Shown: in pieces, positions 1 to 64,000 of the stretch
Numbering within the stretch: position 1 is the stretch's first letter
Layout of the letters: every line of letters begins with the position of its first letter
Virus record (IMG/VR): IMGVR_UViG_3300033407_000006
Location: 1 to 64,000 of that record
DNA from: a virus
Lineage: Duplodnaviria; Caudoviricetes
Strand: one strand, 5' to 3'
Length of the DNA stretch: 64,000 nucleotides
Position numbers and translations under genes: made by a program
The notes under the pieces: model-generated
Database searches by the model: none
Seen by the model: only the letters and a program-made list of their open reading frames with translations
Told to the model about the DNA's origin: nothing

Positions 1-142
1 AGATGGAGCGAAGCGCGACGGCGCGGTCGAACTCGGGGTAAAATTCCTGCTCCCAAAGTTCTTCGTTGGCCTCTGCCAGCTCTTGCCAGCGGTCGCTTTC
101 CTGCCGGAACTTGGCGAGTCGTTTTTTCAGCCAGGACAGCAT
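1..142 (-). CDS. P1 gp16-like baseplate protein, 5' part (runs off window start)
   Basis: MLSWLKKRLAKFRQESDRWQELAE...RSI resembles the P1 gp16 N-terminus; lies directly downstream of bplA. Confidence 0.6.
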   Translation of the reverse strand, partial: MLSWLKKRLAKFRQESDRWQELAEANEELWEQEFYPEFDRAVALRSI

Positions 143-151
143 CGGTCAGCC

Positions 152-1543
152 TCAAAGATAGGTCAGGGTAAAGGTGGAACCGGCGAGATCGAAATCAATC
201 AGTTCGTGCAGCATGGTCGGAGTCAGGGTTCCGCCCACGGCAACCTCGAAATAGGCCCTGGAGTCGGAGAAGTGCCCCGTTGCATCAATGGCCGCATAGA
301 TGTCTTTGAGGCTCACGAAGCCCAGGCGGGTCGTGCTGTCCTTGTCGTACCGGGCGGTCAGCGCGGCCTGAATGTCTGCCACGGCGTCGGCAACGATGAC
401 GCTCTTGGCAACCTTGCCGGTGACGGCCACGGTGAACGGGGAAATGCTGGGTGCCCGGAACTCGAATTTCCGGTTGAGCGGGACCACCTCGTTCAGGGCG
501 GCGAGGATTTGGGTGCCGATACTGGCATTGCCCGTCGCGTAGGCGCTGAAGAAAATCTTGTTGATGTTCGCCAGGGCCGCGCCGTTTTCGGCTTCCTCTT
601 CCGTCTCCCCCCAGACATTCGACCATAGGACAGACGGGAAATTGCGGGCGATGAAGAACTCGTAATCGTCCTGCCATACCAGCTTGTCGTTATACATGGG
701 CCAGTAATGCAGGTTGACGCGGGTTTCCGAGATGGGTTCGGGATCGGCTCCCCCGGTCAGGGCTTCGGCGGCCACAATGGTCAGGCTCGCCGGGTCGCTA
801 TTGTCGTCCAGGATCTCGTCCACGGGGGTCAGCTCCTTGCCCGGCAGGAGCAGGGTCTCCCCGTCCGTCAGCCGGGCCAGGATGGTCACGACTGCGCCCG
901 CCGCCGGAATCGCCCCGAAGGTTCCGTTGCCGAAGCGAATCCCGAGAAACCCGTCATGGGTGTAGAACTGGTCGTAGGCCAGGGCCGCAGCCGTGACGTT
1001 CTGGAACAGCCGGGCGTACTCCCAGGGGGTTCCGTCCACCTCCACGGTGAAGCTCGACATCCGGGCGGCGTCCGCCTTGTCGAAAAGGATCTGGTAGAAA
1101 GCCTTCTCTTCGGTGACGGTGTGTTCGATGGTCTTCTCTTCGACCTGCTCCACCGTTACCGCCGCGCTCTGCCCCGCCGGGATCTGCGCCGTGGTCGTGG
1201 TCACATAGAGAAGCTGGTTTTCCCCTTGGAGCGGGACGCCCAAGGCAATCGAAACCTGAGCGCCGCCGTCGTTGGTGACGGTGATATCCCCCGTTGAAGG
1301 TGTCGCCTTGCGGGGGATATACTCCCGGTCTTCGACGTGCGCCAAAACACTCGAATCGTTCACGGCGGTTGAAAGAAAGAACTCCTGCTTGGCCCGCTCG
1401 ACAGCCCAGAGCGCCGAACGCAGCGCCCAGGACAGGAAGATCGCCATGTGCTCAACGAACTGACTCTTTGCCAGCCGAACCCACGTCGCCTTGGTGCCGA
1501 TGATGGATTTGAATTGGTCGATTGCTTCCTGTTTCGTTATCAC
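152..1543 (-). CDS. bplA: Baseplate wedge protein (baseplate J-like)
   Basis: 463 aa; 'GFLGIRFGNGTFG' and 'LTGGADPE' baseplate-J motifs; P1 synteny. Confidence 0.85.
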   Translation of the reverse strand: MITKQEAIDQFKSIIGTKATWVRLAKSQFVEHMAIFLSWALRSALWAVERAKQEFFLSTAVNDSSVLAHVEDREYIPRKATPSTGDITVTNDGGAQVSIALGVPLQGENQLLYVTTTTAQIPAGQSAAVTVEQVEEKTIEHTVTEEKAFYQILFDKADAARMSSFTVEVDGTPWEYARLFQNVTAAALAYDQFYTHDGFLGIRFGNGTFGAIPAAGAVVTILARLTDGETLLLPGKELTPVDEILDDNSDPASLTIVAAEALTGGADPEPISETRVNLHYWPMYNDKLVWQDDYEFFIARNFPSVLWSNVWGETEEEAENGAALANINKIFFSAYATGNASIGTQILAALNEVVPLNRKFEFRAPSISPFTVAVTGKVAKSVIVADAVADIQAALTARYDKDSTTRLGFVSLKDIYAAIDATGHFSDSRAYFEVAVGGTLTPTMLHELIDFDLAGSTFTLTYL

Positions 1544-1884
1544 AGCCTTACCTCGCCTTGATAGATTCCTTGGCCGTAATCAATCAGCACAACGCAAAGG
1601 TCGATTTCGGTGAACTCCACCGCAACCGCCCGGATATTCACGTCCTTCACGTCCCTTGGCAGCTTCTCCAGCAGCGCCATTTCCGCCAGGACGTTCAGGC
1701 TCTCGCTCGGGGGCTCATGCTTGAGGCCGAAGAGGCGATTCCCCCAACTCGGGAGGTCGATATGGTCTCCCTCGGGGGTCAGCAGCCATTCGGTCAGGCG
1801 TTCCTCCACGGCAGCCGCGTCGCCATGGGTGACAACCCCGGAAGGGTCCAGCTCCATCAGGAGATCGAATTCTTCAATGAGCAT
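1540..1884 (-). CDS. pmgA: Baseplate gp25/GPW-like protein
   Basis: 114 aa with 'WLLTPEG...PSWGNRL'; between bplA and tape measure as in P1. Confidence 0.75.
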   Translation of the reverse strand: MLIEEFDLLMELDPSGVVTHGDAAAVEERLTEWLLTPEGDHIDLPSWGNRLFGLKHEPPSESLNVLAEMALLEKLPRDVKDVNIRAVAVEFTEIDLCVVLIDYGQGIYQGEVRL

Positions 1885-1886
1885 GG

Positions 1887-3437
1887 CTATACCCTGTCAT
1901 GGGCCATGAGCTTGAGGTAGGTATCCTCGAACTCCATGTTGACGATCTCGCCGCCGGGGCGAACCTCGAATTGCTGCGGCTTCTGCTTTTCGCTGCGGCT
2001 CTTGTCTTTCACCAGCTCTTCGAGACCTTCGACCTTGACGGTCTGAGGCTTCGCGTCTGCCGGGGCAATGGGCGCTTCGTTTTTCAGCGGTCGCTCCACT
2101 TTCGCCGTGGCTTCGACCTGCTTGCGGCTGAGAACTTCCCCGGTAATTGGATCGTAGGGGAGGGCTTTCTTACCCTGCGCGACACGCTGCCGATTGATTT
2201 TCTCGGTGAATTCCAGGCTGCGCCGGTTCACTTCGGCCCGGTCTGCGTCCGTTTCCTTTGCGCTGATCTCGTAGCTGCCTTCTTCGCTGATCTTCGGCAC
2301 AAGACCCAAGGCCTGGGCCGCCTTCGAGATGATATTGTCCTTGCCGGTGACGGCTGAATATCCGGCGCTGCCCACGGCCCCGGCTGCCGCCGCCCCTGCC
2401 GCCAGAGTCCCGCCCCCGATGGCAGAGACCAGCCCGGCAATTCCCCGGCCCGCGCCGCCCAACAGCTTCCCGCCCGCCCGGCCCGCGCCGCCCAAGACCG
2501 AACCCAAGGGGGCCAGCATCTTGCCGATTCTCCCGAAAGCGCTGCCGATGAACTTCCCGGCCCCCGAAGGGAATCCCGAAGAGTCGCCGCCTTCGATGCC
2601 CTGAACGGCCTCGACAAGCTCCTTGTGGCGCTTTTCGGCTTTGGCTTCCCTTGTTTCTTCCCTGGCTTCCTGGTCGGCCTCTTCGGTGCCTTTGTCGCGG
2701 CTGAAGAAGCCCTTCACCCTGGCGAGGATGCCCTTTTCATCCTCAGCCTTTTCGGCCAAGTCGCTGGTTGCCTGATAGATCTCCTTGGCGGCCTCGTAGA
2801 AGGGTCCGCCCACGCCCGCGCCAGCGGCGTCCTTGACCTCTTCGCCCTTGTCGCCGAAGAGTCCGCCGATGCCCTTTTTCAGGGCCCCGATCAGGCCACT
2901 GTTGCGCTTCTCGTCGTTTCGGCGCTGCCGCTCCTTCTCCCCGGCGGAAAGAAACCTCCCGTCGCTGCCGCGCTTGGCTGTCGGAGCGGGGCGTTCGGAA
3001 TCGGCGTCAATTTGCTGGCGCTGTGCCCGGATGCCCGGCGCGGTTTTCGTGGGCTTCTCGGGCTCCTGCGTCTCCGGCTTCCTGTCGGGCCGGTCTTGCG
3101 CCTTGGCCCGCGCTGGCGTCTCGGGGCGCGTCCGGTTGGCTTTCTGAACTGTCTCCGGCTGCCTTCGTGCGGAACGCTCGCCGCTACCTTCGGCTTCGGC
3201 CTTCTCGACTTGGGGGGGGGGCTCGGTGCGCTGAATGGACGCCCGACGCGCATTCGCTACGGGCAGGCCCGGCTGTAGCATCCTGGTGAGAAGGGCCGTG
3301 TTGCGCTCGATACGCTCCAGCAAGACGATCTCTTCGCTCTTGCGGGGCTGCGCCTCCGGGAAAAGGCTTTCGCGCTCCAGGCTGTCGGCATCCGCCAGGA
3401 GATCCGCAAGGGTCGTTTTATCAAGCTCGTTGCTCAT
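1887..3437 (-). CDS. Tape-measure-like protein (position of P1 sit), short, no lytic transglycosylase domain recognised
   Basis: 516 aa, charged helical regions and a Gly/Ala-rich segment; syntenic position. Confidence 0.6.
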   Translation of the reverse strand: MSNELDKTTLADLLADADSLERESLFPEAQPRKSEEIVLLERIERNTALLTRMLQPGLPVANARRASIQRTEPPPQVEKAEAEGSGERSARRQPETVQKANRTRPETPARAKAQDRPDRKPETQEPEKPTKTAPGIRAQRQQIDADSERPAPTAKRGSDGRFLSAGEKERQRRNDEKRNSGLIGALKKGIGGLFGDKGEEVKDAAGAGVGGPFYEAAKEIYQATSDLAEKAEDEKGILARVKGFFSRDKGTEEADQEAREETREAKAEKRHKELVEAVQGIEGGDSSGFPSGAGKFIGSAFGRIGKMLAPLGSVLGGAGRAGGKLLGGAGRGIAGLVSAIGGGTLAAGAAAAGAVGSAGYSAVTGKDNIISKAAQALGLVPKISEEGSYEISAKETDADRAEVNRRSLEFTEKINRQRVAQGKKALPYDPITGEVLSRKQVEATAKVERPLKNEAPIAPADAKPQTVKVEGLEELVKDKSRSEKQKPQQFEVRPGGEIVNMEFEDTYLKLMAHDRV

Positions 3438-3610
3438 TGCTTCTGACTCCTGCGACGCTTGAACGCCTCATGCAAAGCCACGACGCGGCTTTCAGGCGCA
3501 TTCAGCAACCCTCCCAGATCTTGACCGCCCATGTTGCAGAGGTTGTCCAGAATGACATCCCAGCTCTTCAGGCTATAGCTCTGCAATGTAGTCGTGACAC
3601 CGAAAGGGAA
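3434..3610 (-). CDS. +1-frame extension of pmgB (putative G-T type chaperone tail)
   Basis: Open +1 frame from TTTCCCTTTC (3602-3611) to a TGA overlapping the tape-measure ATG (ATGA). Confidence 0.5.
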   Translation of the reverse strand, partial: FPFGVTTTLQSYSLKSWDVILDNLCNMGGQDLGGLLNAPESRVVALHEAFKRRRSQKQ

Positions 3611-4349
3611 ATCGAATACGGGTAGACCCCCCGGCTACCGGGCAAACATGAACGGGAAGCTCGATATAAACACGGCCCGCTTCGTATACGGTCCTGAGTC
3701 CGTGGGCCATGCTGTCCATGGCCTGCTGCGCTTTTGCCGCCAGCTCCTTGAACTCGCCTTTGCCCATCCGCAGCAGCCTGCTTTTCCTGGTGTCGAAGTC
3801 CTTGGCGTTCTCTTGGTCGCAGTCCTTGAACCGCAGGACCATTGCCAGATAATCGATCCGATCCATGACCTCGGCCCGGCGTCGTTCGGCGTGTTTGCCC
3901 TCATCTTCTAGCACTTTCCGGCCAATGCGCGAAACCTCCAAGTCTTCGGCGGCGGCGCCAGAGAGCGGCACGATCCGCACGGTCTCGCCGCTGTGCTCGA
4001 ACTCCCGGAATGCAGGGCCTTCGAGATCCACGGCTTCGGCGGCGATGTCGCGCCCGTCTTGCAAATAGACGTGGTTTCCATGGCAGAAGGGGCACTCGTA
4101 ATCCACGGGGATTTCAATGTCCCGCGCCGTGTGCAGCCAGTACCAGTAGATCGCCAGCCGCCGGTCTTCGGCGGTCCATTTGAGCGGATCTTCTCCTGGG
4201 GTTTCGAGCACCCGCCCGAGAAAGGCCGTGGTGACTTCCTCTTCGTGGTCAGGATCGGCCCCAGCGATTTCGATGCAGTCGTTGACCGTGGCCTCGCGCA
4301 GGCGGATCTTGCGCTTCGGGTCGCTGGGGAGTTGGAGCGGTGGAATCAC
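3573..4349 (-). CDS. pmgB: Tail assembly chaperone/morphogenesis protein
   Basis: 258 aa; CPFC and CPV motifs, C-terminal 'FPFR'; directly upstream of tape measure. Confidence 0.7.
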   Translation of the reverse strand: MIPPLQLPSDPKRKIRLREATVNDCIEIAGADPDHEEEVTTAFLGRVLETPGEDPLKWTAEDRRLAIYWYWLHTARDIEIPVDYECPFCHGNHVYLQDGRDIAAEAVDLEGPAFREFEHSGETVRIVPLSGAAAEDLEVSRIGRKVLEDEGKHAERRRAEVMDRIDYLAMVLRFKDCDQENAKDFDTRKSRLLRMGKGEFKELAAKAQQAMDSMAHGLRTVYEAGRVYIELPVHVCPVAGGSTRIRFPFRCHDYIAEL

Positions 4350-4350
4350 G

Positions 4351-4926
4351 TCAGTCTCCTATGGATCGGAATTGAACGAAGGTGATGGGGAATTCGAGCA
4401 AGCCCTCGCCGTCTTGGGCTTGGGTCACGTCTCCGCGCCGAAGCGGGAGCATCAGCCATTCATGGGATACGCTTTGGGCCTCGTCGGTCAGCGCGTATTG
4501 GCGAACCTTGCAGAGATAGCCCTCGCGGCCATAGGGCAGGTTGACGGTCCCGTCCGGATTGACCACCAGCGCCGCCAAGGAGTCGAAGAACTTGGAAACG
4601 CGCTCATCGGCATGCTCCCTCATGGTCATCGTGGCCTCAACGGGTGCCGCGCCCGTGGGGAAGCTCATCGTCACCGCCCCGATTTGAACCGGGTCCGTGG
4701 TGATCTCCGTCGGGCCGTAAGAGATGTCCCGGCAGAACAGGTCAAACTCCCGGTACTGCGGGCCGTCGCCTTTGGCAATCTGGCGCTTGAGCATTCCTGC
4801 GTCCACGCGCCCGGCCCGGACGGCCCACTCCGGCGGGTCGATTTCTATCCGCCACTGCCATTGCTGCTTGAACGGGGTGCGCACCAGCGTTTTCGCCAGC
4901 ATCTTGAGGCGGCTGAAGTTTTCCAT
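4351..4926 (-). CDS. tub: Tail tube-like protein
   Basis: 'QWQWRIEID...DLFCRDISY...VVNPDGTVNLP...GDVTQA' resembles P1 Tub. Confidence 0.8.
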   Translation of the reverse strand: MENFSRLKMLAKTLVRTPFKQQWQWRIEIDPPEWAVRAGRVDAGMLKRQIAKGDGPQYREFDLFCRDISYGPTEITTDPVQIGAVTMSFPTGAAPVEATMTMREHADERVSKFFDSLAALVVNPDGTVNLPYGREGYLCKVRQYALTDEAQSVSHEWLMLPLRRGDVTQAQDGEGLLEFPITFVQFRSIGD

Positions 4927-5483
4927 TACAGGACCAGTGCCCCCGCGATGATGGCTTTGCTCTCTTCCATCGCCAGCTCCAGGGCGACAAGGCGCTGTCT
5001 CAGCTCTTCGTCGCCGGGAAGCTCAAGCTGCATCCCCGTTGTCAGGGAGATTTGACGTTCCCGGCGGGTGTTGGGGATATCGATGAGGGCAAAGAGGTAT
5101 TCATGGAGCAGGCCGATACTTTCCGTCGGCAGCTCATAGGTTTTGTTGGTCGCGTTGTTGCGCAGATCCACGAAGTAGCGAAGCTGGATCGGCAGAACGT
5201 CGCTATCGCCCGTGAGGGCGGTCAGCGTCGGTGCCTCGGCGGTCCCGGAATCAACGATCTCAACCCATGTGCCCCGTGCGTCCATGGCCCCGGCACAGGC
5301 CAGATAGTCGGCGGGCCGGTCAAGAACGGTTTCGTCTGCTGGAAACGAGATTGTCTTGACCGGCCCGGCCTTGTCCTGGTAGGTGCCGAGGGCTCGCCGC
5401 AGCAGGCCATTCAGCACAGAGTCTTCGAGATAGATGACTTGGAATTCCGCCTTGACTTCCTGAAGAAGCTCAAGCGGTTTCAT
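4926..5483 (-). CDS. pmgC: Head-tail adaptor/morphogenesis protein
   Basis: 'LLRRALGTYQDKAG...YLFALIDIPNT' closely resembles P1 PmgC. Confidence 0.85.
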   Translation of the reverse strand: MKPLELLQEVKAEFQVIYLEDSVLNGLLRRALGTYQDKAGPVKTISFPADETVLDRPADYLACAGAMDARGTWVEIVDSGTAEAPTLTALTGDSDVLPIQLRYFVDLRNNATNKTYELPTESIGLLHEYLFALIDIPNTRRERQISLTTGMQLELPGDEELRQRLVALELAMEESKAIIAGALVL

Positions 5484-5489
5484 GGGCGA

Positions 5490-6068
5490 TTATCCTGCAA
5501 GCGTGTTGAGAAGGCTGGAGATGATGTCTCCGTTGTCGTCCCATCCAAGGGTTCGACCGCTCCGATCCAGCCAATCGACCCAGTTGTAATGCAGGATGAA
5601 AGGCGGCTTGACGATCTGGGCCCCGTCTTCGACACCGAGATCCGCCGGGTCCATCTCGATCCAGCAGTCTTCCAGTCGGCAGGTTGCGGCGGCAGGGCTT
5701 CCCCCGGCGCTTTCAGAGACGAGGCCCATGGTCACATTGAAGTAGGCCTTGGTGCGCACGGCCTCCCGGATGCCGGAGAGGGCCAGCCCGGAAATGACCT
5801 CCTTGAAGGTGCCGTTGACCTCGCCGAAGTTGATGAAATTGCCCTGCTGGTGATAGCCGATGCCGTGCGGGCCCTTGCCTTCGATGACCTCGCGCTTGAT
5901 GCCGGGCAACTGCGTCGTCTGCACCAGAAACTCATGGTCTTTGAGCGGGCCGTAGTCGAATACCATGCGGAAATCCGCGCCGTTGACCCCTTCGCCAAGG
6001 CTCATAAGCTTTCGGTACGACTTTTTTACGAGGGGAATTCTCCCCGTGCTGCTGCTGATGTTGGGCAT
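5490..6068 (-). CDS. bplB: Tail tube/baseplate protein
   Basis: 'FLVQTTQLP...GPHG...HYNWVDW' resembles P1 BplB. Confidence 0.8.
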   Translation of the reverse strand: MPNISSSTGRIPLVKKSYRKLMSLGEGVNGADFRMVFDYGPLKDHEFLVQTTQLPGIKREVIEGKGPHGIGYHQQGNFINFGEVNGTFKEVISGLALSGIREAVRTKAYFNVTMGLVSESAGGSPAAATCRLEDCWIEMDPADLGVEDGAQIVKPPFILHYNWVDWLDRSGRTLGWDDNGDIISSLLNTLAG

Positions 6069-6079
6069 TTTCAGCCTCC

Positions 6080-6757
6080 CTAGAAAAGTGTCTTGCTGCC
6101 GATGCCCCAGGACGCGGGAATGTCGGAAGCGTTCAGCATGGCCTTGGTGGCGATTTGAAGAGATACTTCAGCCCGGATCAGGTGGCCGTTGCGGTCCCGC
6201 TCCTTGTCGAGCGGGGTGTCCATGCTCTCAATCCGGCAATTGGTCATGACGGCGTTGCGCCCGATGTTGAGCGTCAAGGCCGGGGGCAGCCGCCCCGTGG
6301 CGTCTCCCACGTCGAATCCTTGAGATTCCCCGGTCACGGCGTTCAGGATGTTCCCGGCGGCTTTCTCGATATCCAATGGGATACCGGCATTGACCTGCGG
6401 GCTCGCCATGGCTTCAAGGGCCGCCAAGGGCCTCATGACCTCGTTGAAGGCGTCCGCCAGGGCGTAGAACTGGAGAACGAGATTGAACGTCGTGGGTCGG
6501 TTGCCTTCCCAGATCTGTTCACTGTTGAGAGTGGTCAGGGCGGTGCGGCCCGTCTTGAGCTGCACCAGCCCTGCCGTTTTCTCGAAAACGCTCCCGATGC
6601 TCGATTGCTCAAAGGGACTGTTCCAGTTGGCCTGAAGCTGCCGTGAGGTTCCTTGACCGATGGCGGCGCAGATAAGCACATCCTGGCCCTCGGGCTTGAT
6701 CCAAGCCTTGAGGTAGGGTGAGAGCTTCTTGTCTGCGTTTCCGATGATGGTTGCCAC
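6080..6757 (-). CDS. pmgG: Tail tube initiator-like morphogenesis protein
   Basis: 'LSPYLK...NWNSPF...WEGNRP...TLNIGR' resembles P1 PmgG. Confidence 0.8.
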   Translation of the reverse strand: MATIIGNADKKLSPYLKAWIKPEGQDVLICAAIGQGTSRQLQANWNSPFEQSSIGSVFEKTAGLVQLKTGRTALTTLNSEQIWEGNRPTTFNLVLQFYALADAFNEVMRPLAALEAMASPQVNAGIPLDIEKAAGNILNAVTGESQGFDVGDATGRLPPALTLNIGRNAVMTNCRIESMDTPLDKERDRNGHLIRAEVSLQIATKAMLNASDIPASWGIGSKTLF

Positions 6758-6869
6758 GGGCCGTCCTTTTTTAGAAAAAAGCCCCCCGGTTTGAGCATGC
6801 CAGCCGGGAACGATCCGGCCTTGGCGAAGGAGTTACCGCGCCTTCGGCAGAGGCTTGGGGGGCGTTTTG

Positions 6870-7559
6870 TTACAGGCCGCGCTTGGTGCGCATCTTCATG
6901 GCCTTCTTGCGGGCCAGCTTGGCGGCTCCGGTGAAGGCCTTCATGCGGGCCTTCTTCAGGGCGGCTTTCTGGGCGGAACTCATTTTCTTGGGCCGTCCGA
7001 CGCGCTTTTTCTTCAGCACGACTTTGCCGCCGCGAACAACCTTGATGGTGGCCTCAAGCACCATGTCACCGGAAACGGCGTACTTGGCGATCAGGGTCTC
7101 ATCGTCGCTGTCGCTGGCGTCAAGCTTGCCGGAGACGGCCGCGCCGATACGGGCCCCGGCTTCATCATCTTCGTCGTCCAGGAAGGATTCGACATCCTCG
7201 CTGTCCGCGCCCATGGTGAGGAGGGCATTGGCGACGCCCTGGAACAGCTCGCCGACAAAGGCCTCTTCTTCGTCGCTGAGTTCTTCGTCACCGTCGGCAT
7301 CGGCCATGACGAACACGGCGGCGTTCATGTCCTCATAGGTGAAGTTGCCTTCAGAGGCCCAGGCCAGGGCTGCGCCCATGGCGGCGCTGCGAAGCTGCTG
7401 CTCGCCGAACTCGGCAACGCCCATGCTGTCGCCAGCCGCCTCGAAAATGTTGACCCCGTGCCGCGCCCCCGAGGGCAGGGTGAGATCGGGAACGTCACCG
7501 AAGATCGCGCCTACGCCGGTCTCGTCGAAGTAATTGAAATCCACCACGTTTCTGCTCAT
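6870..7559 (-). CDS. P1 gp21-like protein (acidic body, Lys/Arg-rich tail)
   Basis: C-terminus 'AQKAALKKARMKAFTGAAKLARKKAMKMR' matches P1 gp21. Confidence 0.85.
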   Translation of the reverse strand: MSRNVVDFNYFDETGVGAIFGDVPDLTLPSGARHGVNIFEAAGDSMGVAEFGEQQLRSAAMGAALAWASEGNFTYEDMNAAVFVMADADGDEELSDEEEAFVGELFQGVANALLTMGADSEDVESFLDDEDDEAGARIGAAVSGKLDASDSDDETLIAKYAVSGDMVLEATIKVVRGGKVVLKKKRVGRPKKMSSAQKAALKKARMKAFTGAAKLARKKAMKMRTKRGL

Positions 7560-7609
7560 AACGTCACTCCGTCATTATTGAAGGGCCCCGGCGATGGCCG
7601 GGGCGCTGA

Positions 7610-9328
7610 TTACTTGATGAGGCGGGGCTGTCCGGCGATACGCCGTGCCGCGCCCGTGGGGCAGATGGCCCAATCCACCAGCCACAAATCGATCTCCTGC
7701 TGCGTAATGGTGAAAGTATAGGGCGCGGTCCCGTCCGCAGGGTCGCGGGGAGGAACCAGAGCGCCGGAGTTCACCATTTCGTCCAGGATTTGCGTCATGA
7801 CGTTGGCGAGGCCGGTGCGGGTCAGGCCGTCGGGCTCGAACTTGAGCGCTGCGGCCCCCTCGACAAAGCGATGATCGATGTAGTTGGCGATCCGGTTGAC
7901 CCAGATGAACCGGCGGTAGTCCTGCTTGTACCAGAGGGCAAGGCAGTCATCAATGACCGCGCCGCCGAACTGGCCCGAAATGACGGGATTGATCCGGGCG
8001 GTGTAGAAGTCGTCCCGGTTGATCACGTCGTTGGGATGCAAAGCCTTGATGCCGGTGCGGGAAAGCCGCGCCCGCTCGGTGCCCGCCGGGGCGTAGTGAA
8101 CGCCGGGAGTTGCCCCGGTGAAGTTCTGGGCCCCTTTGGCGCAGGCCGCCGCCGCTTCGCCCGACACGCCCCAGATGGTGCTGCCGCCGTAATAGGCGTC
8201 GGTGGCCGAATAGGGATTGTAATAGACAGCCGCTTGCCGTCCCTGGAGTCCGGTCCCTTTGAGCCAGGTCAGCGCTTGGTCCGGGGGCAGGGCGGGCTGC
8301 ACGTCGAAGAAGAACGATACATGGCGGTCGTCGGCGATATCGATGCAGTTCGCCAGCACCGTCGCATCGTAGTTCCCGGCGGCGAACATGAGATCGGCGG
8401 CGAAGTCCTGATTCCGGAAAATGTCCCAGGCCGCTACCCAATCGGCGGACACGGGCGTCCCGCCGTTGCTGCCGCCGGTAAAGGCGGTCTTGGTCCCGCT
8501 GGCGGTTTGAAGCGCCGTGAGGATGGTTGCGAAGGAGAGTTCTTCATCGTAGTCGCACCGGAAGCGGTCGGATTGCTGCTCCAGGACGGTTTCAATGAAG
8601 GCGCTGCGGCCCAGATCGTCCACGTCGGAGGGGTCGAAGCCTACGAGGTAGGTTTCCAGGAGGTATTCAACCCCCTCATCGTCCTTGTCGTAGAAGTTGA
8701 GCGTTGCGCGGTTGTCGTACTGGCCGTCGTAGACCTTCCAGCGGACGGTCGGGGCGGCCAGGGTCGGGTCCGTGTCGGTCGCAATGTGCGGGGCGACGCA
8801 GATCAGCTTGCCGCCCGTCACTGAAACGACATCGTTCACGGCGTAAACGGCATCGGTGTCGTATGCGCCAAGATCATTGATGACATTGGCAATCTCGAAG
8901 CTGCGATTGGTCGAAGGGTTGCCGTCAATCGGCCACGCCGTAAAGACGTGCCCCGCGCCATTGGCAACAGCGGTCCCGTAGGCGAGGGCTCCGGTGGCGA
9001 TGGTGCCGTCGGCCAGAACCAGCGCCAGAGTAGGGAATGCCGCGTCGCTGGCAACCACGCGAACCACGTTCACATAGTCGCAATCTCGCACGGCATCCGC
9101 GAGGTGGCGAAGCCCTTCCATGCCCACGGACTTCTTGGGCAAGGGCTTTCCGAAAATGTCCTGCCAGTTGTCCGCCGTTACTTGCGTCACCTGCATCACC
9201 GGCCCCTGCGAGGCCATGAGCGCGACAGCTCCGACGGATACGGGCCCGCCCCCTGTTTTCAGGGTGGCGTTTGCCTGAAGCGGCAGGACGGTGATATCAG
9301 CCGCGTTGGTGATGGTCTTCTTCTTCAT
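7610..9328 (-). CDS. Tail sheath protein (P1 gp22-like)
   Basis: 572 aa; sheath C-terminal motifs 'WVNRIANYI...KFEPDG...GAARRIAGQPRLI'. Confidence 0.85.
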   Translation of the reverse strand: MKKKTITNAADITVLPLQANATLKTGGGPVSVGAVALMASQGPVMQVTQVTADNWQDIFGKPLPKKSVGMEGLRHLADAVRDCDYVNVVRVVASDAAFPTLALVLADGTIATGALAYGTAVANGAGHVFTAWPIDGNPSTNRSFEIANVINDLGAYDTDAVYAVNDVVSVTGGKLICVAPHIATDTDPTLAAPTVRWKVYDGQYDNRATLNFYDKDDEGVEYLLETYLVGFDPSDVDDLGRSAFIETVLEQQSDRFRCDYDEELSFATILTALQTASGTKTAFTGGSNGGTPVSADWVAAWDIFRNQDFAADLMFAAGNYDATVLANCIDIADDRHVSFFFDVQPALPPDQALTWLKGTGLQGRQAAVYYNPYSATDAYYGGSTIWGVSGEAAAACAKGAQNFTGATPGVHYAPAGTERARLSRTGIKALHPNDVINRDDFYTARINPVISGQFGGAVIDDCLALWYKQDYRRFIWVNRIANYIDHRFVEGAAALKFEPDGLTRTGLANVMTQILDEMVNSGALVPPRDPADGTAPYTFTITQQEIDLWLVDWAICPTGAARRIAGQPRLIK

Positions 9329-9733
9329 TTAGGGCTCCTGGCGCTTCCTGCCGCGTCTTCCGGGCTTGCCGGGCTTGGGGGCGACTTCCTTCTTCTCGGG
9401 GGGCTTCGCCTCGACTTGCTCTTGCTGATCGGGCTCCGGCGCTCCATCTTCCTGCTCGACTGCGCTGCCCTCTTCGCCTTCGACTTCATCGGTCTCGGGT
9501 ACGTCTGCCTCGGGCTCCGGCGCATCCGCCGTTTCCTTGGCCTTCACCGGCTCGACTTCCGAAATCGAAATCGCAGGGAATCGCTGGTTGATGTAGGCAA
9601 TAACCTTTTCCCGGATCTCTTCGGGAACGTCAAGGACAACGGAGGCACGGCCAGGGACGCTCAGGGTAAAGCGGTGGGCGGGATAGGCCCGGCTCATGCC
9701 GCTGACACTGTGATTCGTGAATTTAAATTTCAT
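9329..9733 (-). CDS. Hypothetical protein with acidic/low-complexity C-terminus
   Basis: 134 aa ORF between capsid and sheath genes, with RBS. Confidence 0.6.
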   Translation of the reverse strand: MKFKFTNHSVSGMSRAYPAHRFTLSVPGRASVVLDVPEEIREKVIAYINQRFPAISISEVEPVKAKETADAPEPEADVPETDEVEGEEGSAVEQEDGAPEPDQQEQVEAKPPEKKEVAPKPGKPGRRGRKRQEP

Positions 9734-9789
9734 GACCTGCGTCCTTTCGTCAACAGGCCCCCGGTGAGGGGGGCCTGTTTGCCGTCAGC

Positions 9790-11385
9790 TTATGCGTTCA
9801 CCAGCGAGAGGGTGGTGAGGTAGTCGCGTCCGTCGAAGGGCTGAAGGTCGCGGTAGGCCAGCTCCCACAGGGTGTTCTTGTACTTCAGGTCGGTCAGCAT
9901 CGAATGCTTGAACGCCATGGCCGGAACCGCATCGCCAGCCACATAGGACGCCTCGCCGATGCCGGTGCCTTTGGCGAAGCAGAGGCAGTCGTAATCGGTG
10001 CCCTGGGGGTCTTCGTAGAGATCCCACATGCCGAAGAGGCGGCCCACATAATGGGGCTGCGCAATGCGGCGGTAGCCGGGGGCGGGCTCGAAGTGGGGCA
10101 TGCGCATCGATTTGAAGATGGAGGCCGACTTGGTATCGGCCACGATACCGACGAGGCCGGATTTGCGGTTTGCGGCCAGCAGGTTCGCATCGATGGTGAG
10201 CAGGACGGCACGAAGGGTCTCGTAGTGGTCCTGGGGGCTGATGCCGGTCGCGGGCACGGTGTAATCAAAGGACTGAGATCCCTTGCGGAAGAAGTAGAGA
10301 TCCTTGAGGTGCTTGCGGTCCTTGTCGGCTGCCAGCAGGTTTCTCATGGCGGTCATTGCCATGTTATCCTGATTCAGGTTGAACTCGCGGCGCATTCCCC
10401 AAAGGGCCTGAAGGGTCGTGCTGGCGGCGATGGCGCTCTCATGGGGATACAGAACCCGGCTGTCCATCTCATGATTCACGGTGGGAATCAGGGTGGGATC
10501 TTTTTCGATGTCGATATCCACCATGACATGAACCTGGATGCCGTTGGCAGGGGCGGTGGAGAACACGGGATGCACAACGCCGGTTGCGTAGTCCACGGTT
10601 CCGGTGACGGTCAAGCCCTGGTAGGTTCCGGAGAGGTTCCCGGCGGCGTCGTCGCGGGCAATGACGTTGCGATCATGGAGAACGCGAACCGACTTCTTTT
10701 TGATCGCATGGGCAGCGCCCAGCACGGCGGTGGAGTTGAAATCGAACTCGTTGCTGGAGCCGGTGATGGTGCCGTTTCCGGTGCCGGTCAGGAAGCGCTG
10801 ATCCATGGCACTGTACTGGCCGCTGTAGGTGTCGGTGATGATGTCACCGGCGGTCAGGTCTCCGAAGGTCTTCCCGGCGATACGGTCCACCTTGAAGATC
10901 TCGGATTGATTGAATTGGCCGGGGATGAACGACACGATATTGCCGGTCACGCTTTGGAGCATGCCGGGCAGGATCAGGGCGATCATGCGATCTCGCATCA
11001 TGGCCTGGGCGCTGTCGGCGGTGTCGAGCTTTGCGCTCTCGAAGATGCCCACGCCCTTAGCGTTACCATGGGAAACCGCGATAGCGTTTTCAGTGGCGGC
11101 GTAGGCGCTCGCCAGCAGGTCGTCGGAGGGCATGCGGCCACGGGTCAGGCAGTATTGCCGCACGGCGTTGGAGTGAGTCGCCTGGATAAAGGCGGCGTTG
11201 GGACCGCAGGACTCGTAAATGGTGTGCTGAGTCTCGGCCTCAAGGCGCTCGTTGCGCTTGCCGCTCTCCAGGATGAACTTGCCGTTTTGGGGGTCGATGA
11301 CGGGCTCGACAATAGCCTTCTTCAGCTTGGTGGCCTTGTCGAGTACGTCGGCAACCTGATTATCGTACTGATCAGTTCCGCGCAT
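9790..11385 (-). CDS. Major capsid protein (P1 gp23-like)
   Basis: 531 aa; 'DIEKDPTLIPTVNHEM...YVAGDAVP...NTLWELAYRDL'; synteny. Confidence 0.85.
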   Translation of the reverse strand: MRGTDQYDNQVADVLDKATKLKKAIVEPVIDPQNGKFILESGKRNERLEAETQHTIYESCGPNAAFIQATHSNAVRQYCLTRGRMPSDDLLASAYAATENAIAVSHGNAKGVGIFESAKLDTADSAQAMMRDRMIALILPGMLQSVTGNIVSFIPGQFNQSEIFKVDRIAGKTFGDLTAGDIITDTYSGQYSAMDQRFLTGTGNGTITGSSNEFDFNSTAVLGAAHAIKKKSVRVLHDRNVIARDDAAGNLSGTYQGLTVTGTVDYATGVVHPVFSTAPANGIQVHVMVDIDIEKDPTLIPTVNHEMDSRVLYPHESAIAASTTLQALWGMRREFNLNQDNMAMTAMRNLLAADKDRKHLKDLYFFRKGSQSFDYTVPATGISPQDHYETLRAVLLTIDANLLAANRKSGLVGIVADTKSASIFKSMRMPHFEPAPGYRRIAQPHYVGRLFGMWDLYEDPQGTDYDCLCFAKGTGIGEASYVAGDAVPAMAFKHSMLTDLKYKNTLWELAYRDLQPFDGRDYLTTLSLVNA

Positions 11386-11558
11386 TGGTTTTGCTCCTTT
11401 TTCTTTGGTGGACGTTTTGCGCGGCCAACCCGCGCCACTTTACAAATCTCTTGCAGCCTACAACCCGGCGGCAAAACGGATAAACAGGCGCAAATGCAAA
11501 AGATTTCGGGCGTCTACGCGGAAAAGATCGCTGTTGCCTTCTTCTCTTCTTTTTTGTG

Positions 11559-11587
11559 TTGACATTTATACGGTGTGAGACTACTGT
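11559..11587 (+). promoter_or_regulatory. sigma70-type promoter of island 1 with palindromic operator over the -10
   Basis: TTGACA-17-TACTGT; GTGAGAC-N4-GTTTCAC; near-identical copy at 56955. Confidence 0.75.
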
Positions 11588-11593
11588 TTCACC

Positions 11594-11899
11594 ATGCGAG
11601 GCGGCAATTGGTGGGAAAGCCTACGGGCAAGTAACGCCGCGAGTTGGTGGCTCGTTAAAATCACCCGGTCTTGGGTTTCGCCAGCCCTCACCGTCACAAA
11701 CGCAGGCGCGTCGGGATGGCACGCACCCGCGAGATCCGGCAGGCAGCAGGGCCTTGACCCTGTTCCGTTCCCCCTGCCGAGAGCCTACCCGGCAAGGGGG
11801 AGAGCGGCCCCCTATGGTCCATTGTCGGCGGGTGCAATGGACAGGAGCCCCGGAAGAGGGGAATAGAGCCCGCACTTAACTTGCACTGGCAGGGGGAGC
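11594..11899 (+). ncRNA. Candidate structured 5' leader / cis-regulatory RNA
   Basis: About 300 nt with several hairpins (GTCCATTG/CAATGGAC, CAGGG/CCCTG) and an anti-SD alternative pairing. Confidence 0.4.
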
Positions 11900-12316
11900 A
11901 TGAACGACACACAAAGCAAAGCCGCAATGAAGATGGTTTTTGAGATGGGGATCGCCCTTGGCGCGATTAGCGGCGACAAGCGGCTGACCCTGATACAGGA
12001 CGGGAAGGGGGATGTTCGTTGGCTCATTGATAATGCAACCCGGTTCAAGGTTCCGGGCGGGTCCATCATCGAACTGATTTGCCGCGAAGGAGAAGACCCG
12101 AAAAAGCACTTCGGCGACATCTACGAAGCCCTTGTCGCGTTCTGGCCTGTCGATAACGACTTGGCCGGATTCGAGTCTCGGGCTGCGGGGCTGTTGAGGG
12201 ATCTGTGGTTGGTAGAGCGTTCGCTAGGGCTTACCGATGCCGTGCGCTTGGCGCAGGAATTGACAACGGCCCTGTCGGCCAAGCGGAAGGAGGGCAACCA
12301 TGCAGCAGCCTCCTGA
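11900..12316 (+). CDS. Hypothetical protein (island 1)
   Basis: 138 aa, RBS GGGGGAG. Confidence 0.65.
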   Translation: MNDTQSKAAMKMVFEMGIALGAISGDKRLTLIQDGKGDVRWLIDNATRFKVPGGSIIELICREGEDPKKHFGDIYEALVAFWPVDNDLAGFESRAAGLLRDLWLVERSLGLTDAVRLAQELTTALSAKRKEGNHAAAS

Positions 12317-12503
12317 GTGCCCCGTCTGCAAGGAAGCCATGACCTTCGTTCATGGCTGCGGTTGGGACTATGACCGCTGGTTTTGTACCAATATGGTCGG
12401 CAGGTTCGAGCTTTGTTCGGAGGAAATAGAGCTTGACGAATCGACGTACCCGGAAGGCGTCGGTGACGTGTCCGGGCTTGGACCGAAAGAGCGGAGGAAA
12501 TAG
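12300..12503 (+). CDS. Small Zn-ribbon-like protein
   Basis: CPVC...C motifs, RBS GGAGG. Confidence 0.6.
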   Translation: MQQPPECPVCKEAMTFVHGCGWDYDRWFCTNMVGRFELCSEEIELDESTYPEGVGDVSGLGPKERRK

Positions 12504-12567
12504 GGGCCTCTTCGCCCTTTTGCGTATCAAAACCAGTAAAAATGAGAAACAAGGGAGGTTGTGTATC

Positions 12568-12828
12568 ATGGGTGAAGCACAAGAGACTGAAAAGACCGAC
12601 ACTATTTTCGTTTTGGCCCGCAATATCGCCGACGCAAAGGCCTATGCACATAAGCGCAGGTTTGGTTTTTCTAGAATGGTTTACGTCACACGGGTGAGCA
12701 AGATGAAGTCAATCAGCGGGAAAGCGCTCCATGTCGTCAATGGGGCACAGAATCGCGGCGATTATTCTAGGCTGCTGGAGGAAGCCAGAAAACATAACAT
12801 TCAAATCCGACTTGTGGAATGCCCTTAG
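12568..12828 (+). CDS. Hypothetical protein (island 1)
   Basis: RBS GGGAGG before the ATG at 12568; followed by a terminator. Confidence 0.55.
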   Translation: MGEAQETEKTDTIFVLARNIADAKAYAHKRRFGFSRMVYVTRVSKMKSISGKALHVVNGAQNRGDYSRLLEEARKHNIQIRLVECP

Positions 12829-12857
12829 ACCGATAGGGTATCTCTTTCTCTTTCCTC

Positions 12858-12886
12858 AAAGGGCCTTGCGAACAAGGCCCTTTTTT
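12858..12886. terminator. Bidirectional intrinsic terminator
   Basis: AAAGGGCCTTG-CGAA-CAAGGCCCTTTTTT between convergent genes. Confidence 0.85.
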
Positions 12887-12894
12887 ATTCCTGT

Positions 12895-13797
12895 CTACAT
12901 CGGCGCGCTCGGCGTCGAGGTCGTCCCGCCGCCGTCGCCCGTCTCCTGGTGCGTGTGCGTATTGTAAACGCCCCTCATAGCCGCCATGGTCCCGGTCGGG
13001 TCGGAAACGCTCGTTGCCGAAGAGAGCGCCCCGGTCACAACGGCTGTCCCGGCCACGGTCAACGCTCCCTGAACGGCCAAGTTCCCGCTGCACGTTGTCT
13101 GCGGAGCCGTCAAGTTGACGCTGGTTGCCGTTACCGTGGCGGTTTCCGTGGTAACGCTTGTGCTGCCCGTGATATCCGCCGTCAAGTTGCCCGTGACGGC
13201 GGCATCCACGTTGCCGCCCACGGTAATTTCGGCGTTCCCTTCGGCTGAAGCGTACAAATCGCCTTGGCCGTGAATGATGATGTTCCCGTCCTTGTCGATA
13301 GCGATCTCTGACCCGGTGGCCCGGTGGACGACGGAGACAGCCCCTTGCCGCTTGACCTGGATCGAAATGCCGTGCTGAGTGAAAACAACGTCCTCATGGT
13401 AGGCGCTCGGGTCCGGCGCAGGCTGGCCCCCCGTGCGCGAGTGCTCATGCGCTTGCGCCCCGGAGAACGCTTCGTGGGGAACGTCCGGCACCTTGCCCGG
13501 CGCGAAGTGCATAGAGCCGGTGATCCTCGGGCGGCGGGTATCGCCTTGGTACGGGAAATCGACCCAGATCCAATCACCCGTTTTCACCGGGCAGAATCCG
13601 CCCTCGTTGGCCCTGGCCCCCAGGGGTAGCCGGTATTCGGCCCAGGGGAGGCCGCTCTTGGGAACGTCGTCGGGGAAGATGCCCACGGGTCGGACTTGAA
13701 CGCGCAACATCCCTTCCGGGTCATCCACGCTGACCACTTGCGCCGGAACCTCGCCGAAGACGCGGCTTGTTTCGGCCTTGTCGTGCTGTTTTTTCAT
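12895..13797 (-). CDS. Baseplate spike/gpV (P1 gp5-like)
   Basis: OB-fold 'DDPEGMLRVQVR...LPWA...GDWIWVDF..GDTRRP' plus beta-helix and 'HTH' tip. Confidence 0.9.
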   Translation of the reverse strand: MKKQHDKAETSRVFGEVPAQVVSVDDPEGMLRVQVRPVGIFPDDVPKSGLPWAEYRLPLGARANEGGFCPVKTGDWIWVDFPYQGDTRRPRITGSMHFAPGKVPDVPHEAFSGAQAHEHSRTGGQPAPDPSAYHEDVVFTQHGISIQVKRQGAVSVVHRATGSEIAIDKDGNIIIHGQGDLYASAEGNAEITVGGNVDAAVTGNLTADITGSTSVTTETATVTATSVNLTAPQTTCSGNLAVQGALTVAGTAVVTGALSSATSVSDPTGTMAAMRGVYNTHTHQETGDGGGTTSTPSAPM

Positions 13798-14762
13798 AGG
13801 ACGGCCCCTTTCACCCGGCAGACGTATTTCTGCGATTGGTAATGGTGCGCCACGGACTCCACAAGCACCTTCTCGGGCACGGACTCATCCAATGGGCTAT
13901 CCACACGCTCCACGGCAAAGCGAAGCGCCAGTGTCAGCCCTGGAGCAATGCCTCCGTTCCCGCTGGCGGTGAAATCGATAGCCGGGACCGGAAGGGTCCA
14001 GTGATTGTCGAGCGCAAACGGCGTCCGGCAGGGAAGGAACTCTTCAGGTTCGCCCCGGCCCTTGCTGCCCCGCACTGGCCCCCGCACCATGTCCCAGCCG
14101 ATGTACTGCCGGTCAATGCGGTCCCGAATCAACGAGGCCGCTCCGGGAAGGCTGTAGTGCGCGACGGAAAGCGGCTCCCTCGGGGCGTTGTGAAAGTAGG
14201 TCATGGCGGCTTCGGCGGCGAAGAGATCCGCCAGGGCCTCGAAGTGCAGAACCCCGCGCCGGTAGAAACAAGCCGCGCCGTTTTCCGTCGCCATTTGCCT
14301 CAGCAGCTTCGTGGGCCGCATTCCTGGCAAGAGGTGATAGGTCGCCTCCGGGAAGCGCCCGGCCTGATGCTTACCCGGCACCAGTTGAGCCAGGATGGTC
14401 TTGATGGGTTTGCGGGCGAAGAGCTGCGCCTTCTTGGCCGGTTGCTTCAGTGCCCAAACGGTGCTCTCGAACCCCTGGAAGGTCACATAGTCGCCTTTGA
14501 CAACCGGCGTCGTGGTCGTGAGGCTGAAAACGCGGTCAAGCTGATCCTCGCCGAAGCGGTCTGAAAGAAAAACCTCGAACTCATCCCCTGCAACGACGCG
14601 GAGATCGTCCCGGAAGAGCCGGTAGGGGTCTCTCAGGGTGAACTCGAATCTCGGCCCGGACAGATCCATGGTCTCCACCAGCGTGAAGGAACTCAGCCAC
14701 GACAGATCCAGGTCTTGCCCGCTGCGCTTATGGGTGATTCGCTGGACGAGGATGTCCGCCAT
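13794..14762 (-). CDS. Baseplate hub (P1 gp6-like)
   Basis: 322 aa; syntenic with gp5. Confidence 0.7.
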   Translation of the reverse strand: MADILVQRITHKRSGQDLDLSWLSSFTLVETMDLSGPRFEFTLRDPYRLFRDDLRVVAGDEFEVFLSDRFGEDQLDRVFSLTTTTPVVKGDYVTFQGFESTVWALKQPAKKAQLFARKPIKTILAQLVPGKHQAGRFPEATYHLLPGMRPTKLLRQMATENGAACFYRRGVLHFEALADLFAAEAAMTYFHNAPREPLSVAHYSLPGAASLIRDRIDRQYIGWDMVRGPVRGSKGRGEPEEFLPCRTPFALDNHWTLPVPAIDFTASGNGGIAPGLTLALRFAVERVDSPLDESVPEKVLVESVAHHYQSQKYVCRVKGAVL

Positions 14763-15448
14763 TACCGTATGAACTCCGTCATGTTGAAGATGACCGTCAC
14801 CGGGTCCGCCGGGGTCGCGCCTTCGCCGAAAATGAGCTGCGTGTTGACCGTCAAGGACGTTGAGACCATGAACAGCCGCCCCTCGCTGCGCTGCTTGCTC
14901 TCGTCGGTGAGCAATACGGCCTTGTGGTCATTGATCGCCGCCCGGACATCGAACACGTCCGCTCCCAAGCGATAGGGCACGGTGAAGGCGTCATTGAACG
15001 CGGCATGGCGATACCACGCCAAGCACAGCTTATCCAGGGAGGGCTTATCCCATGAGGCGAAGCGCAAGGTGTATTCCAGTTGACAGGGCAGGACTTCGAG
15101 CTGGTAGGCGTTGCTCAGGGCGTCGTTGTAGCCCCAGCGGCCCCGGACGTTTCCATACTGATCCCCGTTGGTCAGGCCCGGCTTGCGGGTGTAGTAGGCC
15201 AGCGGGAGATCCACGGCGTTTGTGGTCTTCCCGTCAGCGGCGCGGGCCCCGGCCTTCTGCTTCAGCACGGCCTTGAGGACATCGGCGGGCATATCCCCGT
15301 CGTAGCGGAAGATCTGCCGATTCGTGGGCCGGGCAAGAAATCCCTGCCATTCCTTCGGCCCGGTGTTCGGGTTGTGCCCGGTGAAGGCGGCGGCAATGTA
15401 AGCACCTATGGCGAAATCGACGGCCTGGAGTTCGCTGGTTTCGATCAT
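14762..15448 (-). CDS. P1 gp24-like tail/baseplate protein
   Basis: 228 aa; synteny 5-6-24-7-25. Confidence 0.6.
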   Translation of the reverse strand: MIETSELQAVDFAIGAYIAAAFTGHNPNTGPKEWQGFLARPTNRQIFRYDGDMPADVLKAVLKQKAGARAADGKTTNAVDLPLAYYTRKPGLTNGDQYGNVRGRWGYNDALSNAYQLEVLPCQLEYTLRFASWDKPSLDKLCLAWYRHAAFNDAFTVPYRLGADVFDVRAAINDHKAVLLTDESKQRSEGRLFMVSTSLTVNTQLIFGEGATPADPVTVIFNMTEFIR

Positions 15449-15945
15449 GGCGTGTTCCTTTCACCGTCGCCGAAGGCCCGGAACGGGACGCAGAAGTGCT
15501 TTTTCCAGATATGCGGGGCGCTGCCTATGGCCTCGCTGTTCTGAACGTAGTAGTTGACGATCACGGCCTCGTCCTGGTTGACGTATTCCTCGAACTGGAT
15601 AACGGTCTGCTTCGGCACGTCGTTTTCACTCAGCAGCAGGAGGATCGGCTCATCGGTCTGCCCGTCGTTTTCGTCGCCGCCGTCATCCACCAGCCCCATG
15701 GCGAAGGGAGACGGCAGGCGCACGCGCACGGCCCGCGCTTCGATGGGGTCGCGGTATTCCATGTGCCGCTCATCCAGGTCCAGCGCCCCGACGACATCGG
15801 CGTTTTCGGCCACGGTTTCGGCGGTCGAATAATCAGGAACGAACAGCAGCACCTCGAAGGCGTCCGGGTGCATGTCGATATGCGTTTGCAGGTTCGACTT
15901 TACGGCGGCTGCCGTATCGCGGTAATCCCTCGGCTTCAAGGTCAT
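15445..15945 (-). CDS. P1 gp7-like tail stability/head-closure protein
   Basis: 166 aa, 'HPDAFEVLLF'; synteny. Confidence 0.6.
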   Translation of the reverse strand: MTLKPRDYRDTAAAVKSNLQTHIDMHPDAFEVLLFVPDYSTAETVAENADVVGALDLDERHMEYRDPIEARAVRVRLPSPFAMGLVDDGGDENDGQTDEPILLLLSENDVPKQTVIQFEEYVNQDEAVIVNYYVQNSEAIGSAPHIWKKHFCVPFRAFGDGERNTP

Positions 15946-17138
15946 AGCAGCCCCTCATCCTTGGCTATCTGCATCAGGTCGTCTTTGGATGCCCCAGGCG
16001 TGTTCTTTACCAAGTTATCGATCATCGTCTCCAGCGGGGCCCCGGTCGCCGCCAGGGTCTTGAGAATGCCGGTCCACTGGTTGCGGACCTGCGTTTGCAG
16101 CCGCCTGCGCTCTTCGATCTCCCTCTTCGCAACCTTCTCGGCTACGGCCCTCTCCATTTTGGCCCGCATTGCTTTCTTGTTCGCCTCCCTGAGTCGTTCC
16201 TGTGCGTCTTTGGTGGCCTTGCTCGATGCTTTCCGGGCAAAGGCCTCTTGAGCCTTCTTGTAGAGCTGCCATTCCTTTTGTGCTTCCTGCTCTTCAAACT
16301 GCTTCCGGGCTCGCTCTGTCTTCTTGACCTCATCTTTCTTGAGGTACTTGGCGACGCGCTTCGGGTCGCCGGTGAAGGAAACCGCCGCGCTCTGCTCTTC
16401 GAGCTTCTTGGCGAGAATCCCTTGGACGGACGGCGATTGCAGCATGCTGATGCACTTCAGGACGTGCTTGCAGCAGGCCCCGCGCAGCTTGGGATTTCGG
16501 ATTTTCGGAAAGGCATGCTCGAAGGGCCGCAGGGCGAAGCCGCCGATGGTGGCGATGTACCGATACCAGTATTGATGCCGCCCGCAGTCGCAGTCAAAAG
16601 AGATCCGCCCCTTGGCGACGCGCCGCGCTGCCGGAAGGGGGGCTTCGATGCCGGTCACGGCGCTGTTCCACTCTTCGAGGCGGATTCTTACCTGATGGTG
16701 ACGGTGCTCGCTGCGGTCTGAGGCGTTGACCCGAAAATGCGTCTCATCCCCCCGGACGGCGTAGAGGACGGCGGTGCGGATGCCGCTGCCGTCCTTGACC
16801 CGGTTATTCGCCCTGGCGAGGTCGATAGACTGGCTGGCGGATACCAGTTGCAGCGCCGGGACGCCCTTTGTGTCTTTGCCGAACTTCTTTGCGGCGGCAT
16901 CCGCCTCTTTGGCGAACTTCTGGAGATCCTGAAGGCTGTACTGAACCGTGAGCCCCTGCCGCCCGTAATCCAGCACCAGATCTTTGCCGGACTTGAGGTG
17001 CTTTCGCAGCAGGGTCGGGGTCAGCGTCCCGACGGCCTGGGTCCGCTTCTCGCTCTTGGCGGATCGGACGGCTTTGAATTGGCGGGAGAACCGCTTGAAA
17101 TCGTCCTGGGTGTATTCGCGGTTCGTCTTCAGGGCCAC
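15942..17138 (-). CDS. P1 gp25-like protein with SWIM-type Zn finger
   Basis: 'FDCDCGRHQYWYRYIATIGG...CCKHVL'. Confidence 0.75.
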   Translation of the reverse strand: MALKTNREYTQDDFKRFSRQFKAVRSAKSEKRTQAVGTLTPTLLRKHLKSGKDLVLDYGRQGLTVQYSLQDLQKFAKEADAAAKKFGKDTKGVPALQLVSASQSIDLARANNRVKDGSGIRTAVLYAVRGDETHFRVNASDRSEHRHHQVRIRLEEWNSAVTGIEAPLPAARRVAKGRISFDCDCGRHQYWYRYIATIGGFALRPFEHAFPKIRNPKLRGACCKHVLKCISMLQSPSVQGILAKKLEEQSAAVSFTGDPKRVAKYLKKDEVKKTERARKQFEEQEAQKEWQLYKKAQEAFARKASSKATKDAQERLREANKKAMRAKMERAVAEKVAKREIEERRRLQTQVRNQWTGILKTLAATGAPLETMIDNLVKNTPGASKDDLMQIAKDEGLL

Positions 17139-17141
17139 GGG

Positions 17142-17417
17142 TTATTTCCCGTCACGCTCGTAAAGCGCCTGCCTGAGATAGACGGTCAAGTCGAGGGCTT
17201 CCTGATAGGCGTCCTTGAGCACGTCGCGCCCGTTGTGGGCCCGGAGTCGAACGCCGTGCTTCTTCTCGCCCATCTTGTCGCGCTCATCGATATCTTTGAG
17301 AACGAGATCCCACATGAACGGGCTTTCGCTGGGGATGGACTTGGGCTGCTTCTCGTTGTTGCTGGAGCAGGTGCAGTTCCCGCCGCAGCCGGTGATGGGG
17401 TTAGTCAACAAGTTCAT
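17142..17417 (-). CDS. Phage protein, MazG/NTP-PPase-like helical family
   Basis: 'RDKMGEKKHG..L...NGRDVLKDAYQEALDL..YL' common phage motif. Confidence 0.55.
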   Translation of the reverse strand: MNLLTNPITGCGGNCTCSSNNEKQPKSIPSESPFMWDLVLKDIDERDKMGEKKHGVRLRAHNGRDVLKDAYQEALDLTVYLRQALYERDGK

Positions 17418-17430
17418 TTCTCCTTCTCGT

Positions 17431-17673
17431 TCACCTTTGAGGCGTGAAGGCTTGCGTAGCACGGGCACGAAGCTGGCTCTGAACATCCGGCAGGCTCATT
17501 TGCTCCTGCGTAGGCACGACGCGCATTCTCACAGGGTTTTCCTCTTTGCTGTCCAGCGTCCACCGGCTTTCGCATTTTCGGCACCTCGCTACAACGTCAA
17601 CCTTCTTTTCGCCGTAATAGTCGATCCTGCCGTCGCACAGGGCACAGCAGGGCACTTCCTTAACCTCGCCCAT
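17431..17673 (-). CDS. Zn-ribbon hypothetical protein
   Basis: CALC...CRKC. Confidence 0.55.
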   Translation of the reverse strand: MGEVKEVPCCALCDGRIDYYGEKKVDVVARCRKCESRWTLDSKEENPVRMRVVPTQEQMSLPDVQSQLRARATQAFTPQR

Positions 17674-17838
17674 GTTGCCGCAGCAGTCGTTTCCGCTGGC
17701 GCTTGCTCATGCCGTCACCGTCAGGCCGGGTCGGTATCTCAACCGATCTGGGCAGAGTCGCGGGCGGCATGGTGCGCACGGGCGGGGCCGGGTGCGCATT
17801 GGCGGCAAGGCCGATCCAGAGCATGAGGGTTGCGATCA

Positions 17839-18285
17839 TCAGAAAGCCTTTCCGTGCAGATAGGGGCGGGCCGCGTTCTTCTCGATCTTCGTCAGCAGCG
17901 CCGTTGCCAGCAGGCCGCCCTGCCCATTGCCCCCGGCATAGGAGAAGACGCGGATCAGGATGTCCGCCAGCTCTTCATAGAGTTTTTCACGATCCGCCAC
18001 GCTGGAGCCGTCGCGGTAGCCTTCGGCCTCCTTGCGATACGTCTCGAACTCCTGCACCAGCATCCGCAGCCCCTTGATGAACGCCGCCGTTACCGGGTTC
18101 TCGGGCAGCGTCAGATGCTCCAGGGCCTCGGCAACCTCCGTAGCTACCAGCGCAACCTGTGTCCCGTGTTGGCCGGTATCGAAACCCTTGCTCTTGGCGA
18201 TGCTGCCGCAGAGTTCGCACAGGTCCGAGATCTGGTAAAAGATGGACCCGAGACTTTCGGGTATCACCGCTTGTTCTTGGCTCAT
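17839..18285 (-). CDS. MazG-like nucleotide pyrophosphohydrolase
   Basis: 'LVATEVAEALE...EELADILIRVF'. Confidence 0.75.
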   Translation of the reverse strand: MSQEQAVIPESLGSIFYQISDLCELCGSIAKSKGFDTGQHGTQVALVATEVAEALEHLTLPENPVTAAFIKGLRMLVQEFETYRKEAEGYRDGSSVADREKLYEELADILIRVFSYAGGNGQGGLLATALLTKIEKNAARPYLHGKAF

Positions 18286-18377
18286 TTTCCCCTCCGGGCT
18301 TTCTTGAGGTCACAACCGCAAGTCGGGCAAAGGCGCTTCTCCTTGGCGACCTTCTTGCTGCATTCAGGGCATTTCAC
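18282..18377 (-). CDS. Mini zinc-ribbon protein (31 aa)
   Basis: VKCPECSKKVAKEKRLCPTCG; RBS AAGGAG; stop overlaps next start. Confidence 0.5.
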   Translation of the reverse strand: MKCPECSKKVAKEKRLCPTCGCDLKKARRGK

Positions 18378-18438
18378 GATGTCAGTTCTCCTTATCTAGC
18401 ACAGCCGGGCCGCTGCGCGAAACAGGGCCGGGCTCCGT

Positions 18439-19335
18439 TCATTGAATCATGTGATCGATCAGGGCGAGGATCTGGCGGGCGCGGGTGATATGGGCGGGGT
18501 TGTCGGGTTCGGACATGGCGTCTTCTGCGGCCCCCTGGATCAGCCGCCAGCCGTCGCGGGCGGTCAGGTTGAGGCTTCCGATAGCTTCAGGCAGTTGCTC
18601 CACTTGGCTTTCTCGCTCAGGGCTCGCCGCTGCGGCGTGAAGTCTTCCTTCTTCACGGGTTCGTCCAGGTGATAGTCCCACTCCATCTGAACTGTCTTCC
18701 CTGTCGCATCCTTCAGCGTCATTTTGCCGTAAATTTTGAGTACTTTCCTCAATCCCGCCACTTGTCGCCTCCTGTTGTGTTGGCTTTCCTTGGGGAAGAT
18801 CCCACTCCTTGACGGTTTTGCCCCCGTTCTTAACCTTGAGCGGCAACGGGCCAAGGTCAACTGCTTCCCTTTTTTGCGGCTCTATTCCGTCTTCCTCGCA
18901 GGGCAAGCAGGTCAGGCACAGGTAATCGATGACAGCTTCGTTTTGGCAGTCCGGCATAATACATTTGCCCGCTCGACCTGCTGCTTTGTTTTTTTGCATC
19001 CGCTTATAATCCCTTGTGCGAAGGCCCATGGCGTTATGTTCCCGGTCGCATCCGCGTACTTTGCAGAGCTTGGGCTCGGCTTTCGGTTTTTCCTTGACCG
19101 GCGCTGGCTGTAGAGGTTTGACGGGTTTCTTTTCCTCGATCATTTCGGGCCGGTGAGGTGTCCCGGCCTTGCATTTCGTGGCATTGCAGCCGCCGCCGGG
19201 GAGTTGTCGGGTGCGGCATTGTTGCGCCCAGAAGTTCAAAGATCCGCGCTTCCCGCCCGATTCGGGACAGTGCATGTCCGGCTCCAGTGCGGGGAGTTGG
19301 ATGTCTTGGGGCTCTCCTGTCGAGAAACTAGGCAT
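18439..19335 (-). CDS. Cys-rich hypothetical protein
   Basis: 298 aa with several CxxxxC motifs. Confidence 0.55.
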   Translation of the reverse strand: MPSFSTGEPQDIQLPALEPDMHCPESGGKRGSLNFWAQQCRTRQLPGGGCNATKCKAGTPHRPEMIEEKKPVKPLQPAPVKEKPKAEPKLCKVRGCDREHNAMGLRTRDYKRMQKNKAAGRAGKCIMPDCQNEAVIDYLCLTCLPCEEDGIEPQKREAVDLGPLPLKVKNGGKTVKEWDLPQGKPTQQEATSGGIEESTQNLRQNDAEGCDREDSSDGVGLSPGRTREEGRLHAAAASPERESQVEQLPEAIGSLNLTARDGWRLIQGAAEDAMSEPDNPAHITRARQILALIDHMIQ

Positions 19336-19450
19336 CGTGGCGCTCCATGGGCAGGCCGCAGCAGCGGAAGGCCCCGAAGGGCTTTCCGGGTGACGGGTGA
19401 TAGCGCTCTTCGCGTCCGCACTTTCGACAACGGTAAACAGGCGTTTTCAT
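19328..19450 (-). CDS. Mini Zn-binding protein (40 aa)
   Basis: MKTPVYRCRKCG...CCGLPM; overlaps next start. Confidence 0.45.
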   Translation of the reverse strand: MKTPVYRCRKCGREERYHPSPGKPFGAFRCCGLPMERHDA

Positions 19451-19470
19451 GACACGCTCCACGGTGTTCG

Positions 19471-19935
19471 TCAGAAGGGAATATCATCGTCAGGGTTGAA
19501 ATCGGGCTCGACGCCTGCGTACCCGCCCTGGGGCCCGCCATAGCCGCCTCTCTGCTCCCCGCCCGGCTGCCCGCCGCGAGGTTGGTTGCCGCCTCCCTGG
19601 CCCTCTTCGCGTCCGCCAAGCATCTGCATCTGGTCGGCCACGATCTCGGTGACGTACCGCTTGTTGCCGTCCTTGTCGTCGTAGGAGCGGGTCTGGATTT
19701 TACCCTCGATATAGACCTGCTTGCCCTTGTGCAGGTACTTGCCGCAGATCTCGGCCAACTGCCGCCATGCTACGACGTTGTGCCATTCGGTTTTCTCCTG
19801 CTGCTGGCCGTCGCGGTCCTTGAACCGCTCCGTCGTCGCCATTGAAAACGTAGCGACGGCTGTGCCGCCCGGAGTGTAGCGTAATTCGGGGTCTTTCCCG
19901 AGGTGTCCTACGAGTATCACTTTGTTGACGCTCAT
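19471..19935 (-). CDS. ssb: Single-stranded DNA-binding protein
   Basis: '[19 protein letters not shown]...TEWH...DDDIPF'. Confidence 0.97.
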
Positions 19936-20053
19936 GCTTCATTGCTCCTGTTCATTGAAAACTCCCCTCCCCCGCCCGTGTCCTGTGGATTCAATGGGTC
20001 AATCCCACGGGCTGGCCGGACCACCCGGCGCGAAGGGGAGGGGGTGCTATACC

Positions 20054-20356
20054 TTACTTAAATGAATCGCTTCGCCATTCGCCCCTGTTCAAGCCAGCAG
20101 CTCCGTTCGCCTTTTTGACAAAGCCAGTTGCCTCGAAACGGAAGAATCCGCCGAAACAATCACGCAGGCCAACACGGTCAACCTGAATAGTTTTGCCTTT
20201 GTGGCTGTAAACATTGACGACAACATCATCACCGATCTTTACAGGGGAATGCCGTTCGATTATCTCTTGTTTGTGGGCCAAGGCCCGCTGTTCCGCAGCA
20301 ACAACTTCAGCCTTGAGTTCTTCGAGTTTCTTGAGGTCTTCCGAAATGCTGTTCAT
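20054..20356 (-). CDS. Hypothetical protein
   Basis: 100 aa, RBS GGAGGG, preceded by conserved promoter motif. Confidence 0.7.
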   Translation of the reverse strand: MNSISEDLKKLEELKAEVVAAEQRALAHKQEIIERHSPVKIGDDVVVNVYSHKGKTIQVDRVGLRDCFGGFFRFEATGFVKKANGAAGLNRGEWRSDSFK

Positions 20357-20376
20357 TTATTCCCTCCTTTTTCACC

Positions 20377-20411
20377 ACCATAGCACCGGGAATTTATCAA
20401 CCCATTCATTA
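20377..20411 (-). promoter_or_regulatory. Conserved phage promoter motif, copy 1
   Basis: TAATGAATGGGTTGATAAATTC-N4-TG-C-TATGGT. Confidence 0.65.
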
Positions 20412-20702
20412 TTCCGACAGCGCCTTAATTCTTTCCCGCACAAACGTCAGCGGCGGCAGGATTATCTTCACGCCCGCCTCCATGGCCTCACGGGGGTCGT
20501 CCAGCCCTGCGGCAATTCGCACCGCCCAGGCCATGTCTTCGGTGCCGTAGTGGCGGTAGGCAATCAGCTCGGGGCGCAACACCTCATCGGGCTGGATTTC
20601 TCGTTCGCGCCAGCCCACGGCCCCGGCCCGGATCTCCCGGTAAAGAGTCGCCCGCTTCAGGTCGTCGGCAATGTTGTGGGGGGAGAGTCTCGACAGGGCC
20701 AT
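20409..20702 (-). CDS. Baseplate protein (P1 gp26-like)
   Basis: 'DEVLRPELIAYRHYG...WAVRIAAGLDD...LPP' resembles P1 gp26. Confidence 0.8.
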   Translation of the reverse strand: MALSRLSPHNIADDLKRATLYREIRAGAVGWREREIQPDEVLRPELIAYRHYGTEDMAWAVRIAAGLDDPREAMEAGVKIILPPLTFVRERIKALSE

Positions 20703-20704
20703 GG

Positions 20705-20908
20705 CTATTTCGCCTTTCCAGATGCGACGCGGGCACAGTAGCGGCCAAGAAGAAACAGGCACCAATAGAGAACTGTCACCGTCACAGCAAAGGGCCAAAC
20801 CATCCATTCTGAAAGAAAAAATTTCCAGACGTATGCCGCGCCCCATGCCAAAGCGACACATGCGGCAATCACCGCCATAAACCTGAAGAACGCTCCGTTT
20901 TCCGTCAC
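20705..20908 (-). CDS. Small membrane protein
   Basis: Two hydrophobic segments. Confidence 0.55.
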   Translation of the reverse strand: MTENGAFFRFMAVIAACVALAWGAAYVWKFFLSEWMVWPFAVTVTVLYWCLFLLGRYCARVASGKAK

Positions 20909-21559
20909 CTACTTGCTCCTTTCTTCTATGCCCGCAGCCAATGCGCGGGCCCGTTGTCTCTCGCCTTCTTCCAGCGCCCGCGCAAACGCGACAGCAGGGT
21001 GCAACTCTTCGTCGTCCGGCGTGTCCAGGTAGGTGCAAAACTCATCGATAAAGCGGCGGCTGACCGGCTCCTGCATCGCGGCCACGGCGCACATGAGCAC
21101 GGCGCGGAACCCGCCATTGAAGACGCTCCAGTTGACGTTGTAGACCGTGCGGCCCTTGTCGTCCTGGCGCTTCTCCACCTTCGCGCCCTCGCCGCCGATA
21201 CGGATCGCGTACTGCTGGCAGTCGGAGTGAAGGATCACGTTGTCCAGGTCCGAAAGGGCAAAGTACCAATCCAGTGCGTCATAGAAGTTGCTTTGGCCGC
21301 TGTCGCCTTCCTCTTCGAGCAGGTAGCGGGTGCCGTGGCGGGCGATATGATCAGTCCGCTCTTCGACGAGGACGGCGAACCCGGCGTCGCGCTTCTGTTT
21401 CACTTCGTCAATGAGGGGCTGCTTCCACGTCCCGAACATGCCGGTAATGGGGATCACGTCCGTCACCATGAGCTGTCCGGCGTCGTAGACGGCGTAGGCC
21501 TTGAACTTCTTCACGGACATCAGCGATACGGTCATGATTTTCAGGGTTTTTTCTGCCAC
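20909..21559 (-). CDS. Hypothetical protein
   Basis: 216 aa, phage-like codon usage. Confidence 0.75.
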   Translation of the reverse strand: MAEKTLKIMTVSLMSVKKFKAYAVYDAGQLMVTDVIPITGMFGTWKQPLIDEVKQKRDAGFAVLVEERTDHIARHGTRYLLEEEGDSGQSNFYDALDWYFALSDLDNVILHSDCQQYAIRIGGEGAKVEKRQDDKGRTVYNVNWSVFNGGFRAVLMCAVAAMQEPVSRRFIDEFCTYLDTPDDEELHPAVAFARALEEGERQRARALAAGIEERSK

Positions 21560-21595
21560 CGGAAACCTCTTTTTTGCGGGTTAAAAAGCCGTGTT

Positions 21596-21617
21596 GGCGG
21601 GCTAAACTATGTTATAA
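21596..21617 (+). other. attI-like half site at head of cassette array A
   Basis: GGCGGGCTAAACTAT-GTTATAA; 20 bp identical to 36881-36900; no R''/L'' half. Confidence 0.6.
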
Positions 21618-21818
21618 GTCGCTCGTCAATTTGAAGTTGAACGGCCTCTCCGGGGTGTAGTGCTCGCGGATTGAGCGGTCACGCTCTCGCAGTTGCTCAA
21701 CGATCCAGGCCTCTGCGAACTTTTCCAGCGTCGGGTAAAAGGTTCGCGTTTTCGTGCTGTCGTTGCCGGTCACGATATAGCCGTTATCAATGCGCTCTAT
21801 CTGTACGTCAATTTCCAT
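21612..21818 (-). CDS. Cassette A1 hypothetical protein
   Basis: 68 aa; TAA stop formed by the GTTA box. Confidence 0.75.
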   Translation of the reverse strand: MEIDVQIERIDNGYIVTGNDSTKTRTFYPTLEKFAEAWIVEQLRERDRSIREHYTPERPFNFKLTSDL

Positions 21819-21839
21819 CAGTACCTCCGTTTAGGCGAC

Positions 21840-21942
21840 TCATAACCCGTCGCTGAAGACGACGCGCAATAGCTGTCGGGTTCGCGTTCGATTCAGTGGT
21901 GCGCCGTCGTCGGCGCGGCGCGTCTTACCTTTGTCGTTATGC
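21840..21942 (+). repeat. attC site A1 (103 bp)
   Basis: TCATAAC-5-GCT(G)AAGAC...GTCTTACC-6-GTTATGC. Confidence 0.8.
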
Positions 21943-22155
21943 GCCAGCATCACCATCCATCAGTCCACAACCAATGGCGCAATCTTCACAGTGAGGGTTT
22001 CCATCACCATCCACAATAGAGTCCTCTTCGCAGTGGCCTGTCGGCTCCTCACATTTGCTGCAAAGCTGCAAAGTTCCAGGGTAGTTATCTGCGTTCCAAT
22101 GGGCGTGCTCCTCTTGCGTCATTGCATGTCTGCGTCCGCCTGGCCATGTGTTCAT
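21937..22155 (-). CDS. Cassette A2 Cys-rich small protein
   Basis: 72 aa, CSKC/CEDC; stop in the R' box. Confidence 0.7.
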   Translation of the reverse strand: MNTWPGGRRHAMTQEEHAHWNADNYPGTLQLCSKCEEPTGHCEEDSIVDGDGNPHCEDCAIGCGLMDGDAGA

Positions 22156-22178
22156 GGTGTTTCTCCTGTCCGCAAGAT

Positions 22179-22197
22179 GTTTAGCTAATTGTTATGC
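22179..22197 (+). other. Degenerate attC / simple recombination site A2
   Basis: GTTTAGC-TAATT-GTTATGC; no matching TAAC or hairpin upstream. Confidence 0.45.
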
Positions 22198-22509
22198 GTA
22201 CAAACATTCACGCCCAGCCATCTCTGCGGAAATCCAGTCTCCATCCATCGCATTTCCATTGATGGCCTTCTCCAGTTGCCGCAGCGTGTCCCGCAAGGAT
22301 TTCTCTAAATCGTTTATCCGGTCTTGCTTTATGCTCACAGTACCCTTCAGCTTCACGTTCTCGTCCCGCAGGTCTTTCAGTTCTGCGGCTATCGTGTCCA
22401 AAAAACCAACTGGATCTGCACTTGCCAACAGATTACCGCCGCTTATCATGTCGGCGAGTCTTCCAAAAGCCGCGTCAATTCTCGCCAGTTTCCCTTTCAT
22501 GCTTCCCAT
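22192..22509 (-). CDS. Cassette A3 coiled-coil hypothetical protein
   Basis: RBS GGAGG before the ATG at 22509; stop in the R' box. Confidence 0.7.
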   Translation of the reverse strand: MGSMKGKLARIDAAFGRLADMISGGNLLASADPVGFLDTIAAELKDLRDENVKLKGTVSIKQDRINDLEKSLRDTLRQLEKAINGNAMDGDWISAEMAGRECLYA

Positions 22510-22526
22510 AGTTTCCTCCAAAATTC

Positions 22527-22592
22527 GCATAACCAGCGGGTCAACTCGGATTGCGCAAACTGCCGCGCAACCGGTTACCCTTGTCGTTATAA
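22527..22592 (+). repeat. attC site A3 (66 bp)
   Basis: GCATAAC-5-GGT(C)AAC...TTGCGC/GCGCAA...GTTACC-6-GTTATAA. Confidence 0.9.
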
Positions 22593-22778
22593 ATCTTTGT
22601 GCGAAAGAGTGGCGGCACGTACGTACTCGCTTGGAGTAATTCCTGCCACCACAGCTTTGCGCTCTACCTCATCCCACTCTTCAGCCGTCCAGCGGGTTTG
22701 CTTAACAACGTCCCGCACAGGTTTGCGGCTGGTCGATCCTTGCGGCCTGCCCCCGCCTCGCCATCCTCCTTTAGGCAT
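22587..22778 (-). CDS. Cassette A4 ribbon-helix-helix DNA-binding protein
   Basis: 'GGGRPQG...TRWTAEEWDEVERKA..AGITPSEYVR'. Confidence 0.7.
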   Translation of the reverse strand: MPKGGWRGGGRPQGSTSRKPVRDVVKQTRWTAEEWDEVERKAVVAGITPSEYVRAATLSHKDL

Positions 22779-23004
22779 GGTCGCCCTCCACAAATGAGCA
22801 TGGTGCATAATCAAGAGGATCTCCACCGAGCATCCCCGGCTTTATGTTCCATCCACAGCGCCAGGGGTCAATCATACTTGCCAGCTCCGAGCGCAGTGCG
22901 TTCTTTTGCAGGACAAAGCCGGTGAATCGCTGCCGGTATCTGCACCCCGCCGCACATTCGGGCGGGGTGCCGGTATTCGTTGGGTCTGCCGGTAGTGGCC
23001 TCAT
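22771..23004 (-). CDS. Cassette A4 small Cys-containing protein
   Basis: ATG overlaps upstream stop (ATGA); coupled to RHH gene. Confidence 0.5.
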   Translation of the reverse strand: MRPLPADPTNTGTPPECAAGCRYRQRFTGFVLQKNALRSELASMIDPWRCGWNIKPGMLGGDPLDYAPCSFVEGDHA

Positions 23005-23189
23005 ACCCACCCCCCAGTTTCTGGGTCATATGCTTGGCGGCCACAAAAAACCGGATCAGGGCTGTGCGAAACGCGCACCAACGAAGCAGCACCAACAAGA
23101 CGGGCAGACTCGAAGCGCAGGTACGCGAGGCCAGCAAGCGGGGTGGAATCAGCGAGGGTGCCATTGATGTGAATTTCATAAGTTTCCAT
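23001..23189 (-). CDS. Cassette A4 small protein
   Basis: 62 aa, RBS AGGAG, behind a strong promoter. Confidence 0.65.
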   Translation of the reverse strand: METYEIHINGTLADSTPLAGLAYLRFESARLVGAASLVRVSHSPDPVFCGRQAYDPETGGWV

Positions 23190-23209
23190 GTTTGTTCTCC
23201 TATGTCGTT

Positions 23210-23249
23210 AAGTTGATTTAAATATATTTCAACTTTGTTTTCTTGTCAA
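23210..23249 (-). promoter_or_regulatory. Internal sigma70 promoter and operator of cassette A4
   Basis: TTGACA-17-TATATT; palindrome AAGTTGA-N12-TCAACTT (23210-23235). Confidence 0.75.
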
Positions 23250-23301
23250 TACAAAAAAACAACTAAACTATTAATTTGCCACGGAAGAGACGCCCAAAGA
23301 T

Positions 23302-23359
23302 TTATAACAAGTCAATCAACCGGATTCGCTACGCTCTCCGGTTATTTCAGTCGTTAGAT
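23302..23359 (+). repeat. attC site A4 (58 bp)
   Basis: TTATAAC-5-AAT(C)AACCGGA...TCCGGTTATT-6-GTTAGAT. Confidence 0.9.
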
Positions 23360-23376
23360 TCTAAATCTGCGCAAAA

Positions 23377-24171
23377 TCAGACAAAGCACATGCCGCTCGA
23401 ACAGTATCCGCCCGCATCGAATAGGGTCGGTTCTGCGGTAAAGTCCACCTGGTCCAGCGGTGTGCATGATCGGTGCAGCCAGGCGCACGGGTCGAACGCC
23501 TGCATTTCCCTCTCGAACGCCACCGCTTGAGCAAATTCGTCCGGTGCGTTCTCCTTCAGGTCTTTCCATTCGTCGTCGGCTTGGTTCGGGCACATCCAGC
23601 AACGCGACCTGGGCGGCTTCGGCCACCCCATCTTCTCGACTTCGCGGATTCCGTGGTGCCTCTTCATCGGCACATCGTGAATCATCGGAAACCGGATAAG
23701 CCCTTTTTCCCATTCCGGCCCCGCCATCATTCGCAAAGCCCGGCGCGTTTCGTCCATGCTGAATCCGATCCACATTTTCACCTTTGAGCGGGTCAAACCG
23801 AATGTCTTGCTCAAAAAACTCTGAATGACTCGGTTTTTCCATTTGCTTGAACAAAACCCCGGCATCTTGCCGACGTTCCCGGTCTCGTCTGTCCATGTTG
23901 GCAAAATCATGGTCTTCCCGCTCGGGTCAAGCCAGTTCGGATCTTTTGCATAATGACCGCCCCACTCATCGCAGCACACACGATGAATTTCTACCCCTAC
24001 CCCTGCCAGTGCAGGCAACGTAACGGCGTTAAGGTATTGCCACGTTGTCCCGCATTCCCGACCAGTGTCGGCAATCACCGCAAGATCCGGCTTCGGCAGC
24101 TTTCCTTGAATTATCAGCGAAGCGATACAGTTGCTTTGCGTCCCGCCTCCGCTGCTAAAAACCTCAACCAT
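23377..24171 (-). CDS. Cassette A5 PAPS-reductase-like (adenine nucleotide alpha hydrolase) protein
   Basis: 'FSSGGGTQS...ADTGRE...PRSRCWMCPNQ'. Confidence 0.8.
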   Translation of the reverse strand: MVEVFSSGGGTQSNCIASLIIQGKLPKPDLAVIADTGRECGTTWQYLNAVTLPALAGVGVEIHRVCCDEWGGHYAKDPNWLDPSGKTMILPTWTDETGNVGKMPGFCSSKWKNRVIQSFLSKTFGLTRSKVKMWIGFSMDETRRALRMMAGPEWEKGLIRFPMIHDVPMKRHHGIREVEKMGWPKPPRSRCWMCPNQADDEWKDLKENAPDEFAQAVAFEREMQAFDPCAWLHRSCTPLDQVDFTAEPTLFDAGGYCSSGMCFV

Positions 24172-24210
24172 TTAACCCCCTATCGGGCTGCGCCCGAGCG
24201 CAGATTTAGA

Positions 24211-24268
24211 ACCTAACCCAGCGGTGAAGCGGATTCGCTCCGCTCTCCGCTTACCTCAATCGTTACCT
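24211..24268 (+). repeat. attC site A5 (58 bp, last of array A)
   Basis: ACCTAAC-5-GGT(G)AAGCGGA...TCCGCTTACC-6-GTTACCT. Confidence 0.9.
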
Positions 24269-24287
24269 TGCAAGTTCTACATTTCAT
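24213..24287 (-). CDS. 24-aa mini-ORF reading through attC A5
   Basis: GGAGG-5-ATG; MKCRTCKVTIEVSGERSESASPLG*. Confidence 0.35.
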   Translation of the reverse strand: MKCRTCKVTIEVSGERSESASPLG

Positions 24288-24433
24288 AGTTGCCTCCAAC
24301 GCCTCAGACCCCGGCGCACAGGGCTGCCGCCAGGGTCGCCGCTGTCCACCTCAATGGCGATCTGGTCGTAGCTGGGCCGTATCCCCGCCGCCGCCTCGCC
24401 TGGGCTGTCAATTTCAAAGATGATTTTCTTCAT
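24284..24433 (-). CDS. Short hypothetical protein, possibly truncated
   Basis: 49 aa; RBS present; stop overlaps mini-ORF ATG. Confidence 0.4.
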   Translation of the reverse strand: MKKIIFEIDSPGEAAAGIRPSYDQIAIEVDSGDPGGSPVRRGLRRWRQL

Positions 24434-24743
24434 AGACCTCTCCCTCGTTCAGCTCTTTTGCCATGCCGAGCGGCCACCAGCGGGATATACAGCCGGGGCT
24501 CCGCATTGAAATGACCATCTCGGACGCTTCGAGCTTATTTAGAAGCCTGCGCGTGTTCTCAATGCTTTTCCCGGCAACTTCGGCGATGCTGACGGTCAAC
24601 GGCCCAATATCAACGGCCACGGCGTCGCCTTTTGAAACGTAGTAGTTCATGCAAAAACTGCTTTTAGCCACATGAGTCCGGCAGCAGGCTTTGAGCGCTT
24701 CGAGAACTTTTTCTGCTTCGGCGGAAATGACTCTGTTTTTCAT
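24414..24743 (-). CDS. Winged-helix-like hypothetical protein
   Basis: 'SIAEVAGKSIENTRRLLNKLEASEMV'. Confidence 0.6.
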   Translation of the reverse strand: MKNRVISAEAEKVLEALKACCRTHVAKSSFCMNYYVSKGDAVAVDIGPLTVSIAEVAGKSIENTRRLLNKLEASEMVISMRSPGCISRWWPLGMAKELNEGEVYEENHL

Positions 24744-24766
24744 GGCTCCCTCCCTTCTATGCCTTC

Positions 24767-24801
24767 AGTATCGCAAAAGGAATTTATCAACCCATTCACT
24801 A
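24767..24801 (-). promoter_or_regulatory. Conserved phage promoter motif, copy 2 (upstream of array A)
   Basis: TAGTGAATGGGTTGATAAATTC-N4-TG-C-GATACT. Confidence 0.65.
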
Positions 24802-24802
24802 T

Positions 24803-27283
24803 TCAATCGTTCCCTGCCAAAATCTTTTTGGCCCGCTCCAGCGCCTCGTTTCTCTCCCGGTCGCTGGCCTCTTCAACCGGCGTGTAATCGACCAAGTAGA
24901 AGAAGCAAACGGTATCGAAAAGGTCCGGGGATTTGATGCCCTGCGAGGCCATTTGATCCTTGGGAAGGATGGAGTAGCGGCCCTTTTCGTCCATCTTGTA
25001 AGGGATTTTGCTGCCCTGCTCCACGATCTTCTTGTTGCGGGGGATATGAATGCGCTGCTGCCTTAAGGCCTCCCTGGCCTGATACGAGGCGTAGGCCCGC
25101 AGGTTCTTGTATCGGCGCTTGTCGGTCTCCGAAAACGGCGGAAGGCCCCAATGGATTGTTTCGCACGGAACGCCCAGCTCTTCGAGCGTCAGGATGACGG
25201 TGCGACCCGGCCCGTCGCCGTCGATTGCAACGGTGATGTTGGGGAAGTCTTGAACCCGCTGATAGATCTCTCGGGCAAAGGCCAATTCGTCCTTGTCCAG
25301 GTATTCGACCGTCTCCACGATATCGACCTTGCGATCCGGGCCGTAGCCGCTCACTTTGGCGATGGACCAAACGGACGAATCCCGGAACTTCCCTTCAGCA
25401 ACGTCTGCGGTCAGAATCCAGCCCCAGGCCTCTTTGTGCTCAATCTGATTGGTCTGCGCATCCTCAAGCCATGATTTCGGAATGAGAAAGCCGCTCATGT
25501 TGTCGGGTAGCCGCCCCAGAACCTTGATCTGGTACTCAGGGCTGTGGTGCCCGCCGTACTCAATCAGCTTCATTTCGATGAATTCGCGGGTGACAAGCGG
25601 ACTTTCTTCGGAGTTGAGATTCAACGTCTTGTAAAGACTGGAGTTTTGCCCCCACGCGTCGGCAAAGTGACCGTTTGCCCGCGTCGGCTGCGAGACCATG
25701 ATATATCGGTTTCCGGCTTGGGTCAGGGCGCCGCGCAAAACGCCGTGAATGACATCATCCACGCCCGAGGCCTCATCCACCACGCACAGGTAATTTTCGT
25801 TGTGCTGGCCCGCCAGTGATTCCGGCTTGGACTTCGAGGCGGTACGGGGGATGACGTACCACGAATCTTTCCAGTGCTTGTTGAAGTACCGCTTTGTTTC
25901 CTTGACGAAGTGGCCCCGCTGGTAAGGGTTGATAGCCTCCACGTCGGCGATGACCTCATCCATGTACTTCCATACGCCCGTGCGGCACTGGTCGATGCTG
26001 TTTGCGGTCAATAGGGCGTTGCTCAAGGGGTAAACGCGAAGATGCCAATCGAAGAGCCAAGCGAGCAGAAAGGTCTTGCCGGTATTATGAAGAACGGTGA
26101 AGTCTCCACCAAGAAATTTGCTGTTTCCGTCGAGGATGAAGCCGTAATAGTCACCTTCGCCTAGTGGAGCGCAGCTTCTTATCCCGAAATTAAGGTTGGG
26201 CCGGTTCTTGTTTCTATCTATCGGTTTCCTTCTTTCTACTCGGACAGGTATCTTGTCGATATTTCTGCCTATGTTGATCCGCCAATAATCTCCCACCGCT
26301 CCGGTGTTGCAGCATTTTTTTCGAGTCTTATTAACTGTAGCATGACAACCAATCGATTTAGCCAGCCACACAATATCTCTTGCGAATCTTTCGCTCTTTT
26401 GAACAACGTCGAATGCTGTGCCCGCGCTTGCTAAAAACCCATCAGTATCAATAATGCCAGCCAAAAGCTCTAGCCTGTCTTGGTATGGCGCAAGCAAGTA
26501 TTTTTTAGGTATGTGCAGTTCATCTGTTAAACCATGTGCTCGAAGAGTTTCGATGAATGGATTGGCCCTCCCTTTTCCTATCCCAATGTGCCACATCCTG
26601 GCTTTGCCGCTCGCCCCCCAATAGGTAAGCCTGTAGCCCTTAGAAACTGCATACCGGCCCCATGCCTCGCTTACTTCTCTATCTGGTGTCGTTATCGTTG
26701 GCGTGTGAATATGTCCATCTCCTAGCCAGAGTCCGAGTATATATGCCGGGATCGGTAGCTCTTCGGGCTCCCAGCCGAAATCATTTACACTCGCCCTGTA
26801 GACAGCATGGCAACGCTTTCTATCGGCTCCCCATTGCAGCCAATCCCTAACCGTCACCTCAGTTTTCTCTCCAGACTCTCTGCGGCCTTTTGAGTTTGTT
26901 GCGACAAGGCAAAGGATATGACTTTCGTTGAAGACGTGGCTAGACCCGTCGTTGTAGGTGAAGCGATACAGCGCCTCCCGGCCACGTTTTAGCGCCAAGA
27001 CGTTTCGCGGCGTACCGTCATCGCCCATAAGGATGTCGCCCACATTCACGCTCTCAACCGGCTTTATCTCGCCGCTATGCAGCATGATTTCGGTTCCAAG
27101 GCCGAAGCAGCCGTGCCCGGACGCTACCGCAACCTGGGCCCCGTGCTCCTGCGCCAAGCGAATGAAATCCTCCTGCTGCCAGGACATCCGCTGTCGACAA
27201 TGGTGATCGACGTAATCCATGAGGTTGTTACGGTAGCGGGCGCAGAAATCGATGTAATCGGGATTGGAAAAGAGGGTGCTCAT
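24803..27283 (-). CDS. pacB: Terminase large subunit with intein
   Basis: Split Walker A 'ASGHG/TGKT', Walker B 'VVDEASGV', RuvC-like 'TADVAEG'; 484 aa after splicing. Confidence 0.92.
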   Translation of the reverse strand: MSTLFSNPDYIDFCARYRNNLMDYVDHHCRQRMSWQQEDFIRLAQEHGAQVAVASGHGCFGLGTEIMLHSGEIKPVESVNVGDILMGDDGTPRNVLALKRGREALYRFTYNDGSSHVFNESHILCLVATNSKGRRESGEKTEVTVRDWLQWGADRKRCHAVYRASVNDFGWEPEELPIPAYILGLWLGDGHIHTPTITTPDREVSEAWGRYAVSKGYRLTYWGASGKARMWHIGIGKGRANPFIETLRAHGLTDELHIPKKYLLAPYQDRLELLAGIIDTDGFLASAGTAFDVVQKSERFARDIVWLAKSIGCHATVNKTRKKCCNTGAVGDYWRINIGRNIDKIPVRVERRKPIDRNKNRPNLNFGIRSCAPLGEGDYYGFILDGNSKFLGGDFTVLHNTGKTFLLAWLFDWHLRVYPLSNALLTANSIDQCRTGVWKYMDEVIADVEAINPYQRGHFVKETKRYFNKHWKDSWYVIPRTASKSKPESLAGQHNENYLCVVDEASGVDDVIHGVLRGALTQAGNRYIMVSQPTRANGHFADAWGQNSSLYKTLNLNSEESPLVTREFIEMKLIEYGGHHSPEYQIKVLGRLPDNMSGFLIPKSWLEDAQTNQIEHKEAWGWILTADVAEGKFRDSSVWSIAKVSGYGPDRKVDIVETVEYLDKDELAFAREIYQRVQDFPNITVAIDGDGPGRTVILTLEELGVPCETIHWGLPPFSETDKRRYKNLRAYASYQAREALRQQRIHIPRNKKIVEQGSKIPYKMDEKGRYSILPKDQMASQGIKSPDLFDTVCFFYLVDYTPVEEASDRERNEALERAKKILAGND
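26084..27109 (-). mobile_element. Intein (342 aa) with LAGLIDADG homing endonuclease
   Basis: Starts CFGLGTEIML, ends VLHN before Thr; 'LGLWLGDG' and 'LAGIIDTDG'; lower GC. Confidence 0.93.
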
Positions 27284-27567
27284 AGATGCAGCCAAGGCTT
27301 TGCGGCGATATCGGGGATCAACTCCAGAAGCTCCCCTTCGGTTGCGATTGAAGCCTCGAACGATTCTCTTCCGGCATGGACGGCAACGCCCCGGCCCCCT
27401 TGCCGGTGATGTGCCGGGCAAAGGGGGATTCTCGGGGCGTTGCCGCGCTTTGAGCCACCGCGCCGGATATGGTGAATTTCAGCCGGTGACGTGCCGTAGC
27501 CGAGGCGGTGACAGGCCATGCAGCCGAACGAGGCGAGTTGCGAATCGGTGAAGTCTGTGTCGGTCAT
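27280..27567 (-). CDS. ref: Ref-like RecA-dependent HNH nuclease
   Basis: 'GCMAC...EIHH...IPLCPAHHR...VH'. Confidence 0.7.
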   Translation of the reverse strand: MTDTDFTDSQLASFGCMACHRLGYGTSPAEIHHIRRGGSKRGNAPRIPLCPAHHRQGGRGVAVHAGRESFEASIATEGELLELIPDIAAKPWLHL

Positions 27568-28196
27568 GTCGCGGCGGGAATATCTGCCAGGGCGAAGACG
27601 ATCCCCCGGCAGAATTGTTCATCCTCTTCCACGATGATAAAAGTTTTGTGAGGGATATCGGTCTCGAATTCCCAAAAGGGATCACCCAGGTCGTTCCAGA
27701 TAGCCTTGATCTTGGCCGCTTCTTCTTTCTGGCGGGAATACTGGCGGCACTCAGGGTTATGGCACTCGTTTCTGAGCAAGCCCTTGTCGGTCACAAAGAT
27801 TTCGGTGCCGTTGTAGGCGTCAACTTCGTCATCGATTGCTCCAAGGAGCCGGACAAGATCGTCGCTGTCGCCATGGACGATGACGATCCCGGCCTGCTTG
27901 GCCGCATCGATAATGAATTGCGGAACCATGTCGCGCCCGTATTCTGCGCCATAAAGATATCCTGCGATTTCCGTTGTGGTCATTGAATCCCCCCCCGCCC
28001 CGTAAGGCGCTCCGAGTTTGGAAGCAGCGGCATCCATCCTGCGCAGGTGCGTTTGCTGTTTTTTTTGCAGTTGGTTTATCACGCCAGAAGTGCCCTTGAC
28101 CCGCTCAAGCAATTCTATGGCGGCATGGGTCAATTCGAAATCTGTGTGTGCGCGTTGGAATTCAATGAGATGCTTTCTTCGCGTCTTAGCGTCCAT
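27564..28196 (-). CDS. Hypothetical protein, probable fusion of two small genes
   Basis: Internal Met after a G8 run; C-terminal 'VHGDSDDL..GAIDDE' phage family motif. Confidence 0.6.
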   Translation of the reverse strand: MDAKTRRKHLIEFQRAHTDFELTHAAIELLERVKGTSGVINQLQKKQQTHLRRMDAAASKLGAPYGAGGDSMTTTEIAGYLYGAEYGRDMVPQFIIDAAKQAGIVIVHGDSDDLVRLLGAIDDEVDAYNGTEIFVTDKGLLRNECHNPECRQYSRQKEEAAKIKAIWNDLGDPFWEFETDIPHKTFIIVEEDEQFCRGIVFALADIPAAT

Positions 28197-28205
28197 CGTC
28201 TCCTC

Positions 28206-28586
28206 CTAGATTTTCCGTTTCAACTCAATATCGAGAAGCCCCTTTTGATAGGCCTCCCGGATCTGTGCCGTCACCTCCTCGCGGCCCATTTCGACCGCAG
28301 AGACCCATGACGGTGTTGTTCCCATAGCCTTTGCCAGCTCCCGGACGGTCACATCCTCGGCTTCCCGCAACTTCGCCAGGACTTTGCCGTCGCTGTAATG
28401 CGGGCCGCGAGATATGGGCAGTTGCCCATACTTTTGCTCATATTGCTCATGGGTGAGGAATTCGTGCTTTCCGTCTTTGTTGACGTGGGTCATGACCTCA
28501 CCTCCATCAGCTTGCCGCAGCACTTCGGCGCTGTGCTGTCCTGAAAATACGGTATCCACGCCTTGCGAGTGCCGCACTTGGGACAT
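28206..28586 (-). CDS. XRE-family HTH protein (start uncertain)
   Basis: 'LREAEDVTVRELAKAMGTTPSWVSAVEMG'. Confidence 0.7.
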   Translation of the reverse strand: MSQVRHSQGVDTVFSGQHSAEVLRQADGGEVMTHVNKDGKHEFLTHEQYEQKYGQLPISRGPHYSDGKVLAKLREAEDVTVRELAKAMGTTPSWVSAVEMGREEVTAQIREAYQKGLLDIELKRKI

Positions 28587-28622
28587 TCGTACTCCTTGGG
28601 GCCGGTCAGGATTCCCACTTTC

Positions 28623-28898
28623 CTACTCATGGCTGGCCTGCGGCTGGTCCGTGCCGCCCTCTTCATGGCGCAAGACCTCTTCGGCCCGCGCCATGAAGTC
28701 GGCCATCATCTCCATGGTTTGCCGTGCCAGCCTGGGGTCTACGGGCAGTTGCACCCGGATCACCTTCTCACTCGCAAGGTTGTGGATAAGCGCCTGCCGT
28801 CTCATTCCTGCGGCAACGCCGACGTTGTAGGCCGTCACCACAAGGCCGATCAGGGCCACTACTGGAACTACCCAAGGTAAACAATTCATGGTCTTCAT
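28623..28898 (-). CDS. Membrane-anchored hypothetical protein
   Basis: N-terminal TM segment. Confidence 0.5.
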   Translation of the reverse strand: MKTMNCLPWVVPVVALIGLVVTAYNVGVAAGMRRQALIHNLASEKVIRVQLPVDPRLARQTMEMMADFMARAEEVLRHEEGGTDQPQASHE

Positions 28899-28941
28899 CA
28901 CTTCCCCTTGTCTGAATGCGTCTCGAACCGTGCCGGAATAC

Positions 28942-29172
28942 TCACAAGCTATCAGAACCTTTGCCACTTTCTTCCCCTCCCAATACGTCGAAAATGCTCA
29001 ACTGATTCAGGCCGTCGTTTATGCCGCCGCCGATCTTGGCCCTGCCGACACTCCCGCGCCGCCTCTTGGCGAACTCTCCGTGGGCCTTGAGCCAGCAGGT
29101 GCGGCCATAGCCCCGCTTGATGCTCTCGGCGTCCTTCAGCTCCCGGTGACAGAGATGACAACGCGGCTTCAT
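28942..29172 (-). CDS. DUF6011-like Zn-binding phage protein
   Basis: 'CHLCHRELKDAESIKRGYGRTC'. Confidence 0.6.
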   Translation of the reverse strand: MKPRCHLCHRELKDAESIKRGYGRTCWLKAHGEFAKRRRGSVGRAKIGGGINDGLNQLSIFDVLGGEESGKGSDSL

Positions 29173-29453
29173 CCCGGATACCTCCGGAGTTGCCCGTCGT
29201 CCGCTTCAGCTTTGGCGATCCGGCGGCTCAGGTAGGCATCTAAAGGAAGAGTCAAAGGAAGCAAGAGCAGATACAGCAACCAGAGAGCCGCCCGAGTAAA
29301 GCCGAGCCCGGCGCAGGACAGGCCGGCGACGACATCGCCCGCGCCCGCCAGCGCATCCTTGCCGCCGCTGAAGAACCAGATCCGCAGGCATTTACGGGCA
29401 TGCCACCGCAGGGGCTTGGCCGCGAGTTGTTTTGTGGTGAGATACTGCGCCAT
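29169..29453 (-). CDS. Small membrane protein
   Basis: Hydrophobic segments. Confidence 0.5.
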   Translation of the reverse strand: MAQYLTTKQLAAKPLRWHARKCLRIWFFSGGKDALAGAGDVVAGLSCAGLGFTRAALWLLYLLLLPLTLPLDAYLSRRIAKAEADDGQLRRYPG

Positions 29454-29462
29454 GGCTCCCTC

Positions 29463-30149
29463 TCAGTGGAAAAGTTGACCCTGTTTCAATTCGTCTTCGA
29501 TCCGCTTGCATGCCAAATCGAACGCCACCCGCCGGATCTCGCAGCCGATGAACTTTCGCCCGTTGGTCACGGCGGCAACGCCTGTTGTCGCCCGGCCCAT
29601 GCAGGGGTCAAAAATGGTTTCCCCCACGTCGGTGAAGTCGTGAACGAAGTGGCTCAGGAGAGACAGCGGTTTCTCTGTCGGGTAGAGCGCTCCCCTGGCG
29701 ACGGGTACGCTCCAGGTTCCCGCCTTGCCGCCACCGTTCCACCGCTTGCGGCCTTCCCGATGCAGGATTGCCACGGCCTCGAAACCTTGGCCCGGCCTGT
29801 CGCCGGAAATTTGCGGCGTCGGATTCGGCTTGACCCAGATCCCGTGCCGGACAAACTCGGGCCAATCGTACAGCAGCGGGATATGTTGGAAGTCGCAGGT
29901 GGAAACCACCCACCGCAGAGACACCCGCAGGAACTCCGCAAAGAACGTGGCGAATTCTTCGCCGCTGATGGAGCTAAAATCGATGAATTCCTCGGCCCCG
30001 GCCTTATTGGTCTTGGCGTTACTGTGCGTCCTGTTGTGGTACGGCACGTCGGTGATGATGTGATCAACGCTACCCTCTTCCCATGACGCCATCAGCTCCC
30101 GCGAGTCTCCCAGGTACAGCGTTGCGTCTCCGATAATTTCCTTTTCCAT
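29463..30149 (-). CDS. N6/N4 DNA methyltransferase (beta class), variant motifs
   Basis: 'LYLGD', 'ITDVPY', 'YPTEKP', 'FDPCMGRATTGVAA...RKFIGCE'. Confidence 0.8.
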   Translation of the reverse strand: MEKEIIGDATLYLGDSRELMASWEEGSVDHIITDVPYHNRTHSNAKTNKAGAEEFIDFSSISGEEFATFFAEFLRVSLRWVVSTCDFQHIPLLYDWPEFVRHGIWVKPNPTPQISGDRPGQGFEAVAILHREGRKRWNGGGKAGTWSVPVARGALYPTEKPLSLLSHFVHDFTDVGETIFDPCMGRATTGVAAVTNGRKFIGCEIRRVAFDLACKRIEDELKQGQLFH

Positions 30150-30171
30150 GTTCCCTCCTGTCGGTCCAAAC

Positions 30172-30206
30172 ACCTTAACATTGTGAATTTATCAACCCAC
30201 TCACTA
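30172..30206 (-). promoter_or_regulatory. Conserved phage promoter motif, copy 3
   Basis: TAGTGAGTGGGTTGATAAATTC-N4-TG-T-TAAGGT. Confidence 0.65.
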
Positions 30207-30237
30207 AACGATGTCAGGAGAGAAAAAACAAAAAAAA

Positions 30238-30603
30238 TCAGGCCCGATACCATTTGCCATCCCGCCAATGAAAAGGGGCCGGGGCCGTGCCGCCGCGCTT
30301 GGCCTTGTCCACCCAGCGGCGATGCACGGCGCTACAGGTTTTGCACATGCGATATCTGGAGTTCCCGTCGAAGAAATCCCCGTCGCAGCCGACAACGGTG
30401 CAGGGCGTCATCTGCATGCGGCTGATGGAGCCGAAAGTGACTTCCCGCGTCATCTTGCTGGAGACCTCCTGCTCCACGCGCCAGCTACAGAGGCGGCAGC
30501 GCACGACTCGCACCAGAATCATCGCTTCGGTCAGGTAATCGTCTTCCACCACAAGGTTTGACCCTGGGGCCCGGCATTTACCGCAAGCGCAATCACCGGC
30601 CAT
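30238..30603 (-). CDS. Cys-rich Zn-binding hypothetical protein
   Basis: CGKC, CRLC, CTVVGC, CKTC. Confidence 0.55.
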   Translation of the reverse strand: MAGDCACGKCRAPGSNLVVEDDYLTEAMILVRVVRCRLCSWRVEQEVSSKMTREVTFGSISRMQMTPCTVVGCDGDFFDGNSRYRMCKTCSAVHRRWVDKAKRGGTAPAPFHWRDGKWYRA

Positions 30604-31513
30604 CGCCTTCCTCCCATTGCTCAGAGTCTTTGAGGCGGGCCTTGCTCTCTTCGATTTCGGCCCGGCGCTGGGGTACAAACTGCTCCCGCTGCTCTTCGCG
30701 GGCCTTTCGCATCTCGGCAGCCCGGCGCTCCAGCTCTTCCGTTGAAGGCGGCTTGGCGAACCTGTCTTCGAGGCCTTCTTCCTTCATGATCGCCAGTTCC
30801 AGCACCTTGGGCAGGGGCAGCCCCAGGCAAGCGAACTCGAAGCCGCCTTCCTTGGCCGTGATCTCCCCGCTCTGAACCCGTCGCAGGATCTTGGCCTGGG
30901 CATCGGTGACGCGCTGGTGCGCCTCGCTGAAGAGCTTCTGATACCGACCCATCATCTCGCGGGCCTTCTGAACGTCGTGGGCCTTCACCTTGACTTTGCG
31001 GACCCGGCCCAGGACGGGATTGCCTTCGGCGTCGGTGTCGATTTCCTCCAACACCTCTTCCACGTCGATTTCCCGGATCTGGGCAAGCTGGTCCGGGGTC
31101 GCCTTCTTCAGGTTGAGGATCGGCATGCCGCGCTCGTCCACGTCGAAGAAATCGAACATGCTGGCCCGCGCCGTATTGGAAATCAGGCGCAAATTCTCAT
31201 CAATGGTAAGAATCGCCTCTTTTTCCCGCCCGGCTATCAGTTCTTTCATGAGTTCTGCAACTTGAACCTTTTTAAACAAGGCGCTGGCCTTGGTCCCGGC
31301 AGAGCTTTTGGAGTAGTTGGTGTAGATTTTCAGATAAGCGTTGGTCATGGAAAGCGTCGGATCTTTGACGCGCTCCATGACGACAAGCCAATCCTTATGG
31401 GTAAGGCCGTAGCTGTTGCGTTTTACTGTAGGCTCTCGTTTTTTCTGGGTTTTTTTCTTCGCGGCAGGTTTTTTAGGCGCTGGTTTCGTGGCCCGTGCTT
31501 TCTTTTCAGTCAC
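30593..31513 (-). CDS. pacA: Terminase small subunit
   Basis: Terminase_2-like N-terminus ('ASMFDFF...AHDVQKAREMMGRYQKLF'); PacA-like C-terminus. Confidence 0.7.
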   Translation of the reverse strand: MTEKKARATKPAPKKPAAKKKTQKKREPTVKRNSYGLTHKDWLVVMERVKDPTLSMTNAYLKIYTNYSKSSAGTKASALFKKVQVAELMKELIAGREKEAILTIDENLRLISNTARASMFDFFDVDERGMPILNLKKATPDQLAQIREIDVEEVLEEIDTDAEGNPVLGRVRKVKVKAHDVQKAREMMGRYQKLFSEAHQRVTDAQAKILRRVQSGEITAKEGGFEFACLGLPLPKVLELAIMKEEGLEDRFAKPPSTEELERRAAEMRKAREEQREQFVPQRRAEIEESKARLKDSEQWEEGDGR

Positions 31514-31706
31514 GGGCCCCTCCATCCACAAAGTCGAACCAGTTTTCTTTCCAGCGGTCCAGGTCCGTGACGCGCCCGCACCAGTGCCCTCCGATTTTGA
31601 CGATGGGGATGTCGAGCCGCGCCTTCCACTTCTTGACCCAAGTGGGGGATCTGCCGATATGGTCGGCGATTGCCACCATTCCCCAGATTTTGCCGTCGCG
31701 TGTCAT
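31506..31706 (-). CDS. Excisionase/AlpA-like HTH protein
   Basis: 'IADHIGRSPTWVKKW...IPIVKIGGHW'. Confidence 0.65.
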   Translation of the reverse strand: MTRDGKIWGMVAIADHIGRSPTWVKKWKARLDIPIVKIGGHWCGRVTDLDRWKENWFDFVDGGARD

Positions 31707-31926
31707 GCCTTCCTCCTTTTAAAGCCTTATTGCTGAATAACAATGAAAAATCAAGCACTTTTCCAGATTGAAATAACGCGGCGGTGCGCCAGCTTCCGTG
31801 TTGCTTTGCGGTATCCAATGCGGCGGATGATGCCCATGTGAGAGGCGGCAATGAACAGGCCGCCCCATGCGTTCGGGTGCGGCGGGTCGCCAACATTTCC
31901 TGCAATTTGCCATGAGCTACCCCCCT

Positions 31927-32991
31927 TTAGTCCGCGTTTTCGTACCACACTATGACGGGCAGCATCGGACTCGGTGCCGTGGTTCTGTATTCCAGAAACC
32001 TCTTGAACTTCTCGCGGAAGAGGTTGAGGCCGGTCTCGATAAGCGCCAGCTTCTCGGTGCAGACCGCCAGCCGCTCAAGCTCTTCGTCGTCAGCGGCCTT
32101 GTCGAGCACGACAGAAGGGGTCTTCATGCTCTTGATGTCGAAAGTTTCTGCGTCCAGGTTGAAGGACCAGACATCTTCCCCTTTTTCCATGACGATGTGC
32201 GCTTCGACAATCGACTTGCCCGCCAGGAGGGCAGACTTTATTTCGGTGAAGCTGAACTCGGGTCCACTCACGGCGACCTTGCCGCCGTCGTCTTTGAGGA
32301 CCACCTTTTCGCAGATGTACGCAGAGCCGTCGTTGTCGGTGTCCGTCTTCCATGCCAGCCACTTCAGGAACTCTGCTCCGAGGTTCGAGTTTTGAGAGAC
32401 GCGCAGCAGGTAATCATCGTCCTTGCTCCCCTCGTCCAGCCCGGCGGCTTTCTCGCCGAGCAGCTCGTAGGCGATATCAATCGGCGCGATGGGAACGAAT
32501 CTCAGGCCGGGCGCGGTCAATCGAAAGAGATCCGTCACCGTGTCGCACTCCCTGGCGGACGAGGTGAAAATCATGGCTGAAGTGCTGGAGATACAGAACT
32601 GCGTGACCTTCGCAATGGGGTAGGTTTTCGGCAGCAGTTCGGCGATCACCGCTTCGAGCATCGCCTCCTTCTTCCCCTTGGGAACACGCTTGAGGCCGGG
32701 GTGTTCTGCCAGGAAGGCCGCGCTTGCAGCCGCAAGGTGCCGCTTGACGACCGACGGGGGGATTTTCCGCCGGTCCTGGCGCATGGCGAACAGCCTGTTG
32801 TCTTCGTGGGTCAACCTGCTGAGTTCCGTGAAGCGCTCAGGGTCGAGCGGATCGACGAACCCGACGGATTCGGCTCTTGCCACCTCATCGATGGGCTGGA
32901 ATGCCAGTTGGGTGATGTTCTTGCCCTCCTGGGCATCTTCGGCGACGACGCGGTATTGCTTGATTGCAGTTTTGCTTTTGAACAGGCTCAT
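31927..32991 (-). CDS. rdgC: RdgC-like recombination-associated protein (P1 HrdC-like)
   Basis: 'ESVGFVDPL...MRQDRRKIP...WSFNLDAETF'. Confidence 0.75.
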   Translation of the reverse strand: MSLFKSKTAIKQYRVVAEDAQEGKNITQLAFQPIDEVARAESVGFVDPLDPERFTELSRLTHEDNRLFAMRQDRRKIPPSVVKRHLAAASAAFLAEHPGLKRVPKGKKEAMLEAVIAELLPKTYPIAKVTQFCISSTSAMIFTSSARECDTVTDLFRLTAPGLRFVPIAPIDIAYELLGEKAAGLDEGSKDDDYLLRVSQNSNLGAEFLKWLAWKTDTDNDGSAYICEKVVLKDDGGKVAVSGPEFSFTEIKSALLAGKSIVEAHIVMEKGEDVWSFNLDAETFDIKSMKTPSVVLDKAADDEELERLAVCTEKLALIETGLNLFREKFKRFLEYRTTAPSPMLPVIVWYENAD

Positions 32992-33003
32992 TTCTTCCCT
33001 CCG

Positions 33004-33339
33004 CTACACGGTTTTGATGATGACAGGGTACAGGTCTTCTACCTGGGCCCGCTTGAGTTTGAAGGTTTCGGTCTCAAATCCCTTGGTATCCACGAAATGA
33101 ACGGTGCCATCCGCGTGAAACTCTTGGAAATCGATGACGTACCGGATATTCCCCGGTAGATGAAAAGGCACTTGCCGCAGGAAGAAAAGAACCTCCCCGG
33201 CCTTCTGTCTTAGCTTCAGCTCGCTGTAGTACCGCGCCTCTTTCTTGGAATCGAAGCGGATGCCGTCAACGACAACGGCCTGTGCGGCGTACTTGCTTTT
33301 CTTCTGGCCCGTGAATTTGTGCCGGACGATTCTGGTCAC
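33004..33339 (-). CDS. DUF1064-like PD-(D/E)XK nuclease
   Basis: 'DGIRFDSKKEARYY...YVIDF...VDTKG'. Confidence 0.8.
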   Translation of the reverse strand: MTRIVRHKFTGQKKSKYAAQAVVVDGIRFDSKKEARYYSELKLRQKAGEVLFFLRQVPFHLPGNIRYVIDFQEFHADGTVHFVDTKGFETETFKLKRAQVEDLYPVIIKTV

Positions 33340-33351
33340 TTGAGCTGCCTT

Positions 33352-33735
33352 TCAGTGGATTGTCTTCGATTGTGGCACATTGAATTTGTCATCCCATTCA
33401 CTAAAATCGTGGTCCCTCGACAAATCTGCGCCGCGATTGATGCCGAAGTGCTCCGACGAATGGTATTTGCCGCGCCCGAGGAAAAAGCCGTTGAGCCCCT
33501 GGGTCTGGAGCTTGCGGAAAAACGTGGGGTAGGGCACGTCCATCAACTCCGCAGCCTTGCGGCGGGAATAGCCCTGTTGGGCGAGTTCCTGAACGGCGTC
33601 TTTATCCAGCAGCCGGGAAGCCTCCAAGCACTCGCGGGAACAATAGCGCTGGTGCATCCGGCTTTCGGTGACGTGGAATTTCTGCCTGCATCGCTCGTTC
33701 TCGCACTCAACGGCGTACCTTGTGTGTCTACGCAT
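33352..33735 (-). CDS. Zn/HTH hypothetical protein
   Basis: 'YCSREC', 'GYSRRKAAELMDVPYPTF'. Confidence 0.6.
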   Translation of the reverse strand: MRRHTRYAVECENERCRQKFHVTESRMHQRYCSRECLEASRLLDKDAVQELAQQGYSRRKAAELMDVPYPTFFRKLQTQGLNGFFLGRGKYHSSEHFGINRGADLSRDHDFSEWDDKFNVPQSKTIH

Positions 33736-34012
33736 CTCCCTGCCCCCTTCTGGTTTTCATGGACGCTGCCGCGCCGCGCCGGGCGTAGGTTCTCAGGGAC
33801 GTTGCCCATTTGCGGCCCGCTGGCTTCGATGACTTCTTCGCCAGCTTGTCCATGCTCTGCGCCTGGGTGCATCCGGCGCACAGCTCTCCGTTGTCTCCGT
33901 TGCGGTACTGCTCGCAGGCGAAGGGGGCGATCCTGGCGTTGTGCAGATCGCACTTGACCGCGTTTTTCTCCAACCATTCCTCCTGGTGCGTCTTGTCCAT
34001 GGTTCCCTCCAT
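33728..34012 (-). CDS. Cys-rich hypothetical protein
   Basis: 94 aa. Confidence 0.55.
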   Translation of the reverse strand: MEGTMDKTHQEEWLEKNAVKCDLHNARIAPFACEQYRNGDNGELCAGCTQAQSMDKLAKKSSKPAGRKWATSLRTYARRGAAASMKTRRGQGDA

Positions 34013-34135
34013 GTCAAAGTTTTGAAATTTCAGTTTTAAGGCCGATATTTTTTTCGGGCCCTTGCCTTGGTATGTCTTCCTCGGCCTTTTGCGGCCCTAG
34101 GGGTCATTCTGTGCCGACTGCGTTGATTTACGGTC

Positions 34136-34939
34136 TTACTCTGTGAGGGCTGAAGATAATTTTTTTTGCAAATCGGACTTGAGCTTCTCTTTCCGGTCTC
34201 GGATTTGAGCTATTTCCTGCCTAAGCTCTTCGTCCTTCATCCGCCGCTGCTGTTCATCACGAATTCTGCCCTTCTCTTCCAGGTCTTCGCGCAGCTTGCG
34301 AAGTTTCGCCAGAAAGACCGGCTTCAGGTTTTCAGTGGGTTGTTCAGCCCCGGCCACCATGGAAATGAGAGCCCGGCCTTCCGCAGTCGTATCCTGTTGC
34401 AGCAGGTTGGAGACAGCGGCCCTGGGCAAAATCCCTTGTTCAACCGCCTCCCGCGCCACGGCTGCGCGGTGTTCCGGGTCAAAGCCTTCGGAGAGATACC
34501 AGCGAGCCAGCCCGCCTCGTTCTTTTGCGCGAGCAACCGCCCGGTCGTATGCGTCCCGAAAGCAAACCCTCGCCCCAACCTCATCCCCGCTCTGAAAAAT
34601 CGCCCGGCATGCGCTCCAGGCTTCCAAAATCTCCGGGCAGATGACGGCACTCTTGCTCTCGTCCGACAAGCCGAGCGCCTTTGCCCAGGCCTCGTTGCCG
34701 GACAAAAAGCCGTCAGGGTTTTCGGCTTCAATCGCTTCGATGAAATCGGCGGGGAGGGGGAAAGTCCGAAACTTGTGAGTTCGGCTCACCCTCTCTATCG
34801 CCCGAAAAACTTTGTCCTTGCCGTAGGGGGCCAGAATGTCCTCATAGGCCCGGATTTTGGTTGCAGAGACATCAACGCTGATTAACTCCGACAAGGCAAA
34901 GAGTCTGCACCCTATCGCCTTCCTGGTTTCCTCGTTCAT
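34136..34939 (-). CDS. Replication protein P-like (helicase loader-type)
   Basis: 'FPLPADF...EAW...GDEVGARVCFRDAY'; follows the initiator gene. Confidence 0.65.
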   Translation of the reverse strand: MNEETRKAIGCRLFALSELISVDVSATKIRAYEDILAPYGKDKVFRAIERVSRTHKFRTFPLPADFIEAIEAENPDGFLSGNEAWAKALGLSDESKSAVICPEILEAWSACRAIFQSGDEVGARVCFRDAYDRAVARAKERGGLARWYLSEGFDPEHRAAVAREAVEQGILPRAAVSNLLQQDTTAEGRALISMVAGAEQPTENLKPVFLAKLRKLREDLEEKGRIRDEQQRRMKDEELRQEIAQIRDRKEKLKSDLQKKLSSALTE

Positions 34940-35874
34940 CGGCCCTCCATGTATCGCCGGAACTCTTCCCGGTTCCGATCCGTCGTTGTGGCGGCGCGGC
35001 CTGCGTTGTTTTTAGCGCCACCACGGTCCTGCTCCCTTGAAAGCCAATTGACAAGGAACGCCTTGATCCCGCTTTTGGTTTTCCGACGCTTGGGGTTCGC
35101 GTCCGACCATGCCGCTGCCTTGCGAAGCTCCTGCAACACATCGACCGCCGGGAAAAGCTGCGTCCACTGGTCAATGTCCGACTGCGGGACGTGGTGCGCC
35201 TCGCCCCCTACCAGTGGGATCTGAATCACTGATCCGCCCTCGGGGGGCAAGACTTCGATGGTCGGCTCTGAGTTTTGCTCAGAGCAAGAATCTTCGTAAG
35301 AAGATTCCTCTCCTTTTGTTTTTAAAGGAGAAGGAGAAGGAGAAGGAGAAGGAGAAGGGGTTCGGTCGAACGTCCGAACGCTGCGTTCGGGGTTGTTCGA
35401 TTTTCGTTGCGTAACATCTTGATTTTTACGGCTTTCTGTTTTTGCTTCGTTCGGGCTGTTTTTGGTGGTCGTTCGGGAGCCGTTCGGGAGAGGTTGCGCG
35501 GTCCCTTTTTGTGCCTTTCGAGCCGCCGCACTTGCCTTCCCGGCCTTCCTTGCAGCCGCCTTTCTTTGCTCACCGTTTACCGCCCAAGGCTGGTGTTCTT
35601 CCCAATCTTTCGGGGCGTACCCGTTGGGTGTTTCGATCAGGAACTTTGCTTCGAGCATGCCCCTTACGAACACGCCGGGCTCCCCTTCCCAGCCAGCAAC
35701 GTCTTCAATGTCTTCGTTCGACCACCCGTTCAACACTCCGTTCGGGCGTTGTTCGGCAACTGTGGTCCAGAAGCAGATCAGGTTTTCCATGGCGGTGGGG
35801 CCCACCATGCGTCGCAATCGCTTGAATTTCCTATGTCTCGGCAATTTCACGTCTATGCGAATGTCAGTGTTCAT
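34936..35874 (-). CDS. Phage replication initiator (lambda O-like)
   Basis: N-terminal wHTH, SPSPSP linker, C-terminal 'KRRKT...FLVNWL'. Confidence 0.75.
   Translation of the reverse strand: MNTDIRIDVKLPRHRKFKRLRRMVGPTAMENLICFWTTVAEQRPNGVLNGWSNEDIEDVAGWEGEPGVFVRGMLEAKFLIETPNGYAPKDWEEHQPWAVNGEQRKAAARKAGKASAAARKAQKGTAQPLPNGSRTTTKNSPNEAKTESRKNQDVTQRKSNNPERSVRTFDRTPSPSPSPSPSPLKTKGEESSYEDSCSEQNSEPTIEVLPPEGGSVIQIPLVGGEAHHVPQSDIDQWTQLFPAVDVLQELRKAAAWSDANPKRRKTKSGIKAFLVNWLSREQDRGGAKNNAGRAATTTDRNREEFRRYMEGR
35361..35490. repeat. Iteron-like repeats, probable lytic origin
   Basis: CGTTCGG at 35384, 35448, 35470, 35481 (CGTTCGGGAG twice) plus an inverted copy at 35374, inside the initiator gene. Confidence 0.5.
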
Positions 35875-35896
35875 TGGCTCAACCTAGTGCCTGGAG

Positions 35897-36094
35897 TTAT
35901 TTCAAATCTGCATACCCTGGAACCTTCTTTGCTTCTTCTTCAAGTTGGCGGATTTTCTTGCGGTGCGCTGTTTGCGGCTCATGGTTTTCATTCTCCCATG
36001 TCCGCCAGGTGTTGCGGTGAACTTTAACCCTGGAAGCGGCTTGCTCCTGCGTCAATTCCAGCGCTTCCCGGATAAGCTCAAATCGGTTTTTCAT
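35897..36094 (-). CDS. XRE HTH protein
   Basis: 'LELTQEQAASRVKVHRNTWRTWE'; own TTGACG-18-TACAGT promoter. Confidence 0.75.
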   Translation of the reverse strand: MKNRFELIREALELTQEQAASRVKVHRNTWRTWENENHEPQTAHRKKIRQLEEEAKKVPGYADLK

Positions 36095-36190
36095 GGCTTG
36101 GCCTTTCTTTTATTGTTGTTCTTTTTCTTACACTGTAAGGCGCACGAATGCCAGCCGTCAATCCCTTTTTCGCAAAAACGCGAAAAGGTC

Positions 36191-36538
36191 TCAGCTCATG
36201 CCGTAGCCGCGCTGCTCAGAGCGCCTGCTTGCCTCTCTGGTGCGCAGCAACTCCGCTTCGAGGCTCACTCCCTCCATGCGGACGCGCAGCGACTCATAGG
36301 CGATTGTGGCCCGCTCCAAGTCGTCCAGATAGACCATGTACCCGTCACTGGCGTAGGCCTCCCGCTCCTGTGCCGCCGCTGTCTTGTGGCCCTCCTTCCC
36401 GGCTTGCACCATTTCGAGCGCAAGCCGGGTTTTTTTCATCTCTTCGAGCTTCTTCATGCGGGCTTTGGCAACGGGGATTTCGGCGGCGCAGCGGCGATAC
36501 TCCGACATCAGCCTTTCAATTTTTATGTCAAGATCCAT
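36191..36538 (-). CDS. Coiled-coil phage protein
   Basis: 'AAQEREAYAS..Y', common phage family. Confidence 0.65.
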   Translation of the reverse strand: MDLDIKIERLMSEYRRCAAEIPVAKARMKKLEEMKKTRLALEMVQAGKEGHKTAAAQEREAYASDGYMVYLDDLERATIAYESLRVRMEGVSLEAELLRTREASRRSEQRGYGMS

Positions 36539-36541
36539 GCG

Positions 36542-36637
36542 TTACCGGCACGGGCTGTAGCCGCAATGGGGGTAGATAGGGCACCCTCCTTGCGGGATCA
36601 TTTTGTTGCCGCAGTCGGGGCAGGTTGTAGCCTTCAT
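36542..36637 (-). CDS. Mini Zn-ribbon protein (31 aa)
   Basis: CPDCG...GGC...CGYSPC; overlapping start and stop. Confidence 0.45.
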   Translation of the reverse strand: MKATTCPDCGNKMIPQGGCPIYPHCGYSPCR

Positions 36638-36834
36638 TCGTCAACTTCCTCCTTCATAAATTCATGGTACGGGCTGCCATTGATGAGTCCGTGCATGGCG
36701 TCTTCCCTGGCACCTTCTGAGCGGTAGCGTCTGAAGACAATCCATTCGTCGCCGTAGAGGCGTTGCCCGTTTTTGTCCGGCTTGCTCCGGTACAGAATCG
36801 CATAGGGCTTTCGATGTTGAGGGCGGTAGGCCAT
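36634..36834 (-). CDS. Hypothetical protein
   Basis: 66 aa, RBS AAGGAG. Confidence 0.6.
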   Translation of the reverse strand: MAYRPQHRKPYAILYRSKPDKNGQRLYGDEWIVFRRYRSEGAREDAMHGLINGSPYHEFMKEEVDE

Positions 36835-36880
36835 AAGGCTCCTTCATTCTTGGTTTGGACCGGAATTAGACGGCCAGATC

Positions 36881-36902
36881 GGCGGGCTAAACTATGTTAT
36901 GC
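36881..36902 (+). other. attI-like half site at head of cassette array B
   Basis: GGCGGGCTAAACTAT-GTTATGC. Confidence 0.6.
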
Positions 36903-37133
36903 CTTAAAGCCGTACGATTTACGGCCCCTCCCAAAAGGTCCGGCATTTATCCTCTCCTCCCCTGCTCGCGCTGTCCACTTCGCCTTCCAAATTTTCTTCC
37001 CAGGCTCGGTATCTTGTGTTCCCTCAATGACATCCCCACCCCAAGCTTTTTCGATAGCCTCGGCTTCGGTGGCTGCCTCAACGCAACACATTGTTTGGGT
37101 GCTTTCGTAGCCTTCCACGTAAAAAATAGGCAT
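36897..37133 (-). CDS. Cassette B1 hypothetical protein
   Basis: ATG inside the R'' box, SD (AAGGA) inside attC B1, stop in the R' box. Confidence 0.7.
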   Translation of the reverse strand: MPIFYVEGYESTQTMCCVEAATEAEAIEKAWGGDVIEGTQDTEPGKKIWKAKWTARAGEERINAGPFGRGRKSYGFKA

Positions 37134-37187
37134 AACCAATCCTTTCAGCGGACTCGCTCCGCTCGCGGCTGAAGTCAGTTGTTAGGC
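37130..37187 (+). repeat. attC site B1 (58 bp)
   Basis: GCATAAC-5-CTT(T)CAGC...GCTGAAG-6-GTTAGGC. Confidence 0.85.
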
Positions 37188-37510
37188 AGCCCCAACAGTT
37201 GCCGAGCCGCCGCAATGTCGGCAGCGGTCACGCCGGTCGGCACGCTCTTGTACTCAAGGTCGCGCTTCAAGCCGTCCCATGCTTTGTGTAGCGCCATCAC
37301 GCCTTCATGGTGTTCTTGGCTCAGGTAGCAGCAGCCAGGCGCCGAGAAACCCCCTCCGTCAGCCACCAGCGTTTCGAGATCAATCCGCTCGCGGTTGTCG
37401 AGTTGAGCCCACTTGCGGCCGACCTTCGTCACTGTCACTTCTCGTGGCAGCGCGTGCCGCTGGCTTTGCGGCACCCACCAAAGTATTTGCCCTTCCGTCA
37501 GTTTTTCCAT
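37175..37510 (-). CDS. Cassette B2 hypothetical protein
   Basis: 111 aa, 'VTVTKVGRKWA' phage family motif. Confidence 0.75.
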   Translation of the reverse strand: MEKLTEGQILWWVPQSQRHALPREVTVTKVGRKWAQLDNRERIDLETLVADGGGFSAPGCCYLSQEHHEGVMALHKAWDGLKRDLEYKSVPTGVTAADIAAARQLLGLPNN

Positions 37511-37521
37511 TCTCCGATCCC

Positions 37522-37613
37522 TTCTAACTTATCGTTGCAGGCGACCGCCGAACAGCCGCCTATAGCTTCCTCTTGCGCTCCTGCGCGGCGTCGCCTGAAC
37601 TCAGACGTTATCT
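37522..37613 (+). repeat. attC site B2 (92 bp)
   Basis: TTCTAAC-5-GTT(G)CAGGCGAC...GTCGCCTGAAC-6-GTTATCT. Confidence 0.88.
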
Positions 37614-37811
37614 GCTCAGTGCCTCACCGATAGCGGTTACCAAATTACTTTGATCTTGGCTTTTGCACTCAATGTGTGGCAGCGCATCGGTCAGCATTTT
37701 TCTAAGGGTTTCGTTTTCTTCCCTCAACTCATCCGAGCAGGCCCGCGACATCCGCAGGTGCATTTCAATGTCGGTGATTTTGTCTACTAACTCTCTTTCT
37801 CGTTTGTCCAC
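37608..37811 (-). CDS. Cassette B3 coiled-coil small protein
   Basis: GGAGG-6-GTG; stop in the R' box. Confidence 0.65.
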   Translation of the reverse strand: MDKRERELVDKITDIEMHLRMSRACSDELREENETLRKMLTDALPHIECKSQDQSNLVTAIGEALSR

Positions 37812-37824
37812 TTTTGACCTCCGC

Positions 37825-37889
37825 AGATAACCAATCGTTGCAAGCGGACTCGGCAAACTGCGCCGAGCCCTTGACCTCAGTCGTTATGC
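37825..37889 (+). repeat. attC site B3 (65 bp)
   Basis: AGATAAC-5-GTT(G)CAAG...CTCGGC/GCCGAG...CTTGACC-6-GTTATGC. Confidence 0.88.
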
Positions 37890-38152
37890 AACTCGTCACC
37901 GCCCCACGGCGCTCCCGACTCCCGCAACGCCAACTTGAGCGGCAGAAGCGTGCATACATCACCGTCGGCCAGGTGGCCGTTTGCGTCGAGCGTCTGGCAA
38001 ATTGCGGCGCGCAGCCTTTCAACTTCCGCCGAAAGAATCTCGGCAATATCCACACTGCCGTAACCGCTGCCGGTCATGTCGTCATCTTCGTCGGTCGGCC
38101 CGGCTATCTCGTAGCAAAGGCGCCTCGCCAAATCTATGCTGCCTCGTTTCAT
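37877..38152 (-). CDS. Cassette B4 hypothetical protein
   Basis: 91 aa, RBS GGAGG. Confidence 0.65.
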   Translation of the reverse strand: MKRGSIDLARRLCYEIAGPTDEDDDMTGSGYGSVDIAEILSAEVERLRAAICQTLDANGHLADGDVCTLLPLKLALRESGAPWGGDELHND

Positions 38153-38167
38153 TTCTCAACCTCCGTT

Positions 38168-38235
38168 GCATAACCCGGCAGTCCACCTGACCTGCCGCAT
38201 AAAGCCGCGTCAGTCAGGTGACTTTTGCGTTAGGG
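38168..38235 (+). repeat. attC site B4 (68 bp)
   Basis: GCATAAC-5-AGT(C)CACCTGAC...GTCAGGTGACT-5-GTTAGGG. Confidence 0.9.
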
Positions 38236-38424
38236 TGCTTCGGGGCGGCTCTGTTTTGCGTACAGCTCCAGCCACGCAAAAGCCAAACCCGGCGGGCGTC
38301 TCCCGCTCGGCCCGTCATCTTCCCAACTCTGCCAAGTGCGGTACGGTGTCCCCGTCAACCTGGCCGCTTCTGCCATAGAGAGACCCGACTTCTGCCGGGT
38401 CTCTCTCAGTTCCTTGGCAGTCAC
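38230..38424 (-). CDS. Cassette B5 XRE HTH protein
   Basis: 'ELRETRQKSGLSMAEAARLTGTPYRTWQSWE'; GTGA overlap with upstream gene. Confidence 0.75.
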   Translation of the reverse strand: MTAKELRETRQKSGLSMAEAARLTGTPYRTWQSWEDDGPSGRRPPGLAFAWLELYAKQSRPEAP

Positions 38425-38657
38425 TGGTTGCCATCCGGACGGACGATTTCTGCCCCTTCCTCGACAAGACGGGAGCAAAGGTCAATACACTCCTGACTTC
38501 CTACTCCATAGCCAATTTTTCCGCGCAGTTCGTCGGGGACAGGACAGGCCGCGACCCCTTCGTCACTCATTGGATCGCCGTCGTAACTTTTGACCTGTTC
38601 CGCATTCGCCGGCCAGCAGAATTGTCCGTCATTCATTACTACGTATTTGCTTTTCAT
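38421..38657 (-). CDS. Cassette B5 small protein
   Basis: 78 aa, RBS AAGGAG, behind a strong promoter. Confidence 0.7.
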   Translation of the reverse strand: MKSKYVVMNDGQFCWPANAEQVKSYDGDPMSDEGVAACPVPDELRGKIGYGVGSQECIDLCSRLVEEGAEIVRPDGNQ

Positions 38658-38706
38658 GGCTGTACTCCTTCTGGTTTGGGTTATTTGTTCCGCTTTCTTG
38701 ATTCTA

Positions 38707-38756
38707 ATTATATGCACATTGTGACTGATTGCAAGTAAAATAATTCACTTTGTGCA
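38707..38756 (-). promoter_or_regulatory. Internal sigma70 promoter and operators of cassette B5
   Basis: TTGCAA-16-TATAAT; inverted pair TGCACATTGTGA / TCACTTTGTGCA. Confidence 0.75.
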
Positions 38757-38781
38757 TTTTTATTTGAGCGGCGCAAAATCA

Positions 38782-38850
38782 CCCTAACCAGTCGGTCAAT
38801 CGGACCGTCGCGAAAGTGCCGCGCCGATCCGCTTACCTTTATCGTTAGTT
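38782..38850 (+). repeat. attC site B5 (69 bp)
   Basis: CCCTAAC-5-GGT(C)AATCGGA...TCCGCTTACC-6-GTTAGTT. Confidence 0.88.
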
Positions 38851-39096
38851 TGCTTGTGGCACTTCCAGCGGCCCGTACCACTTCCCACCGATCTTATTGA
38901 CACGCTCGCGGTAGCCGGTAAGCGGGCGGCACCCAACAAAACCACACGCGGCTTTAATGACTTGGTAAATTTCTACGCTGTTCGCCCTTCCTCCGCCGTC
39001 ATCGTTCCAATAAAAACCTTCGGCGGTCGGTTCCTCTTTCGACCAGCGCAAACTAACACCAGTTTCGAGCGGACGGTTTTCACTTTCCGTTTCCAT
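38845..39096 (-). CDS. Cassette B6 hypothetical protein; RBS and first 15 codons lie inside attC B6
   Basis: GGAGGAGG and ATG in the attC loop; stop in the R' box. Confidence 0.7.
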   Translation of the reverse strand: METESENRPLETGVSLRWSKEEPTAEGFYWNDDGGGRANSVEIYQVIKAACGFVGCRPLTGYRERVNKIGGKWYGPLEVPQAN

Positions 39097-39136
39097 GGGT
39101 TGCGGCCTCCTCCGCCGCTCAAACTAAACGTTAGGC
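39051..39136 (+). repeat. attC site B6 (86 bp, last of array B)
   Basis: AACTAAC-5-TTT(C)GAGCGG...CCGCTCAAA-6-GTTAGGC. Confidence 0.85.
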
Positions 39137-39189
39137 CAGATATTCAGCTTCTCAAGGGTTTCACGATCTTTGAGCCTCTCGTAAATCAC
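39124..39189 (-). CDS. 21-aa mini-ORF ending inside attC B6
   Basis: GGAGG upstream of GTG; VIYERLKDRETLEKLNIWPNV*. Confidence 0.3.
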   Translation of the reverse strand: MIYERLKDRETLEKLNIWPNV

Positions 39190-39201
39190 TCCCACCTCCT
39201 C

Positions 39202-39453
39202 CTACCAAGCCAACCCCTTGACGCTGAAAAACTCGCCGCACCCAGAACACCGAACGCTTTTCACTTCAAACTTTTCATGCGCTTCGAGCCAATGCCCCTG
39301 ATAAGGGCAGGCCTGCTTGATAATAGCGCCATCTTCGTTCAAATCCTGGTGCGCGGTATCGTCCGTATCCAGCAGGTTCAAATACTTGTCGCAATGAGGG
39401 CAGTCAACGACTACTTCGATAATGAGGTTTGCTTCAACTGTTTTGCCTGCCAT
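39202..39453 (-). CDS. Zn-ribbon hypothetical protein
   Basis: CPHC...CSGC. Confidence 0.7.
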   Translation of the reverse strand: MAGKTVEANLIIEVVVDCPHCDKYLNLLDTDDTAHQDLNEDGAIIKQACPYQGHWLEAHEKFEVKSVRCSGCGEFFSVKGLAW

Positions 39454-39456
39454 ATA

Positions 39457-39702
39457 TCAATCTCCATTGCTTTTTGCTGATTTAAGTTCTGATTCGGCTT
39501 TCTTTAGCGCCTTGAGCAGATCTCTGCAAAGAGAATCAAGACCAACAAGGCTGGTCTTTGCCTCCATAAGGTTGTATTGGTCTCCAAGGCTAATGTTATA
39601 ATCTTCTTCTTTTGCGATGCCACTCAATGCACTTGCAAGCATTTTTGTGTCATCAAAGTTTTTATACACGTTCAAGAGTTGGTCGTAGTTGGGCTTGCTC
39701 AT
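39457..39702 (-). CDS. AT-rich hypothetical protein
   Basis: 81 aa. Confidence 0.65.
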   Translation of the reverse strand: MSKPNYDQLLNVYKNFDDTKMLASALSGIAKEEDYNISLGDQYNLMEAKTSLVGLDSLCRDLLKALKKAESELKSAKSNGD

Positions 39703-39721
39703 ATCAGACTCTCGCTTTCTC

Positions 39722-39759
39722 GCCGTATGTTCCCGAAATCTGTTTCGGGAACATACGGC
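39722..39759. repeat. Perfect 17-bp inverted repeat with 4-nt spacer
   Basis: GCCGTATGTTCCCGAAA-TCTG-TTTCGGGAACATACGGC. Confidence 0.9.
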
Positions 39760-39771
39760 AAATAGTTGTTT

Positions 39772-42207
39772 TTATTGGATAGTCACGCCACCTCGATCGA
39801 GGCGGATGCAGGCGTCGGCAGCTTCGATCAGCTCCGGGGTCTGCGTGATGAAAAACTCCCGGCTGTGCGTCCCGATTTCCTGCGCCCGGCGCTTGATGGC
39901 GATGAATTCGACCTTGCGATCCGCGTCAAGAGCGCCGTCTTTTTCGTCGGTGAACAGCGTCTCGAATGGGCGGCTTGTGCGGCTCAGGGAAACCAGAGCA
40001 AAGGCCCTGGTGATAGCGTCTTCAATAATGGTCACTTCCCCGCCGGACATATCCCGGATGCTCTTCTCTTCGTTGCGCTCCCCATCGTAAACGGTGATGT
40101 CGAAAGTCTCCTTCAGGCCACCGTCAACTTTCTCCTTCTGGGTCTCCAGCCGCACCGAGAACCGGGGGCCGTAGCAGGACCGAAGCAGGTCGTTTGTGAG
40201 GCTGGAGATCATCGGCCCGGAATCGTCGATTTCGAGCTGGATGATTCCGTCGTTGCTGCATGCCTTCGCCAGCACTTTCCAGCCGGTCATTTCGTCGTTC
40301 AGTCGCTCAATTTCTTCCGCGATGATCTGGGCCTTCTCCCGCTTCTCCTTCAGCGCTTCAATGCGGCCACGAATGGAGCCGAGGCGTTCCGAAGCCGCTT
40401 TCAGCTCGGCCTCTTTCCCGTCGAGGGCGATGGTGCGGAAGCGGCGCTTTTCCTTGAGTTCGGCCAGGGTCTTTTCCATGTCGCCGCTCAGGGTCGCTTC
40501 GAGCTGGGAGATCTCCACCTTCAGTTCAGCGATGACCGCTTCCGCCGCAGCCAGGAGCTTGACGGCCTCGCGTTCCACGATCTCCTTTTCATTTTCGGAT
40601 TGTCTCGACTCGGCCAAGAACTCGGTTTCCGCTTTGGAGTAGCGATCCTTTGCCCCGTCAAGATCCGCCTGAATCTCAGCGATGCGCATTGAGGCGCTTT
40701 CCAACTCGGGCAGCTTCGCCGCCAGGGCTTTGAGCCGGTTCGCCCTGCTGGTTGTCTCTTCGAGAGTTTGCCGCAGCTTTGCCCCGTGGGCTTCCAGCCG
40801 CCGCAGCTCTTCGGTGAGCGAGGGCAGCTCTTCGAGCTTCAGGGCATGGCCGCTGATTCGCTCCTGAATGACGGGAATCAGCCCCTTGGCCTCCACGGCG
40901 TCCTTGAGCAGGGGGCATGCCTCGTTGACCCATGAACTGCCGTCAGCGCGGCAATCCAGCGCACCCAGCGCGGACACGCGACGTTGCAGCGAGGCGAGTT
41001 CGACCTGCGCCGTCTCCATGGCAGCCTTGATGCCGCTCAGGGCCGTCACCTTCTCCCGTGCCTCCGAATAGGCGCTACGGGTCGCCTCAAGCTCGGCCTG
41101 CGTCGTCTGGATATCGGACTCGCACTTTGCGAGGGCCTGCGCCGCGCTGCGGATGTCCTCGCACATGGCAACGATGGCGTCCAGTGTCTTGGCGCGAGCC
41201 TCCAAGGTAGTGACCGTGTTTTCGAGTTCGGCCTTGGCCGACGTGTACTTCCGACTCAGCGCTTCCGCTTTGGCCGCATACTCCCGCCGCTTCTTTTCGA
41301 GCTGACCGTTCAGGGCGGCGGCGTTGTCCTTTGCCTTGTCCAGCGCCCGGCGCTTATCGTCAAGGCGATTCCTGGAGACGGCTTCGGCGGCGTTGGTAAG
41401 CTCCACGTCGCGGATCTGGCTGTCCATTGCCGCAACCGCGTCGCGCAGGGCCGCGATGTCGGATGCTCCGACTTCCAAGGCCGCAACAGCTTCGGCTTCC
41501 TGCTGGGTGAGTCTGTCGAAAATGGACGTCTCGGCTTCGATGGCGTTCAAGTCCCGTGTCCGGCTGACTACCTGATCGGCGAGGTGGTTCACGACGCCCT
41601 GGGCCTTTTCGCCCTGCTGCCGGATGTGATCCAGATCGAGCAGCTCGGTGACGATGCCGAGGATTTCAGAGCGGGGGTAGCTGGAGAGCTTGCGGGCCTC
41701 CTGGGCCCTGAAAACGCTGGTGAAGAACAGCGACGGAGAGCCCACCAGCTCTTCGATGGCGGCGTCATAATCGCGGGTCTTGCCGTCCTTGACCGATTCG
41801 TTGTAGGGAACCCAAGCGGACTGGTTGGGGTTGTTCCACTGAAGGCCGGATTCGTCCCGGAACAGGTAGCACTCCTGCTTGCGCTTCTCTGCGTCGATCA
41901 GCAGCAGGGAACGATAGACGCAGCCGCCCACCTCGAAAATCAGTTCCTTCATGGCGTCGCGGCCATAGCACTGATCGTAGTAGCTGAAGGCGTTCGGGCT
42001 CCAGTCTTTGCTTTCCCGCAACTTGTAGGGCATCAGACGGTAAGGGTGCAGGTTGTCGGTGATGGTCGTCTTGCCGCTGCCGTTGCTCCCGCAGATGGCA
42101 ATCAGCCCTTTGGCCGGAAGCGTTGTCAGGTCCAGGACGAGTTCTTCCAGCCCCATCCCTGCGCGGATACCCTTGAATCCTCGAAGCGTCAATTTAATCG
42201 GTTTCAT
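39772..42207 (-). CDS. sbcC: SbcC/Rad50-like ATPase
   Basis: Walker A GSNGSGKT, long coiled coil, 'MSGGE', 'LFTDEKDGALD'. Confidence 0.92.
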   Translation of the reverse strand: MKPIKLTLRGFKGIRAGMGLEELVLDLTTLPAKGLIAICGSNGSGKTTITDNLHPYRLMPYKLRESKDWSPNAFSYYDQCYGRDAMKELIFEVGGCVYRSLLLIDAEKRKQECYLFRDESGLQWNNPNQSAWVPYNESVKDGKTRDYDAAIEELVGSPSLFFTSVFRAQEARKLSSYPRSEILGIVTELLDLDHIRQQGEKAQGVVNHLADQVVSRTRDLNAIEAETSIFDRLTQQEAEAVAALEVGASDIAALRDAVAAMDSQIRDVELTNAAEAVSRNRLDDKRRALDKAKDNAAALNGQLEKKRREYAAKAEALSRKYTSAKAELENTVTTLEARAKTLDAIVAMCEDIRSAAQALAKCESDIQTTQAELEATRSAYSEAREKVTALSGIKAAMETAQVELASLQRRVSALGALDCRADGSSWVNEACPLLKDAVEAKGLIPVIQERISGHALKLEELPSLTEELRRLEAHGAKLRQTLEETTSRANRLKALAAKLPELESASMRIAEIQADLDGAKDRYSKAETEFLAESRQSENEKEIVEREAVKLLAAAEAVIAELKVEISQLEATLSGDMEKTLAELKEKRRFRTIALDGKEAELKAASERLGSIRGRIEALKEKREKAQIIAEEIERLNDEMTGWKVLAKACSNDGIIQLEIDDSGPMISSLTNDLLRSCYGPRFSVRLETQKEKVDGGLKETFDITVYDGERNEEKSIRDMSGGEVTIIEDAITRAFALVSLSRTSRPFETLFTDEKDGALDADRKVEFIAIKRRAQEIGTHSREFFITQTPELIEAADACIRLDRGGVTIQ

Positions 42208-43415
42208 ACCTTCCCTCCCCTGGTCATCTCAATCAGCTCTGCGTGTTCGCGGCCCTCAATCACTTCGGCGATCTCCAGCGTTGCCGCCGGGATCTCAATC
42301 GCGTTTGCCTCGCCCCATCGCCGGACCTTCTCGGGCAAAGAAGACATCTGCGATATCCCCGCCGCCCGTTGCCGGGTCACGGGAATGATGGTCATTTCGA
42401 TTTTCACACTGCGGGCTCCGGCCTGAAGCAATTTCGCCTCGAAAGCCTCGCGGTCAACCTTATGGCGCTCTTCGTCGGGGATGCTGTACCGCACCCGAAC
42501 CGTTGCGTTGTCCACGCCGTCCATGATGGCCTCAGCGACGGCTATTTCGATACGCTCCCAGGCGTCTTCAATGGTCAGCAGGCGGCGGGCCGGGGTTTTG
42601 TGGAAAGTGGAAGCCTTTACTTCGCCGATCTCATGCAGGAAAAAGCCTTTCTCTTCCGCCTCGCCGAAATTCAACCGCCCAGGGCTGCCGCTGTAATGGA
42701 TGTTGCCGGGGAAGGATTGCATCTTGTGAACGTGGCCGAAGCAGGAAACGTCACAATGCGCGGCCTGAATATCGGACACCGAAAACTCGAAATCCTCCCC
42801 GGTCGCGGTCACGCCGCCGTAGGCCGCGCCCGTGATCATTCCGTGGGCAACAAGAACCGTCGGGCGGTTGGTGACGGCATTGGCCGCTCCGAACGCCGCC
42901 AGCACGTCGCCGATAGCTTCCCGCGCCAGCATGGATGTCACCTTGCGGGACTCGCCGCCGAACTGTGCGATCAGATTCGCTTTGTCGGGGCTGGGGATGC
43001 AGGTGAAGACCGCAGCGGGGGCGATAGAGATGGTTCCGGGCTCCACGAACTCCGCGCCGCCGACGTGCTGATGCAGTTCGACCTGCTCGATCTCTGTTGC
43101 GACGTGGATGGGAAACTTCGAGCGCAGCGCCCGGAAGATGTACGGAGCTTCCCGGTCGTGGCTGCGGGTGCCGCGCACGATGAGGACCGGGCAGATATCG
43201 GCCAGCGCGGACACGAACCGGATCGCGGCCCTGGCGGCGTCCGAATCCAGCCGGATCGGGCCGTCGTGTTCGTCTACGGTATCCCCGGCCAGAACGGAGA
43301 CATCCGGTTCCAGATTCGCGGCCTGCTTCAGAATGTAATTTGTGACGGTGATGGTCTCTGCCAGTTTCTCGGGCTTATTCGAGAAGTGCAGATCGGCGGT
43401 GTGCAGGATTTTCAT
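42204..43415 (-). CDS. sbcD: SbcD/Mre11-like nuclease
   Basis: 'HTADLH', 'AGDT', 'GTRSHD', 'GHVH', 'YSGS'. Confidence 0.92.
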   Translation of the reverse strand: MKILHTADLHFSNKPEKLAETITVTNYILKQAANLEPDVSVLAGDTVDEHDGPIRLDSDAARAAIRFVSALADICPVLIVRGTRSHDREAPYIFRALRSKFPIHVATEIEQVELHQHVGGAEFVEPGTISIAPAAVFTCIPSPDKANLIAQFGGESRKVTSMLAREAIGDVLAAFGAANAVTNRPTVLVAHGMITGAAYGGVTATGEDFEFSVSDIQAAHCDVSCFGHVHKMQSFPGNIHYSGSPGRLNFGEAEEKGFFLHEIGEVKASTFHKTPARRLLTIEDAWERIEIAVAEAIMDGVDNATVRVRYSIPDEERHKVDREAFEAKLLQAGARSVKIEMTIIPVTRQRAAGISQMSSLPEKVRRWGEANAIEIPAATLEIAEVIEGREHAELIEMTRGGKV

Positions 43416-43600
43416 TTTCCCTCCAAAATATCGGTTACAGGAACCAGATCAAGGGCCGGGGGCAACTCGACAAGTTTAATTCCCCCGCCGCAAGCGGCGG
43501 CGATCATAGCTACCAGCGCGTTTATACTGACAGTGCCAGTATCGACAAGGTAATTCTTGCCTTCGCTTGTCATGTAGATGGTGACATTCTCGACGTTCAT
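43412..43600 (-). CDS. Small hypothetical protein
   Basis: 62 aa, in operon. Confidence 0.55.
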   Translation of the reverse strand: MNVENVTIYMTSEGKNYLVDTGTVSINALVAMIAAACGGGIKLVELPPALDLVPVTDILEGK

Positions 43601-43609
43601 TCCCTCCCC

Positions 43610-44839
43610 CTATTCCGTCACGCCGAACTCTTCGGCTCTCGCTTTGACTGCTGCCCCGAAACCCTCGGGGTTTGTGCGCACTTCCTCGCGGATCTTGTTC
43701 GCCAGCGCCCTGAGTTGGTCCAGGGGAAGATCCGAGACGGAAACGCCGTCGGTTTCGTCCAGCGCCGCCCATGCGACGAGCTGCTGATAGCTGACACCGA
43801 TATGCTTTGCAGCTCCGGTCATGTAGCTGTGAATTCTGGCCCTTGCCTCTTCTTCCGTGGGCCCTGTGTCAGAAAGGCGTTCCTTTGGTGCAGGCTCGGC
43901 TTCCTTGACGGCGGGCTTCGCGTTGAAGACCTTGGCGGCTTTCTGCCCTCGCTCGGCGCGGCCTTCGGCGTACCGGGCCAGCTCCATGGCATCGATGGAC
44001 AGCTCCAACAGCGGAATCCACTGAGTCTGTTTTTTCCCCTCGGGCGTCGTGACCTCTTCGGGGCTCTTGACGATCTCCAGGTATGATTCGCCGCCAAGCA
44101 GCCCGTCGAACCGCCCGAGAATGGACCGGATGCGGCGCAGCAACGCCACGCTGTAGCTGAAGCCGTACCAGCTCTTCGAGGGGATCATGATTTCGTCCAG
44201 GCCTCGCAGCCCGGCGACGTGGAAACGGTAGATGCCGCCGAACTGCATGACGCGGCCCGTGGGGTCCACCGGCTTTTCAGGGTTGAGCGGCGCAACCTTC
44301 CAATCGTCCTTGGTCGCACGTCCCTTGTGGCCCTTGGGCAGGTAGCGCACCATGAGCTTCGATCCCTCGTAGAAACTCGCGGCTTGAACGCTGCCGCTGC
44401 CGTCGAAGGCCTTGAATCCGTGATGCAGGGCCTTTTCCAGCTCCCCGACGGACAACCAGACGGGAATGCGCCGAACATGCCCGTCCGGGTCGGCATAGTT
44501 TCCCCGAATGAACTGAGCATCGGCGGGCCGCGTGAAATCGCAATCCCGAATCACGAAATGATCCGCGTTCTTCGGGTAAAGCTTCGATGTCCGCGTCTTG
44601 GGCGCTCCCCCCAGGGCCCGGTCGATCTCGTCGTAGGGCATGCCCTGGGCTTCCAGTTCCTTGAACTTGGCGAGTTCCTGGGTACTGAGGCCCTGCTTCG
44701 GCACCTTGACGCCCGTGCGGATGATCCCCCCGCAACGAACGCGGTCCTTGTGGCCCAGGAGAAGCGCGACTTCCTCTTCATCGCCTCCTTCGATGGCGTA
44801 TGCCATGGCCGTGTTGTGGTCCAAATTTTCTTCCATCAT
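43610..44839 (-). CDS. Recombination-associated protein (Gp3-like/annealing family, tentative)
   Basis: 'GGIIRTGVK...PKNADHFV'; upstream of sbcDC. Confidence 0.5.
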   Translation of the reverse strand: MMEENLDHNTAMAYAIEGGDEEEVALLLGHKDRVRCGGIIRTGVKVPKQGLSTQELAKFKELEAQGMPYDEIDRALGGAPKTRTSKLYPKNADHFVIRDCDFTRPADAQFIRGNYADPDGHVRRIPVWLSVGELEKALHHGFKAFDGSGSVQAASFYEGSKLMVRYLPKGHKGRATKDDWKVAPLNPEKPVDPTGRVMQFGGIYRFHVAGLRGLDEIMIPSKSWYGFSYSVALLRRIRSILGRFDGLLGGESYLEIVKSPEEVTTPEGKKQTQWIPLLELSIDAMELARYAEGRAERGQKAAKVFNAKPAVKEAEPAPKERLSDTGPTEEEARARIHSYMTGAAKHIGVSYQQLVAWAALDETDGVSVSDLPLDQLRALANKIREEVRTNPEGFGAAVKARAEEFGVTE

Positions 44840-44859
44840 TCCCTCCCGTTTCTGCCCCT

Positions 44860-45060
44860 TCAGGGCTTCTTTGCCCGGCGGCGCTCCGCCGTTCTTTTTT
44901 TGATTCGCTCCGCATTCGCGGCCACCGGGTCCGCTGAACCCAAGATGCTTACCATGGCTATTCCGCCCGCCGGTTCCGGCTGGGCCTTCTCTGCGCGTAA
45001 GAGACCCACCTCACGACGTAAGGCCCTCAGCTCCGACAAAATGACATCAGCTTTTTCCAT
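44860..45060 (-). CDS. Small hypothetical protein
   Basis: 66 aa. Confidence 0.55.
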   Translation of the reverse strand: MEKADVILSELRALRREVGLLRAEKAQPEPAGGIAMVSILGSADPVAANAERIKKRTAERRRAKKP

Positions 45061-45202
45061 GCACCGGCCCCATGGAGATTTCGCCGCGCTTTTCCGCCTC
45101 GGATACCGGCAAACCGTCCGCCCAGCGGCCCACGCAAAAGCTGAAACTCAGGATGAACACCAAGATAGAAACCCCGTAACAAAATACGGCAACGATTTTC
45201 AT
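45047..45202 (-). CDS. Small membrane protein (51 aa)
   Basis: MKIVAVFCYGVSILVFILSFSF TM segment; overlaps the cro stop. Confidence 0.5.
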   Translation of the reverse strand: MKIVAVFCYGVSILVFILSFSFCVGRWADGLPVSEAEKRGEISMGPVHGKS

Positions 45203-45390
45203 AGCAATCCATCCTCCCTGAGCTTTGCGAGCACCTGCTCGGTTGTTGTTCCCTTGCGGACTCCGCTGATCGCAGCGTAAACCGAGGACCGTTTGAACCC
45301 GTTCTTCTCGGCCCAGACAGGGACCGTGAGCCCCTTGGCCGTCATTTTTGCGCGGACCCTTTGAGAGACATTTCTTTTTTGCGTTGACAT
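45199..45390 (-). CDS. Cro/Ner-like DNA-binding protein
   Basis: 'GLTVPVWAEKNGFKRSSVYAAISG'; divergent from the repressor. Confidence 0.75.
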   Translation of the reverse strand: MSTQKRNVSQRVRAKMTAKGLTVPVWAEKNGFKRSSVYAAISGVRKGTTTEQVLAKLREDGLL

Positions 45391-45409
45391 GCTATTTCCT
45401 TTCTGTAGT

Positions 45410-45484
45410 GTGGACGAAGTTCACGCTGTTCCGTGTATTTCGTCCACGGGTAAGGAATATTCCACAGCGTAAAAACATTGTCAA
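45410..45484. promoter_or_regulatory. Immunity switch: two 15-bp operators and a leftward promoter
   Basis: GTGGACGAAGTTCAC (45410) and GTGTATTTCGTCCAC (45433), inverted relative to each other; TTGACA-17-AATATT on the minus strand. Confidence 0.6.
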
Positions 45485-45497
45485 CGGAGATTTTACG

Positions 45498-45833
45498 ATG
45501 TCGGATGTTTTGGCCGTTATCGACCGGATGAAGCGAGCCCTTGGCGTTGATACGGACTCGCAAATGCTCGAAACCCTTAAACTTTCTTCCGGGGCTGCGG
45601 CTCAGTGGAAAAAGAGGGGGAAAGTCCCGAGGCCTTACGTCCAGCTCGTCAGCGAGCGCACAGGCTACCGAGAGCAATGGATCGAAACAGGTAGCGGCGA
45701 GGTCCGGTTTGAGCGCAAAAAAAGGGCGCTGGATTCGCTGCCGAAGGGGCGGGCCACCAACGCTTGCGCCATGATGTTTAAAAGGTTTAAGGGCCGGACG
45801 AAAAGCCTAAGACGAAACACGGATTACCACTAA
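45498..45833 (+). CDS. cI: CI-like repressor (HTH domain only)
   Basis: 'IDRMKRALGV.TD....L..S...QWKKRGKVP...WIETGSG' Phage_CI_repr pattern; no S24 peptidase domain. Confidence 0.75.
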   Translation: MSDVLAVIDRMKRALGVDTDSQMLETLKLSSGAAAQWKKRGKVPRPYVQLVSERTGYREQWIETGSGEVRFERKKRALDSLPKGRATNACAMMFKRFKGRTKSLRRNTDYH

Positions 45834-45892
45834 GGTAAGAGTCGCAAGACATTAACCATTGATTCGTAAGTGAAAATCAGCTCGATTCGTTT

Positions 45893-45938
45893 ACTGAAAA
45901 TCCTCGTGTCGGCGGTTCGATTCCGTCTCTGGGCACCA
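45893..45938 (+). tRNA. 3' fragment of tRNA-Phe(GAA), anticodon loop to CCA (att core, not a full tRNA)
   Basis: ACTGAAAATCCTCGTGTCGGCGGTTCGATTCCGTCTCTGGGCACCA; D-arm and 5' acceptor strand absent. Confidence 0.85.
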
Positions 45939-45943
45939 AAAAC

Positions 45944-45978
45944 AAAGGGATTCCGGCCGCTTGTCGGAATCCCTTTTT
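45944..45978. terminator. Intrinsic terminator after the att core
   Basis: AAAGGGATTCCG-9-CGGAATCCCTTTTT. Confidence 0.85.
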
Positions 45979-46015
45979 CTTCGCCCTCGCCTATGGCTTA
46001 CCACGGCTTACCACT

Positions 46016-46549
46016 TCAGCCGATGCGCTGATACAGGTCGATTACCGGCTGATCCGCCGTCACCAACTGGTTCGGAAAGGCCTTGCTCGAAAGCGTGTAG
46101 CAGCCGCCGCGCACCACGTCGAACGTGGCGACTCCGCCAGCGTCCGTCGTCACCTCGAATTTGCCGGGATGCAGCACGGACGCCGCCGCCAGGGTCGGAT
46201 GGTCCTGGAGCGTCACGGCGATCTTGACCCCGGCAGCCGGGGCACCGCTGATGTGCCGCACCGTGACGGTCAAGGTCGAAAGATCCGGGTCCGCCGGGGC
46301 TGGAACGATCCCCCTCGAATCTCCTTCGACCTCCACGGCACCGACGACGCGCACGAACGACAGCCAGGAGTATTGAGCCGGGTCGGCGGCGGCTTCGGCG
46401 AGGATTTTTTTTCCCGCGCCGTCATCTGGCAGGGCATCAACGTCGGTGTCCGTGCCGACAATAGATCGTGCGCCGTCCGCCGTGGCGCTTTGCCGCAGCC
46501 GGACGAACAGCCCGGCCTCTGCCGGGGGAGTGAATTTGAACGTGAGCAT
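46016..46549 (-). CDS. Virion-associated protein with Ig/prealbumin-like C-terminal domain
   Basis: 'GAPAAGVKIAVT...TTDAGGVATFDV'. Confidence 0.55.
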   Translation of the reverse strand: MLTFKFTPPAEAGLFVRLRQSATADGARSIVGTDTDVDALPDDGAGKKILAEAAADPAQYSWLSFVRVVGAVEVEGDSRGIVPAPADPDLSTLTVTVRHISGAPAAGVKIAVTLQDHPTLAAASVLHPGKFEVTTDAGGVATFDVVRGGCYTLSSKAFPNQLVTADQPVIDLYQRIG

Positions 46550-46558
46550 TTGCAGCCC

Positions 46559-46741
46559 CTATCCGTATACGAGGTTTTCAACGGGCGGAACGGTCAGAAT
46601 CTCAAGCCCCTGGGGCGTCTCCGGCGATGCTTGTGCGGACCCCGAGAGCGTTCCGGTCAACTCATCAAAGTCGCCATAGACGACGCCGGACTGAACGGCG
46701 CTTTCCTGCGGATAATTGCCCACAAAGCCGACGGAAAACAT
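46559..46741 (-). CDS. Small hypothetical protein
   Basis: 60 aa, 'YP..SAVQSGVVYG'. Confidence 0.45.
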   Translation of the reverse strand: MFSVGFVGNYPQESAVQSGVVYGDFDELTGTLSGSAQASPETPQGLEILTVPPVENLVYG

Positions 46742-47187
46742 TATTCGACGTTCCTCTTCAGGTGCGGCGACAGCAGCAGGTCGCGGGGCGTGATCCGGCT
46801 CAGGCTACCAAAATTGAGCAGCCCAGGTAAAGCATGCGCAGCCAGCTCCGAACAGACCCAAGCCGAAGGATCTTGCCAGTGCCGATGGAAAAACAGAAAC
46901 CCGCCAATCCAGCGGACATCGTAGGGGCGTCCGATCTGCCGATTCGCCCTTTTAAATGCTTCTTCGCGCTGCTGTTCGGGTAAATCGATCCGATACCGCT
47001 CCACCCTTGTTCCGGGCGAAAACGTCCGGTCAAACCGGCGGACCACGCCATAGGGCCAAAGGGATTCGATCATGCTCCCGTCTGAGAGTTCAAGCAAAAC
47101 ATGGGATGACCAATGGATCGTTGCGAGCCTGATTGCCACGGCTCCGATCTCGCGGCTTCCGATGAAAATCAAGTTCTCGACTCTCAT
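46741..47187 (-). CDS. Permuted papain-like (YiiX/NlpC-P60) amidase-type protein
   Basis: 'WSSHV', 'GRPYD', 'WVCSELAA'. Confidence 0.7.
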   Translation of the reverse strand: MRVENLIFIGSREIGAVAIRLATIHWSSHVLLELSDGSMIESLWPYGVVRRFDRTFSPGTRVERYRIDLPEQQREEAFKRANRQIGRPYDVRWIGGFLFFHRHWQDPSAWVCSELAAHALPGLLNFGSLSRITPRDLLLSPHLKRNVE

Positions 47188-47828
47188 GGTCTCAGTGCCT
47201 CCAGTGCGGCAAGCGCCGTTTCCCTGGCAGTATCCATGTCGGCCTTGTCCTGCGCGGCTGCAACGGCGATTTTGCCGCTTCTGCGGTACAGTTCGATCTG
47301 CGCTGCAAGCTGAACCCATTGATCCCTCTGGGCAAGAATGATGTCACAAGCTACTTGGCCTGTAACGCCTTGGGTAGTAGCCTCTGCGTTCACCATAGGG
47401 TAGCTGGCAATTTCCGCTTCAGGATACCCTGTGGACTTGAAAGCCTCGCACTGGGCTTCCTTGATTTGGTAGGTTACTTCCTGCCCCGGAGACACGGTAA
47501 TATATATACTACGAATCTCACCTGCTTTAGCATCAATCTCTTGAGAGGCTGCTGCTTTGAGCGTTAGAAGCTCTTCTGGTGTAGGCTCCGGTATGAGCAC
47601 CGCAGGCACTCTCAGGATATGGCCCTCGACGATACCGTCCTCGATGCTGCCCCGCTGCTCACCTGCTGCCGGGGTGTCGTGCTGCACCTCGTAGATGCGG
47701 CGCTCGATGAGTCCGGCAGGGGTGAGGCGTCCGGGCTGTGTGCCCCAGGCTTGAGTCGTGGTGGAGCATCTTTTGGTTTCGATGTTGGTCGTTGCCGGAT
47801 AGCCCGGCAGGTATGCGTAGGTTTTCAT
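47184..47828 (-). CDS. Tail fibre assembly-like protein
   Basis: 'EIDAKAGEIRSIYIT..PGQEVTYQIKE' chaperone pattern. Confidence 0.65.
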   Translation of the reverse strand: MKTYAYLPGYPATTNIETKRCSTTTQAWGTQPGRLTPAGLIERRIYEVQHDTPAAGEQRGSIEDGIVEGHILRVPAVLIPEPTPEELLTLKAAASQEIDAKAGEIRSIYITVSPGQEVTYQIKEAQCEAFKSTGYPEAEIASYPMVNAEATTQGVTGQVACDIILAQRDQWVQLAAQIELYRRSGKIAVAAAQDKADMDTARETALAALEALRP

Positions 47829-47831
47829 TTA

Positions 47832-48437
47832 CTATACCGCTCCTTTCGGCCACCCTGGAATAAACCCCTCAATTGGGTACTTTAGGGGGGTTGCTCCTGC
47901 ATTCACTCTCAGCCCCAACCCACCCAAGTAAAGCGAGATAGCCGGGCTGAAGTATCTATTCGTCATAGTAGTCCAAGTTTCAGTGAACGACAATGTTCCG
48001 TTTATGTAGGCATGGTATGCAATAGCGGCCAAGTCTATACCTATTGTCAGGGTATCCCCAACCTGTGCAATTGGCCTATTTCTATATTGTGCACCGTTAT
48101 AATAAAATCTACCTGCGTGTACCATCCACGACCCGTTAGGGTATTTCCTTTGGTGATCATCGTAGTTACCAAAAAAGACGCCATACTCCCCTACTCCCAC
48201 CATGCAAGCATTAGTGTCTAGCAGCTCAACCTCGAAAATCATTTTTCCGGGGTTATTTTGTGGTGTGTATATGTCATCTGCAAACGCAGTTGCCCACCCA
48301 TCCGGAGCGAGCTTTGTCAGCATTAAACCGCTTTCTGATACCGTGATATTTGGGCTTTTTATTGTCGTAAAGACAGTACCATCTATACCTTGTGCCACCT
48401 GCGGCCTATGCACCCGTCTCAATCCACAAGCCTTCAT
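47832..48437 (-). CDS. SPRY/B30.2-like (ConA-fold) protein, AT-rich
   Basis: 'IFEVE...MVGV...GDTLTIGIDL...YING...SPAISL'; ATGA overlap with the fibre gene. Confidence 0.65.
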   Translation of the reverse strand: MKACGLRRVHRPQVAQGIDGTVFTTIKSPNITVSESGLMLTKLAPDGWATAFADDIYTPQNNPGKMIFEVELLDTNACMVGVGEYGVFFGNYDDHQRKYPNGSWMVHAGRFYYNGAQYRNRPIAQVGDTLTIGIDLAAIAYHAYINGTLSFTETWTTMTNRYFSPAISLYLGGLGLRVNAGATPLKYPIEGFIPGWPKGAV

Positions 48438-50872
48438 GGCGCGGCCACCTGCACCAGATATGGCTGGTCCACAATCGACCAGTAGGCGCTCCCAGCAATC
48501 CTCGCCCAGCTCACCACCTCCGTCTCCCCTGCTGCCGTAGCAGCCCATTCAGACGGGGCCTCGATGTTCGCGGTGTTGATTCCAATAGCATGAGGTCCGC
48601 CTGTGTGAGTGATTGACACCACCACCTGTATTTCCTCTCCGGCACTCAGGGAGTCCAGAATGTCATTGATGGTAAATGCTCCATTGGCGTCTATATGCAC
48701 CCTGGCAGCTTTGCCTGTTGCTGCGCCGGTTGCGTCGATATCAATACTGCCCGTTGGGTTAGCGATGGTCTGAAACTCCCATTTGGGGCTGCGAAAGAGG
48801 GCATTCAGCACGGCTGATTTTATAGCCTGCCAAACCCGCACAACGCTCCAACTCCGCAGTGCAACCTCCGTCCCGGCCTCGGCTTCTCCTTGCGTTACCG
48901 CAGTAGGGTTAGCCTCGGCATTGCTAGGAGCATGGGCTGATTGGCTGTGCGCCAGGGCCGCAGCCAAGTCAGCCGCCTCCTGAACCGTCAGGAATGAGCT
49001 TGGCTTGCCGGTGATGTTGCTCCAATCGACGACGATATCCAGCCCTTCCTGTTCGCTGAGCTTCACCCAGGACGGATTCACCCAGCGGTAAATCGCCCAT
49101 CCGCTATCCACGGTCGCGTCGGCGCTGGCATCGGCAACAAACACATGTGGGTACTGCGCCCCGTCCAGCAAATCTCTGGCGGCGATGTCGAGGACACCCA
49201 GGGCGGGCTGGCGGGACTCGGGCGGCAGTTGGGAAAGCGGAACCAAGCCGCCCACCAGATCCGCCTTTGCATTCAAGGCCGCCTGCTGCGCCGTCGATAC
49301 CGGCTTGTCCGCGTCCGCCGTGTTGTCCACGTTGCCGAGGCCGATATCGGCCTTTGTCGTGCCATGCGGGTTTCCGGTCACGTCCCGGTGCGCGTTGTTG
49401 GCGGTGATGTCGGCCTGCTCCTGCGACGTGGTGCCGTGCTGCGTCCCTGCGAGGTGCGCCGCAACGGCCCCTTGCGCCTCGAAAGCTCCCCGGCTCCCGT
49501 CCGCGAGGGCGTATTGCGGGTGATCATCGTCAGTCAGCCCCGTAGAGCTGCCATGGTCCTGTTGGGCGGACTGCGTGATGCTGGCCCGGCTTCCGACGAC
49601 CTTGACCAGCCGGACAATCGCCGCCCGGATGCTGTTGGTGTAGGCTTGGGGAGCGTTTGCGTTACGGCGCAGCGTCACCTGAGCAATCGGGGCCATTTCC
49701 TGAAACGGCAATTCATCCCAGGTGATGTTTGCCACCGTCTCGGCATGAGCGGCCTCCGGTGTTGCGAAAACCTGTTGCCCAGGAACGATGACGATTTGCC
49801 GGGTTGCTGCTGGCGTCGGGGTAATGGCCGTCGTCGGCAGGGCCGGGAGGGCGAAAACAAAGACGTTGCAGTAATTGTCTTCAGGCACGGCGGTGCGCTG
49901 CCAGGTCGCGCCCGTGAACTGGTTGTACTGAAGCAGGTTCCCGCTGTAAAGACAGGGCAATGCCTGATTCGGCGTGAGAATCCAGGTGCCGTCCGCCCCG
50001 GCCCGCTCGGCCAGCATGTAGGGGCCACCCACCGGCAGCGCCTCGGTGACAACCGAGATGTCTTCGTCCACCACCGTTCCAGAGGCCACGGCAAACGTCA
50101 GCGCCGCGTCGCTGGCTCCGTCGTCAAGGACGTACCCACTGACGCCGAAACCCTCGTAGCTCATGGTCCCGTCAAGCAGGTGCAGGCGTTGATGCAGCCA
50201 TACGTCGCGCCCGGCATGGTGCAGCTCGAAGAAGGGGATCGCCACCGAGTTCGTCATGCACCACATGACGTAGGAGACCGGCGCGGTCTGAGGCAGATAC
50301 CAGACGGATTGAGATGTCACCAGCGACCCTGTGTTGTCCACATAGATGAAGTGTCCGCCCTGCGTCGCCGGGTGCTGAATGGATCGCGCCCCGGTAAAGA
50401 CATACTCCGTGCCGTCCACGAAGACGCTGAAGGTCGCTCCCGTGGGCGTAATGGTCAGCGTTCGAGTCGTTTCGTTGTAGTTCAGCGAGACGAAATAGTT
50501 GCCCTCGGCATCCGCCGGGAAGCCGCTCAACCTCGCCCGTGCTGAAATGGCCGCAGCCGTCGCTGCCGCGTCGGCTTTGTCCGCCGGGTCGATATGGGTC
50601 TGGTATTTCAGCCAAATTCCGGCCCCGCCGTTGTACGCGGCATCCGCAGGAAGCCCGCCGATCCGCAGGTGATAGACGCCGGTGTCCGCCCGGTGAAAAA
50701 GCTCGCCGTCCTCCGGGGCCGGATACGGATTCGGCAGCGGGTTGCCGTCCACGTCGGCAATGGCCGCCAGGGTGCCCGTGTTGGTCCCGTGGTCAAAGCC
50801 TTGCGCCTCGTAGACGGCAATGCTTGTCCCGGCTGGAAACGGCGCGATGCGGACGTTCTGCGCGGCTTCCAT
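48434..50872 (-). CDS. Tail fibre/spike-like protein
   Basis: 812 aa; 'GLGNVDNTADADKPVSTAQQAAL' fibre motif; N-terminus paralogous to 51606-52709. Confidence 0.8.
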   Translation of the reverse strand: MEAAQNVRIAPFPAGTSIAVYEAQGFDHGTNTGTLAAIADVDGNPLPNPYPAPEDGELFHRADTGVYHLRIGGLPADAAYNGGAGIWLKYQTHIDPADKADAAATAAAISARARLSGFPADAEGNYFVSLNYNETTRTLTITPTGATFSVFVDGTEYVFTGARSIQHPATQGGHFIYVDNTGSLVTSQSVWYLPQTAPVSYVMWCMTNSVAIPFFELHHAGRDVWLHQRLHLLDGTMSYEGFGVSGYVLDDGASDAALTFAVASGTVVDEDISVVTEALPVGGPYMLAERAGADGTWILTPNQALPCLYSGNLLQYNQFTGATWQRTAVPEDNYCNVFVFALPALPTTAITPTPAATRQIVIVPGQQVFATPEAAHAETVANITWDELPFQEMAPIAQVTLRRNANAPQAYTNSIRAAIVRLVKVVGSRASITQSAQQDHGSSTGLTDDDHPQYALADGSRGAFEAQGAVAAHLAGTQHGTTSQEQADITANNAHRDVTGNPHGTTKADIGLGNVDNTADADKPVSTAQQAALNAKADLVGGLVPLSQLPPESRQPALGVLDIAARDLLDGAQYPHVFVADASADATVDSGWAIYRWVNPSWVKLSEQEGLDIVVDWSNITGKPSSFLTVQEAADLAAALAHSQSAHAPSNAEANPTAVTQGEAEAGTEVALRSWSVVRVWQAIKSAVLNALFRSPKWEFQTIANPTGSIDIDATGAATGKAARVHIDANGAFTINDILDSLSAGEEIQVVVSITHTGGPHAIGINTANIEAPSEWAATAAGETEVVSWARIAGSAYWSIVDQPYLVQVAAP

Positions 50873-51603
50873 CAGGCAAAGGCTCCTGCGACAAGGGCGT
50901 CAATTTCTTCCCTTGTGGCCGTTTCCGGCAGAGCCGCAAGGGCATCAAGCGCGGCCTGCTGTTTGCCGAGAATCGCCCCGGAAGCGGCCTTGAAGGCGTT
51001 CGCGTTCGCCAAGATCTTCCCGGCAAGTTCGGCCTTGGAGATGCCGCGCCCGGCGGCGAGAGCGTCAAGCATCGGCGTCTCAGCGGAAGGGTCGGCAAGG
51101 TGCGCCCTGGCCTCTGCCTGCTGATCGGCCCAGGTCTCGCGCTCTTCGGGGCGATAGGGGGTTGCCAGCGCCTTCAGCCGATTTGCCCCTTCGCCACGGA
51201 CGCGCTTTTTTGCGAGTTCGAGCAGTTGGGCCACGGTCAGCGGATCGGGATAAACAGCAACGGGAAAGCCGTTTTCATCGGGCTGAATCGTCGCGCCGAG
51301 ACTTTGCTCTTTCAGAATCTCCGCATGCCGTTCTTCGGTGATCTCTACGGCGTCATCCGGGATCGATGAGGCCAGATTCGGGATATCCACCGTGGGCGGC
51401 TGAACGGAAAAGTCCGGGACGGAAACCGTGACGGTCTCTTCCGTGTCGTTGCGGCGCTCTTCACCGTGGACCGTGACGGCCTCCCCAGGCTCCAAGCTGA
51501 ACTCCACCATGGGCCTTACCCAATCAGGATCTTGGACCGTGAGCTTTTTCGCGCCATGGATGTCGTCTCGATAAAACCCAGCCTTGTAATAGATTTTTCC
51601 CAT
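50872..51603 (-). CDS. Tail fibre assembly chaperone
   Basis: 'GFY..DIHG...IPDDAVEITEERH...G..I.PDENGFP'. Confidence 0.8.
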   Translation of the reverse strand: MGKIYYKAGFYRDDIHGAKKLTVQDPDWVRPMVEFSLEPGEAVTVHGEERRNDTEETVTVSVPDFSVQPPTVDIPNLASSIPDDAVEITEERHAEILKEQSLGATIQPDENGFPVAVYPDPLTVAQLLELAKKRVRGEGANRLKALATPYRPEERETWADQQAEARAHLADPSAETPMLDALAAGRGISKAELAGKILANANAFKAASGAILGKQQAALDALAALPETATREEIDALVAGAFA

Positions 51604-51605
51604 CG

Positions 51606-52709
51606 CTATCTCCCTATCGCAAGCCAGAAAAAACCGTAGCCGGTCTTGTCGGAGTCCGCATTTGCGTCATGGACTTTGTAAGTGAAGCTGGCAAGGTCGT
51701 TGTTGGCAAAATCGACTACCTCGGTGAACGTGTCCCAGTTGACGGTTGAGGCAGTCCGCTTGTTGGTGATCTGGATATTGTCGCAGGAGGCCGTAAATTG
51801 AACGGGGAAGTTGATGGTCGCGTCATAGAAATCGGAGAACTCGCCGATAGTGACGAACCCCCACTGGATGATCGTCCTGGCGTCAGGCAAGCCAAACCCT
51901 GCCGGGAGGATCTGGTATCCGCTTGTTCCGCCGTGGACGCTGTGGAATGCGGCGCTGTATCGGTGCAGAACGCTCCCGCCCGTCAATGCCCATGCCGAAC
52001 CCGTGAAGGTGAATGTCGCGGAATCCCCGATCTCCAGGATCACCCCGCTGGTAACTCCGCTGTCCGGAGGGACCAGCATGTTCGATCCGGTCAGTTGCAG
52101 GTAGTCGCTTCCGTGGTTGACCACTTCAATTTTTTGCCCGGCGGACAAGGACGCCGTTGGCGGCATGGCAACCGTGCTTGCAGAGTCTATGGCTACCCGG
52201 ACGGTTTTGCCGACGTGCGTTGCGTCCAGGTCGCCTCCGCTGGTTTTGGTGACGTACCCGCTACGCAGACCCACGGCGGAAACGGCTCCGGGCAAAACAG
52301 CCGGGGTCATTACCCTGGCCGCGTCCGTCAGTGCGTTGGCCTCGGCTTGGGTCGCCAGTTCCACCACGCCCGCCGCTTCCGTCGTGGCCGCGCCCGCTGC
52401 CGCAGGAATATCCGCCGGGTCGAAGTGGGTCACGAAGAGCATCCAGGCACCAGCCCCGCCGTTATAGGCGTTGTCCGCCGCGCTGCCGCTTCCGCCGATC
52501 CGCAGATGGTAGATGCCCGAGGCGGCCCGGTGAAAAAACTCGCTGTAGGCCGTCGTTGCGTAAGGGTTCGCCAGGGCGTTGCCGCTGGCGTCGAAGATGC
52601 TGGAGAGCGTTCCCGTCTTGGTTCCCAGGTTGAAGCCCGCGCTATTGTAGACCGCGACGGTAACGCCAGCAGGGAAAGGCGGGACGCGAAGGTTCTGAAT
52701 CGCTTCCAT
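51606..52709 (-). CDS. Tail fibre protein
   Basis: 'ATTEAAGVVELATQAE' fibre repeat; 'GYQILP...IIQWG' C-terminal domain. Confidence 0.82.
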   Translation of the reverse strand: MEAIQNLRVPPFPAGVTVAVYNSAGFNLGTKTGTLSSIFDASGNALANPYATTAYSEFFHRAASGIYHLRIGGSGSAADNAYNGGAGAWMLFVTHFDPADIPAAAGAATTEAAGVVELATQAEANALTDAARVMTPAVLPGAVSAVGLRSGYVTKTSGGDLDATHVGKTVRVAIDSASTVAMPPTASLSAGQKIEVVNHGSDYLQLTGSNMLVPPDSGVTSGVILEIGDSATFTFTGSAWALTGGSVLHRYSAAFHSVHGGTSGYQILPAGFGLPDARTIIQWGFVTIGEFSDFYDATINFPVQFTASCDNIQITNKRTASTVNWDTFTEVVDFANNDLASFTYKVHDANADSDKTGYGFFWLAIGR

Positions 52710-52723
52710 GGTTGGTCCTTGTG

Positions 52724-53002
52724 TCAGCAGTTGTTTTTAAGTTCGCACTTTGTCTCGACTTTTTTTAGACGTTCCCGGAGATCGCTGTTTTCGTCTTTGA
52801 GCGTGTCAATGCGGGCATGGAGTTTCGCGTTTTCCGCTTCCATTTTTTTCATCGACCGTTCGACCACTTCACCATGCTCATCGATGGTCCGCTCAAGCCG
52901 TTTGAAGTAGTCTTTCCAGGACTTAAAAAGCAGCCCGACGGCGGCAACGAACAAGGCCAAAAGGATATCAGTGTGCTCTGTCAGGCTCCCCGGATTCGTC
53001 AT
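52724..53002 (-). CDS. TM plus coiled-coil lysis-region protein
   Basis: One TM segment followed by a coiled coil. Confidence 0.55.
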   Translation of the reverse strand: MTNPGSLTEHTDILLALFVAAVGLLFKSWKDYFKRLERTIDEHGEVVERSMKKMEAENAKLHARIDTLKDENSDLRERLKKVETKCELKNNC

Positions 53003-53219
53003 TGGTCGCGTCCTTCTCTAGTTTTTGAAGTCTTTCTTTCCGACGCGCCAAAGTCTCTTCCCGTTTTTTACAGAGGCGGCGCAAGTCCCACCATGCTTTC
53101 GCCATCAACGCAACAAGCATGATCCCGATTACGATAACCAAGGGAACGCCTAAGTAACAAAAAACGCAGGCGAGACAAGCAGAACCGGCGGTATGAGGGT
53201 CAGGTAGTGTGCTAATCAC
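52968..53219 (-). CDS. Small membrane protein (lysis region)
   Basis: Long hydrophobic segment, basic tail. Confidence 0.5.
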   Translation of the reverse strand: MISTLPDPHTAGSACLACVFCYLGVPLVIVIGIMLVALMAKAWWDLRRLCKKREETLARRKERLQKLEKDATNDESGEPDRAH

Positions 53220-53704
53220 TTACCGCCCCCTTTGCTCTCCATGAGCTTGATGATCAGCGGCATGACGTTTTTTACGGCCCGCTCACCAAAGAGGAAGCCC
53301 AGGACCAGGATATTGATGATGATCAAAGCGTTCTCTTGCTTCACGGTAAACGTGCCACCGGAAAAGAACCATTGGCAGTCAATCCAGAAAGTTCCGAACC
53401 CCCACACAATGCGCTGAGAGCCCCGAAAAAACAGCATCAGCGGCCCGAAGAACCTGATCTCCTTTAGGTCGGAAGCCGTTCCCTCCATCTCTTTTGTCCG
53501 GTCGTTGAACTGCGCCGTAGCCTCATTGACGAGTTGCTGTGTCTGCAAATCCCTGGCGGCTTCGGCGTCCTTGATCTTGATGGACAACTCCGCTTTTTCT
53601 TTTTCGGTCATGGACGGGGGGAAGTATTTCGTCACCGTGTCCACGATGGAACTCCCGCCGCCCAGGAAAGATGTGACGGCCTTCCCGATACTCAAAATAT
53701 CCAT
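53216..53704 (-). CDS. Holin (GTA 3TM-like)
   Basis: Hydrophobic helices and 'LGFLFGER'; follows the endolysin. Confidence 0.65.
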   Translation of the reverse strand: MDILSIGKAVTSFLGGGSSIVDTVTKYFPPSMTEKEKAELSIKIKDAEAARDLQTQQLVNEATAQFNDRTKEMEGTASDLKEIRFFGPLMLFFRGSQRIVWGFGTFWIDCQWFFSGGTFTVKQENALIIINILVLGFLFGERAVKNVMPLIIKLMESKGGGK

Positions 53705-53708
53705 GGTG

Positions 53709-54155
53709 CTACGCCTCCACGATTTCGATAGTGACTTCTTCGCCGCGCTCCAGCAGGGCCAAAGCTGCCAGTTGGTAGAGTTCGGTGTAGGCCTCCACGG
53801 AACGCCCGACGGAAAACTCGTTGTCCGTGCAGATCCCCGTGAAGCCCACCAGCAAACAGCCCTCGGTATGCTTTTCGGTGTTCCCGATATGCAGATAGAT
53901 GTACTCGAAACCCGGCACGTCGCGCAGCCAGAGCATGCCCTTGTGAAACGGAAACCGCTCGGCGTATTTCTGCGTCATGCCGCCTTCGGTTCTCAGCGTG
54001 ATTCGGTACGTCCCGGCGGGGATGCGGGTCTCCCCGGCCACCTTCACGGCCCGCGCCTCATCCTCGCAGACGTGGCAGAAGAAAACGCCGTTGACGAACA
54101 GGAGCGATCCGGTTGAGTTCTTGCCGTGTCCGTAGCGGTAGAGCCTCAGTTTCAT
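53709..54155 (-). CDS. DUF5675-family putative endolysin
   Basis: 'ETRIPAGTY...IYLHIGN...TEGCLLVG'. Confidence 0.75.
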   Translation of the reverse strand: MKLRLYRYGHGKNSTGSLLFVNGVFFCHVCEDEARAVKVAGETRIPAGTYRITLRTEGGMTQKYAERFPFHKGMLWLRDVPGFEYIYLHIGNTEKHTEGCLLVGFTGICTDNEFSVGRSVEAYTELYQLAALALLERGEEVTIEIVEA

Positions 54156-54162
54156 GGCGGCC

Positions 54163-55173
54163 TCAGATCAGGGTGTTGGGGTCGGAGAACTCGGGGGCGC
54201 TGTTGGCCCGCCCGAAGTGGACATCCTGCTTTTTCGTTTCGGTCGTCTTCGACAGGTAGATTGCCCGGCTTTCACCGATAGGCAGACCCGAGATATTCAC
54301 CGTTTTCGCGCTCTCGAAGAAGCCGACAAGGGTGTTGAAATCGTCTTCCCCGGCCATGCTGATAATGGCCTTGACCACTTTGTCGGGAACAACGACGGGG
54401 CTTTTCTTGGCGGCCTCGAAGATCATCTGTTCCCGTAGAGACTGAGATGCTTTCCCGTTCTTCAGCGCCTCCAGTTCGCGGCGGGCGGCGGCGAGGTCAT
54501 CGCGCAAGGCGCTCTCCAGAATGGCGGCTTCTTCAAGGTGTCCCTGCATTTCAATGGCGCGGACGTGCTCGGTTGCCGCCCAATACTGAAGGTAGCCCTC
54601 GGCCTTGCCTTCCTTGATTCCGGCGGACTTGCAGATGCTTTCCAGGATCAGATCGTGGACCTTGCCCCCGTCTCCGGCGCTCTCCAGGATGTAGCCGCGA
54701 TTCAGCGCGAATCCGGGGTTCATCACATAGTCGAACCCCTGGATTTCGGTGATCTTGGTCGCACCCATCGCGCCGCCGTCGCTGCCGCCGCAGGCCCAGG
54801 AAAACCCGCCCACGCGAGACTCATTCAGCGCCTTGACGACCTTGCCCGGCTCGGTGTTCATGATCTCCTGCGTGTGCGTGACGTTGCCGTTGTCGTCGAT
54901 TTCCAGTGCGGTCGTGACGTTGGAAGGCACGTTTTCCACCAGCAACGGCGCTCCTGTGGGGCCCTTGATGATCTCCACCTCGGAGACGGCCAGCTTGCGG
55001 GCGATTTCGCGCCGCCCGTGCCCGAGATACCCCAGGAGTTCCCGCAGCCTCATCGCCTCTCTCGTTTCGGGGGCGTAACAGGCTTTGCGGGCGTTCTCCA
55101 GGATGTACTTTCGATGGTGCCCGGTGTACTTCCGGCCTTCCTCGAACAGATTGAATCTGCACTCAATTTTCAT
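54163..55173 (-). CDS. pro: Prohead protease
   Basis: 'LGYLGHGRR...GGFSWA...GFDYVMNPGF' resembles P1 Pro. Confidence 0.85.
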   Translation of the reverse strand: MKIECRFNLFEEGRKYTGHHRKYILENARKACYAPETREAMRLRELLGYLGHGRREIARKLAVSEVEIIKGPTGAPLLVENVPSNVTTALEIDDNGNVTHTQEIMNTEPGKVVKALNESRVGGFSWACGGSDGGAMGATKITEIQGFDYVMNPGFALNRGYILESAGDGGKVHDLILESICKSAGIKEGKAEGYLQYWAATEHVRAIEMQGHLEEAAILESALRDDLAAARRELEALKNGKASQSLREQMIFEAAKKSPVVVPDKVVKAIISMAGEDDFNTLVGFFESAKTVNISGLPIGESRAIYLSKTTETKKQDVHFGRANSAPEFSDPNTLI

Positions 55174-55176
55174 CGT

Positions 55177-56823
55177 TCAGTCCTTTCCCTCGTACAGCCG
55201 GTCAAGGTAGTCATTGACTGACCTGTCCAGCGCCGATTCAAACATGGCATCATCTTCCGGAGGTTCCTCGCCGCCCTCTTCCTGGGGGGCTTCGGCTTTC
55301 TTCGCCGGGAAAATCTGCGCGTATTTCTCTTCGGGAACCTTCATCACGTCGGTCCACAAGTAATTGTGGAGAGCGGGCCGGTCCACGGTTTGAAATTCGG
55401 GGTCCGTGGTCTGGATGAGCTGCCCCATCATGGTTGCGAACGTGGCCCGGCTTTCCATGTTCTCCTGCTCCTCGCGCTCCATCGCCGTCGAGACGCTGTT
55501 GAAGACGATGCGCCAGGGGCGTTCGTTGGGCAGGAAGACCTTGCCGTATTTGTAGGCGACGTGAATGTCGCACAGCCGCATTGCCGCGTCGGATACGGCC
55601 TTTCGGAGCATCTGGGCCTTGATTGCCGCCTGAATGGAGAGGCGGAAGAAGCCCCCGTCGCCAAGCCCGCCGGAGAGCAGTTCCCCGAAGCCAAGCAGCG
55701 CCGGATCGATGCCGACGGCGGACCCGAGGCGCTTGACGTGAAACTCGATATCCGCCAAGGCCTCGATATTCGGCGTCCCCTCAATAGCGTTGATGTCCAG
55801 CCGGGCCCGCCCGTCGCCGAAGATGGGGATCAGGTGATTCACGACGGTTTGAACGAAGCCCCGCTTCAGGCTGCGCTCTGCGTCCGCCTTGTTGGCGTTG
55901 TGGATCTGCTTCGCCACCACGTTGAGATATTCGGCGGCCTTGCGCGGGTCCAGCTTGCCGGTGTTGACGCCCACCATGCGCTCCAGGCGGCTGGCATTCT
56001 TCCGGCTCATGTTCAGCGACACGATTGCGTCCTGAAGGTCCATCCACGGGACATAGGCCGTTTCAATAAGGCTGGTTCCGTAATTCTGGCTTTCGTGGAT
56101 CGGCTCGTTGTCGAGGTCTTCCGAAGAGAGGTCGAACAGGTTTGCATCGATGCGCAACGGCTCAACGTCCGGCGTCTGCCAGAGCGGGATGCGAATCGGG
56201 ATCAGCTTCCAGGGCTCCAGCAGTCTCAAGCCCCCGGCCTGGGCCTGCTGATAGGTGGAGACGTAGCCTACGATCTGCCCGCCGCGCTCATAGGCGGCAA
56301 TGTTTTTCGGGTGCGTGTAGAAGTCGCTGCGGACGTTGGTGATGCCCTTTCCACGGTCGCCATAGACGCGGGCGAAGTAGCTGCCATACAGGGCCGCGTT
56401 GTAGGCCCAAAAGTGGCAATTACTGTTCAGGATGTCGGCAAGGGCGTTGCGCAGCTCAAGGACGATGGGGTTCTTTTCGTCGCCGATGGATTCGATAGCG
56501 ATGATCTCGCCGGTGTCTTTCCGGGGCGAGAGTGCCTCGGTGACGTGCATCTTCAGGGCGCTGTCAATCGTGGGGTCTTCGGCCATGGCCCGGTAGATGC
56601 CGTAGCGCTCAAGACGGGATTTTGGCAGCTCGTAAATGGCCTTGCCGTCGCTGTCCTTCGCCGTCGTCGCCAGCGCCGACTGAATACCGCCGCCCAAGAA
56701 ATCCTCATAGGCCGTGGCGGGGGGCGCTATCGCCGATGCGGCAAGGGCGCTCGATTGGTGATCGGTGCTGGTCGTCCCTGGGAAGAGCTGGCCCCAGATC
56801 GTTTTTTTCTTTTTCTCAGCCAC
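55177..56823 (-). CDS. prt: Portal protein
   Basis: 'MAEDPTIDSALKMH...GFGELLSGGLGDGGFFR' resembles P1 Prt. Confidence 0.88.
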   Translation of the reverse strand: MAEKKKKTIWGQLFPGTTSTDHQSSALAASAIAPPATAYEDFLGGGIQSALATTAKDSDGKAIYELPKSRLERYGIYRAMAEDPTIDSALKMHVTEALSPRKDTGEIIAIESIGDEKNPIVLELRNALADILNSNCHFWAYNAALYGSYFARVYGDRGKGITNVRSDFYTHPKNIAAYERGGQIVGYVSTYQQAQAGGLRLLEPWKLIPIRIPLWQTPDVEPLRIDANLFDLSSEDLDNEPIHESQNYGTSLIETAYVPWMDLQDAIVSLNMSRKNASRLERMVGVNTGKLDPRKAAEYLNVVAKQIHNANKADAERSLKRGFVQTVVNHLIPIFGDGRARLDINAIEGTPNIEALADIEFHVKRLGSAVGIDPALLGFGELLSGGLGDGGFFRLSIQAAIKAQMLRKAVSDAAMRLCDIHVAYKYGKVFLPNERPWRIVFNSVSTAMEREEQENMESRATFATMMGQLIQTTDPEFQTVDRPALHNYLWTDVMKVPEEKYAQIFPAKKAEAPQEEGGEEPPEDDAMFESALDRSVNDYLDRLYEGKD

Positions 56824-56954
56824 GTTGCCCCCGCTTTTCGGATTCTGCAACAGCATAGGAGAGGGACAAGGGTAGATAAACAAGCGCAAGGCGATTGAAA
56901 ACATTGCGCTTTCCCGGCTACGGCCCCGGTTTCTCTTCTTGTATCTTTTTTGTG

Positions 56955-56983
56955 TTGACAGATATAGGATGTGAGACTAGAGT
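56955..56983 (+). promoter_or_regulatory. sigma70-type promoter of island 2 (copy of 11559)
   Basis: TTGACA-17-TAGAGT; GTGAGAC-N4-GTTTCAC. Confidence 0.75.
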
Positions 56984-57052
56984 TTCACCATGAAAGGCGG
57001 CGCGGGGCTGCCGGGGCGGACAAGCCGACTCAGGGAGAGGGAGGAAATAGTC

Positions 57053-57295
57053 ATGGGTGCTCAGTTGGTAGAATCGACATGCTCTTACTGCAAAGGTAGC
57101 GGAAAGGCTGAGAGATTGATGGAACAAAACTTCACCGGGGATTGGGTTCCTAACACCATACTAGGGCACGACATTGCAGACGCATGGATCGCCGAGGACA
57201 ATCAAGCCCCGATACGCTGGGAGGATTGCGAGTGTCCGATTTGCGCAGGTGTTGGTAAGTATGAGCTGGAGACAACGCCTTGCCGGATATTTTAA
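57053..57295 (+). CDS. Zn-binding small protein (island 2)
   Basis: CSYCKGSG...CPICAGVG (DnaJ-like CxxCxGxG). Confidence 0.6.
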   Translation: MGAQLVESTCSYCKGSGKAERLMEQNFTGDWVPNTILGHDIADAWIAEDNQAPIRWEDCECPICAGVGKYELETTPCRIF

Positions 57296-57344
57296 CAACT
57301 TGAAGCTACGGGAAACCGGGCTGCCCAACAAAAAGGAGGCAATC

Positions 57345-57875
57345 ATGAGCACATATCGCGTGAGAATCCACGAACTTTCAAGACGCGAGGACGCGGTTGA
57401 TTTGACAACCAACGTCCGCGCCGAAGACCGCAAGGAAGCTGTCGAAAAGGCTACCAAGAAGCTCTTTGGGAAAAACTGCTTCTGGTTCCCGGACAGCGGC
57501 CTCGGCTTCTTTTACGGCCAAGTCTTCAAGCCCGTGTCGCAGAAGCTCGGGGGCGGAAACTCGTCTCAGACCTGCCGGGCCCGCGCCTACGTGGAAGCGG
57601 TCGGCTTCGAGTCGGTTTGGTATTCGCCGCGCAACTTCAACAACGAGGGCTATTATATTTACGGGTCCGCAGGCGAGATCCACGCCTTTTTCAAGGAAAA
57701 GGTTGCCGGAGACGCGGATTCGGGATGGGGCATGCACCGGGACCACCGAACCCTTGAGGGGGCCAGGAACCGGGCCGAAAAGTCCGCACGAAGCGACAAT
57801 GCCGGACACATCCGTTGCGGAGAGATTGCCTGTATCTCTGCGGTCCACGTCTCGGAGATTTGGGAGGGAAAATGA
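57345..57875 (+). CDS. Hypothetical protein (island 2)
   Basis: RBS AAGGAGG. Confidence 0.7.
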   Translation: MSTYRVRIHELSRREDAVDLTTNVRAEDRKEAVEKATKKLFGKNCFWFPDSGLGFFYGQVFKPVSQKLGGGNSSQTCRARAYVEAVGFESVWYSPRNFNNEGYYIYGSAGEIHAFFKEKVAGDADSGWGMHRDHRTLEGARNRAEKSARSDNAGHIRCGEIACISAVHVSEIWEGK

Positions 57876-58207
57876 AAACCTATCGTTTTGACGGTAACAG
57901 CCATTGTGCCCCGGCCTATACATGCAGCATCCCCGGCGACAACTCCGGGGATTACCTTCGTCTTGAAGAGGTAGAAGAGGTCATGGCTGCCGAGATCCTG
58001 CGGCTGGAAGAAAAGGGGCTCCATGCCGCCATGAATCTGGGAATTGGCGCCCAGGTAGCGATCCACGCCGATGAAAGAGCGGCGCGGTTTCATTTCGCAC
58101 TGGTGACAGGGACCGCAGTTTCTGGACATCACCTTGAGGAACGCCTTGCAAAAGCCAAGGCACGGGTCAGGGCGAAGCAGGAGGCAAATCGTGTTCGTGG
58201 TGGTTGA
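57872..58207 (+). CDS. Hypothetical protein (island 2)
   Basis: ATGA overlap, RBS GGAGGG. Confidence 0.6.
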   Translation: MKTYRFDGNSHCAPAYTCSIPGDNSGDYLRLEEVEEVMAAEILRLEEKGLHAAMNLGIGAQVAIHADERAARFHFALVTGTAVSGHHLEERLAKAKARVRAKQEANRVRGG

Positions 58208-58373
58208 TACGGCGGAACAGGGCAGCGGCTACCTGGGCCGGATCTTGTCGCAGCATCGCAGTATCGCAGTTGCGGAAAAGCACCGGCCCGATGCACAGGG
58301 TATCCGCGTTGTGGAGACATGTTGTTTACTCAGGCGCGGCGAGAAGCTGCATTGGACGGAAGTGAAAGCGTAG
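58191..58373 (+). CDS. Small hypothetical protein (island 2)
   Basis: GGAGG before GTG. Confidence 0.5.
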   Translation: MFVVVDTAEQGSGYLGRILSQHRSIAVAEKHRPDAQGIRVVETCCLLRRGEKLHWTEVKA

Positions 58374-58429
58374 AGGGTGCGGAATCGAGACTTTTTTAAA
58401 GCGGCCATAACGGCCAAAGGAGAACACCA

Positions 58430-58606
58430 ATGCCAAAACACGAAATAAAACATACCTCTGGTGGAAGTGCCGAAATGAGCTGGATTCAACCTGTTTGTTC
58501 CTGTGGCTGGGTCGGGTCGAAACGCTACGGCTACGAAGATTACCAGTACGCATTGGTCAAGCAACAAGAAGCGGCACACCTTGCAAGACCGGACCAGTCG
58601 CCGTAA
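58430..58606 (+). CDS. Small hypothetical protein (island 2)
   Basis: 58 aa, 'CSCGW', RBS AAGGAG. Confidence 0.55.
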   Translation: MPKHEIKHTSGGSAEMSWIQPVCSCGWVGSKRYGYEDYQYALVKQQEAAHLARPDQSP

Positions 58607-58651
58607 AACGAATCTCGTTCATTGAACGAGATTCTTCACATTTCAACGCAT

Positions 58652-58685
58652 AAAAAAAGGCCCCTCGTTTCCAAGGGGCCTTTTT
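58652..58685. terminator. Bidirectional terminator
   Basis: A7-GGCCCCT-8-AGGGGCC-T5. Confidence 0.8.
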
Positions 58686-58708
58686 CGTGCACCGATAGGG
58701 AGGGAGGT

Positions 58709-59122
58709 CTATCGGTACAGCTTCCGGGCAATCGAAACGCGCTCTGCGTCGTCGTCGGTAAGCGTATAGCTGAGAGTTTCGCCGCCGTCAATCTCGAAAG
58801 TGTGAACAACCCGGTTGCGGTCGATCTCGAACATGACGTTGTAATAGCTCATGGCGGCAAGTAGGTTCGTGGTTTCATCGCCGTAATCCAGGGCGGCGAA
58901 GGCGGCGTCATCGATATCTTCGCCGAAGTCGAGAGTCCCACGGTCAATCAGGGCCTTCTTCACCAGCCACCAGTAAGGACCGAAGGCCCGGTAATGGTCG
59001 GGGTTCCTGATCAGATACCGGGTCATGGTTGCGGTGAATTTGTTTGCCCAATCCTCGGGCTTGATCTTGGCCGTGGCCTGCAACAGCAGGGGGGCAAGCT
59101 CTTCCTTGGTCGGTTTGCGGAT
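58709..59122 (-). CDS. ulx: Ulx-like protein
   Basis: 'RNPDHYRAFGPYWWLVKKALIDRG' resembles P1 Ulx 'KNPRLYRSYGPYWPEIKKLLLERG'; downstream of darB. Confidence 0.7.
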   Translation of the reverse strand: MRKPTKEELAPLLLQATAKIKPEDWANKFTATMTRYLIRNPDHYRAFGPYWWLVKKALIDRGTLDFGEDIDDAAFAALDYGDETTNLLAAMSYYNVMFEIDRNRVVHTFEIDGGETLSYTLTDDDAERVSIARKLYR

Positions 59123-59130
59123 TCGCTCTA

Positions 59131-59373
59131 TCATAGCAGGGCCTCTTTCAAAAGTTGCTCGCACAAGGGGGCGAGTTCGTGGTTTTGTTCGCTCAGAACC
59201 TTCAGCGCCTTCTCCAGCGCCGCCGTTTCGTGAAAGCGGGTCTCTTTCATCCCGGTGACTTCCGCCGCGAACTGGAAGACCTTTTTTGCGTCCGCGCTGA
59301 TGCGGTAATGAACGTGCTCTCGCCGTCCACCTCGGGGAACCTTGAATTTTCCGTACTTTCCGGCCTTGGGCAT
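59131..59373 (-). CDS. Ribbon-helix-helix-like protein
   Basis: 'HVHYRISADAKKVFQFAAEVTG'. Confidence 0.55.
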   Translation of the reverse strand: MPKAGKYGKFKVPRGGRREHVHYRISADAKKVFQFAAEVTGMKETRFHETAALEKALKVLSEQNHELAPLCEQLLKEALL

Positions 59374-59427
59374 TTGCTACCTCCTTGTGAAGAAGGTAGC
59401 AAGCCCATCTTTTTTGTCAACACAAAA

Positions 59428-62400
59428 TTACGACAGGATTTCGTACAGGTCTTCGAGGTTGACCGTCGAAGGCACATGCCACCAAGAGCCCTTGAACTCT
59501 CCGGGTTCATCAGAAAAGTACTTGGCATCGTAGCGGGCTTTAAGGGTTTCTTTCCGCGCTCTCAGGTTCCCGTTCCATCCCTTTGTATCCTGAATCAGCA
59601 GGCGGCTGAACGGGGCGAAGGTCTTGCGGGAAACGACAAGGTTGCCGGTGTTGATTTTCACGATCATGCCGATTTTACGGAAAGCCTCAACGATGTTTTC
59701 GGGCACTTCCTTGTAATTCGGGTCGGCCTTCAGGGCTTCCTGCTTGGCCAGCTCCGCTTCTTCCTGCTCGGCCCTGGCGATCCGCTCGGCCTCTTCCTTG
59801 ATGGCCTGGGCCCGCCCGTCGATTTCCGACTTCTTGGCCTTCATGAAGTCATTCGCCCATTGCTGGATTTCGGCCCGGTTGTCTCCAAGCGCGAAGCCAG
59901 CGCTTTGAAGCGCGGTTGACCAACTCCCCACCGAACGCCAGGGCCCGTAATAGCCCCCGTTGTTGATGGCCTCCTTCAGGATCGCGTCCGTCCAGGGACC
60001 GGACGTGTTCGCCGCCTTGGCCGATTCGACAAAGGCTTCATGAGCGGACGCCAGCGCCTCCAGCACGTCGCCTTGCGTTGCTCTTGTCCCGTACTCGACA
60101 GCCTGGGTCTCAAATCCGGCCCCGAAAAGTTCGGCCATGGTCCGTTTGACGGCGTAGAGGCTTGATGCTCCCGAACGGACCATGCCCAGGTAAAACTTGA
60201 AAGCGATCTCTCTGAACGAGGAATCGTTTTTGTCCGGGTAAAGCAGGGTGTTTTTCTCCCGGTCGAAGTAATCGAACGCGACGCCTCCATCAGGGTTGCG
60301 AACGAAAACAGGGTTGTAGACCTGGACCTTCACCTTGTCGTAATGCTCCAGAAAGGTTTCCTTGTCGATTCCGGCAGCCAAGTCCGCATAGGCAAACTCG
60401 GTATTGAGCACCTTCACCAGATTGAGTTCGGCCTCGGAGTAAGTGACCTGCATCGCCTCTTCACGGTCAAGCGTCCGAATCTCGCGCCAGCCGTGGACCG
60501 TCTTGCCCTCGAAGTCTTTCGCGTACTCGAATTTCGTGGCGGGCAGCGAATTGCCGATGATCATCTCTGCGGTGAAGCCGCGCAATTCGTGGTTCACCTC
60601 CTTGATTTTGAAAATGCGCGTCGTGCTGCTATCGGCCCGATATTCCCAGGTATCGCCCACGGCAACCAGCTTCCCGCCTGGCGTCGATAGGACTTCCCCG
60701 GCCCGCTCTATCAGCTCGGCATCGAATGGCAGGTCGTTCTTCGCCGCCTTGGCCTTCAGTTCGAGCTTTGTCCGGGTGATCTTGGCCGCCAGATCCGTCT
60801 TCTTGGCGTCGAAGCGAACGTCAAGCGTTGCCAGCAGGTTTTCGGCCTTCTTGAGGTTGTCCTGCTTTTTCCCGATTTTGGACCCGATAGATTTCCGCTC
60901 GTCGCCGGTTGCGCTTTGGCCTTTGGTTTTCAGGGCGTCGATTTCCAGGGTCAGAGTGCGGATCTCTTCGGCGAGGTTCTTGCGCTGCTCTTCACGGCCT
61001 GCTTCCAGCTTGGAGAGCGCCGCCTCGTTGGATGCGAGTACCTGGAGTTTGTTGACCGATGCGGCCCGGCTGCGCTCCCGGTCTTTTTCCTCCTTGGCCT
61101 TCCTGATTTCAGCGAGCTTTTGCTTTGCCGCCTCGGGGTCCGCCTCGAACATCAGCATGAGTTCGTCGGTGTCCGTGGCGTTGGCGTTCTTTGCCGTGGC
61201 CTCGCCGTTTTTGCTGAACAGTTCGTTGAGCCAGCCCTTCTTGGTGTTGAGCGTGTTCAGCCGGTAGCTGTCGAAACTGCGCTTGGCCTGATAGTAGTAG
61301 ATTCGGACCTTGCCCGCCGTGTTGCCCTGGCGCAGGCCGCGCCCGTTGCGCTGGGTGATGCTTGCCGGGGTCCAGGGGAAGGTCAGGTGGTGGATTCCCG
61401 TCGTCCCCTTCTGGAGATTCAGGCCCACCTCGGCCTTCTTGTTGGCGATGACGATGCGGACGGAACCGGAGTTGTACGCCGCCGCGATTTGCTGAACCAC
61501 ATCGTCCTTGGCTTCGTCGGCATTGATGATGGCGATCTTGGTTTCGTCCATGCCGAGATTGTGCGCCAGGATGCGCCGCAGCTTGCCGTGCTGGGTCTTC
61601 TCGTCGGTGAAGATGATTTGCTTTCCGTTCGCCTCCACCTCCGTGCGGCAATTCTCTACCAGCTTGGCGTACTTGGGGGTCAGGGGGTGCGATACCGATT
61701 GAGGGTCGATTTTGAATTTGCCGAACTTCTTGACGATCTCGCCCTCGTAGCCCTGATTGACCGTCACGATGTAGGTTTCGCCGGATTCCTTTTTCACCAG
61801 TGCGTCAGCAAGGCGAATGGTGCGCTTGATGGCTTTTTGAGGCTTGCCCTGCTCCGAAAGATCCTCGTTGAAGTCCGGGTCTCCGATCCGGGGGGTGACG
61901 CTGATTTCAATCGACTCCTTTTGAGCCGCGAGCAGGGCATCCACCTTGCTCTTTTCGGACGCCTGAAAATGGAAGGTGATAACGCCCCGGAAAAGATCCA
62001 TGTCGGTCGTCACCGTCTCCATGTCGCGCATGATGGAGAAGATCGGCCTGGGGTTCGCGCTCGGTACGCCCTTGAGCATGTCGGACGCTTCGCGGCGCAG
62101 GCGTTCGTAGTTGGTCTCCTGCTCCGGGGCCATGCCCACTTCTTCGTTCAGCTCTTCGCCTTCTGGCAGCTCCAGCCCTACATCGTTGGCGTTTTTGAGC
62201 GTCGCGTATTTGTTGAACAGCGCCCGCAGGCCGTCAAGGTTCTTGAAGCCGACAAGGCCCTCCTTGGTGACGGTTTCGGCGGCAACGGTCAGCTTGTCCA
62301 CCATGGCCGTCTCCCCGAACTCGCGCATGAAATCGTCGGGGTTGGAGATGCCCCTCGCCTCGAATTCCTCGAAAGGAATCACCTGGGCCAGGGAGTTGAA

Positions 62401-64000
62401 GATCTCCAGCGGGGAGTTGGTCACGGGGGTTGCCGAGAGCTGATAGACGCCGCGCCCGCCGTTCATCTCCCGGATGACATCGGCCTTGAGCTGCATGTCA
62501 AGGCCGCGCTGAGAGGGGTTGATCTGGGAGACGAAAGCGAGGCTGCTGGTTTTCTCCCCTCCGGCGAAGCTGTTCTTGAACGCATGGGATTCGTCGGTGA
62601 TGATGTCAGTAAAGCCCAGATCTTCCAGGTAGGGGAGCTGGTCTTTTTTGTCTCCGATGTTCGAGAGGTCTCCCTCCAGCCGCTCGGCCTTTACGGCATC
62701 GCCGTAAGAAACCTTGTCGTTCTTCTCGGCATCTTTCAGGGTTTTTTCGTCCATCAGGCCGCGCTTCGTCCATTTATCGACGAAGGCGCTCATGGTTGCG
62801 GGCTTGACGGGGATATCCTTGAGCTTTTCGTGTGTCATGACGATCAGGGAGTAGTTCGACTGCGGAATCCTCCACATATCCCGAAGCACGTCTTCCCGGT
62901 CGTTCCGCACGATGAGCCGATCCCGCCACATGGGATTGCCGTTCTTGTCCGTGGCCTGATTGCCCTCTTCGTCAAGAACGGGCTCCTGCATGACGGTTCC
63001 GTCTTTGCCGAGTTCGGGCTCCAGCCCGACGAAAAGAACCTGATCCATGTTGCCGAGGAAGGTCTTGGATTCGTGATACCAGTTCGACAAGACTGAGTTG
63101 GGAACGGCGATGCAGGTTCGCTTGGAGCGTCCCATCTGCTTGTTGTAGGCGTAGAGGCCCAGGGCGGTGAACGTCTTGCCCACGCCGACATCGAAACCGA
63201 TAAGACCGCCGCCCATTTCGGAGCGGTTGCGGATCTCTTCGTTCTGGTGAGGCTTCAGCGTGATTTGCCCCGAGACGTTTCTCAGCCCCAGGTCTTCGCC
63301 GCTGTGCTCGAAGGGCAGATACCCGTTGTATTTACGGTCGTAGGCGTCCAGAACGTCGGATATGTCGCCGTGGCTCTTCATCCAGGCGTTGAACTGCTCT
63401 TCGATCCCCTGGATATACTCGAAGTATTCCGTTTTCGCCTCAGAAGCGGTTGCATCGGCCCGGTTGCCCCCGCGCACGTTGTCACCGTTGAGGTACTTCT
63501 CGAACTGGTTGCGCTCTTTCTGGAGCGACTTTCCAGCCTCAAGCTGCCACTCACCGAAGGGGTTGTCCGTGTTCTCCACAAACTGTTTTTTCTCTTCGGT
63601 CTGCCCGTTGTAGGGGTTCTCCGTCGTCACCAGCTCAACGGCCCCGTAGCGGGCCTTGGGGAATCCGAATTGACGCAGGAACGCCAGGGGATACTTCTTG
63701 TCGATCCACTTGGAACGCAGGGAGAATGTCAGGCGCTCGGGGTCGATGCGGGGGCGCAGTTCATCGATCCGGCGGACCTGTGACAGGAATTTCGCCCGAA
63801 GGCGTTCGTCCTTTTCCGAAGCCGCAGCGTCGTACAGGGCCGCGATCTTCGGGAAGATATCGCCGCTGCAATACCGCCCCATGGGTTCAATCATGCCGCC
63901 GGGGGTAATGGCGATACCCTCCACGTCCGCCAGATCGGCCATGGATTCGATTTTGCGCCCGCCGGTATAGAGATCCTTGATGGTCTCCAGGTCGATTTCC
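59428..64000 (-). CDS. darB: DarB-like giant SNF2 helicase (antirestriction), 5' end outside the window
   Basis: 'FDVGVGKT', 'ITDESHAFKN', 'LSATPVTNSP', 'TQRNGRGLRQGN'; frame stays open to 64000. Confidence 0.88.
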   Translation of the reverse strand, partial: EIDLETIKDLYTGGRKIESMADLADVEGIAITPGGMIEPMGRYCSGDIFPKIAALYDAAASEKDERLRAKFLSQVRRIDELRPRIDPERLTFSLRSKWIDKKYPLAFLRQFGFPKARYGAVELVTTENPYNGQTEEKKQFVENTDNPFGEWQLEAGKSLQKERNQFEKYLNGDNVRGGNRADATASEAKTEYFEYIQGIEEQFNAWMKSHGDISDVLDAYDRKYNGYLPFEHSGEDLGLRNVSGQITLKPHQNEEIRNRSEMGGGLIGFDVGVGKTFTALGLYAYNKQMGRSKRTCIAVPNSVLSNWYHESKTFLGNMDQVLFVGLEPELGKDGTVMQEPVLDEEGNQATDKNGNPMWRDRLIVRNDREDVLRDMWRIPQSNYSLIVMTHEKLKDIPVKPATMSAFVDKWTKRGLMDEKTLKDAEKNDKVSYGDAVKAERLEGDLSNIGDKKDQLPYLEDLGFTDIITDESHAFKNSFAGGEKTSSLAFVSQINPSQRGLDMQLKADVIREMNGGRGVYQLSATPVTNSPLEIFNSLAQVIPFEEFEARGISNPDDFMREFGETAMVDKLTVAAETVTKEGLVGFKNLDGLRALFNKYATLKNANDVGLELPEGEELNEEVGMAPEQETNYERLRREASDMLKGVPSANPRPIFSIMRDMETVTTDMDLFRGVITFHFQASEKSKVDALLAAQKESIEISVTPRIGDPDFNEDLSEQGKPQKAIKRTIRLADALVKKESGETYIVTVNQGYEGEIVKKFGKFKIDPQSVSHPLTPKYAKLVENCRTEVEANGKQIIFTDEKTQHGKLRRILAHNLGMDETKIAIINADEAKDDVVQQIAAAYNSGSVRIVIANKKAEVGLNLQKGTTGIHHLTFPWTPASITQRNGRGLRQGNTAGKVRIYYYQAKRSFDSYRLNTLNTKKGWLNELFSKNGEATAKNANATDTDELMLMFEADPEAAKQKLAEIRKAKEEKDRERSRAASVNKLQVLASNEAALSKLEAGREEQRKNLAEEIRTLTLEIDALKTKGQSATGDERKSIGSKIGKKQDNLKKAENLLATLDVRFDAKKTDLAAKITRTKLELKAKAAKNDLPFDAELIERAGEVLSTPGGKLVAVGDTWEYRADSSTTRIFKIKEVNHELRGFTAEMIIGNSLPATKFEYAKDFEGKTVHGWREIRTLDREEAMQVTYSEAELNLVKVLNTEFAYADLAAGIDKETFLEHYDKVKVQVYNPVFVRNPDGGVAFDYFDREKNTLLYPDKNDSSFREIAFKFYLGMVRSGASSLYAVKRTMAELFGAGFETQAVEYGTRATQGDVLEALASAHEAFVESAKAANTSGPWTDAILKEAINNGGYYGPWRSVGSWSTALQSAGFALGDNRAEIQQWANDFMKAKKSEIDGRAQAIKEEAERIARAEQEEAELAKQEALKADPNYKEVPENIVEAFRKIGMIVKINTGNLVVSRKTFAPFSRLLIQDTKGWNGNLRARKETLKARYDAKYFSDEPGEFKGSWWHVPSTVNLEDLYEILS

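Follow-up and report, generated by a model that had tools for sequence, protein, structure and literature searches.

Integrase-less arrays of integron-type attC sites with genes of reversed polarity in a tailed phage

We found two arrays of integron-type attC sites in the genome of a tailed phage, within a window of 64,000 nucleotides: array A at positions 21596-24268 and array B at positions 36881..39136 (+ strand). It is probable that both arrays consist of genuine integron attC sites without an integrase (a CALIN), and we infer that the integron integrase IntI is supplied in trans. Phage CALINs have already been published (Qi et al. 2023, PMC9892861), and the original prediction had fairly described attC arrays as seldom reported in phages (17 arrays among 10,705 phage genomes; PMC9892861). 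Integrons have been viewed as bacterial devices, and phages as their occasional carriers. Here, attC sites order accessory genes inside a phage operon with the opposite polarity, and this layout was also observed in dozens of other phage contigs, including four with an IntI of their own.

Layout and cargo of the two arrays

Array A starts with a 20-nt head site and comprises four complete attC sites and a degenerate one. The G residues of its GTT cores are located at 21611 (head), 21936, 22191 (degenerate), 22586, 23353 and 24262, and the G-to-G core spacings are 325, 255, 395, 767 and 909 bp; five cassettes of these sizes had been proposed, and all of their coordinates and lengths hold. On the + strand, each complete site of array A opens with TAAC and closes with GTTA. 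The 7-nt L'' arm, in which a single base (position 4) is unpaired, is set 5 nt from TAAC, and the 6-nt L' arm is set 6 nt from GTTA; a variable stem-loop lies between the two arms. The proposed number of four complete sites and one degenerate site is confirmed. All ten complete sites of arrays A and B, which are 58 to 103 nt long, have TAAC at the start and GTTA at the end of their + strand. They meet the criterion for attC, namely an imperfect inverted repeat of L'' and L' with one extrahelical base in the 5' arm (position 4) and spacers of 5 and 6 nt. The L'' bulge was seen in single-strand folds, and the site architecture agrees with that published for attC, which includes extrahelical bases close to L'' (PMC5027507). 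The sites listed in the original prediction were correct, but the list omitted the head site, the second array with its six attC sites and the minus-strand cassette ORFs.

The cassette ORFs of both arrays are all located on the minus strand. Cassette 1 (21612..21936, - strand, 325 bp) contains an ORF of 68 amino acids without a family match (21612-21818), the stop codon of which is the TAA made by the R' core, together with attC A1 (21840..21942, + strand, 103 nt). The latter runs from TAAC to GTTA, with a single mismatch in its L box and a long central stem-loop; its fold consists of the R stem and inner stems. Cassette 2 (21937..22191, - strand, 255 bp), with an ORF for an unknown protein of 72 amino acids (21937-22155), terminates at the degenerate site (22176..22197, + strand). 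All that is left of this site is the R' core at 22191 and, before it, a spacer and an L'-like arm; no R''/L'' arm was found upstream of this core. In another phage contig (L030), a complete attC stands where array A has the degenerate site.

Cassette 3 (22192..22586, - strand, 395 bp) carries an ORF for a coiled-coil-like protein of 105 amino acids (22192-22509) and attC A2 (22527..22592, + strand). Cassette 4 (22587..23353, - strand, 767 bp) has two genes, ORFs 23001-23189 (62 amino acids) and 22587-22826 (79 amino acids), with an AT-rich promoter-like stretch ahead of them (23190-23300), and attC A3 (23302..23359, + strand); the product of the latter ORF is a NikA-like ribbon-helix-helix (RHH) protein (Pfam PF21983, 2.7e-8). 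Cassette 5 (23354..24262, - strand, 909 bp) contains an ORF of 264 amino acids (23377-24171), the product of which is PAPS-reductase-like (phrog_424, 3.9e-27), and attC A4 (24211..24268, + strand), the final site of array A. Array B consists of a head site identical to that of array A and six attC sites on the + strand (37130-37187, 37522-37613, 37825-37889, 38168-38235, 38782-38850 and 39051-39136); its six cassettes carry minus-strand ORFs, and its cargo includes a ProQ_C-like protein and an HTH_31 protein. The cargo of array A, comprising the PAPS-reductase-like protein, the NikA-like protein and small unknown proteins, agrees with the earlier description of it as phage-type, and no likeness to resistance genes was found among the cassette cargo.

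The head site of array A (21596..21615, + strand, 20 nt) is attI-like and closes with the first GTT core (G at 21611). It lies 38 nt upstream of the start of a conserved flanking gene on the minus strand (20909..21559, 216 amino acids, phrog_1837). On the other side of array A is a second conserved minus-strand gene (24803..27421, 872 amino acids), which has an intein with Hint and LAGLIDADG domains. The 20-mer of the head site has an identical copy at the head of array B (36881-36900) and is otherwise absent from the genome and from the fetched loci. In both arrays, it occupies the attI position relative to the attC top strands, and no hairpin partner was found for the copy in array A. Its use as a landing pad for cassettes is inferred only. 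With the attI-like site beside the intI of an integrase-bearing phage (G023), the head site has in common only one 6-nt block, the GTTAT core and the spacing. A 19-mer of the head site had no match in IMG/VR, and an 18-mer had four matches in metagenome contigs, all of which were rejected as chance matches in unrelated coding DNA.

Covariance model and homology to integrase-adjacent sites

Because regex and stem scanners were either too loose or too strict, a covariance model was used instead. This model, R1, was derived only from 34 bacterial attC sites, some of which are located beside integron integrases, and it is a surrogate and not IntegronFinder's own model. We scanned the 64-kb window with R1 on both strands with filters off and obtained eight matches at E <= 0.04, which correspond to eight of the ten complete sites; all of them are on the + strand and within the two arrays (for example, A2 with 22.3 bits and E 7e-4, A3 with 55.3 bits and A4 with 56.8 bits). 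The best background match had 11.9 bits (E 1.4). A covariance-model check had been suggested at the outset, and with this surrogate it gave significant matches in the arrays only. Three of the matches (at 24211, 23302 and 37130) are not independent evidence because their loop motif is common with that used to fetch the bacterial sites; the remaining five are independent of this motif. R1 missed A1 (21840-21942) and B2 (37522-37613) because of their long central parts, and both have the same end architecture as the other sites, with cognate ends. As a positive control, R1 recovered all three attC sites of the published array of phage TJE1.

The fold z-scores of single sites were modest (-1.2 to -3.4, with one at 0.1; for example, -2.8 for A2 and -3.2 for A4). 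When 92 phage sites were aligned, 83.7% of cells were paired, compared with 70.8% in shuffles, and 228 cells were changed on both sides, compared with 81 in shuffles. Covariation over these 92 sites was far above that of both shuffled and slid controls, and in the L-box pairs UA, AU, CG and GC were near-equal in number. It should be noted that this alignment was fitted to the model, which biases it towards structure.

The loop motif of A3, A4 and B1 recurs in tandem arrays of bacterial MAGs, and these arrays adjoin integron integrases (TIGR02249, 463, 458 and 302 bits; cut-off 265). In a hand alignment, attC A3 was also ~89% identical to an attC of an integrase-bearing phage (G010). The integron-type reading in the original prediction is supported by this observed homology to IntI-adjacent bacterial attC sites and by the cassette-like units with cognate ends that the phage sites delimit.

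The sites are intergenic and belong to a long operon, and a weak terminator activity has been proposed for attC sites (cited in PMC9892861). The hairpins of the phage might have a regulatory or structural role, for example as packaging signals, terminators or sites of RNA processing, and resemble attC only by convergence. We consider this very improbable, given that both loops and arms are homologous in sequence to IntI-adjacent bacterial attC sites, that no T run follows the stems and that no Rfam family matched at the gathering threshold. A regulatory role would also give no account of cognate ends over 200-900 bp or of the GTT-bounded cassette that is shared with another phage (see below). 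No tRNAs were found; a proposed tRNA-Phe attP at 45821-46014 had no Rfam support in a quick look, in which a half tRNA is easily missed.

Cassette ends and comparison with other phages

We compared the two ends of each cassette and found that in nine of the ten cassettes the cognate ends were complementary over 8-14 nt perfectly or over 12-20 nt with one mismatch, compared with a maximum of 7 nt among non-cognate end pairs (n = 119). In array A, the left R' and right R'' of cassette 1 are complementary at 11 of 12 positions, the ends of cassette 4 match perfectly across 14 nt and those of cassette 5 match at 19 of 20 positions. In array B, the cassette between B1 and B2 has cognate ends of only 5 nt.

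The unit at 22192-22586 (cassette 3) recurs in the unrelated phage contig L030 (L030:5700-6260), with 87.6% protein identity and ~82% DNA identity. The homology begins at the left GTT core and stops at the right GTT core, a mosaicism with the shape of a cassette, and the copy in this contig adjoins a large terminase gene. Support for recombination at G/TT is indirect only, and is inferred from the cognate ends and from this shared cassette broken at GTT cores.

We found no close relatives of the 216-amino-acid flanking protein in IMG/VR by direct search, and a megablast search with 20 kb as the query matched none of 50,697 phage records. An alignment-based search with this protein yielded 14 distant related phages, in which its homologue is located directly after the homologue of gene 24803-27421. 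In most of them, 15-300 bp separate the two flanking-gene homologues, and a few have insertions of up to ~870 bp. Matches of ~430-500 amino acids to the C-terminal part of gene 24803-27421 (24803-26296) abut the homologue of the 216-amino-acid protein, and none of the 14 phages has an attC match. Relative to these phages, array A is an insertion. A comparison with relatives had been put forward as a further check, and its outcome favored the integron reading: the flanking genes adjoin each other without attC in 14 relatives, and one contig shares a cassette bounded by GTT cores. Homologues with ~50% identity are present on contigs of 76-83 kb.

Each unit has terminal inverted repeats, and the neighboring gene holds a homing-type element (the intein with a LAGLIDADG domain). 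On this basis, the repeats could be miniature transposable elements or selfish DNA of the homing type, and the enzyme that moves them a transposase or nuclease instead of an integron integrase. Such an origin is scarcely credible, however. The inverted repeats bracket genes, not hairpins, and target-site duplications are absent. Integrons in particular are indicated by the conserved AAC/GTT cores, by the bulge in the L box and by the association with IntI genes, which was seen both in four phage contigs and in bacterial arrays.

A different question is whether the attC sites still recombine. The arrays might be fossils: having been assembled elsewhere, for example in a phage that encodes IntI, they would have entered this genome as a block through ordinary phage recombination, and their accessory genes would now be fixed. 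This possibility is consistent with a genome that has no integrase, and the degenerate site of array A and the 5-nt, mismatched cognate ends of one array B cassette indicate that some decay has occurred. At the junction occupied by array A, related phages carry ordinary small genes without attC, and an array B cassette gene has a non-cassette homologue in an ordinary operon of a relative (L195). However, ten sites are fully architectured and nine cassettes have long cognate ends, where decay would be expected without selection or recent recombination. In addition, an identical 20-mer heads two arrays 15 kb apart, which a functional landing site explains more easily than two en bloc transfers. 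We therefore regard fossil arrays as unlikely, though still a serious possibility, and favor attC sites that are served by IntI in trans; their present-day activity remains an inference.

Gene polarity and the source of the integrase

To call polarity, we used a gene caller based on a codon model and ribosome-binding sites, which replaced the longest ORF per cassette because the latter was too noisy in GC-rich DNA. The numbers of genes on the same strand as the attC top strand and on the opposite strand were 0 and 9 in the window, 1 and 73 in 36 motif-selected IMG/VR phage contigs, and 60 and 12 in bacterial arrays. Because the IMG/VR contigs were picked via one loop motif, their count covers the attC family of the present arrays and not all phages. 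In the window, the cassette ORFs with Pfam or PHROG support are all on the minus strand. The sites had been claimed to show the established attC architecture; every testable criterion of sequence and structure was met, but the genes are on the non-canonical strand. The criterion for a canonical cassette, a promoterless ORF upstream of attC on the top strand, was not met, as nine of nine called genes are on the bottom strand.

Searches of the 74.9-kb genome with PF00589 (tyrosine recombinase) and TIGR02249 gave no match at thresholds as permissive as E 1 to 10, and no serine recombinase, as an alternative enzyme, was found in it. The criterion for a complete integron, intI next to the array, was thus not met in this genome, and in the absence of an integrase the arrays represent a CALIN. 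The CALIN criterion was met, with four and six sites, spacings of 213-909 bp and no intI in the genome. The criteria of Cury et al. (2016) are said to be two or more attC sites separated by less than 4 kb and no intI nearby. Because the phage has neither a tyrosine nor a serine recombinase, we infer that this CALIN needs IntI in trans, and its activity depends on a partner that is unidentified.

The closest published counterpart is that of Tetrasphaera phage TJE1 (PMC9892861), which similarly has an attC array, no IntI and small phage-type cargo, and R1 detects both. Two of the three attC sites of TJE1 were shown to recombine with IntI1, and the CALIN of Shewanella prophage M16-3 begins with an attI site (PMC9892861). 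However, TJE1 has the canonical polarity, with ORFs that precede attC on the same strand, whereas the ORFs of the present phage are all on the bottom strand; the present phage also differs in its two arrays with identical head sites and a total of ten sites. Sedentary chromosomal integrons (of Thermoanaerobaculia, other Acidobacteriota, Planctomycetota and others) share the attC sequence family, the bulge and the spacers, but their arrays adjoin IntI and their genes prefer the attC top strand, as counted above. The intI gene of the single bacterial array that was mapped (G001) is directed at the array, an arrangement known as the inverted-integrase layout.

Inverted toxin-antitoxin cassettes are present in the Vibrio cholerae superintegron (Richard et al. 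2024, PMC13108822). Inverted cassettes of this kind reportedly have genes against the attC top strand with their own promoter, and form a minority among canonical cassettes. In the present phage, cassette 4 (22587-23353) resembles them, as does the HTH cassette in array B. In contrast to V. cholerae, every cassette here is inverted, and most are without a promoter of their own.

Complete integrons borne by phages (the IMG/VR contigs behind L014, L010, L023 and L027) share both the attC family and the reversed polarity, and their cassettes sit among packaging or replication genes. Unlike the present phage, which has head sites only, they encode full-length IntI; a full IntI was found in four of the 36 IMG/VR phage contigs with this attC family (372-401 bits). 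Three of these four contigs have an attI-like site and an array near the 5' end of intI, and the array begins near this end in G010, G023 and G033. In G010, the first cassette lies ~30 nt from the intI start codon, and the cassette ORFs are co-oriented with intI.

The mechanism that we favor is as follows. Each unit starts with the TT of one GTT core, ends with the G of the following core and would be a cassette that was formerly a circle closed on one attC. IntI, acting on the folded bottom strand, may insert cassettes at the head site and excise or exchange them between attC sites; this catalysis in trans is inferred. As the phage has no IntI, the enzyme would have to arrive from elsewhere, possibly from an integron in the host chromosome or from a phage of the IntI-encoding kind that is resident or co-infects the cell. 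The cassettes would belong to a phage-adapted pool of reversed polarity, in which the attC bottom strand carries the ORF. In the coding direction, each unit reads attC, ribosome-binding site, ORF and the TAA stop from the R' core, an order that suggests expression by read-through of the leftward phage operon and not from an integron promoter. The reason for the polarity is likewise only inferred. It could be geometric: phage genes must be co-oriented, and the phage intI may keep its usual divergence from the attC top strand. Our guess is that an intI co-oriented with the phage operon would force cassette genes to the bottom strand.

We lean, with little more than even confidence, toward a broader interpretation in which many environmental phages keep their own reversed-polarity integron system, some of them encoding an IntI that shares the orientation of the cassettes. 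Phages without an integrase, including the present one, would keep only the attI-like landing pad (two copies here) and borrow the enzyme, and accessory, possibly counter-defence, genes would be traded via a pool apart from the bacterial one. If the sites are active, they could allow site-specific shuffling of small accessory genes between unrelated phages, and this pool would be parallel to the bacterial cassettes now known to store anti-phage defences. Because of the reversed polarity, the recombinogenic strand is also the coding strand, which provides a natural experiment on strand choice and on transcription and replication versus attC folding. It also affects annotation, as software built on the canonical order of ORF and then attC would pair the ORFs of such arrays with the wrong attC.

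Sites and cassette units of the two arrays

Array A (21596–24268) contains four complete sites on the + strand. Each opens with TAAC and a spacer of 5 nt; a 7-nt arm, which carries one additional base at its position 4, is separated by a variable stem-loop from its 6-nt partner arm, and a 6-nt spacer and GTTA close the site. Of a degenerate site (~22176–22197, + strand), just the 3΄ arm and the GTT core remain. The distances between the G residues of successive GTT cores give unit lengths of 325, 255, 395, 767 and 909 bp, in exact agreement with the original prediction. That prediction listed the sites and sizes correctly but was incomplete, because it left out a head site, a second array and the minus-strand ORFs. 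The head site (21596–21615, + strand) is a hairpin-less, attI-like sequence of 20 nt that provides the first GTT core. Array B opens with an identical 20-mer (36881–36900, + strand), contains six further complete sites on the + strand and ends at 39136. All cassette ORFs in both arrays lie on the minus strand. In array B, ORF 38845–39096 starts within the loop of its own attC, B6 (region 38845–39136); thus, its ribosome-binding site (RBS) and the first residues of its protein are encoded by the recombination site.

Three lines of evidence, namely cognate ends, a shared cassette and an insertion, indicate that the attC sites delimit cassettes. In cognate ends, the bases that follow the left-hand GTT and those that precede the next AAC are reverse complements of one another. 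We found this match in 9 of 10 cassettes (8–14 nt perfect, or 12–20 nt with one mismatch), and none of 119 non-cognate end combinations exceeded 7 nt. Cognate ends are the footprint of a circle that was closed on one attC and opened at G/TT. Comparison with other phages, which had been proposed earlier, yielded cassette-precise GTT breakpoints: cassette 3 (22192–22586; a 105-aa ORF with attC A2) has a counterpart of ~82% DNA identity in IMG/VR contig L030, a phage fragment that is otherwise unrelated and encodes a gpA-type large terminase. The similarity extends from the left to the right GTT core, and the flanks are unrelated.

We further compared array A with 14 related phages, whose flanking proteins are 46–66% identical to those of the window. 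Homologues of 24803–27421 and 20909–21559 mostly abut or lie <300 bp apart in these relatives, a few of which carry unrelated small genes in between, and no attC match was obtained in 245 kb from the 14 relatives. Because the flanking genes adjoin in relatives that lack attC, array A together with two neighbouring small ORFs represents a 3.2-kb lineage-specific insertion at a conserved junction. The G+C content is lower at the insertion (0.52–0.55 versus ~0.60).

Relationship to bacterial attC sites

A loop motif common to three window sites was scanned against 185 579 prokaryotic species, with one genome per species. It was found in tandem arrays with ~500-bp spacing in Thermoanaerobaculia and other environmental bacteria, always within the same TAAC ... 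GTTA frame. The genomes with these arrays encode integron integrases (TIGR02249; 463, 458 and 302 bits, cut-off 265), and in two cases the gene lies on the array's own contig, directly beside the array; accordingly, the bacterial arrays are bona fide integrons.

We built a covariance model (R1) from 34 bacterial sites and ran it over the window without filters; as the model is home-made, its E-values are rough. Eight matches were obtained at E ≤ 0.04, all in arrays A and B and all on the + strand, whereas the best background match in the window scored 11.9 bits (E 1.4) and the window sites read on the minus strand scored ~10 bits. Three of the eight carry the loop motif used for the search and are therefore not independent; the other five are. 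Hence, the covariance-model check suggested earlier gave significant matches, albeit with a surrogate model that misses A1 (21840–21942) and B2 (37522–37613), and together with the site layout it bears out the attC architecture claimed for array A. As a positive control, R1 recovered exactly the three attC sites of the CALIN (an attC cluster without an integron integrase, IntI) of Tetrasphaera phage TJE1, described by Qi et al., who showed that two of the three recombine with IntI1 (PMC9892861).

Across 92 sites, taken from both the window and the phage contigs, strong covariation was seen in the L-box pairs, one of which was UA in 28, AU in 21, CG in 20 and GC in 18 cases; both-sided changes occurred in 228 cells, compared with 81 in shuffles, and 83.7% of cells were paired, compared with 24–39% when the partner column was slid. 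The outer three R-box pairs were frequently unpaired, as is expected within arrays, since the distal half of R΄ is part of the neighbouring cassette.

Polarity of the cassette genes

Because the loop of this attC family is non-palindromic, orientation is unambiguous. The + strand of the window is the counterpart of the gene-carrying strand in bacterial arrays, that is, the attC top strand, whose L΄΄ arm bears the extra base (PMC5027507). All cassette genes of the window run opposite to it, including every family-matched ORF (NikA-like, ProQ_C-like, HTH_31 and phrog_424). Genes between adjacent attC sites were counted using the same gene caller (codon model and RBS) for all sets. In the window, none were on the same strand as the attC top strand and 9 were opposite; the corresponding counts were 1 and 73 for 36 IMG/VR contigs picked via one loop motif, versus 60 and 12 for the bacterial arrays. 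Many of the 36 contigs are clearly phage: terminases, primases or a polyvalent protein are encoded no more than a few kb from the sites. In two of the 36 (L004 and L032), the attC strand switches where the gene strand switches. Along the coding strand, a unit reads attC (bottom-strand form), RBS, ORF and stop; in 8 of ~12 ORFs, the R΄ core supplies the TAA stop, immediately ahead of the crossover point.

In contrast, TJE1 displays the canonical polarity, in which an ORF is followed by its attC on one strand; the reversed polarity is therefore neither universal in phages nor an artefact of R1. Phage CALINs have already been published (PMC9892861), and our literature search found no paper on reversed polarity or on phage integrons of this layout.

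Two non-exclusive explanations can be proposed, both purely inferential. In phages, genes are arranged in long operons with one orientation; if intI shared the orientation of its operon but kept its divergence from the attC top strand, only the bottom strand would allow cassette genes to be expressed, and integrase-less phages using the same cassette pool would have to orient their landing site likewise. Alternatively or additionally, the reversal makes the bottom strand the non-template strand and, if replication is co-directional with transcription, the lagging-strand template; such exposure would promote hairpin extrusion in a short infection.

Recombinase, cargo and phage genome

No tyrosine recombinase, IntI remnant or serine recombinase was found in the phage genome. 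However, 4 of the 36 phage contigs encode full-length IntI (372–401 bits), one being a 43-kb genome with terminal repeats. Three of these four have the array close to the 5΄ end of intI, with attC top strands directed away from intI, as in classical integrons, and cassette genes running in the direction of intI. The first cassette of the 43-kb genome begins at a GTT core ~30 nt from the start of intI and has a far end with perfect complementarity over 10 nt; window site A3 is ~89% identical (hand alignment) to an attC of this phage. The window head site shares a 6-nt G-rich block, a 9-nt spacing and a GTTAT core with the intI-adjacent site of another IntI phage, and presumably resembles the simple site of attI1. 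A CALIN opening with an attI site was described by Qi et al. (PMC9892861). Given the absence of a recombinase, the similar sites in IntI phages and the attI-like head site, we infer that IntI, provided in trans by the host or a co-resident phage, is responsible both for cassette insertion at head sites and for cassette exchange between attC sites; this has not been shown, and there is no read-level evidence. In the contig behind L030, the phage contig that shares cassette 3, the similarity of a 99-aa open frame (G013:C1:11899–12060) to integron integrase is confined to the C-terminal end of the latter (90 bits), and the frame may be an intI remnant.

The cassette proteins are small and mostly lack family matches; those matched are one PAPS-reductase-like, one NikA-like ribbon-helix-helix, one ProQ_C-like and one HTH protein. 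No cassette gene resembled a resistance gene, consistent with the non-resistance cargo originally proposed. The NikA-like gene and a 62-aa ORF form a pair, which is preceded by its own AT-rich promoter-like stretch. A homologue of the array-B gene 37877–38152 (67% over 55 aa; L195:4700–4870) is part of an ordinary operon of overlapping genes in a related phage and has no attC-like flanks, indicating that cassette genes and ordinary phage accessory genes overlap.

The 74,876-bp IMG/VR virus record whose first 64 kb form the window is that of a tailed phage; our own gene calls include SSB, small terminase, T4-type portal, an SbcCD-like pair, RdgC, DNA methylase and a tail-fibre domain, and nearly all phage genes lie on the minus strand. 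IMG/VR reports direct terminal repeats, and a ~94-nt sequence repeated at both record ends (G000 30–123 and 74779–74872) fits this report. No tRNA was detected in the window by ARAGORN, and a permissive Rfam scan of 45700–46100 gave only a hairpin-like weak match; half a tRNA could escape detection. A 408-aa protein (43610–44836, minus strand) weakly matches a Gp3-like recombination-directionality-factor domain (29.8 bits) in this integrase-less genome. The 872-aa protein at 24803–27421 (minus strand) contains an intein with Hint and LAGLIDADG domains (approximately residues 105–370); in relatives, homologous matches of ~430–500 aa to its C-terminal part (24803–26296) lie directly upstream of the 216-aa gene homologue. 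A 29-nt intergenic motif in four copies (20383–20411, 24773–24801, 30178–30206 and 33375–33403; 79–100% alike) precedes minus-strand gene groups, with one copy located between the intein gene and the two small ORFs adjoining array A; a role as phage promoter or regulator site is possible. Finally, a 58-nt repeat (11548–11605 and 56944–57001; 86% identical) with a TTGACA-type promoter-like box occurs at two switches of gene direction.

Follow-up and report, generated by a model that had tools for sequence, protein, structure and literature searches.

Two identical copies of a 20-mer in the genome of phage G000 are very probably the cores of integron attI sites, and the cassette array behind each was in all likelihood built, at least at its first position, by insertion there. 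An attI is the double-stranded docking site into which, between G and TT (G/TT hereafter), a folded attC cassette is placed by an integron integrase. Only a handful of integron classes have an attI that has been characterised in depth, and phage CALINs have so far been regarded as clusters of attC whose origin is unclear. What we define here is a conserved attI family common to several unrelated phages and to environmental bacteria, including one phage, G000, that has two copies of it and no integrase. Positions are those of the window, that is, the whole stretch of 64,000 nt that was analysed; the full record of the phage has 74,876 bp.

Both copies lie on the + strand (Table 1) and are the only two in the full record. 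A third was absent even at up to three mismatches, and none of 100 dinucleotide shuffles contained two matches. Their exact identity, their unrelated contexts (the flanking gene content differs) and their location at the left end of the arrays, all put forward in a preliminary description of this DNA, are confirmed, both copies standing at the low-coordinate end of attC clusters of + polarity. The designation of the whole 20-mer as an entry site, however, has to be trimmed: the 16-mer ending in the G at 21611 and 36896 is non-cassette DNA, but the final 4 nt (TTAT) are already part of the first cassette. The two heads are identical at 25 of 36 positions, with a perfect match over the 16-nt core against only 9 of the next 20 nt, and a weaker similarity reaches left to about -36. 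As had been claimed, a hairpin partner is missing, since neither copy finds an R''/L'' partner in folds. Calls for a sigma-70-type promoter or a terminator were absent from both heads.

Table 1. The two attI-like heads of G000, their cassette arrays and the adjoining genes.
Feature	Position	Strand	Remarks
Phage gene, phrog_1837 (function unknown)	20909..21559	-	intI position; start ~60-75 nt from crossover A
Head A DR1-like box (TTA + GCC)	21581..21590	+	31 nt upstream of R-box G
Head A 20-mer	21596-21615	+	exact repeat
Head A proposed attI core, 16 nt	21596..21611	+	exact repeat; 10-14/16 against relatives' intI-adjacent sites
Head A R box G/TTATAA	21611..21617	+	cassette A1 from 21612 on
Array A	21612..24268	+	attC at 21840-21942, 22527-22592, 23302-23359, 24211-24268
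66-aa ORF	36634..36834	-	intI position beside head B; start 62 nt from crossover
Head B DR1-like box (TTAGAC.GCC)	36866..36875	+	aligned with relatives
Head B 20-mer	36881-36900	+	exact repeat
Head B proposed attI core, 16 nt	36881..36896	+	exact repeat; compared with relatives
Head B R box G/TTATGC	36896..36902	+	cassette B1 from 36897 on
Array B	36897..39136	+	attC at 37130-37187, 37522-37613, 37825-37889, 38168-38235, 38782-38850, 39051-39136

The attC sites were detected with covariance model R1, which replaced self-made scanners that were too noisy or too strict, and their polarity was calibrated on the attC of aadA1 in R100. The model matched four sites in array A (48-61 bits) and six in array B (38-60 bits), all on the + strand. 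All ten share the geometry of the aadA1 attC (a 5-nt spacer, a bulged L'' and a 6-nt spacer) and differ among themselves in sequence. Both heads meet the positional criterion for membership, lying at the low-coordinate edge of their array and on the strand of the ten + attC top strands, and the clusters of four and six attC, with no integrase in the genome, also meet that of at least two attC without a nearby intI.

The full site spans about 36-40 nt and consists of a DR1-like TTA(G/A)AC..GCC box, a GCC(A)-N3-(T)GGC element with one degenerate position in each G000 copy, an L box, a 5-nt spacer and the R box G/TTA. Within the core of head A lie the second half of the GCC-N-GGC element, the ..CTAA.. 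L box, a short spacer and the crossover G. In every member of the family the TTA..GCC box stands in register, 31 nt before the R-box G, and it lines up with the DR1 of attI1, although there are no binding data; the head A box stands in register with those of head B, of six relatives and of attI1, the invariant columns being TTA and GC, and the TTAGAC of head B is also found in two of the relatives (L050 and L071). Two further criteria for membership are met at both heads, namely duplex L and R boxes without an attC-type hairpin, with ..CTAA.. 5 nt before G/TTA, and a G/TT crossover after which the bases are those of the first cassette. At each head the TTA ends a minus-strand ORF: in head A it is read as the stop codon (TAA) of ORF 21612-21818, in head B as that of ORF 36897-37139. 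The start of cassette A1 is complementary at 11 of 12 positions to R'' in the cassette's own attC (21840), and that of cassette B1 at 8 of 8 to R'' in the attC at 37130.

Direct support for the attI-like reading of the preliminary description comes from homologous sites that head attC arrays and adjoin full-length integrase genes at their 5' end. Six independent contigs have a clearly homologous site at a distance of 50-77 nt before the start of a tyrosine recombinase gene: four carry intact integrases of 325-327 aa that score 295-311 bits against TIGR02249 (curated cut-off 265), one of them in a complete 45-kb phage; the MAG contig L071 has an unscored integrase of 323 aa with an N terminus like that of the four others; and phage G002 retains an IntI C-terminal remnant. 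The gene is full-length at this distance in L050, L055, L056, L058 and L071. In all six the site and the integrase gene are on opposite strands and the site precedes attC of its own polarity, which is the canonical intI-attI-cassette layout, and the sites adjoining intI have no hairpin either. Compared with the G000 heads, the relatives' sites match at 10-14 of 16 core positions and at 19-27 of 36 overall, against a background mean of 9.5 and a maximum of 16 for other GTTA-anchored sites of G000. Homology to intI-adjacent attI, position, polarity and crossover are all observed.

The family as we know it (L050/G004, L055, L056/G006, L058, L071, L067/L070 and L068/L069) occurs in viral contigs and in a bacterial MAG. 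In 596 Gb of genomes a degenerate form of the site pattern occurred at five loci, of which four have attC model matches; the fifth, L070, has none, yet shares its site and left flank with L067, and this pair lacks an adjacent intI, as does G000. The strict family pattern gave no loci in viral_contigs beyond the two already known. L068 and L069, two contigs of one MAG in which no intI was seen within the available sequence, have the site and its left flank in common and are unrelated from G/TT onward; since the divergence sets in exactly there, cassette variation maps to the crossover. In phage G002 both arrays begin with one shared head, of which one copy lies 50 nt from the IntI remnant, and the start of the first cassette is complementary to R'' in 10 of 10 positions at both heads.

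The resemblance to an attI1 one nucleotide longer, noted in the preliminary description, holds against the actual sequence of the class 1 integron of R100 (In2, read from NC_002134). Like the G000 heads, attI1 is double-stranded and heads an array, with a G/TT crossover, a ..CTAA.. L box a few nt before the R box, no hairpin and a GTTA-type direct repeat (DR1) about 32 nt upstream, and the sites align in register, the TTA of DR1, the AA of the L box and the GTT of the R box being invariant. The spacer in G000 is nevertheless 1 nt shorter, the ungapped core match is only 6 of 16, no equivalent of DR2 is evident and the GCC(A)-N3-(T)GGC element is extra; moreover, the G000 heads have no adjacent intI or Pc and occur as two sites in one replicon. 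With the attI of the relatives they share the order of the boxes and the place before the first cassette, but where intI stands beside L050, L055, L056, L058 and L071, G000 has unrelated phage genes.

Indeed, no match to PF00589 or TIGR02249, and hence no tyrosine recombinase, was found in the whole 74.9-kb record. G000 therefore does not meet the definition of a complete integron (intI, attI and cassettes in one replicon), intI being absent, nor does it have the adjacent divergent intI that is present at the relatives' homologous sites. The genes that occupy its place are not integrase relics, a possibility that we considered and excluded: the product of the gene beside head A shows no similarity to IntI and its PHROG match is to phrog_1837, and the 66-aa ORF beside head B has neither IntI similarity nor any family match. 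Given the lack of a tyrosine recombinase, we infer that any recombination at the heads must come from an integrase acting in trans. An integrase would have inserted a cassette at the G/TT of each head, at least at the first position of each array; the adjacent intI would have been lost or never present in G000, which would leave the sites orphan; and cassettes could be captured, excised or reshuffled further only with an IntI of the family supplied by the host, a co-infecting phage or a resident phage. Binding by the integrase, recombination with attC by the cognate IntI, activity at present and the source of the integrase are all inferred. The suggestion that the phage carries two dedicated insertion sites thus stands as far as attI homology is concerned, with the caveat that they could be served only in trans and that present-day activity has not been shown.

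The preliminary description had proposed a search for the 16-mer in related phages and host integrons. Run with an exact 18-mer, this gave no match in viral_contigs or genome_contigs and no relative in viral, genome or metagenome collections, and consequently the cognate integrase is not identified. Four 18-mer matches in metagenomes lay inside unrelated low-GC sequence and were discarded as chance. Close kin of the phage itself proved equally hard to find: a megablast of 20 kb of G000 against the phage collection and a search with its primase-like protein of 872 aa returned no relative, while its portal protein retrieved one distant relative, G001, in which no attC sites were found. The portal had no match in the integron-bearing contigs, which are thus not close kin of G000.

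Whether the sites are still in use is harder to decide. It is conceivable, though we put it forward only tentatively, that they are live docking sites served in trans, that the phage is a client of phage-to-phage cassette exchange, that its antisense cassettes are expressed by phage read-through and that the 16-nt core is kept by selection for one integrase specificity. Alternatively, the heads could be genuine attI homologues that are now dead, left over from decayed integrons, with frozen arrays and a core identity that reflects recent common descent instead of selection. The absence of intI from the phage, the degenerate palindromic element in both copies and the lack of exact relatives in which turnover could show are all compatible with decay. 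We nonetheless consider it unlikely, since the flank next to the perfect core has diverged to the extent seen from one phage to another, a contrast that fits constraint on the core, neither copy has lost a position conserved across the family, all ten attC remain well formed and in both arrays the first cassette retains cognate R'/R'' pairing.

Integron integrases can also insert cassettes in double-stranded DNA at GWT sites with 9+9-nt hotspots (attG; Loot et al., bioRxiv 10.1101/2022.09.11.507474), and the G000 heads resemble attG in being double-stranded targets with a G/WT cleavage point outside a complete integron. The repeat could then be a phage sequence of other function (a promoter, a terminator or a module linker) that became by chance a secondary target of a host integrase, and both copies do sit 47-60 nt ahead of a minus-strand gene. 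This is very improbable, however: no sigma-70-type promoter or terminator call supports such a function, and attG sites share only GWT and weak flanking motifs, with a structure unlike attI and no family-wide sequence, whereas the G000 site is a conserved attI-family sequence found beside intI in unrelated phages and a bacterial MAG. Scarcely tenable is the idea, named in the preliminary description as what would refute it, that the 16-mer is what remains of an attC after deletion of the 5' half, namely L', spacer and R' of the 3' half, for although it ends in GTTAT like attC R' boxes and a hairpin-less junction of such a kind, without a full attC, occurs inside array A (near 22176-22197, ~22186), only 3 nt separate its L-like box from GTT, where each of the ten attC has 6 nt, a stem partner and a match to covariance model R1 are absent at either head, identity over all 16 positions would be unlikely in two independent remnants of attC that differ from one another, and the relatives show hairpin-less attI adjoining intI, not truncated attC.

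With the sites read as orphan attI, capture of cassettes by phages through an integrase that they do not encode becomes testable, as does the way in which attI specificity is encoded (DR1, the palindrome and the L and R boxes), and the family offers a simple sequence handle for locating array heads in viral metagenomes. CALINs, that is, attC clusters without an integron integrase, have been described in phage genomes, where the attC sites tested were recombined by IntI1 (Qi et al. 2023, PMC9892861). As far as the accessible portion of that paper goes, it reports no conserved attI at the heads of CALINs and arrays that are mostly in the usual orientation, unlike the two attI-headed arrays of G000, in which all ORFs are antisense.

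Every ORF in arrays A and B is on the minus strand, an orientation antisense to attC polarity that integrons do not usually show; why the cassettes of phage integrons are antisense to attC and co-directional with intI can now be put to the test. A target-site duplication around the arrays was considered but not adopted: the 8-mer GGCCAGAT recurs to the left of head B and directly after the last attC of array B, with no counterpart around array A.

An identical 20-nt sequence heads two cassette arrays in this phage (G000) and, as the preliminary description had reported, both copies are exact. They lie on the plus strand, and two such matches arose in 0/100 dinucleotide shuffles. No third copy was found in the window even with up to 3 mismatches, and the complete record (74,876 bp with direct terminal repeats, the window being bases 1-64000) contains the same two copies only. 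The genes flanking them are phage genes on the minus strand, from a set that includes portal, tail fibre, SbcCD-like, primase-like and replication-initiator proteins. Between the two heads the core, which is the first 16 nt and ends at the crossover G, is identical (16/16), while the next 20 nt to the left agree at only 9/20 positions, no better than between different phages. This fits, without proving it, a core held constant by the specificity of one integrase.

Hairpin sites follow each copy on its right; they run from xxxTAAC through a 5-nt spacer, a bulged L'', a loop of variable length, L' and a 6-nt spacer to GTTAxxx. The class 1 integron of plasmid R100 (NC_002134) served as polarity reference, with its aadA1 attC read in gene sense; the geometry of this attC is identical to that of the ten phage sites, with which it aligns column for column. 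When RNAalifold was applied to the attC alignment, we obtained the R pairing, an unpaired spacer and a bulged L helix, with compensatory changes. A covariance model (R1) built from the ten sites and the aadA1 attC returned those ten and no others in the window, all on the plus strand, and none in the remaining 11 kb of the record. Given the calibration on R100, the attC top strand is the plus strand; since all credible ORFs of both arrays are on the minus strand, every cassette gene is antisense to the attC polarity. There are 5-6 cassettes per array, with products that include NikA-like, phage ProQ_C-like, HTH and PAPS-reductase-like proteins.

Coordinates of the features in the phage and related contigs, and elements of the site from the multiple alignment (the slash in G/TTA marks the crossover)
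Feature	Position	Strand	Remark
20-mer, head A	21596-21615	+	crossover G at 21611
20-mer, head B	36881-36900	+	crossover G at 36896
Array A	21612-24268	+	4 attC
Array B	36897-39136	+	6 attC
R'' of first attC, array A	21840		11/12 complementary
R'' of first attC, array B	37130		8/8 complementary
Gene following head A	20909-21559	-	phrog_1837
Gene following head B	36634-36834	-
GTTATGCG boxes, segment A2	21936-21942; 22191-22197
Cassette promoters	23221-23249; 38707-38734	-
GGCCAGAT 8-mer	36868-36875; 39129-39136
26-29-nt motif	20383; 24773; 30178; 33375
58-nt direct repeat	11548-11605; 56944-57001		86% identical
Integrase of G004	L050:7215-8198		intact
Recombinase remnant of G002	L044:9537-9866	+	broken
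Upstream box TTA(G/A)AC..GCC	31 nt upstream of R-box G
Element GCC(A)-N3-(T)GGC	upstream of L box
L box ..CTAA..	then 5-nt spacer to R box
R box G/TTA	crossover end of site

Two of the cassettes carry two genes and strong sigma-70-type promoters of their own, one of them associated with an operator-like inverted repeat; with small HTH- or NikA-like ORFs, these cassettes resemble toxin-antitoxin or regulator modules. Segment A2 (about 250 bp, with a 72-aa Cys-rich ORF) has the same box on both sides and no 5' half of an attC; it could be either a degenerate cassette or an insertion of another type.

The sequence following the G of each head complements the R'' region of the nearest attC downstream; in G000 this R'/R'' cognate pairing was rechecked for the two first cassettes alone. 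It is the signature of a cassette R' half parted from its attC by recombination at G/TT. On this ground, TTAT at the end of the 20-mer is assigned to the cassette and the 16 nt ending in G to the non-cassette side. In both arrays, the TTA after the crossover, read on the minus strand, also terminates the ORF of the first cassette. The repeated 8-mer lies in the attI region left of head B and again directly after the crossover of the last attC of array B, preceded by TTAG each time; it could be a trace of recombination at a DR-like box, or chance, and nothing similar was found at array A.

The preliminary description had proposed to look for the core in relatives, and in exact form it did not turn up: an 18-mer was not found in viral or genome collections, and its metagenome matches were chance occurrences only. 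Cassette A5 encodes a 264-aa protein with a homologue (61% identity) in the viral contig G002 (56.9 kb), where R1 detects attC sites, all antisense to genes. Read in attC-top orientation, G002 has two arrays with a common head (13 identical nt ending in G/TTAT, 15/17 overall), and the first-cassette starts complement their own R'' at 10/10 positions in both. A broken tyrosine-recombinase gene begins 50 nt from one of these heads, reading away; about 95 C-terminal residues are left, with an in-frame TGA. Its best NCBIfam match is the integron integrase (7.4e-20), in an alignment that reaches the last position of the profile; XerC and XerD score almost equally.

Searching viral contigs with this remnant, we found four with intact integrases of 325-327 aa, all above the curated integron-integrase cut-off (295-311 bits vs 265). 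One is carried by G004, a terminally repeated phage record of 45,165 bp with a completeness rating of 100%. In each contig a site aligning with the G000 heads lies 50-77 nt upstream of the intI start, on the opposite strand, followed by attC matches on the site's own strand, which bears out the earlier claim of an attI-like entry site heading both arrays. Anchored at the crossover, these sites match the G000 heads at 10-14/16 core positions and 19-27/36 positions, against a background of 62 other GTTA-anchored G000 sites (mean about 9.5, maximum 16). No portal match was found in the integron-bearing phage contigs, so the phages carrying the site are not close kin of G000 and the module moves between phage lineages. 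The attI1 of R100 aligns in the same register: its DR1 GTTA falls on the upstream TTA box, while its L-box AA and its GTT correspond to the L box and the R box, respectively, of the phage sites, which are 1 nt shorter, as had been supposed. G004 has only one model-detected attC beside its attI of this family.

We also searched 596 Gb of genomes with a degenerate pattern spanning the full site, estimated to match only a few times by chance, and five contigs matched. R1 found attC at four of them and none at L070, though L070 and L067 have the same site and the same left flank. Beside the site in L071, from a Deltaproteobacteria MAG, is a 323-aa integrase-like ORF (without a profile score) that is similar at its N terminus to the four scored IntI. 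In one proteobacterial MAG, the contigs L068 and L069 have in common the site and a nearly identical left flank of about 90 nt, and are unrelated from G/TTAGG onward (21% identity over 200 nt). Cassette content thus varies exactly at the crossover, in what looks like an assembly fork from cassette polymorphism. In the G000 arrays, in the viral contigs L044, L050, L055, L056 and L058, and in L071, the cassette ORFs all run in one direction, antisense to the attC top strand, as does intI where there is one; in the L068 array, whose attI belongs to this family too, the ORFs have the usual sense orientation. L067 and L070, from bins of one study named for the archaea Methanoperedens and Nitrosotalea, show the same attI-headed, intI-less array; they probably come from phages or mobile elements and were placed in the wrong bins.

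We identify the 20-mer as the core of an attI site whose family is used by true integron integrases in several phages and bacteria; its position, polarity, crossover and homology to intI-adjacent sites were observed in G000 and its relatives, as was the absence of intI from G000. No tyrosine recombinase was found in the full record with Pfam Phage_integrase or the NCBIfam integron integrase, even at E = 1, and the minus-strand genes following the heads show no similarity to IntI. Of the two dedicated insertion sites inferred earlier, the two attI sites stand; the phage has no integrase of its own to serve them. The heads are orphan attI sites, i.e. attI-headed CALINs (attC clusters without integron integrase), a state also met in L067 and L070. 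For integrons it is established (Bouvier 2005 and later work, as summarised in PMC9892861 and bioRxiv 10.1101/2022.09.11.507474) that IntI recognizes attI in duplex form through the L, R and DR boxes and recombines it with the folded attC bottom strand at G/TT, and that the new cassette enters first in the array. We hypothesize that an IntI of the heads' family, from the host or another phage, could recombine cassettes at both heads. Transcription from phage promoters would run leftwards through the antisense-coded cassettes, across attI and into the next phage gene, which in the relatives is intI.

The main open alternative is that the heads may be dead relics, true attI homologues no longer active. 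Insertion outside att sites (attG) is known (bioRxiv 10.1101/2022.09.11.507474). An attG-type secondary site, a promoter or a terminator is unlikely here given that the site is kept next to intI in unrelated replicons; neither a promoter nor a terminator was called at either head. A truncated attC, the remnant of a deleted attC that would have refuted the entry-site reading, is rejected because the box spacing differs, no hairpin is present and the relatives speak against it.

There are earlier reports of phage CALINs and of a few phage integrons (PMC9892861). In a limited literature search we found no earlier description of phage arrays headed by a conserved attI family, of two orphan attI sites in one phage, or of antisense, intI-co-directional cassettes as in every phage-type locus here.

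Two other repeats occur in the window. A 26-29-nt motif stands just upstream of minus-strand genes at four places and, not fitting sigma-70 spacing, may be a phage-specific promoter. The 58-nt direct repeat contains a TTGACA-type promoter-like sequence.

Follow-up and report, generated by a model that had tools for sequence, protein, structure and literature searches.

Phage genomes are known to carry arrays of attC sites without intI, and attCs from virulent phages recombine with attI1 via IntI1 (Qi, Rajabal, Ghaly, Tetu, and Gillings 2023, PMC9892861). The cassettes of two such phages, TJE1 and PH101, were described in the same study as having a typical structure. In bacteria, the orientation of toxin-antitoxin cassettes in the Vibrio cholerae array has been tabulated (Richard et al. 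2024, PMC13108822), and cassettes insert at genomic 5'-GWT-3' sites, with the strand of the site setting their orientation (Loot et al., bioRxiv 2022.09.11.507474).

Here we describe two arrays, A and B, in a 64,000-nucleotide stretch of DNA (the window) that is part of a 74.9-kb soil phage record with terminal repeats. Both are confirmed as integrase-less integron cassette arrays (CALINs). Like the phage CALINs already published (PMC9892861), they have canonical R''/L''/L'/R' sites and no intI. However, the examples figured there have 2 to 4 sites, whereas the window has 10 complete attC sites in two arrays that share an attI-like head. The genes of both arrays are antisense to their attCs, a mirrored layout for which we found no description in the literature searched. 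An inverted integron logic had been predicted for this locus as undescribed, which holds for the literature searched, but the same layout is present, unremarked, in published phage CALINs, among them PH101.

Results

The arrays sit within the early, recombination and packaging gene block of the phage. Imperfect TAAC...GTTA palindromes with a core of 52 to 97 nt occur 10 times and are confined to the two arrays; the shuffled-genome control gave 0 to 6. In both arrays a lone attI-like site stands at the left and each cassette closes with a complete attC at the right. The head of array A, GGCGGGCTAAACTATG|TTAT (positions 21596 to 21615, + strand), is a 20-bp lone R box without a hairpin. The identical 20-mer heads array B (36881 to 36900, +), and the identity between the two stops at the crossover. 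The sequence is similar to the attI1 simple site, CCCTAAAACAAAG|TTA as read from R100. Because searches of viral and genome collections gave no match to the 20-mer, its putative attI role is assigned solely from its position and this resemblance. Another lone box without a hairpin, GTTATGC (22191 to 22197, +), lies between the open reading frames (ORFs) at 21937 to 22155 and 22192 to 22509.

A search of the whole 74.9-kb record with an IntI profile, which matched ordinary tyrosine recombinases in 14/14 control genomes, yielded no candidate tyrosine recombinase or IntI. No close relative was found for a comparison of cassette content. Among four backbone proteins that were looked up, three are singletons and the fourth has one second member, from a record of the same length.

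All ten attCs share one layout on the + strand. The left half consists of TAAC, a 5-nt spacer, three paired positions, one unpaired position, and six paired positions; a variable center is followed in the right half by nine paired positions, a 6-nt spacer, and GTTA. In the alignment, 95.4% of cells are paired and six pairs covary, compared with 20 to 46% paired when the structure is slid by 1 to 3 columns. Site B3 has two mismatched pairs. As originally predicted, the extrahelical base is in the left arm on the + strand in 10/10 sites. On the top strand this base is C in five sites, G in four, and T in one, in contrast to C in 22/24 aligned canonical sites, and its lack of conservation in half of the window attCs could reduce recognition by some integrases. 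The top-strand spacers are 64% pyrimidine, which makes the unpaired bottom-strand parts purine rich, the same skew that has been reported for attC sites (Nivina et al. 2016, PMC5027507). The start of each cassette complements its own R'' flank over 9 to 20 nt (6 nt in cassette B2), compared with 5 to 8 nt between the two boxes of one hairpin; the R'' flank of attC A4, for example, repeats the cassette start at 23353 to 23372 in inverted form over 20 nt. Transcription terminators were considered for the palindromes but found no support; a T-run is missing from the hairpins, and shuffled sequence gave terminator-like hits at least as often.

Polarity was evaluated with two covariance models of our own rather than with a published attC model; Rfam gave no match. 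Model R1 was built from the + strand of the ten window attCs, and model R2 from class 1, phage TJE1, and bacterial attCs, with no window sequence. R1 matched the attCs of aadA1, aadA2, psp, cmlA1, qacL, aadB, and estX, downstream of intI1, on the strand of the cassette genes, six of the seven at 31 to 44.5 bits and estX at 14.9 bits, with 9 to 12 bits on the opposite strand. It also matched the three TJE1 attCs on the gene strand. R2 placed all ten window attCs on the + strand at 20 to 49 bits, with the minus strand at 13.8 bits or less. The sites of array A, all on the + strand, are A1 (21840 to 21942; 56.0 bits with R1 and 30.8 bits with R2), A2 (22527 to 22592; 55.5 and 20.3 bits), A3 (23302 to 23359; 59.3 and 45.9 bits), and the last site of the array, A4 (24211 to 24268; 59.5 and 41.6 bits). 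Those of array B, also on the + strand, are B1 (37130 to 37187; 57.4 and 44.2 bits), B2 (37522 to 37613; 48.9 and 42.9 bits), B3 (37825 to 37889; 56.1 and 30.8 bits), B4 (38168 to 38235; 60.0 and 48.8 bits), B5 (38782 to 38850; 66.3 and 46.9 bits), and, as the last site, B6 (39051 to 39136; 49.3 and 33.6 bits).

The two models and the array architecture agree with the prediction that the + strand is the canonical top strand, and neither R1 nor R2 called the minus strand the top strand. Therefore, the canonical bottom strand, that is, the recombinogenic one, is the coding strand, a further part of the prediction for which both models provide support.

The 14 cargo ORFs that had been predicted are all on the minus strand, 13 of them firm ORFs and the 14th, in cassette A4, uncertain; they represent two orientation events, one per array, rather than fourteen, and uniform orientation is expected within an array and an operon. 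Codon log-odds either favored the minus ORF or left the cassette uncalled throughout and called the + strand in none, and a strong Shine-Dalgarno sequence lies upstream of most cassette ORFs. The minus-strand cassette ORFs are real.

In array A, all on the minus strand, the ORF of cassette A1 (21612 to 21818) encodes 68 amino acids and takes its TAA stop from the TTA of the head GTTA. The next ORF (21937 to 22155; 72 amino acids) has its stop in the GTTA of attC A1, and its exact protein sequence was found on four contigs. A 105-amino-acid, coiled-coil-like ORF (22192 to 22509) has its stop in the lone GTTA; a start at an ATG in R'' (22192 to 22530) had been proposed, but the ATG at 22509, with GGAGG 5 nt ahead of it, is the more likely one. 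A NikA-like ribbon-helix-helix ORF (22587 to 22826; Pfam PF21983, E 2.7e-8), whose likely start is the ATG at 22778, has its stop in the GTTA of attC A2. The following ORF (23001 to 23189; 62 amino acids) has the Shine-Dalgarno sequence AGGAG and lies behind a sigma-70-like promoter of its own cassette, A4 (23221 to 23249, minus strand; TTGACA, 17 nt, TATATT, 11/12 matches). Cassette A5 has a PAPS reductase-like ORF of 264 amino acids (23377 to 24171; phrog_424, E 3.9e-27), homologues of which were found at 27 viral loci, all lacking an attC, and at 80 metagenome loci, of which 5 have an antisense attC.

The minus-strand ORFs of array B begin with that of cassette B1 (36897 to 37133; 78 amino acids), which has its stop in the head GTTA; as predicted, its ATG is that of GTTATGC in attC B1 (R'' on the minus strand), with AAGGA within the L'' box. 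It is followed by a Phage_ProQ_C_like ORF (37175 to 37510; 111 amino acids; PF24203, E 1.1e-15) with a TGA stop in the attC B1 spacer; a 67-amino-acid ORF (37608 to 37811) with a GTG start behind GGAGG and a stop in the GTTA of attC B2; and a 91-amino-acid ORF (37877 to 38152) with a TGA stop in the attC B3 spacer, homologues of which occur in attC arrays of other phages and bacteria. Cassette B5 has two genes, the first a 78-amino-acid ORF (38421 to 38657), with a sigma-70-like promoter in the cassette (38707 to 38734, minus strand; TTGCAA, 16 nt, TATAAT). A helix-turn-helix (HTH) ORF (38230 to 38424, or 38230 to 38478 in the list of domain matches; Pfam HTH_31, phrog_2104) has a GTGA start that overlaps the upstream ORF's stop, and a stop in the GTTA of attC B4. 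The ORF of cassette B6 (38845 to 39096; 83 amino acids) stops in the GTTA of attC B5 and starts inside attC B6. The position of this start and a Shine-Dalgarno sequence (GGAGGAGG) in the center of the site agree with the prediction, although about 14 codons lie there, not 15.

The sequence bears out that the TTA of a GTTA box provides the TAA stop of eight ORFs, those at 21612, 21937, 22192, and 22587 and those at 36897, 37608, 38230, and 38845. It had been thought that this TTA belongs to the neighboring box, but crossover at G|TTA places it within the cassette itself, which thus opens with its stop triplet. The only stops located in the attC of a neighbor are the two TGA stops (ORFs 37175 and 37877), which lie, as predicted, in the adjacent TCAGTx spacer.

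The mirrored layout was also found in six other viral contigs, in which 29/30 model hits were antisense to the probe gene; these contigs are not fully independent, because they were found via homologous cassette genes. Codon scoring of their cassettes gave 13 antisense, 0 sense, and 8 undecided. Among published phage CALINs, the attCs of Pseudoalteromonas phage H101/PH101 and of ctTUS972 are antisense to all annotated genes, and our models gave the canonical, sense orientation for the TJE1 cassettes. In PH101, the coding strand is the one delivered as "bottom" by Qi et al. and found to be recombinogenic with IntI1. IntI was absent from five related viral records, one of which has only a generic tyrosine recombinase (28 bits).

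Homologues of the ORF at 37877 to 38152 adjoin or lie within attC arrays of Casimicrobiaceae and Thermomonas metagenome-assembled genomes (MAGs), both of which encode a true IntI (>480 bits). The Thermomonas homologue forms a cassette that runs antisense to the attCs, and the Casimicrobiaceae one lies just beyond the last attC. Other cassettes of these arrays read sense, and both arrays mix orientations; the Casimicrobiaceae array has an antisense Phd/YoeB-like pair.

In line with mobility, several cassette proteins are represented on other contigs by members at ≥90% identity, and attC A2 is 90% identical to positions 2830 to 2910 of a viral contig (L123), where it stands between unrelated ORFs. 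A contig of the source run branches at 22190, beside the lone GTTATGC box, and there is a second branch point at 22521; the interior of one cassette has a depth of 18.2 where contig paths of 12.4 and 5.4 meet, a weak hint of mobility.

Discussion

The attCs of the window are structurally canonical, with the + strand as top strand, and their cargo is on the minus strand, the direction of phage transcription. Thus, each mobile unit mirrors the textbook cassette. Because the genes are opposite to the textbook strand, the recombination hairpin stands in front of its gene, and the order on the coding strand is attC hairpin, Shine-Dalgarno sequence, gene, and TAA, with the crossover immediately after the stop codon. 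Similarities to the cassettes of class 1 and chromosomal integrons include the attC geometry (the aadA1 attC scored 44.5 bits with R1), the G|TTRRRY crossover box, a cassette start that complements its own R'', and an attI-like head before the first cassette. In contrast to those cassettes, the attC lies 5' and not 3' of a bottom-strand gene, the cassette opens with the triplet of the stop codon, conservation of the unpaired base is weaker, and neither intI nor Pc is present, with transcription predicted to enter at the far end of the array.

We consider it probable that these are mirrored integrase-less cassette arrays mobilized in trans by an integron integrase of the host. A host enzyme is inferred because the phage has no tyrosine recombinase. 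It would excise and insert cassettes through exchanges between attCs and between an attC and the 20-bp head site. The cassette genes would be expressed by phage operon read-through that enters at the end distal to the head site, possibly assisted by the two cassette-borne promoters. With mirrored polarity the folded strand, the bottom one, would also be sense (non-template). Phage cassettes would stay silent after capture downstream of a host Pc promoter, as would host cassettes inside the phage. Phage and host cassette pools could thereby share one enzyme and be functionally separate.

Antisense cassettes are probably a minority among sense cassettes in bacteria, as the two bacterial arrays analyzed here suggest. 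Genes that run against attC polarity with their own promoters, as in Vibrio cholerae, have a parallel in the promoter-like sites of cassettes A4 and B5. However, the window cassettes are all antisense and most are without a promoter of their own. A likely origin of the layout is insertion of attC-bearing circles by the integrase at G|TTA sites. A TAA stop codon followed by C would offer such a site on the opposite strand, so insertion there would automatically generate both the antisense polarity and the pattern of stops in the crossover box. This resembles insertion outside att sites as described by Loot et al. (bioRxiv 2022.09.11.507474), but that work concerned the E. coli chromosome, whereas here insertion is only a proposed origin of the coincidence of stop and crossover.

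It is unlikely that the arrays are inert relics, pieces of a bacterial array acquired by illegitimate recombination that no longer recombine and whose polarity is accidental. The phage has no integrase, direct signs of recombination are absent in this lineage, and for phage CALINs off-target and illegitimate recombination have been proposed (Qi et al., PMC9892861). However, a captured array should contain some sense ORFs, as the MAG and class 1 arrays do, and none of the 13 to 14 ORFs here is sense. The identifiable cargo is phage type (Phage_ProQ_C_like and the phrog_424 PAPS reductase), one head site is common to two separate arrays, cognate R'/R'' complementarity has been kept, and the layout recurs in at least eight other phage records.

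Mobilization by a recombinase other than IntI, whether a host Xer-like enzyme, another tyrosine recombinase, or an unrecognized phage enzyme to which the top/bottom rule might not apply, seems quite improbable. It would fit the lack of IntI in the phage and in the five related viral records, and the conserved G is missing at the unpaired base in half of the sites. However, the geometry is that of class 1 attCs, including the 5- and 6-nt spacers and the position of the unpaired base, the attested relatives of one cassette are in genomes with a true IntI, and the PH101 sites, which have the same layout, recombine with IntI1.

TAAC...GTTA palindromes look alike from either side, and whichever way an ORF runs into one it reaches TAA first, which makes the ends of ORFs by themselves uninformative on orientation; yet it is barely credible that the sites are intergenic terminators or repeats resembling attCs, or that the minus strand is the true top strand and the layout canonical, given + strand scores of 20 to 66 bits versus 14 bits or less on the minus strand from models that orient class 1 and TJE1 attCs correctly, an asymmetric structure backed by covariation, and two arrays that both have the lone head site on the left and finish on the right with a complete attC.

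Structure and polarity of the attC sites

A scan for symmetric paired arms bounded by TAAC and GTTA returned nine sites, confined to 21.8-24.3 kb and 37.5-39.1 kb, and the same scan on shuffled genomes returned 0 to 6 sites. A tenth site (37133-37184) was recovered through a repeat search. The sites form two arrays, array A (attC A1 to A4) and array B (attC B1 to B6), and all ten share one geometry on the plus strand: TAAC, 5 nt, 3 pairs, 1 unpaired base, 6 pairs, a variable centre, 9 pairs, 6 nt, and GTTA. Each is a palindrome with R''/R' boxes and paired L''/L' boxes. In the alignment of the ten sites 95.4% of the cells assigned to the structure form pairs, and six pairs covary; control structures shifted by 1 to 3 columns leave 20 to 46% of cells paired. 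The asymmetry that marks the strand is also present in 10 of 10, with the unpaired base past the third L'' position and spacers of 5 nt versus 6 nt. This agrees with the original prediction, which had placed an extrahelical base in the left L box on the plus strand of every attC. The aadA1 attC has the same unpaired-base position and the same 5- and 6-nt spacers, but the identity of the unpaired base is less conserved in the window sites than in canonical attCs. A search of the window at Rfam gathering thresholds matched no family. The possibility that the hairpins are terminators or REP-like elements was considered and rejected.

In many boxes the extended sequence is GTTATGC, which departs from the consensus GTTRRRY (for example R' at 21936, 22191, 36896, and 37883; R'' at 22527, 37130, and 38168). 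Read on the coding strand, GTTATGC gives Ala-stop (GCATAA) at the cassette end and an ATG within R'' at the cassette start.

The plus strand is the canonical top strand of these attCs, because four lines of evidence agree. The first is R1, a covariance model trained on the ten sites as aligned on plus, which scores them at 49 to 66 bits on plus, with a top minus score of 10 bits. We evaluated R1 on R100 and two Klebsiella plasmids, which were picked through an aadA1 attC query that has 100% identical copies in 1,962 plasmids. R1 matched the attCs of aadA1, aadA2, psp, cmlA1, qacL, aadB, and estX, all on the cassette-gene strand downstream of intI1 (six at 31 to 44.5 bits and estX at 14.9; opposite strand 9 to 12 bits). 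Three further R1 matches lie on the gene strand of Tetrasphaera phage TJE1, at the 3' ends of orf1 to orf3. The second line is an independent model, R2, trained only on class 1, TJE1, and bacterial-array attCs, which recovered exactly the ten window sites on plus (20.3 to 48.8 bits; E of 0.017 to 3.7e-9), with minus scores of at most 13.8 bits. Third, each array on plus has at its left a lone GTTA behind an identical 20-bp head site (21596-21615 and 36881-36900) and at its right end a complete attC, so the order read on plus is attI, cassette, attC. Fourth, the spacers are 64% pyrimidine on plus; the bottom strand is thus purine-rich where it is unpaired, a skew described for attC by Nivina et al. 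2016 (PMC5027507). The polarity that had been proposed therefore stands, and the reverse case, in which minus is the top strand and the layout canonical, is not supported by the R1 and R2 scores.

All cassette genes lie on the bottom strand

In a canonical cassette the gene lies on the top strand with the attC at its 3' end. In the window every cargo ORF is on the bottom strand, as had been predicted, although the number is better given as 13 to 14 than as 14. ORF ends at the boxes were dropped as a test of orientation because TAAC closes frames from either side; codon scoring and homology were used instead. Codon log-odds are positive for the minus ORFs and negative for plus-strand ORFs. Minus ORFs have Pfam or PHROG matches (NikA-like, PAPS reductase-like, Phage_ProQ_C_like, and HTH), Shine-Dalgarno sequences at the proper distance and, for several, near-identical proteins on other contigs.

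Eight ORFs end in a TAA that is the TTA of the G|TTA box, and two end in a TGA within the conserved TCAGTx spacer, the same counts as in the original prediction. The assignment of that stop to a neighbouring box did not hold: crossover falls between G and TT, so that the TAA is the first triplet of the cassette itself. On the coding strand the unit accordingly reads attC, Shine-Dalgarno sequence, gene, TAA. Several Shine-Dalgarno sequences lie within a few bases after the R'' box. The proposal that attCs supply translation signals was correct for B1, in which the ATG forms part of R'', and for B6, in which the Shine-Dalgarno sequence and about 14 codons, rather than 15, lie inside the variable centre. 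Strong sigma-70-like promoters occur on minus within cassettes A4 and B5, and no terminator signal above chance was found.

The phage genome lacks an integron integrase

The complete record, of which the window is the opening 64 kb, is 74,876 bp long with direct terminal repeats of 127 bp, and its minus strand carries nearly every gene of the phage. Around and between the arrays are genes for a PacB-like large terminase (24803-27421, minus; 37% identity to P1 PacB across the C-terminal half), an exonuclease, a replication initiator, and SbcCD-like proteins, as well as a small-terminase-like gene (30593-31531, minus) between the two arrays. It is unusual for packaging genes to sit there, surrounded by genes for replication and recombination. 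A search with the TerL-like protein found no close backbone relative in IMG/VR and only distant matches in INPHARED.

A profile search (TIGR02249) found no integron integrase candidate in the whole 74.9-kb record; as a control, ordinary tyrosine recombinases were matched in 14 of 14 control genomes. Five related viral records also lack IntI. IntegronFinder defines a CALIN as at least 2 same-strand attCs separated by less than 4 kb, with no integron integrase nearby (Cury et al. 2016). The 4 + 6 attCs, all on plus, spaced 0.3 to 0.9 kb apart and without an integrase in the record, constitute CALINs. They are not complete integrons, as the record has no intI and no promoter directed from the head site into the array. 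The head 20-mer resembles the simple site of attI1 as read from R100, and it had zero exact matches in the viral and genome contig collections searched. Two small ORFs (39202-39702, minus) lie just past the final attC of array B; the 83-aa product of one contains CxxC zinc-ribbon motifs, and the other encodes 81 aa. Neither has its own attC, and they may be original backbone beside the head site or decayed cassettes.

Signs of cassette mobility

Cassette starts complement their own R'' flank over 9 to 20 nt with at most 1 mismatch in 10 of 11 cassette/site pairs, and over 6 nt in one; by comparison, the two boxes of one hairpin are complementary over 5 to 8 nt. This complementarity is the classical footprint of circularisation, and it is silent on polarity.

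Three cassette proteins have cluster members (90% identity) on other contigs. Of four backbone proteins looked up, three have no other cluster member at 90% identity; the fourth has one extra member, in a record of the same length. Relatives from the metagenome scan share at most 62% identity. attC A2 (22527-22592) plus its adjoining Shine-Dalgarno sequence is 90% identical to positions 2830-2910 of viral contig L123, with unrelated genes on both sides. The attC and its ribosome-binding sequence may move together as one unit.

Among the listed sequencing runs, one DNA run, probably the source, and no RNA run contained the phage. In contig assemblies of this run, which over 35.6-40 kb hold one 38-nt piece only, contigs branch at two points: position 22190 is the lone GTTA box, and position 22521 lies immediately before R'' of attC A2. 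The interior of the cassette at 22192-22521 has a depth of 18.2, close to the sum of the two joining paths (12.4 and 5.4). Because contigs hide rare forms, this pattern is only a hint that the cassette may also sit elsewhere in the phages of that soil sample.

The same layout in other phages

Homologues of cassette ORF 37877-38152 occur in 37 viral contigs, 6 of which carry arrays matched by the attC model. In these six contigs, which were picked via that ORF, 29 of 30 model matches are antisense to the probe gene, and gene-strand ORFs again stop at the R' end of hairpins, in TAAC. Codon scoring, with a model that was trained on this phage and is rough for foreign DNA, placed 13 of their cassettes antisense and 0 sense, with 8 undecided; owing to the overlap filter, the cmlA1 cassette was called wrongly. 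Five metagenome contigs with PAPS reductase homologues have the matching relative orientation, and none of 27 viral loci with such homologues has an attC.

Published phage arrays have this layout as well. In Pseudoalteromonas phage H101 (PH101) the attCs are on plus and every annotated gene on minus; in ctTUS972 the strands are swapped, with attCs on minus and genes on plus. P12002L had no attC model match at E <=0.01. Folded bottom-strand recombination with IntI1 has been shown for the PH101 sites (Qi et al. 2023, PMC9892861). The forward primers in Table S3 of that study are bottom strands, as checked against the aadA7 control, and the PH101_attC2 reverse primer is identical to the plus strand of the PH101 record. 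Thus, the strand that recombines well with IntI1 is the coding strand of the PH101 genes.

Possible mechanism and significance

Individual cassettes in antisense orientation are known from bacterial arrays. The literature searched contained no account of an array in which all cassettes are antisense, and none of stop codons falling in the crossover box. Phage CALINs are already published, and the PH101 array was termed typical (Qi et al. 2023, PMC9892861). The original claim of an undescribed inverted layout holds for the literature searched, but the layout itself was present, unremarked, in published PH101 and ctTUS972. The layout in the window is confirmed, and its interpretation is supported.

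A host integrase acting in trans would move the cassettes, and expression would come from phage read-through plus promoters within cassettes. The bottom strand of the attCs is the sense strand of the genes, and with replication co-directional with the genes it would be the lagging-strand template. Such placement lifts Vibrio excision from <7e-5 to 3e-2 (Richard et al. 2024, PMC13108822). Cassettes insert at 5'-GWT-3', and the strand of the site fixes orientation (Loot et al., bioRxiv 2022.09.11.507474). Where a gene ends in TAA-C, the other strand would present G|TTA; a cassette inserted at that point would place an attC right behind the stop in antisense polarity, and two such insertions could make the enclosed phage gene a mobilisable mirror cassette.

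A tentative reading, to which we give somewhat less than an even chance, is that phages hold their own pool of mirror-image cassettes, traded among phages and sometimes left in host arrays via host integrases, with an adaptive polarity and births at TAA-C stops. The polarity might benefit phages in three ways: phage operons could read the cassettes; the recombinogenic strand would be the sense strand, possibly the lagging-strand template, where excision is frequent; and phage and host cassettes would be silent in each other's platforms. New cassettes would be born by insertion of attC circles at the G|TTA offered by TAA-C stop codons.

According to integron theory, bottom-strand selectivity serves to orient promoterless genes correctly behind Pc (Nivina et al. 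2016, PMC5027507). The recurrence of all-antisense arrays in unrelated phages suggests that the same attC sites also work under a second expression logic. Were this confirmed, phages would be active users of host integrases and would themselves form a cassette reservoir, some of the antisense cassettes found in bacteria would be explained, and there would be a concrete route to cassette birth, a question long open. Surveys that take only same-strand ORFs upstream of attC would then mis-assign phage cassettes.

Antisense cassettes in chromosomal arrays

Casimicrobiaceae and Thermomonas metagenome-assembled genomes both encode a true IntI, and in their arrays some ORFs run with the attCs and others against them. 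In Thermomonas, the homologue of the 91-aa ORF forms a cassette that opposes the attCs; in Casimicrobiaceae, the homologue is found immediately past the final attC. The Casimicrobiaceae array (L153) also carries a Phd/YefM-YoeB-like toxin-antitoxin pair (512-1014, plus) antisense to its attCs, and further cassettes in this array and in that of Thermomonas (L155) look antisense. The share of mirrored cassettes may be sizeable in some chromosomal arrays. The arms of a viral attC in IMGVR_UViG_3300020049_002037 (contig L147, 3100-3153, minus) nearly match those of the aadA1/aadA7-type attC known from clinical class 1 integrons, and the site is antisense to the local genes.
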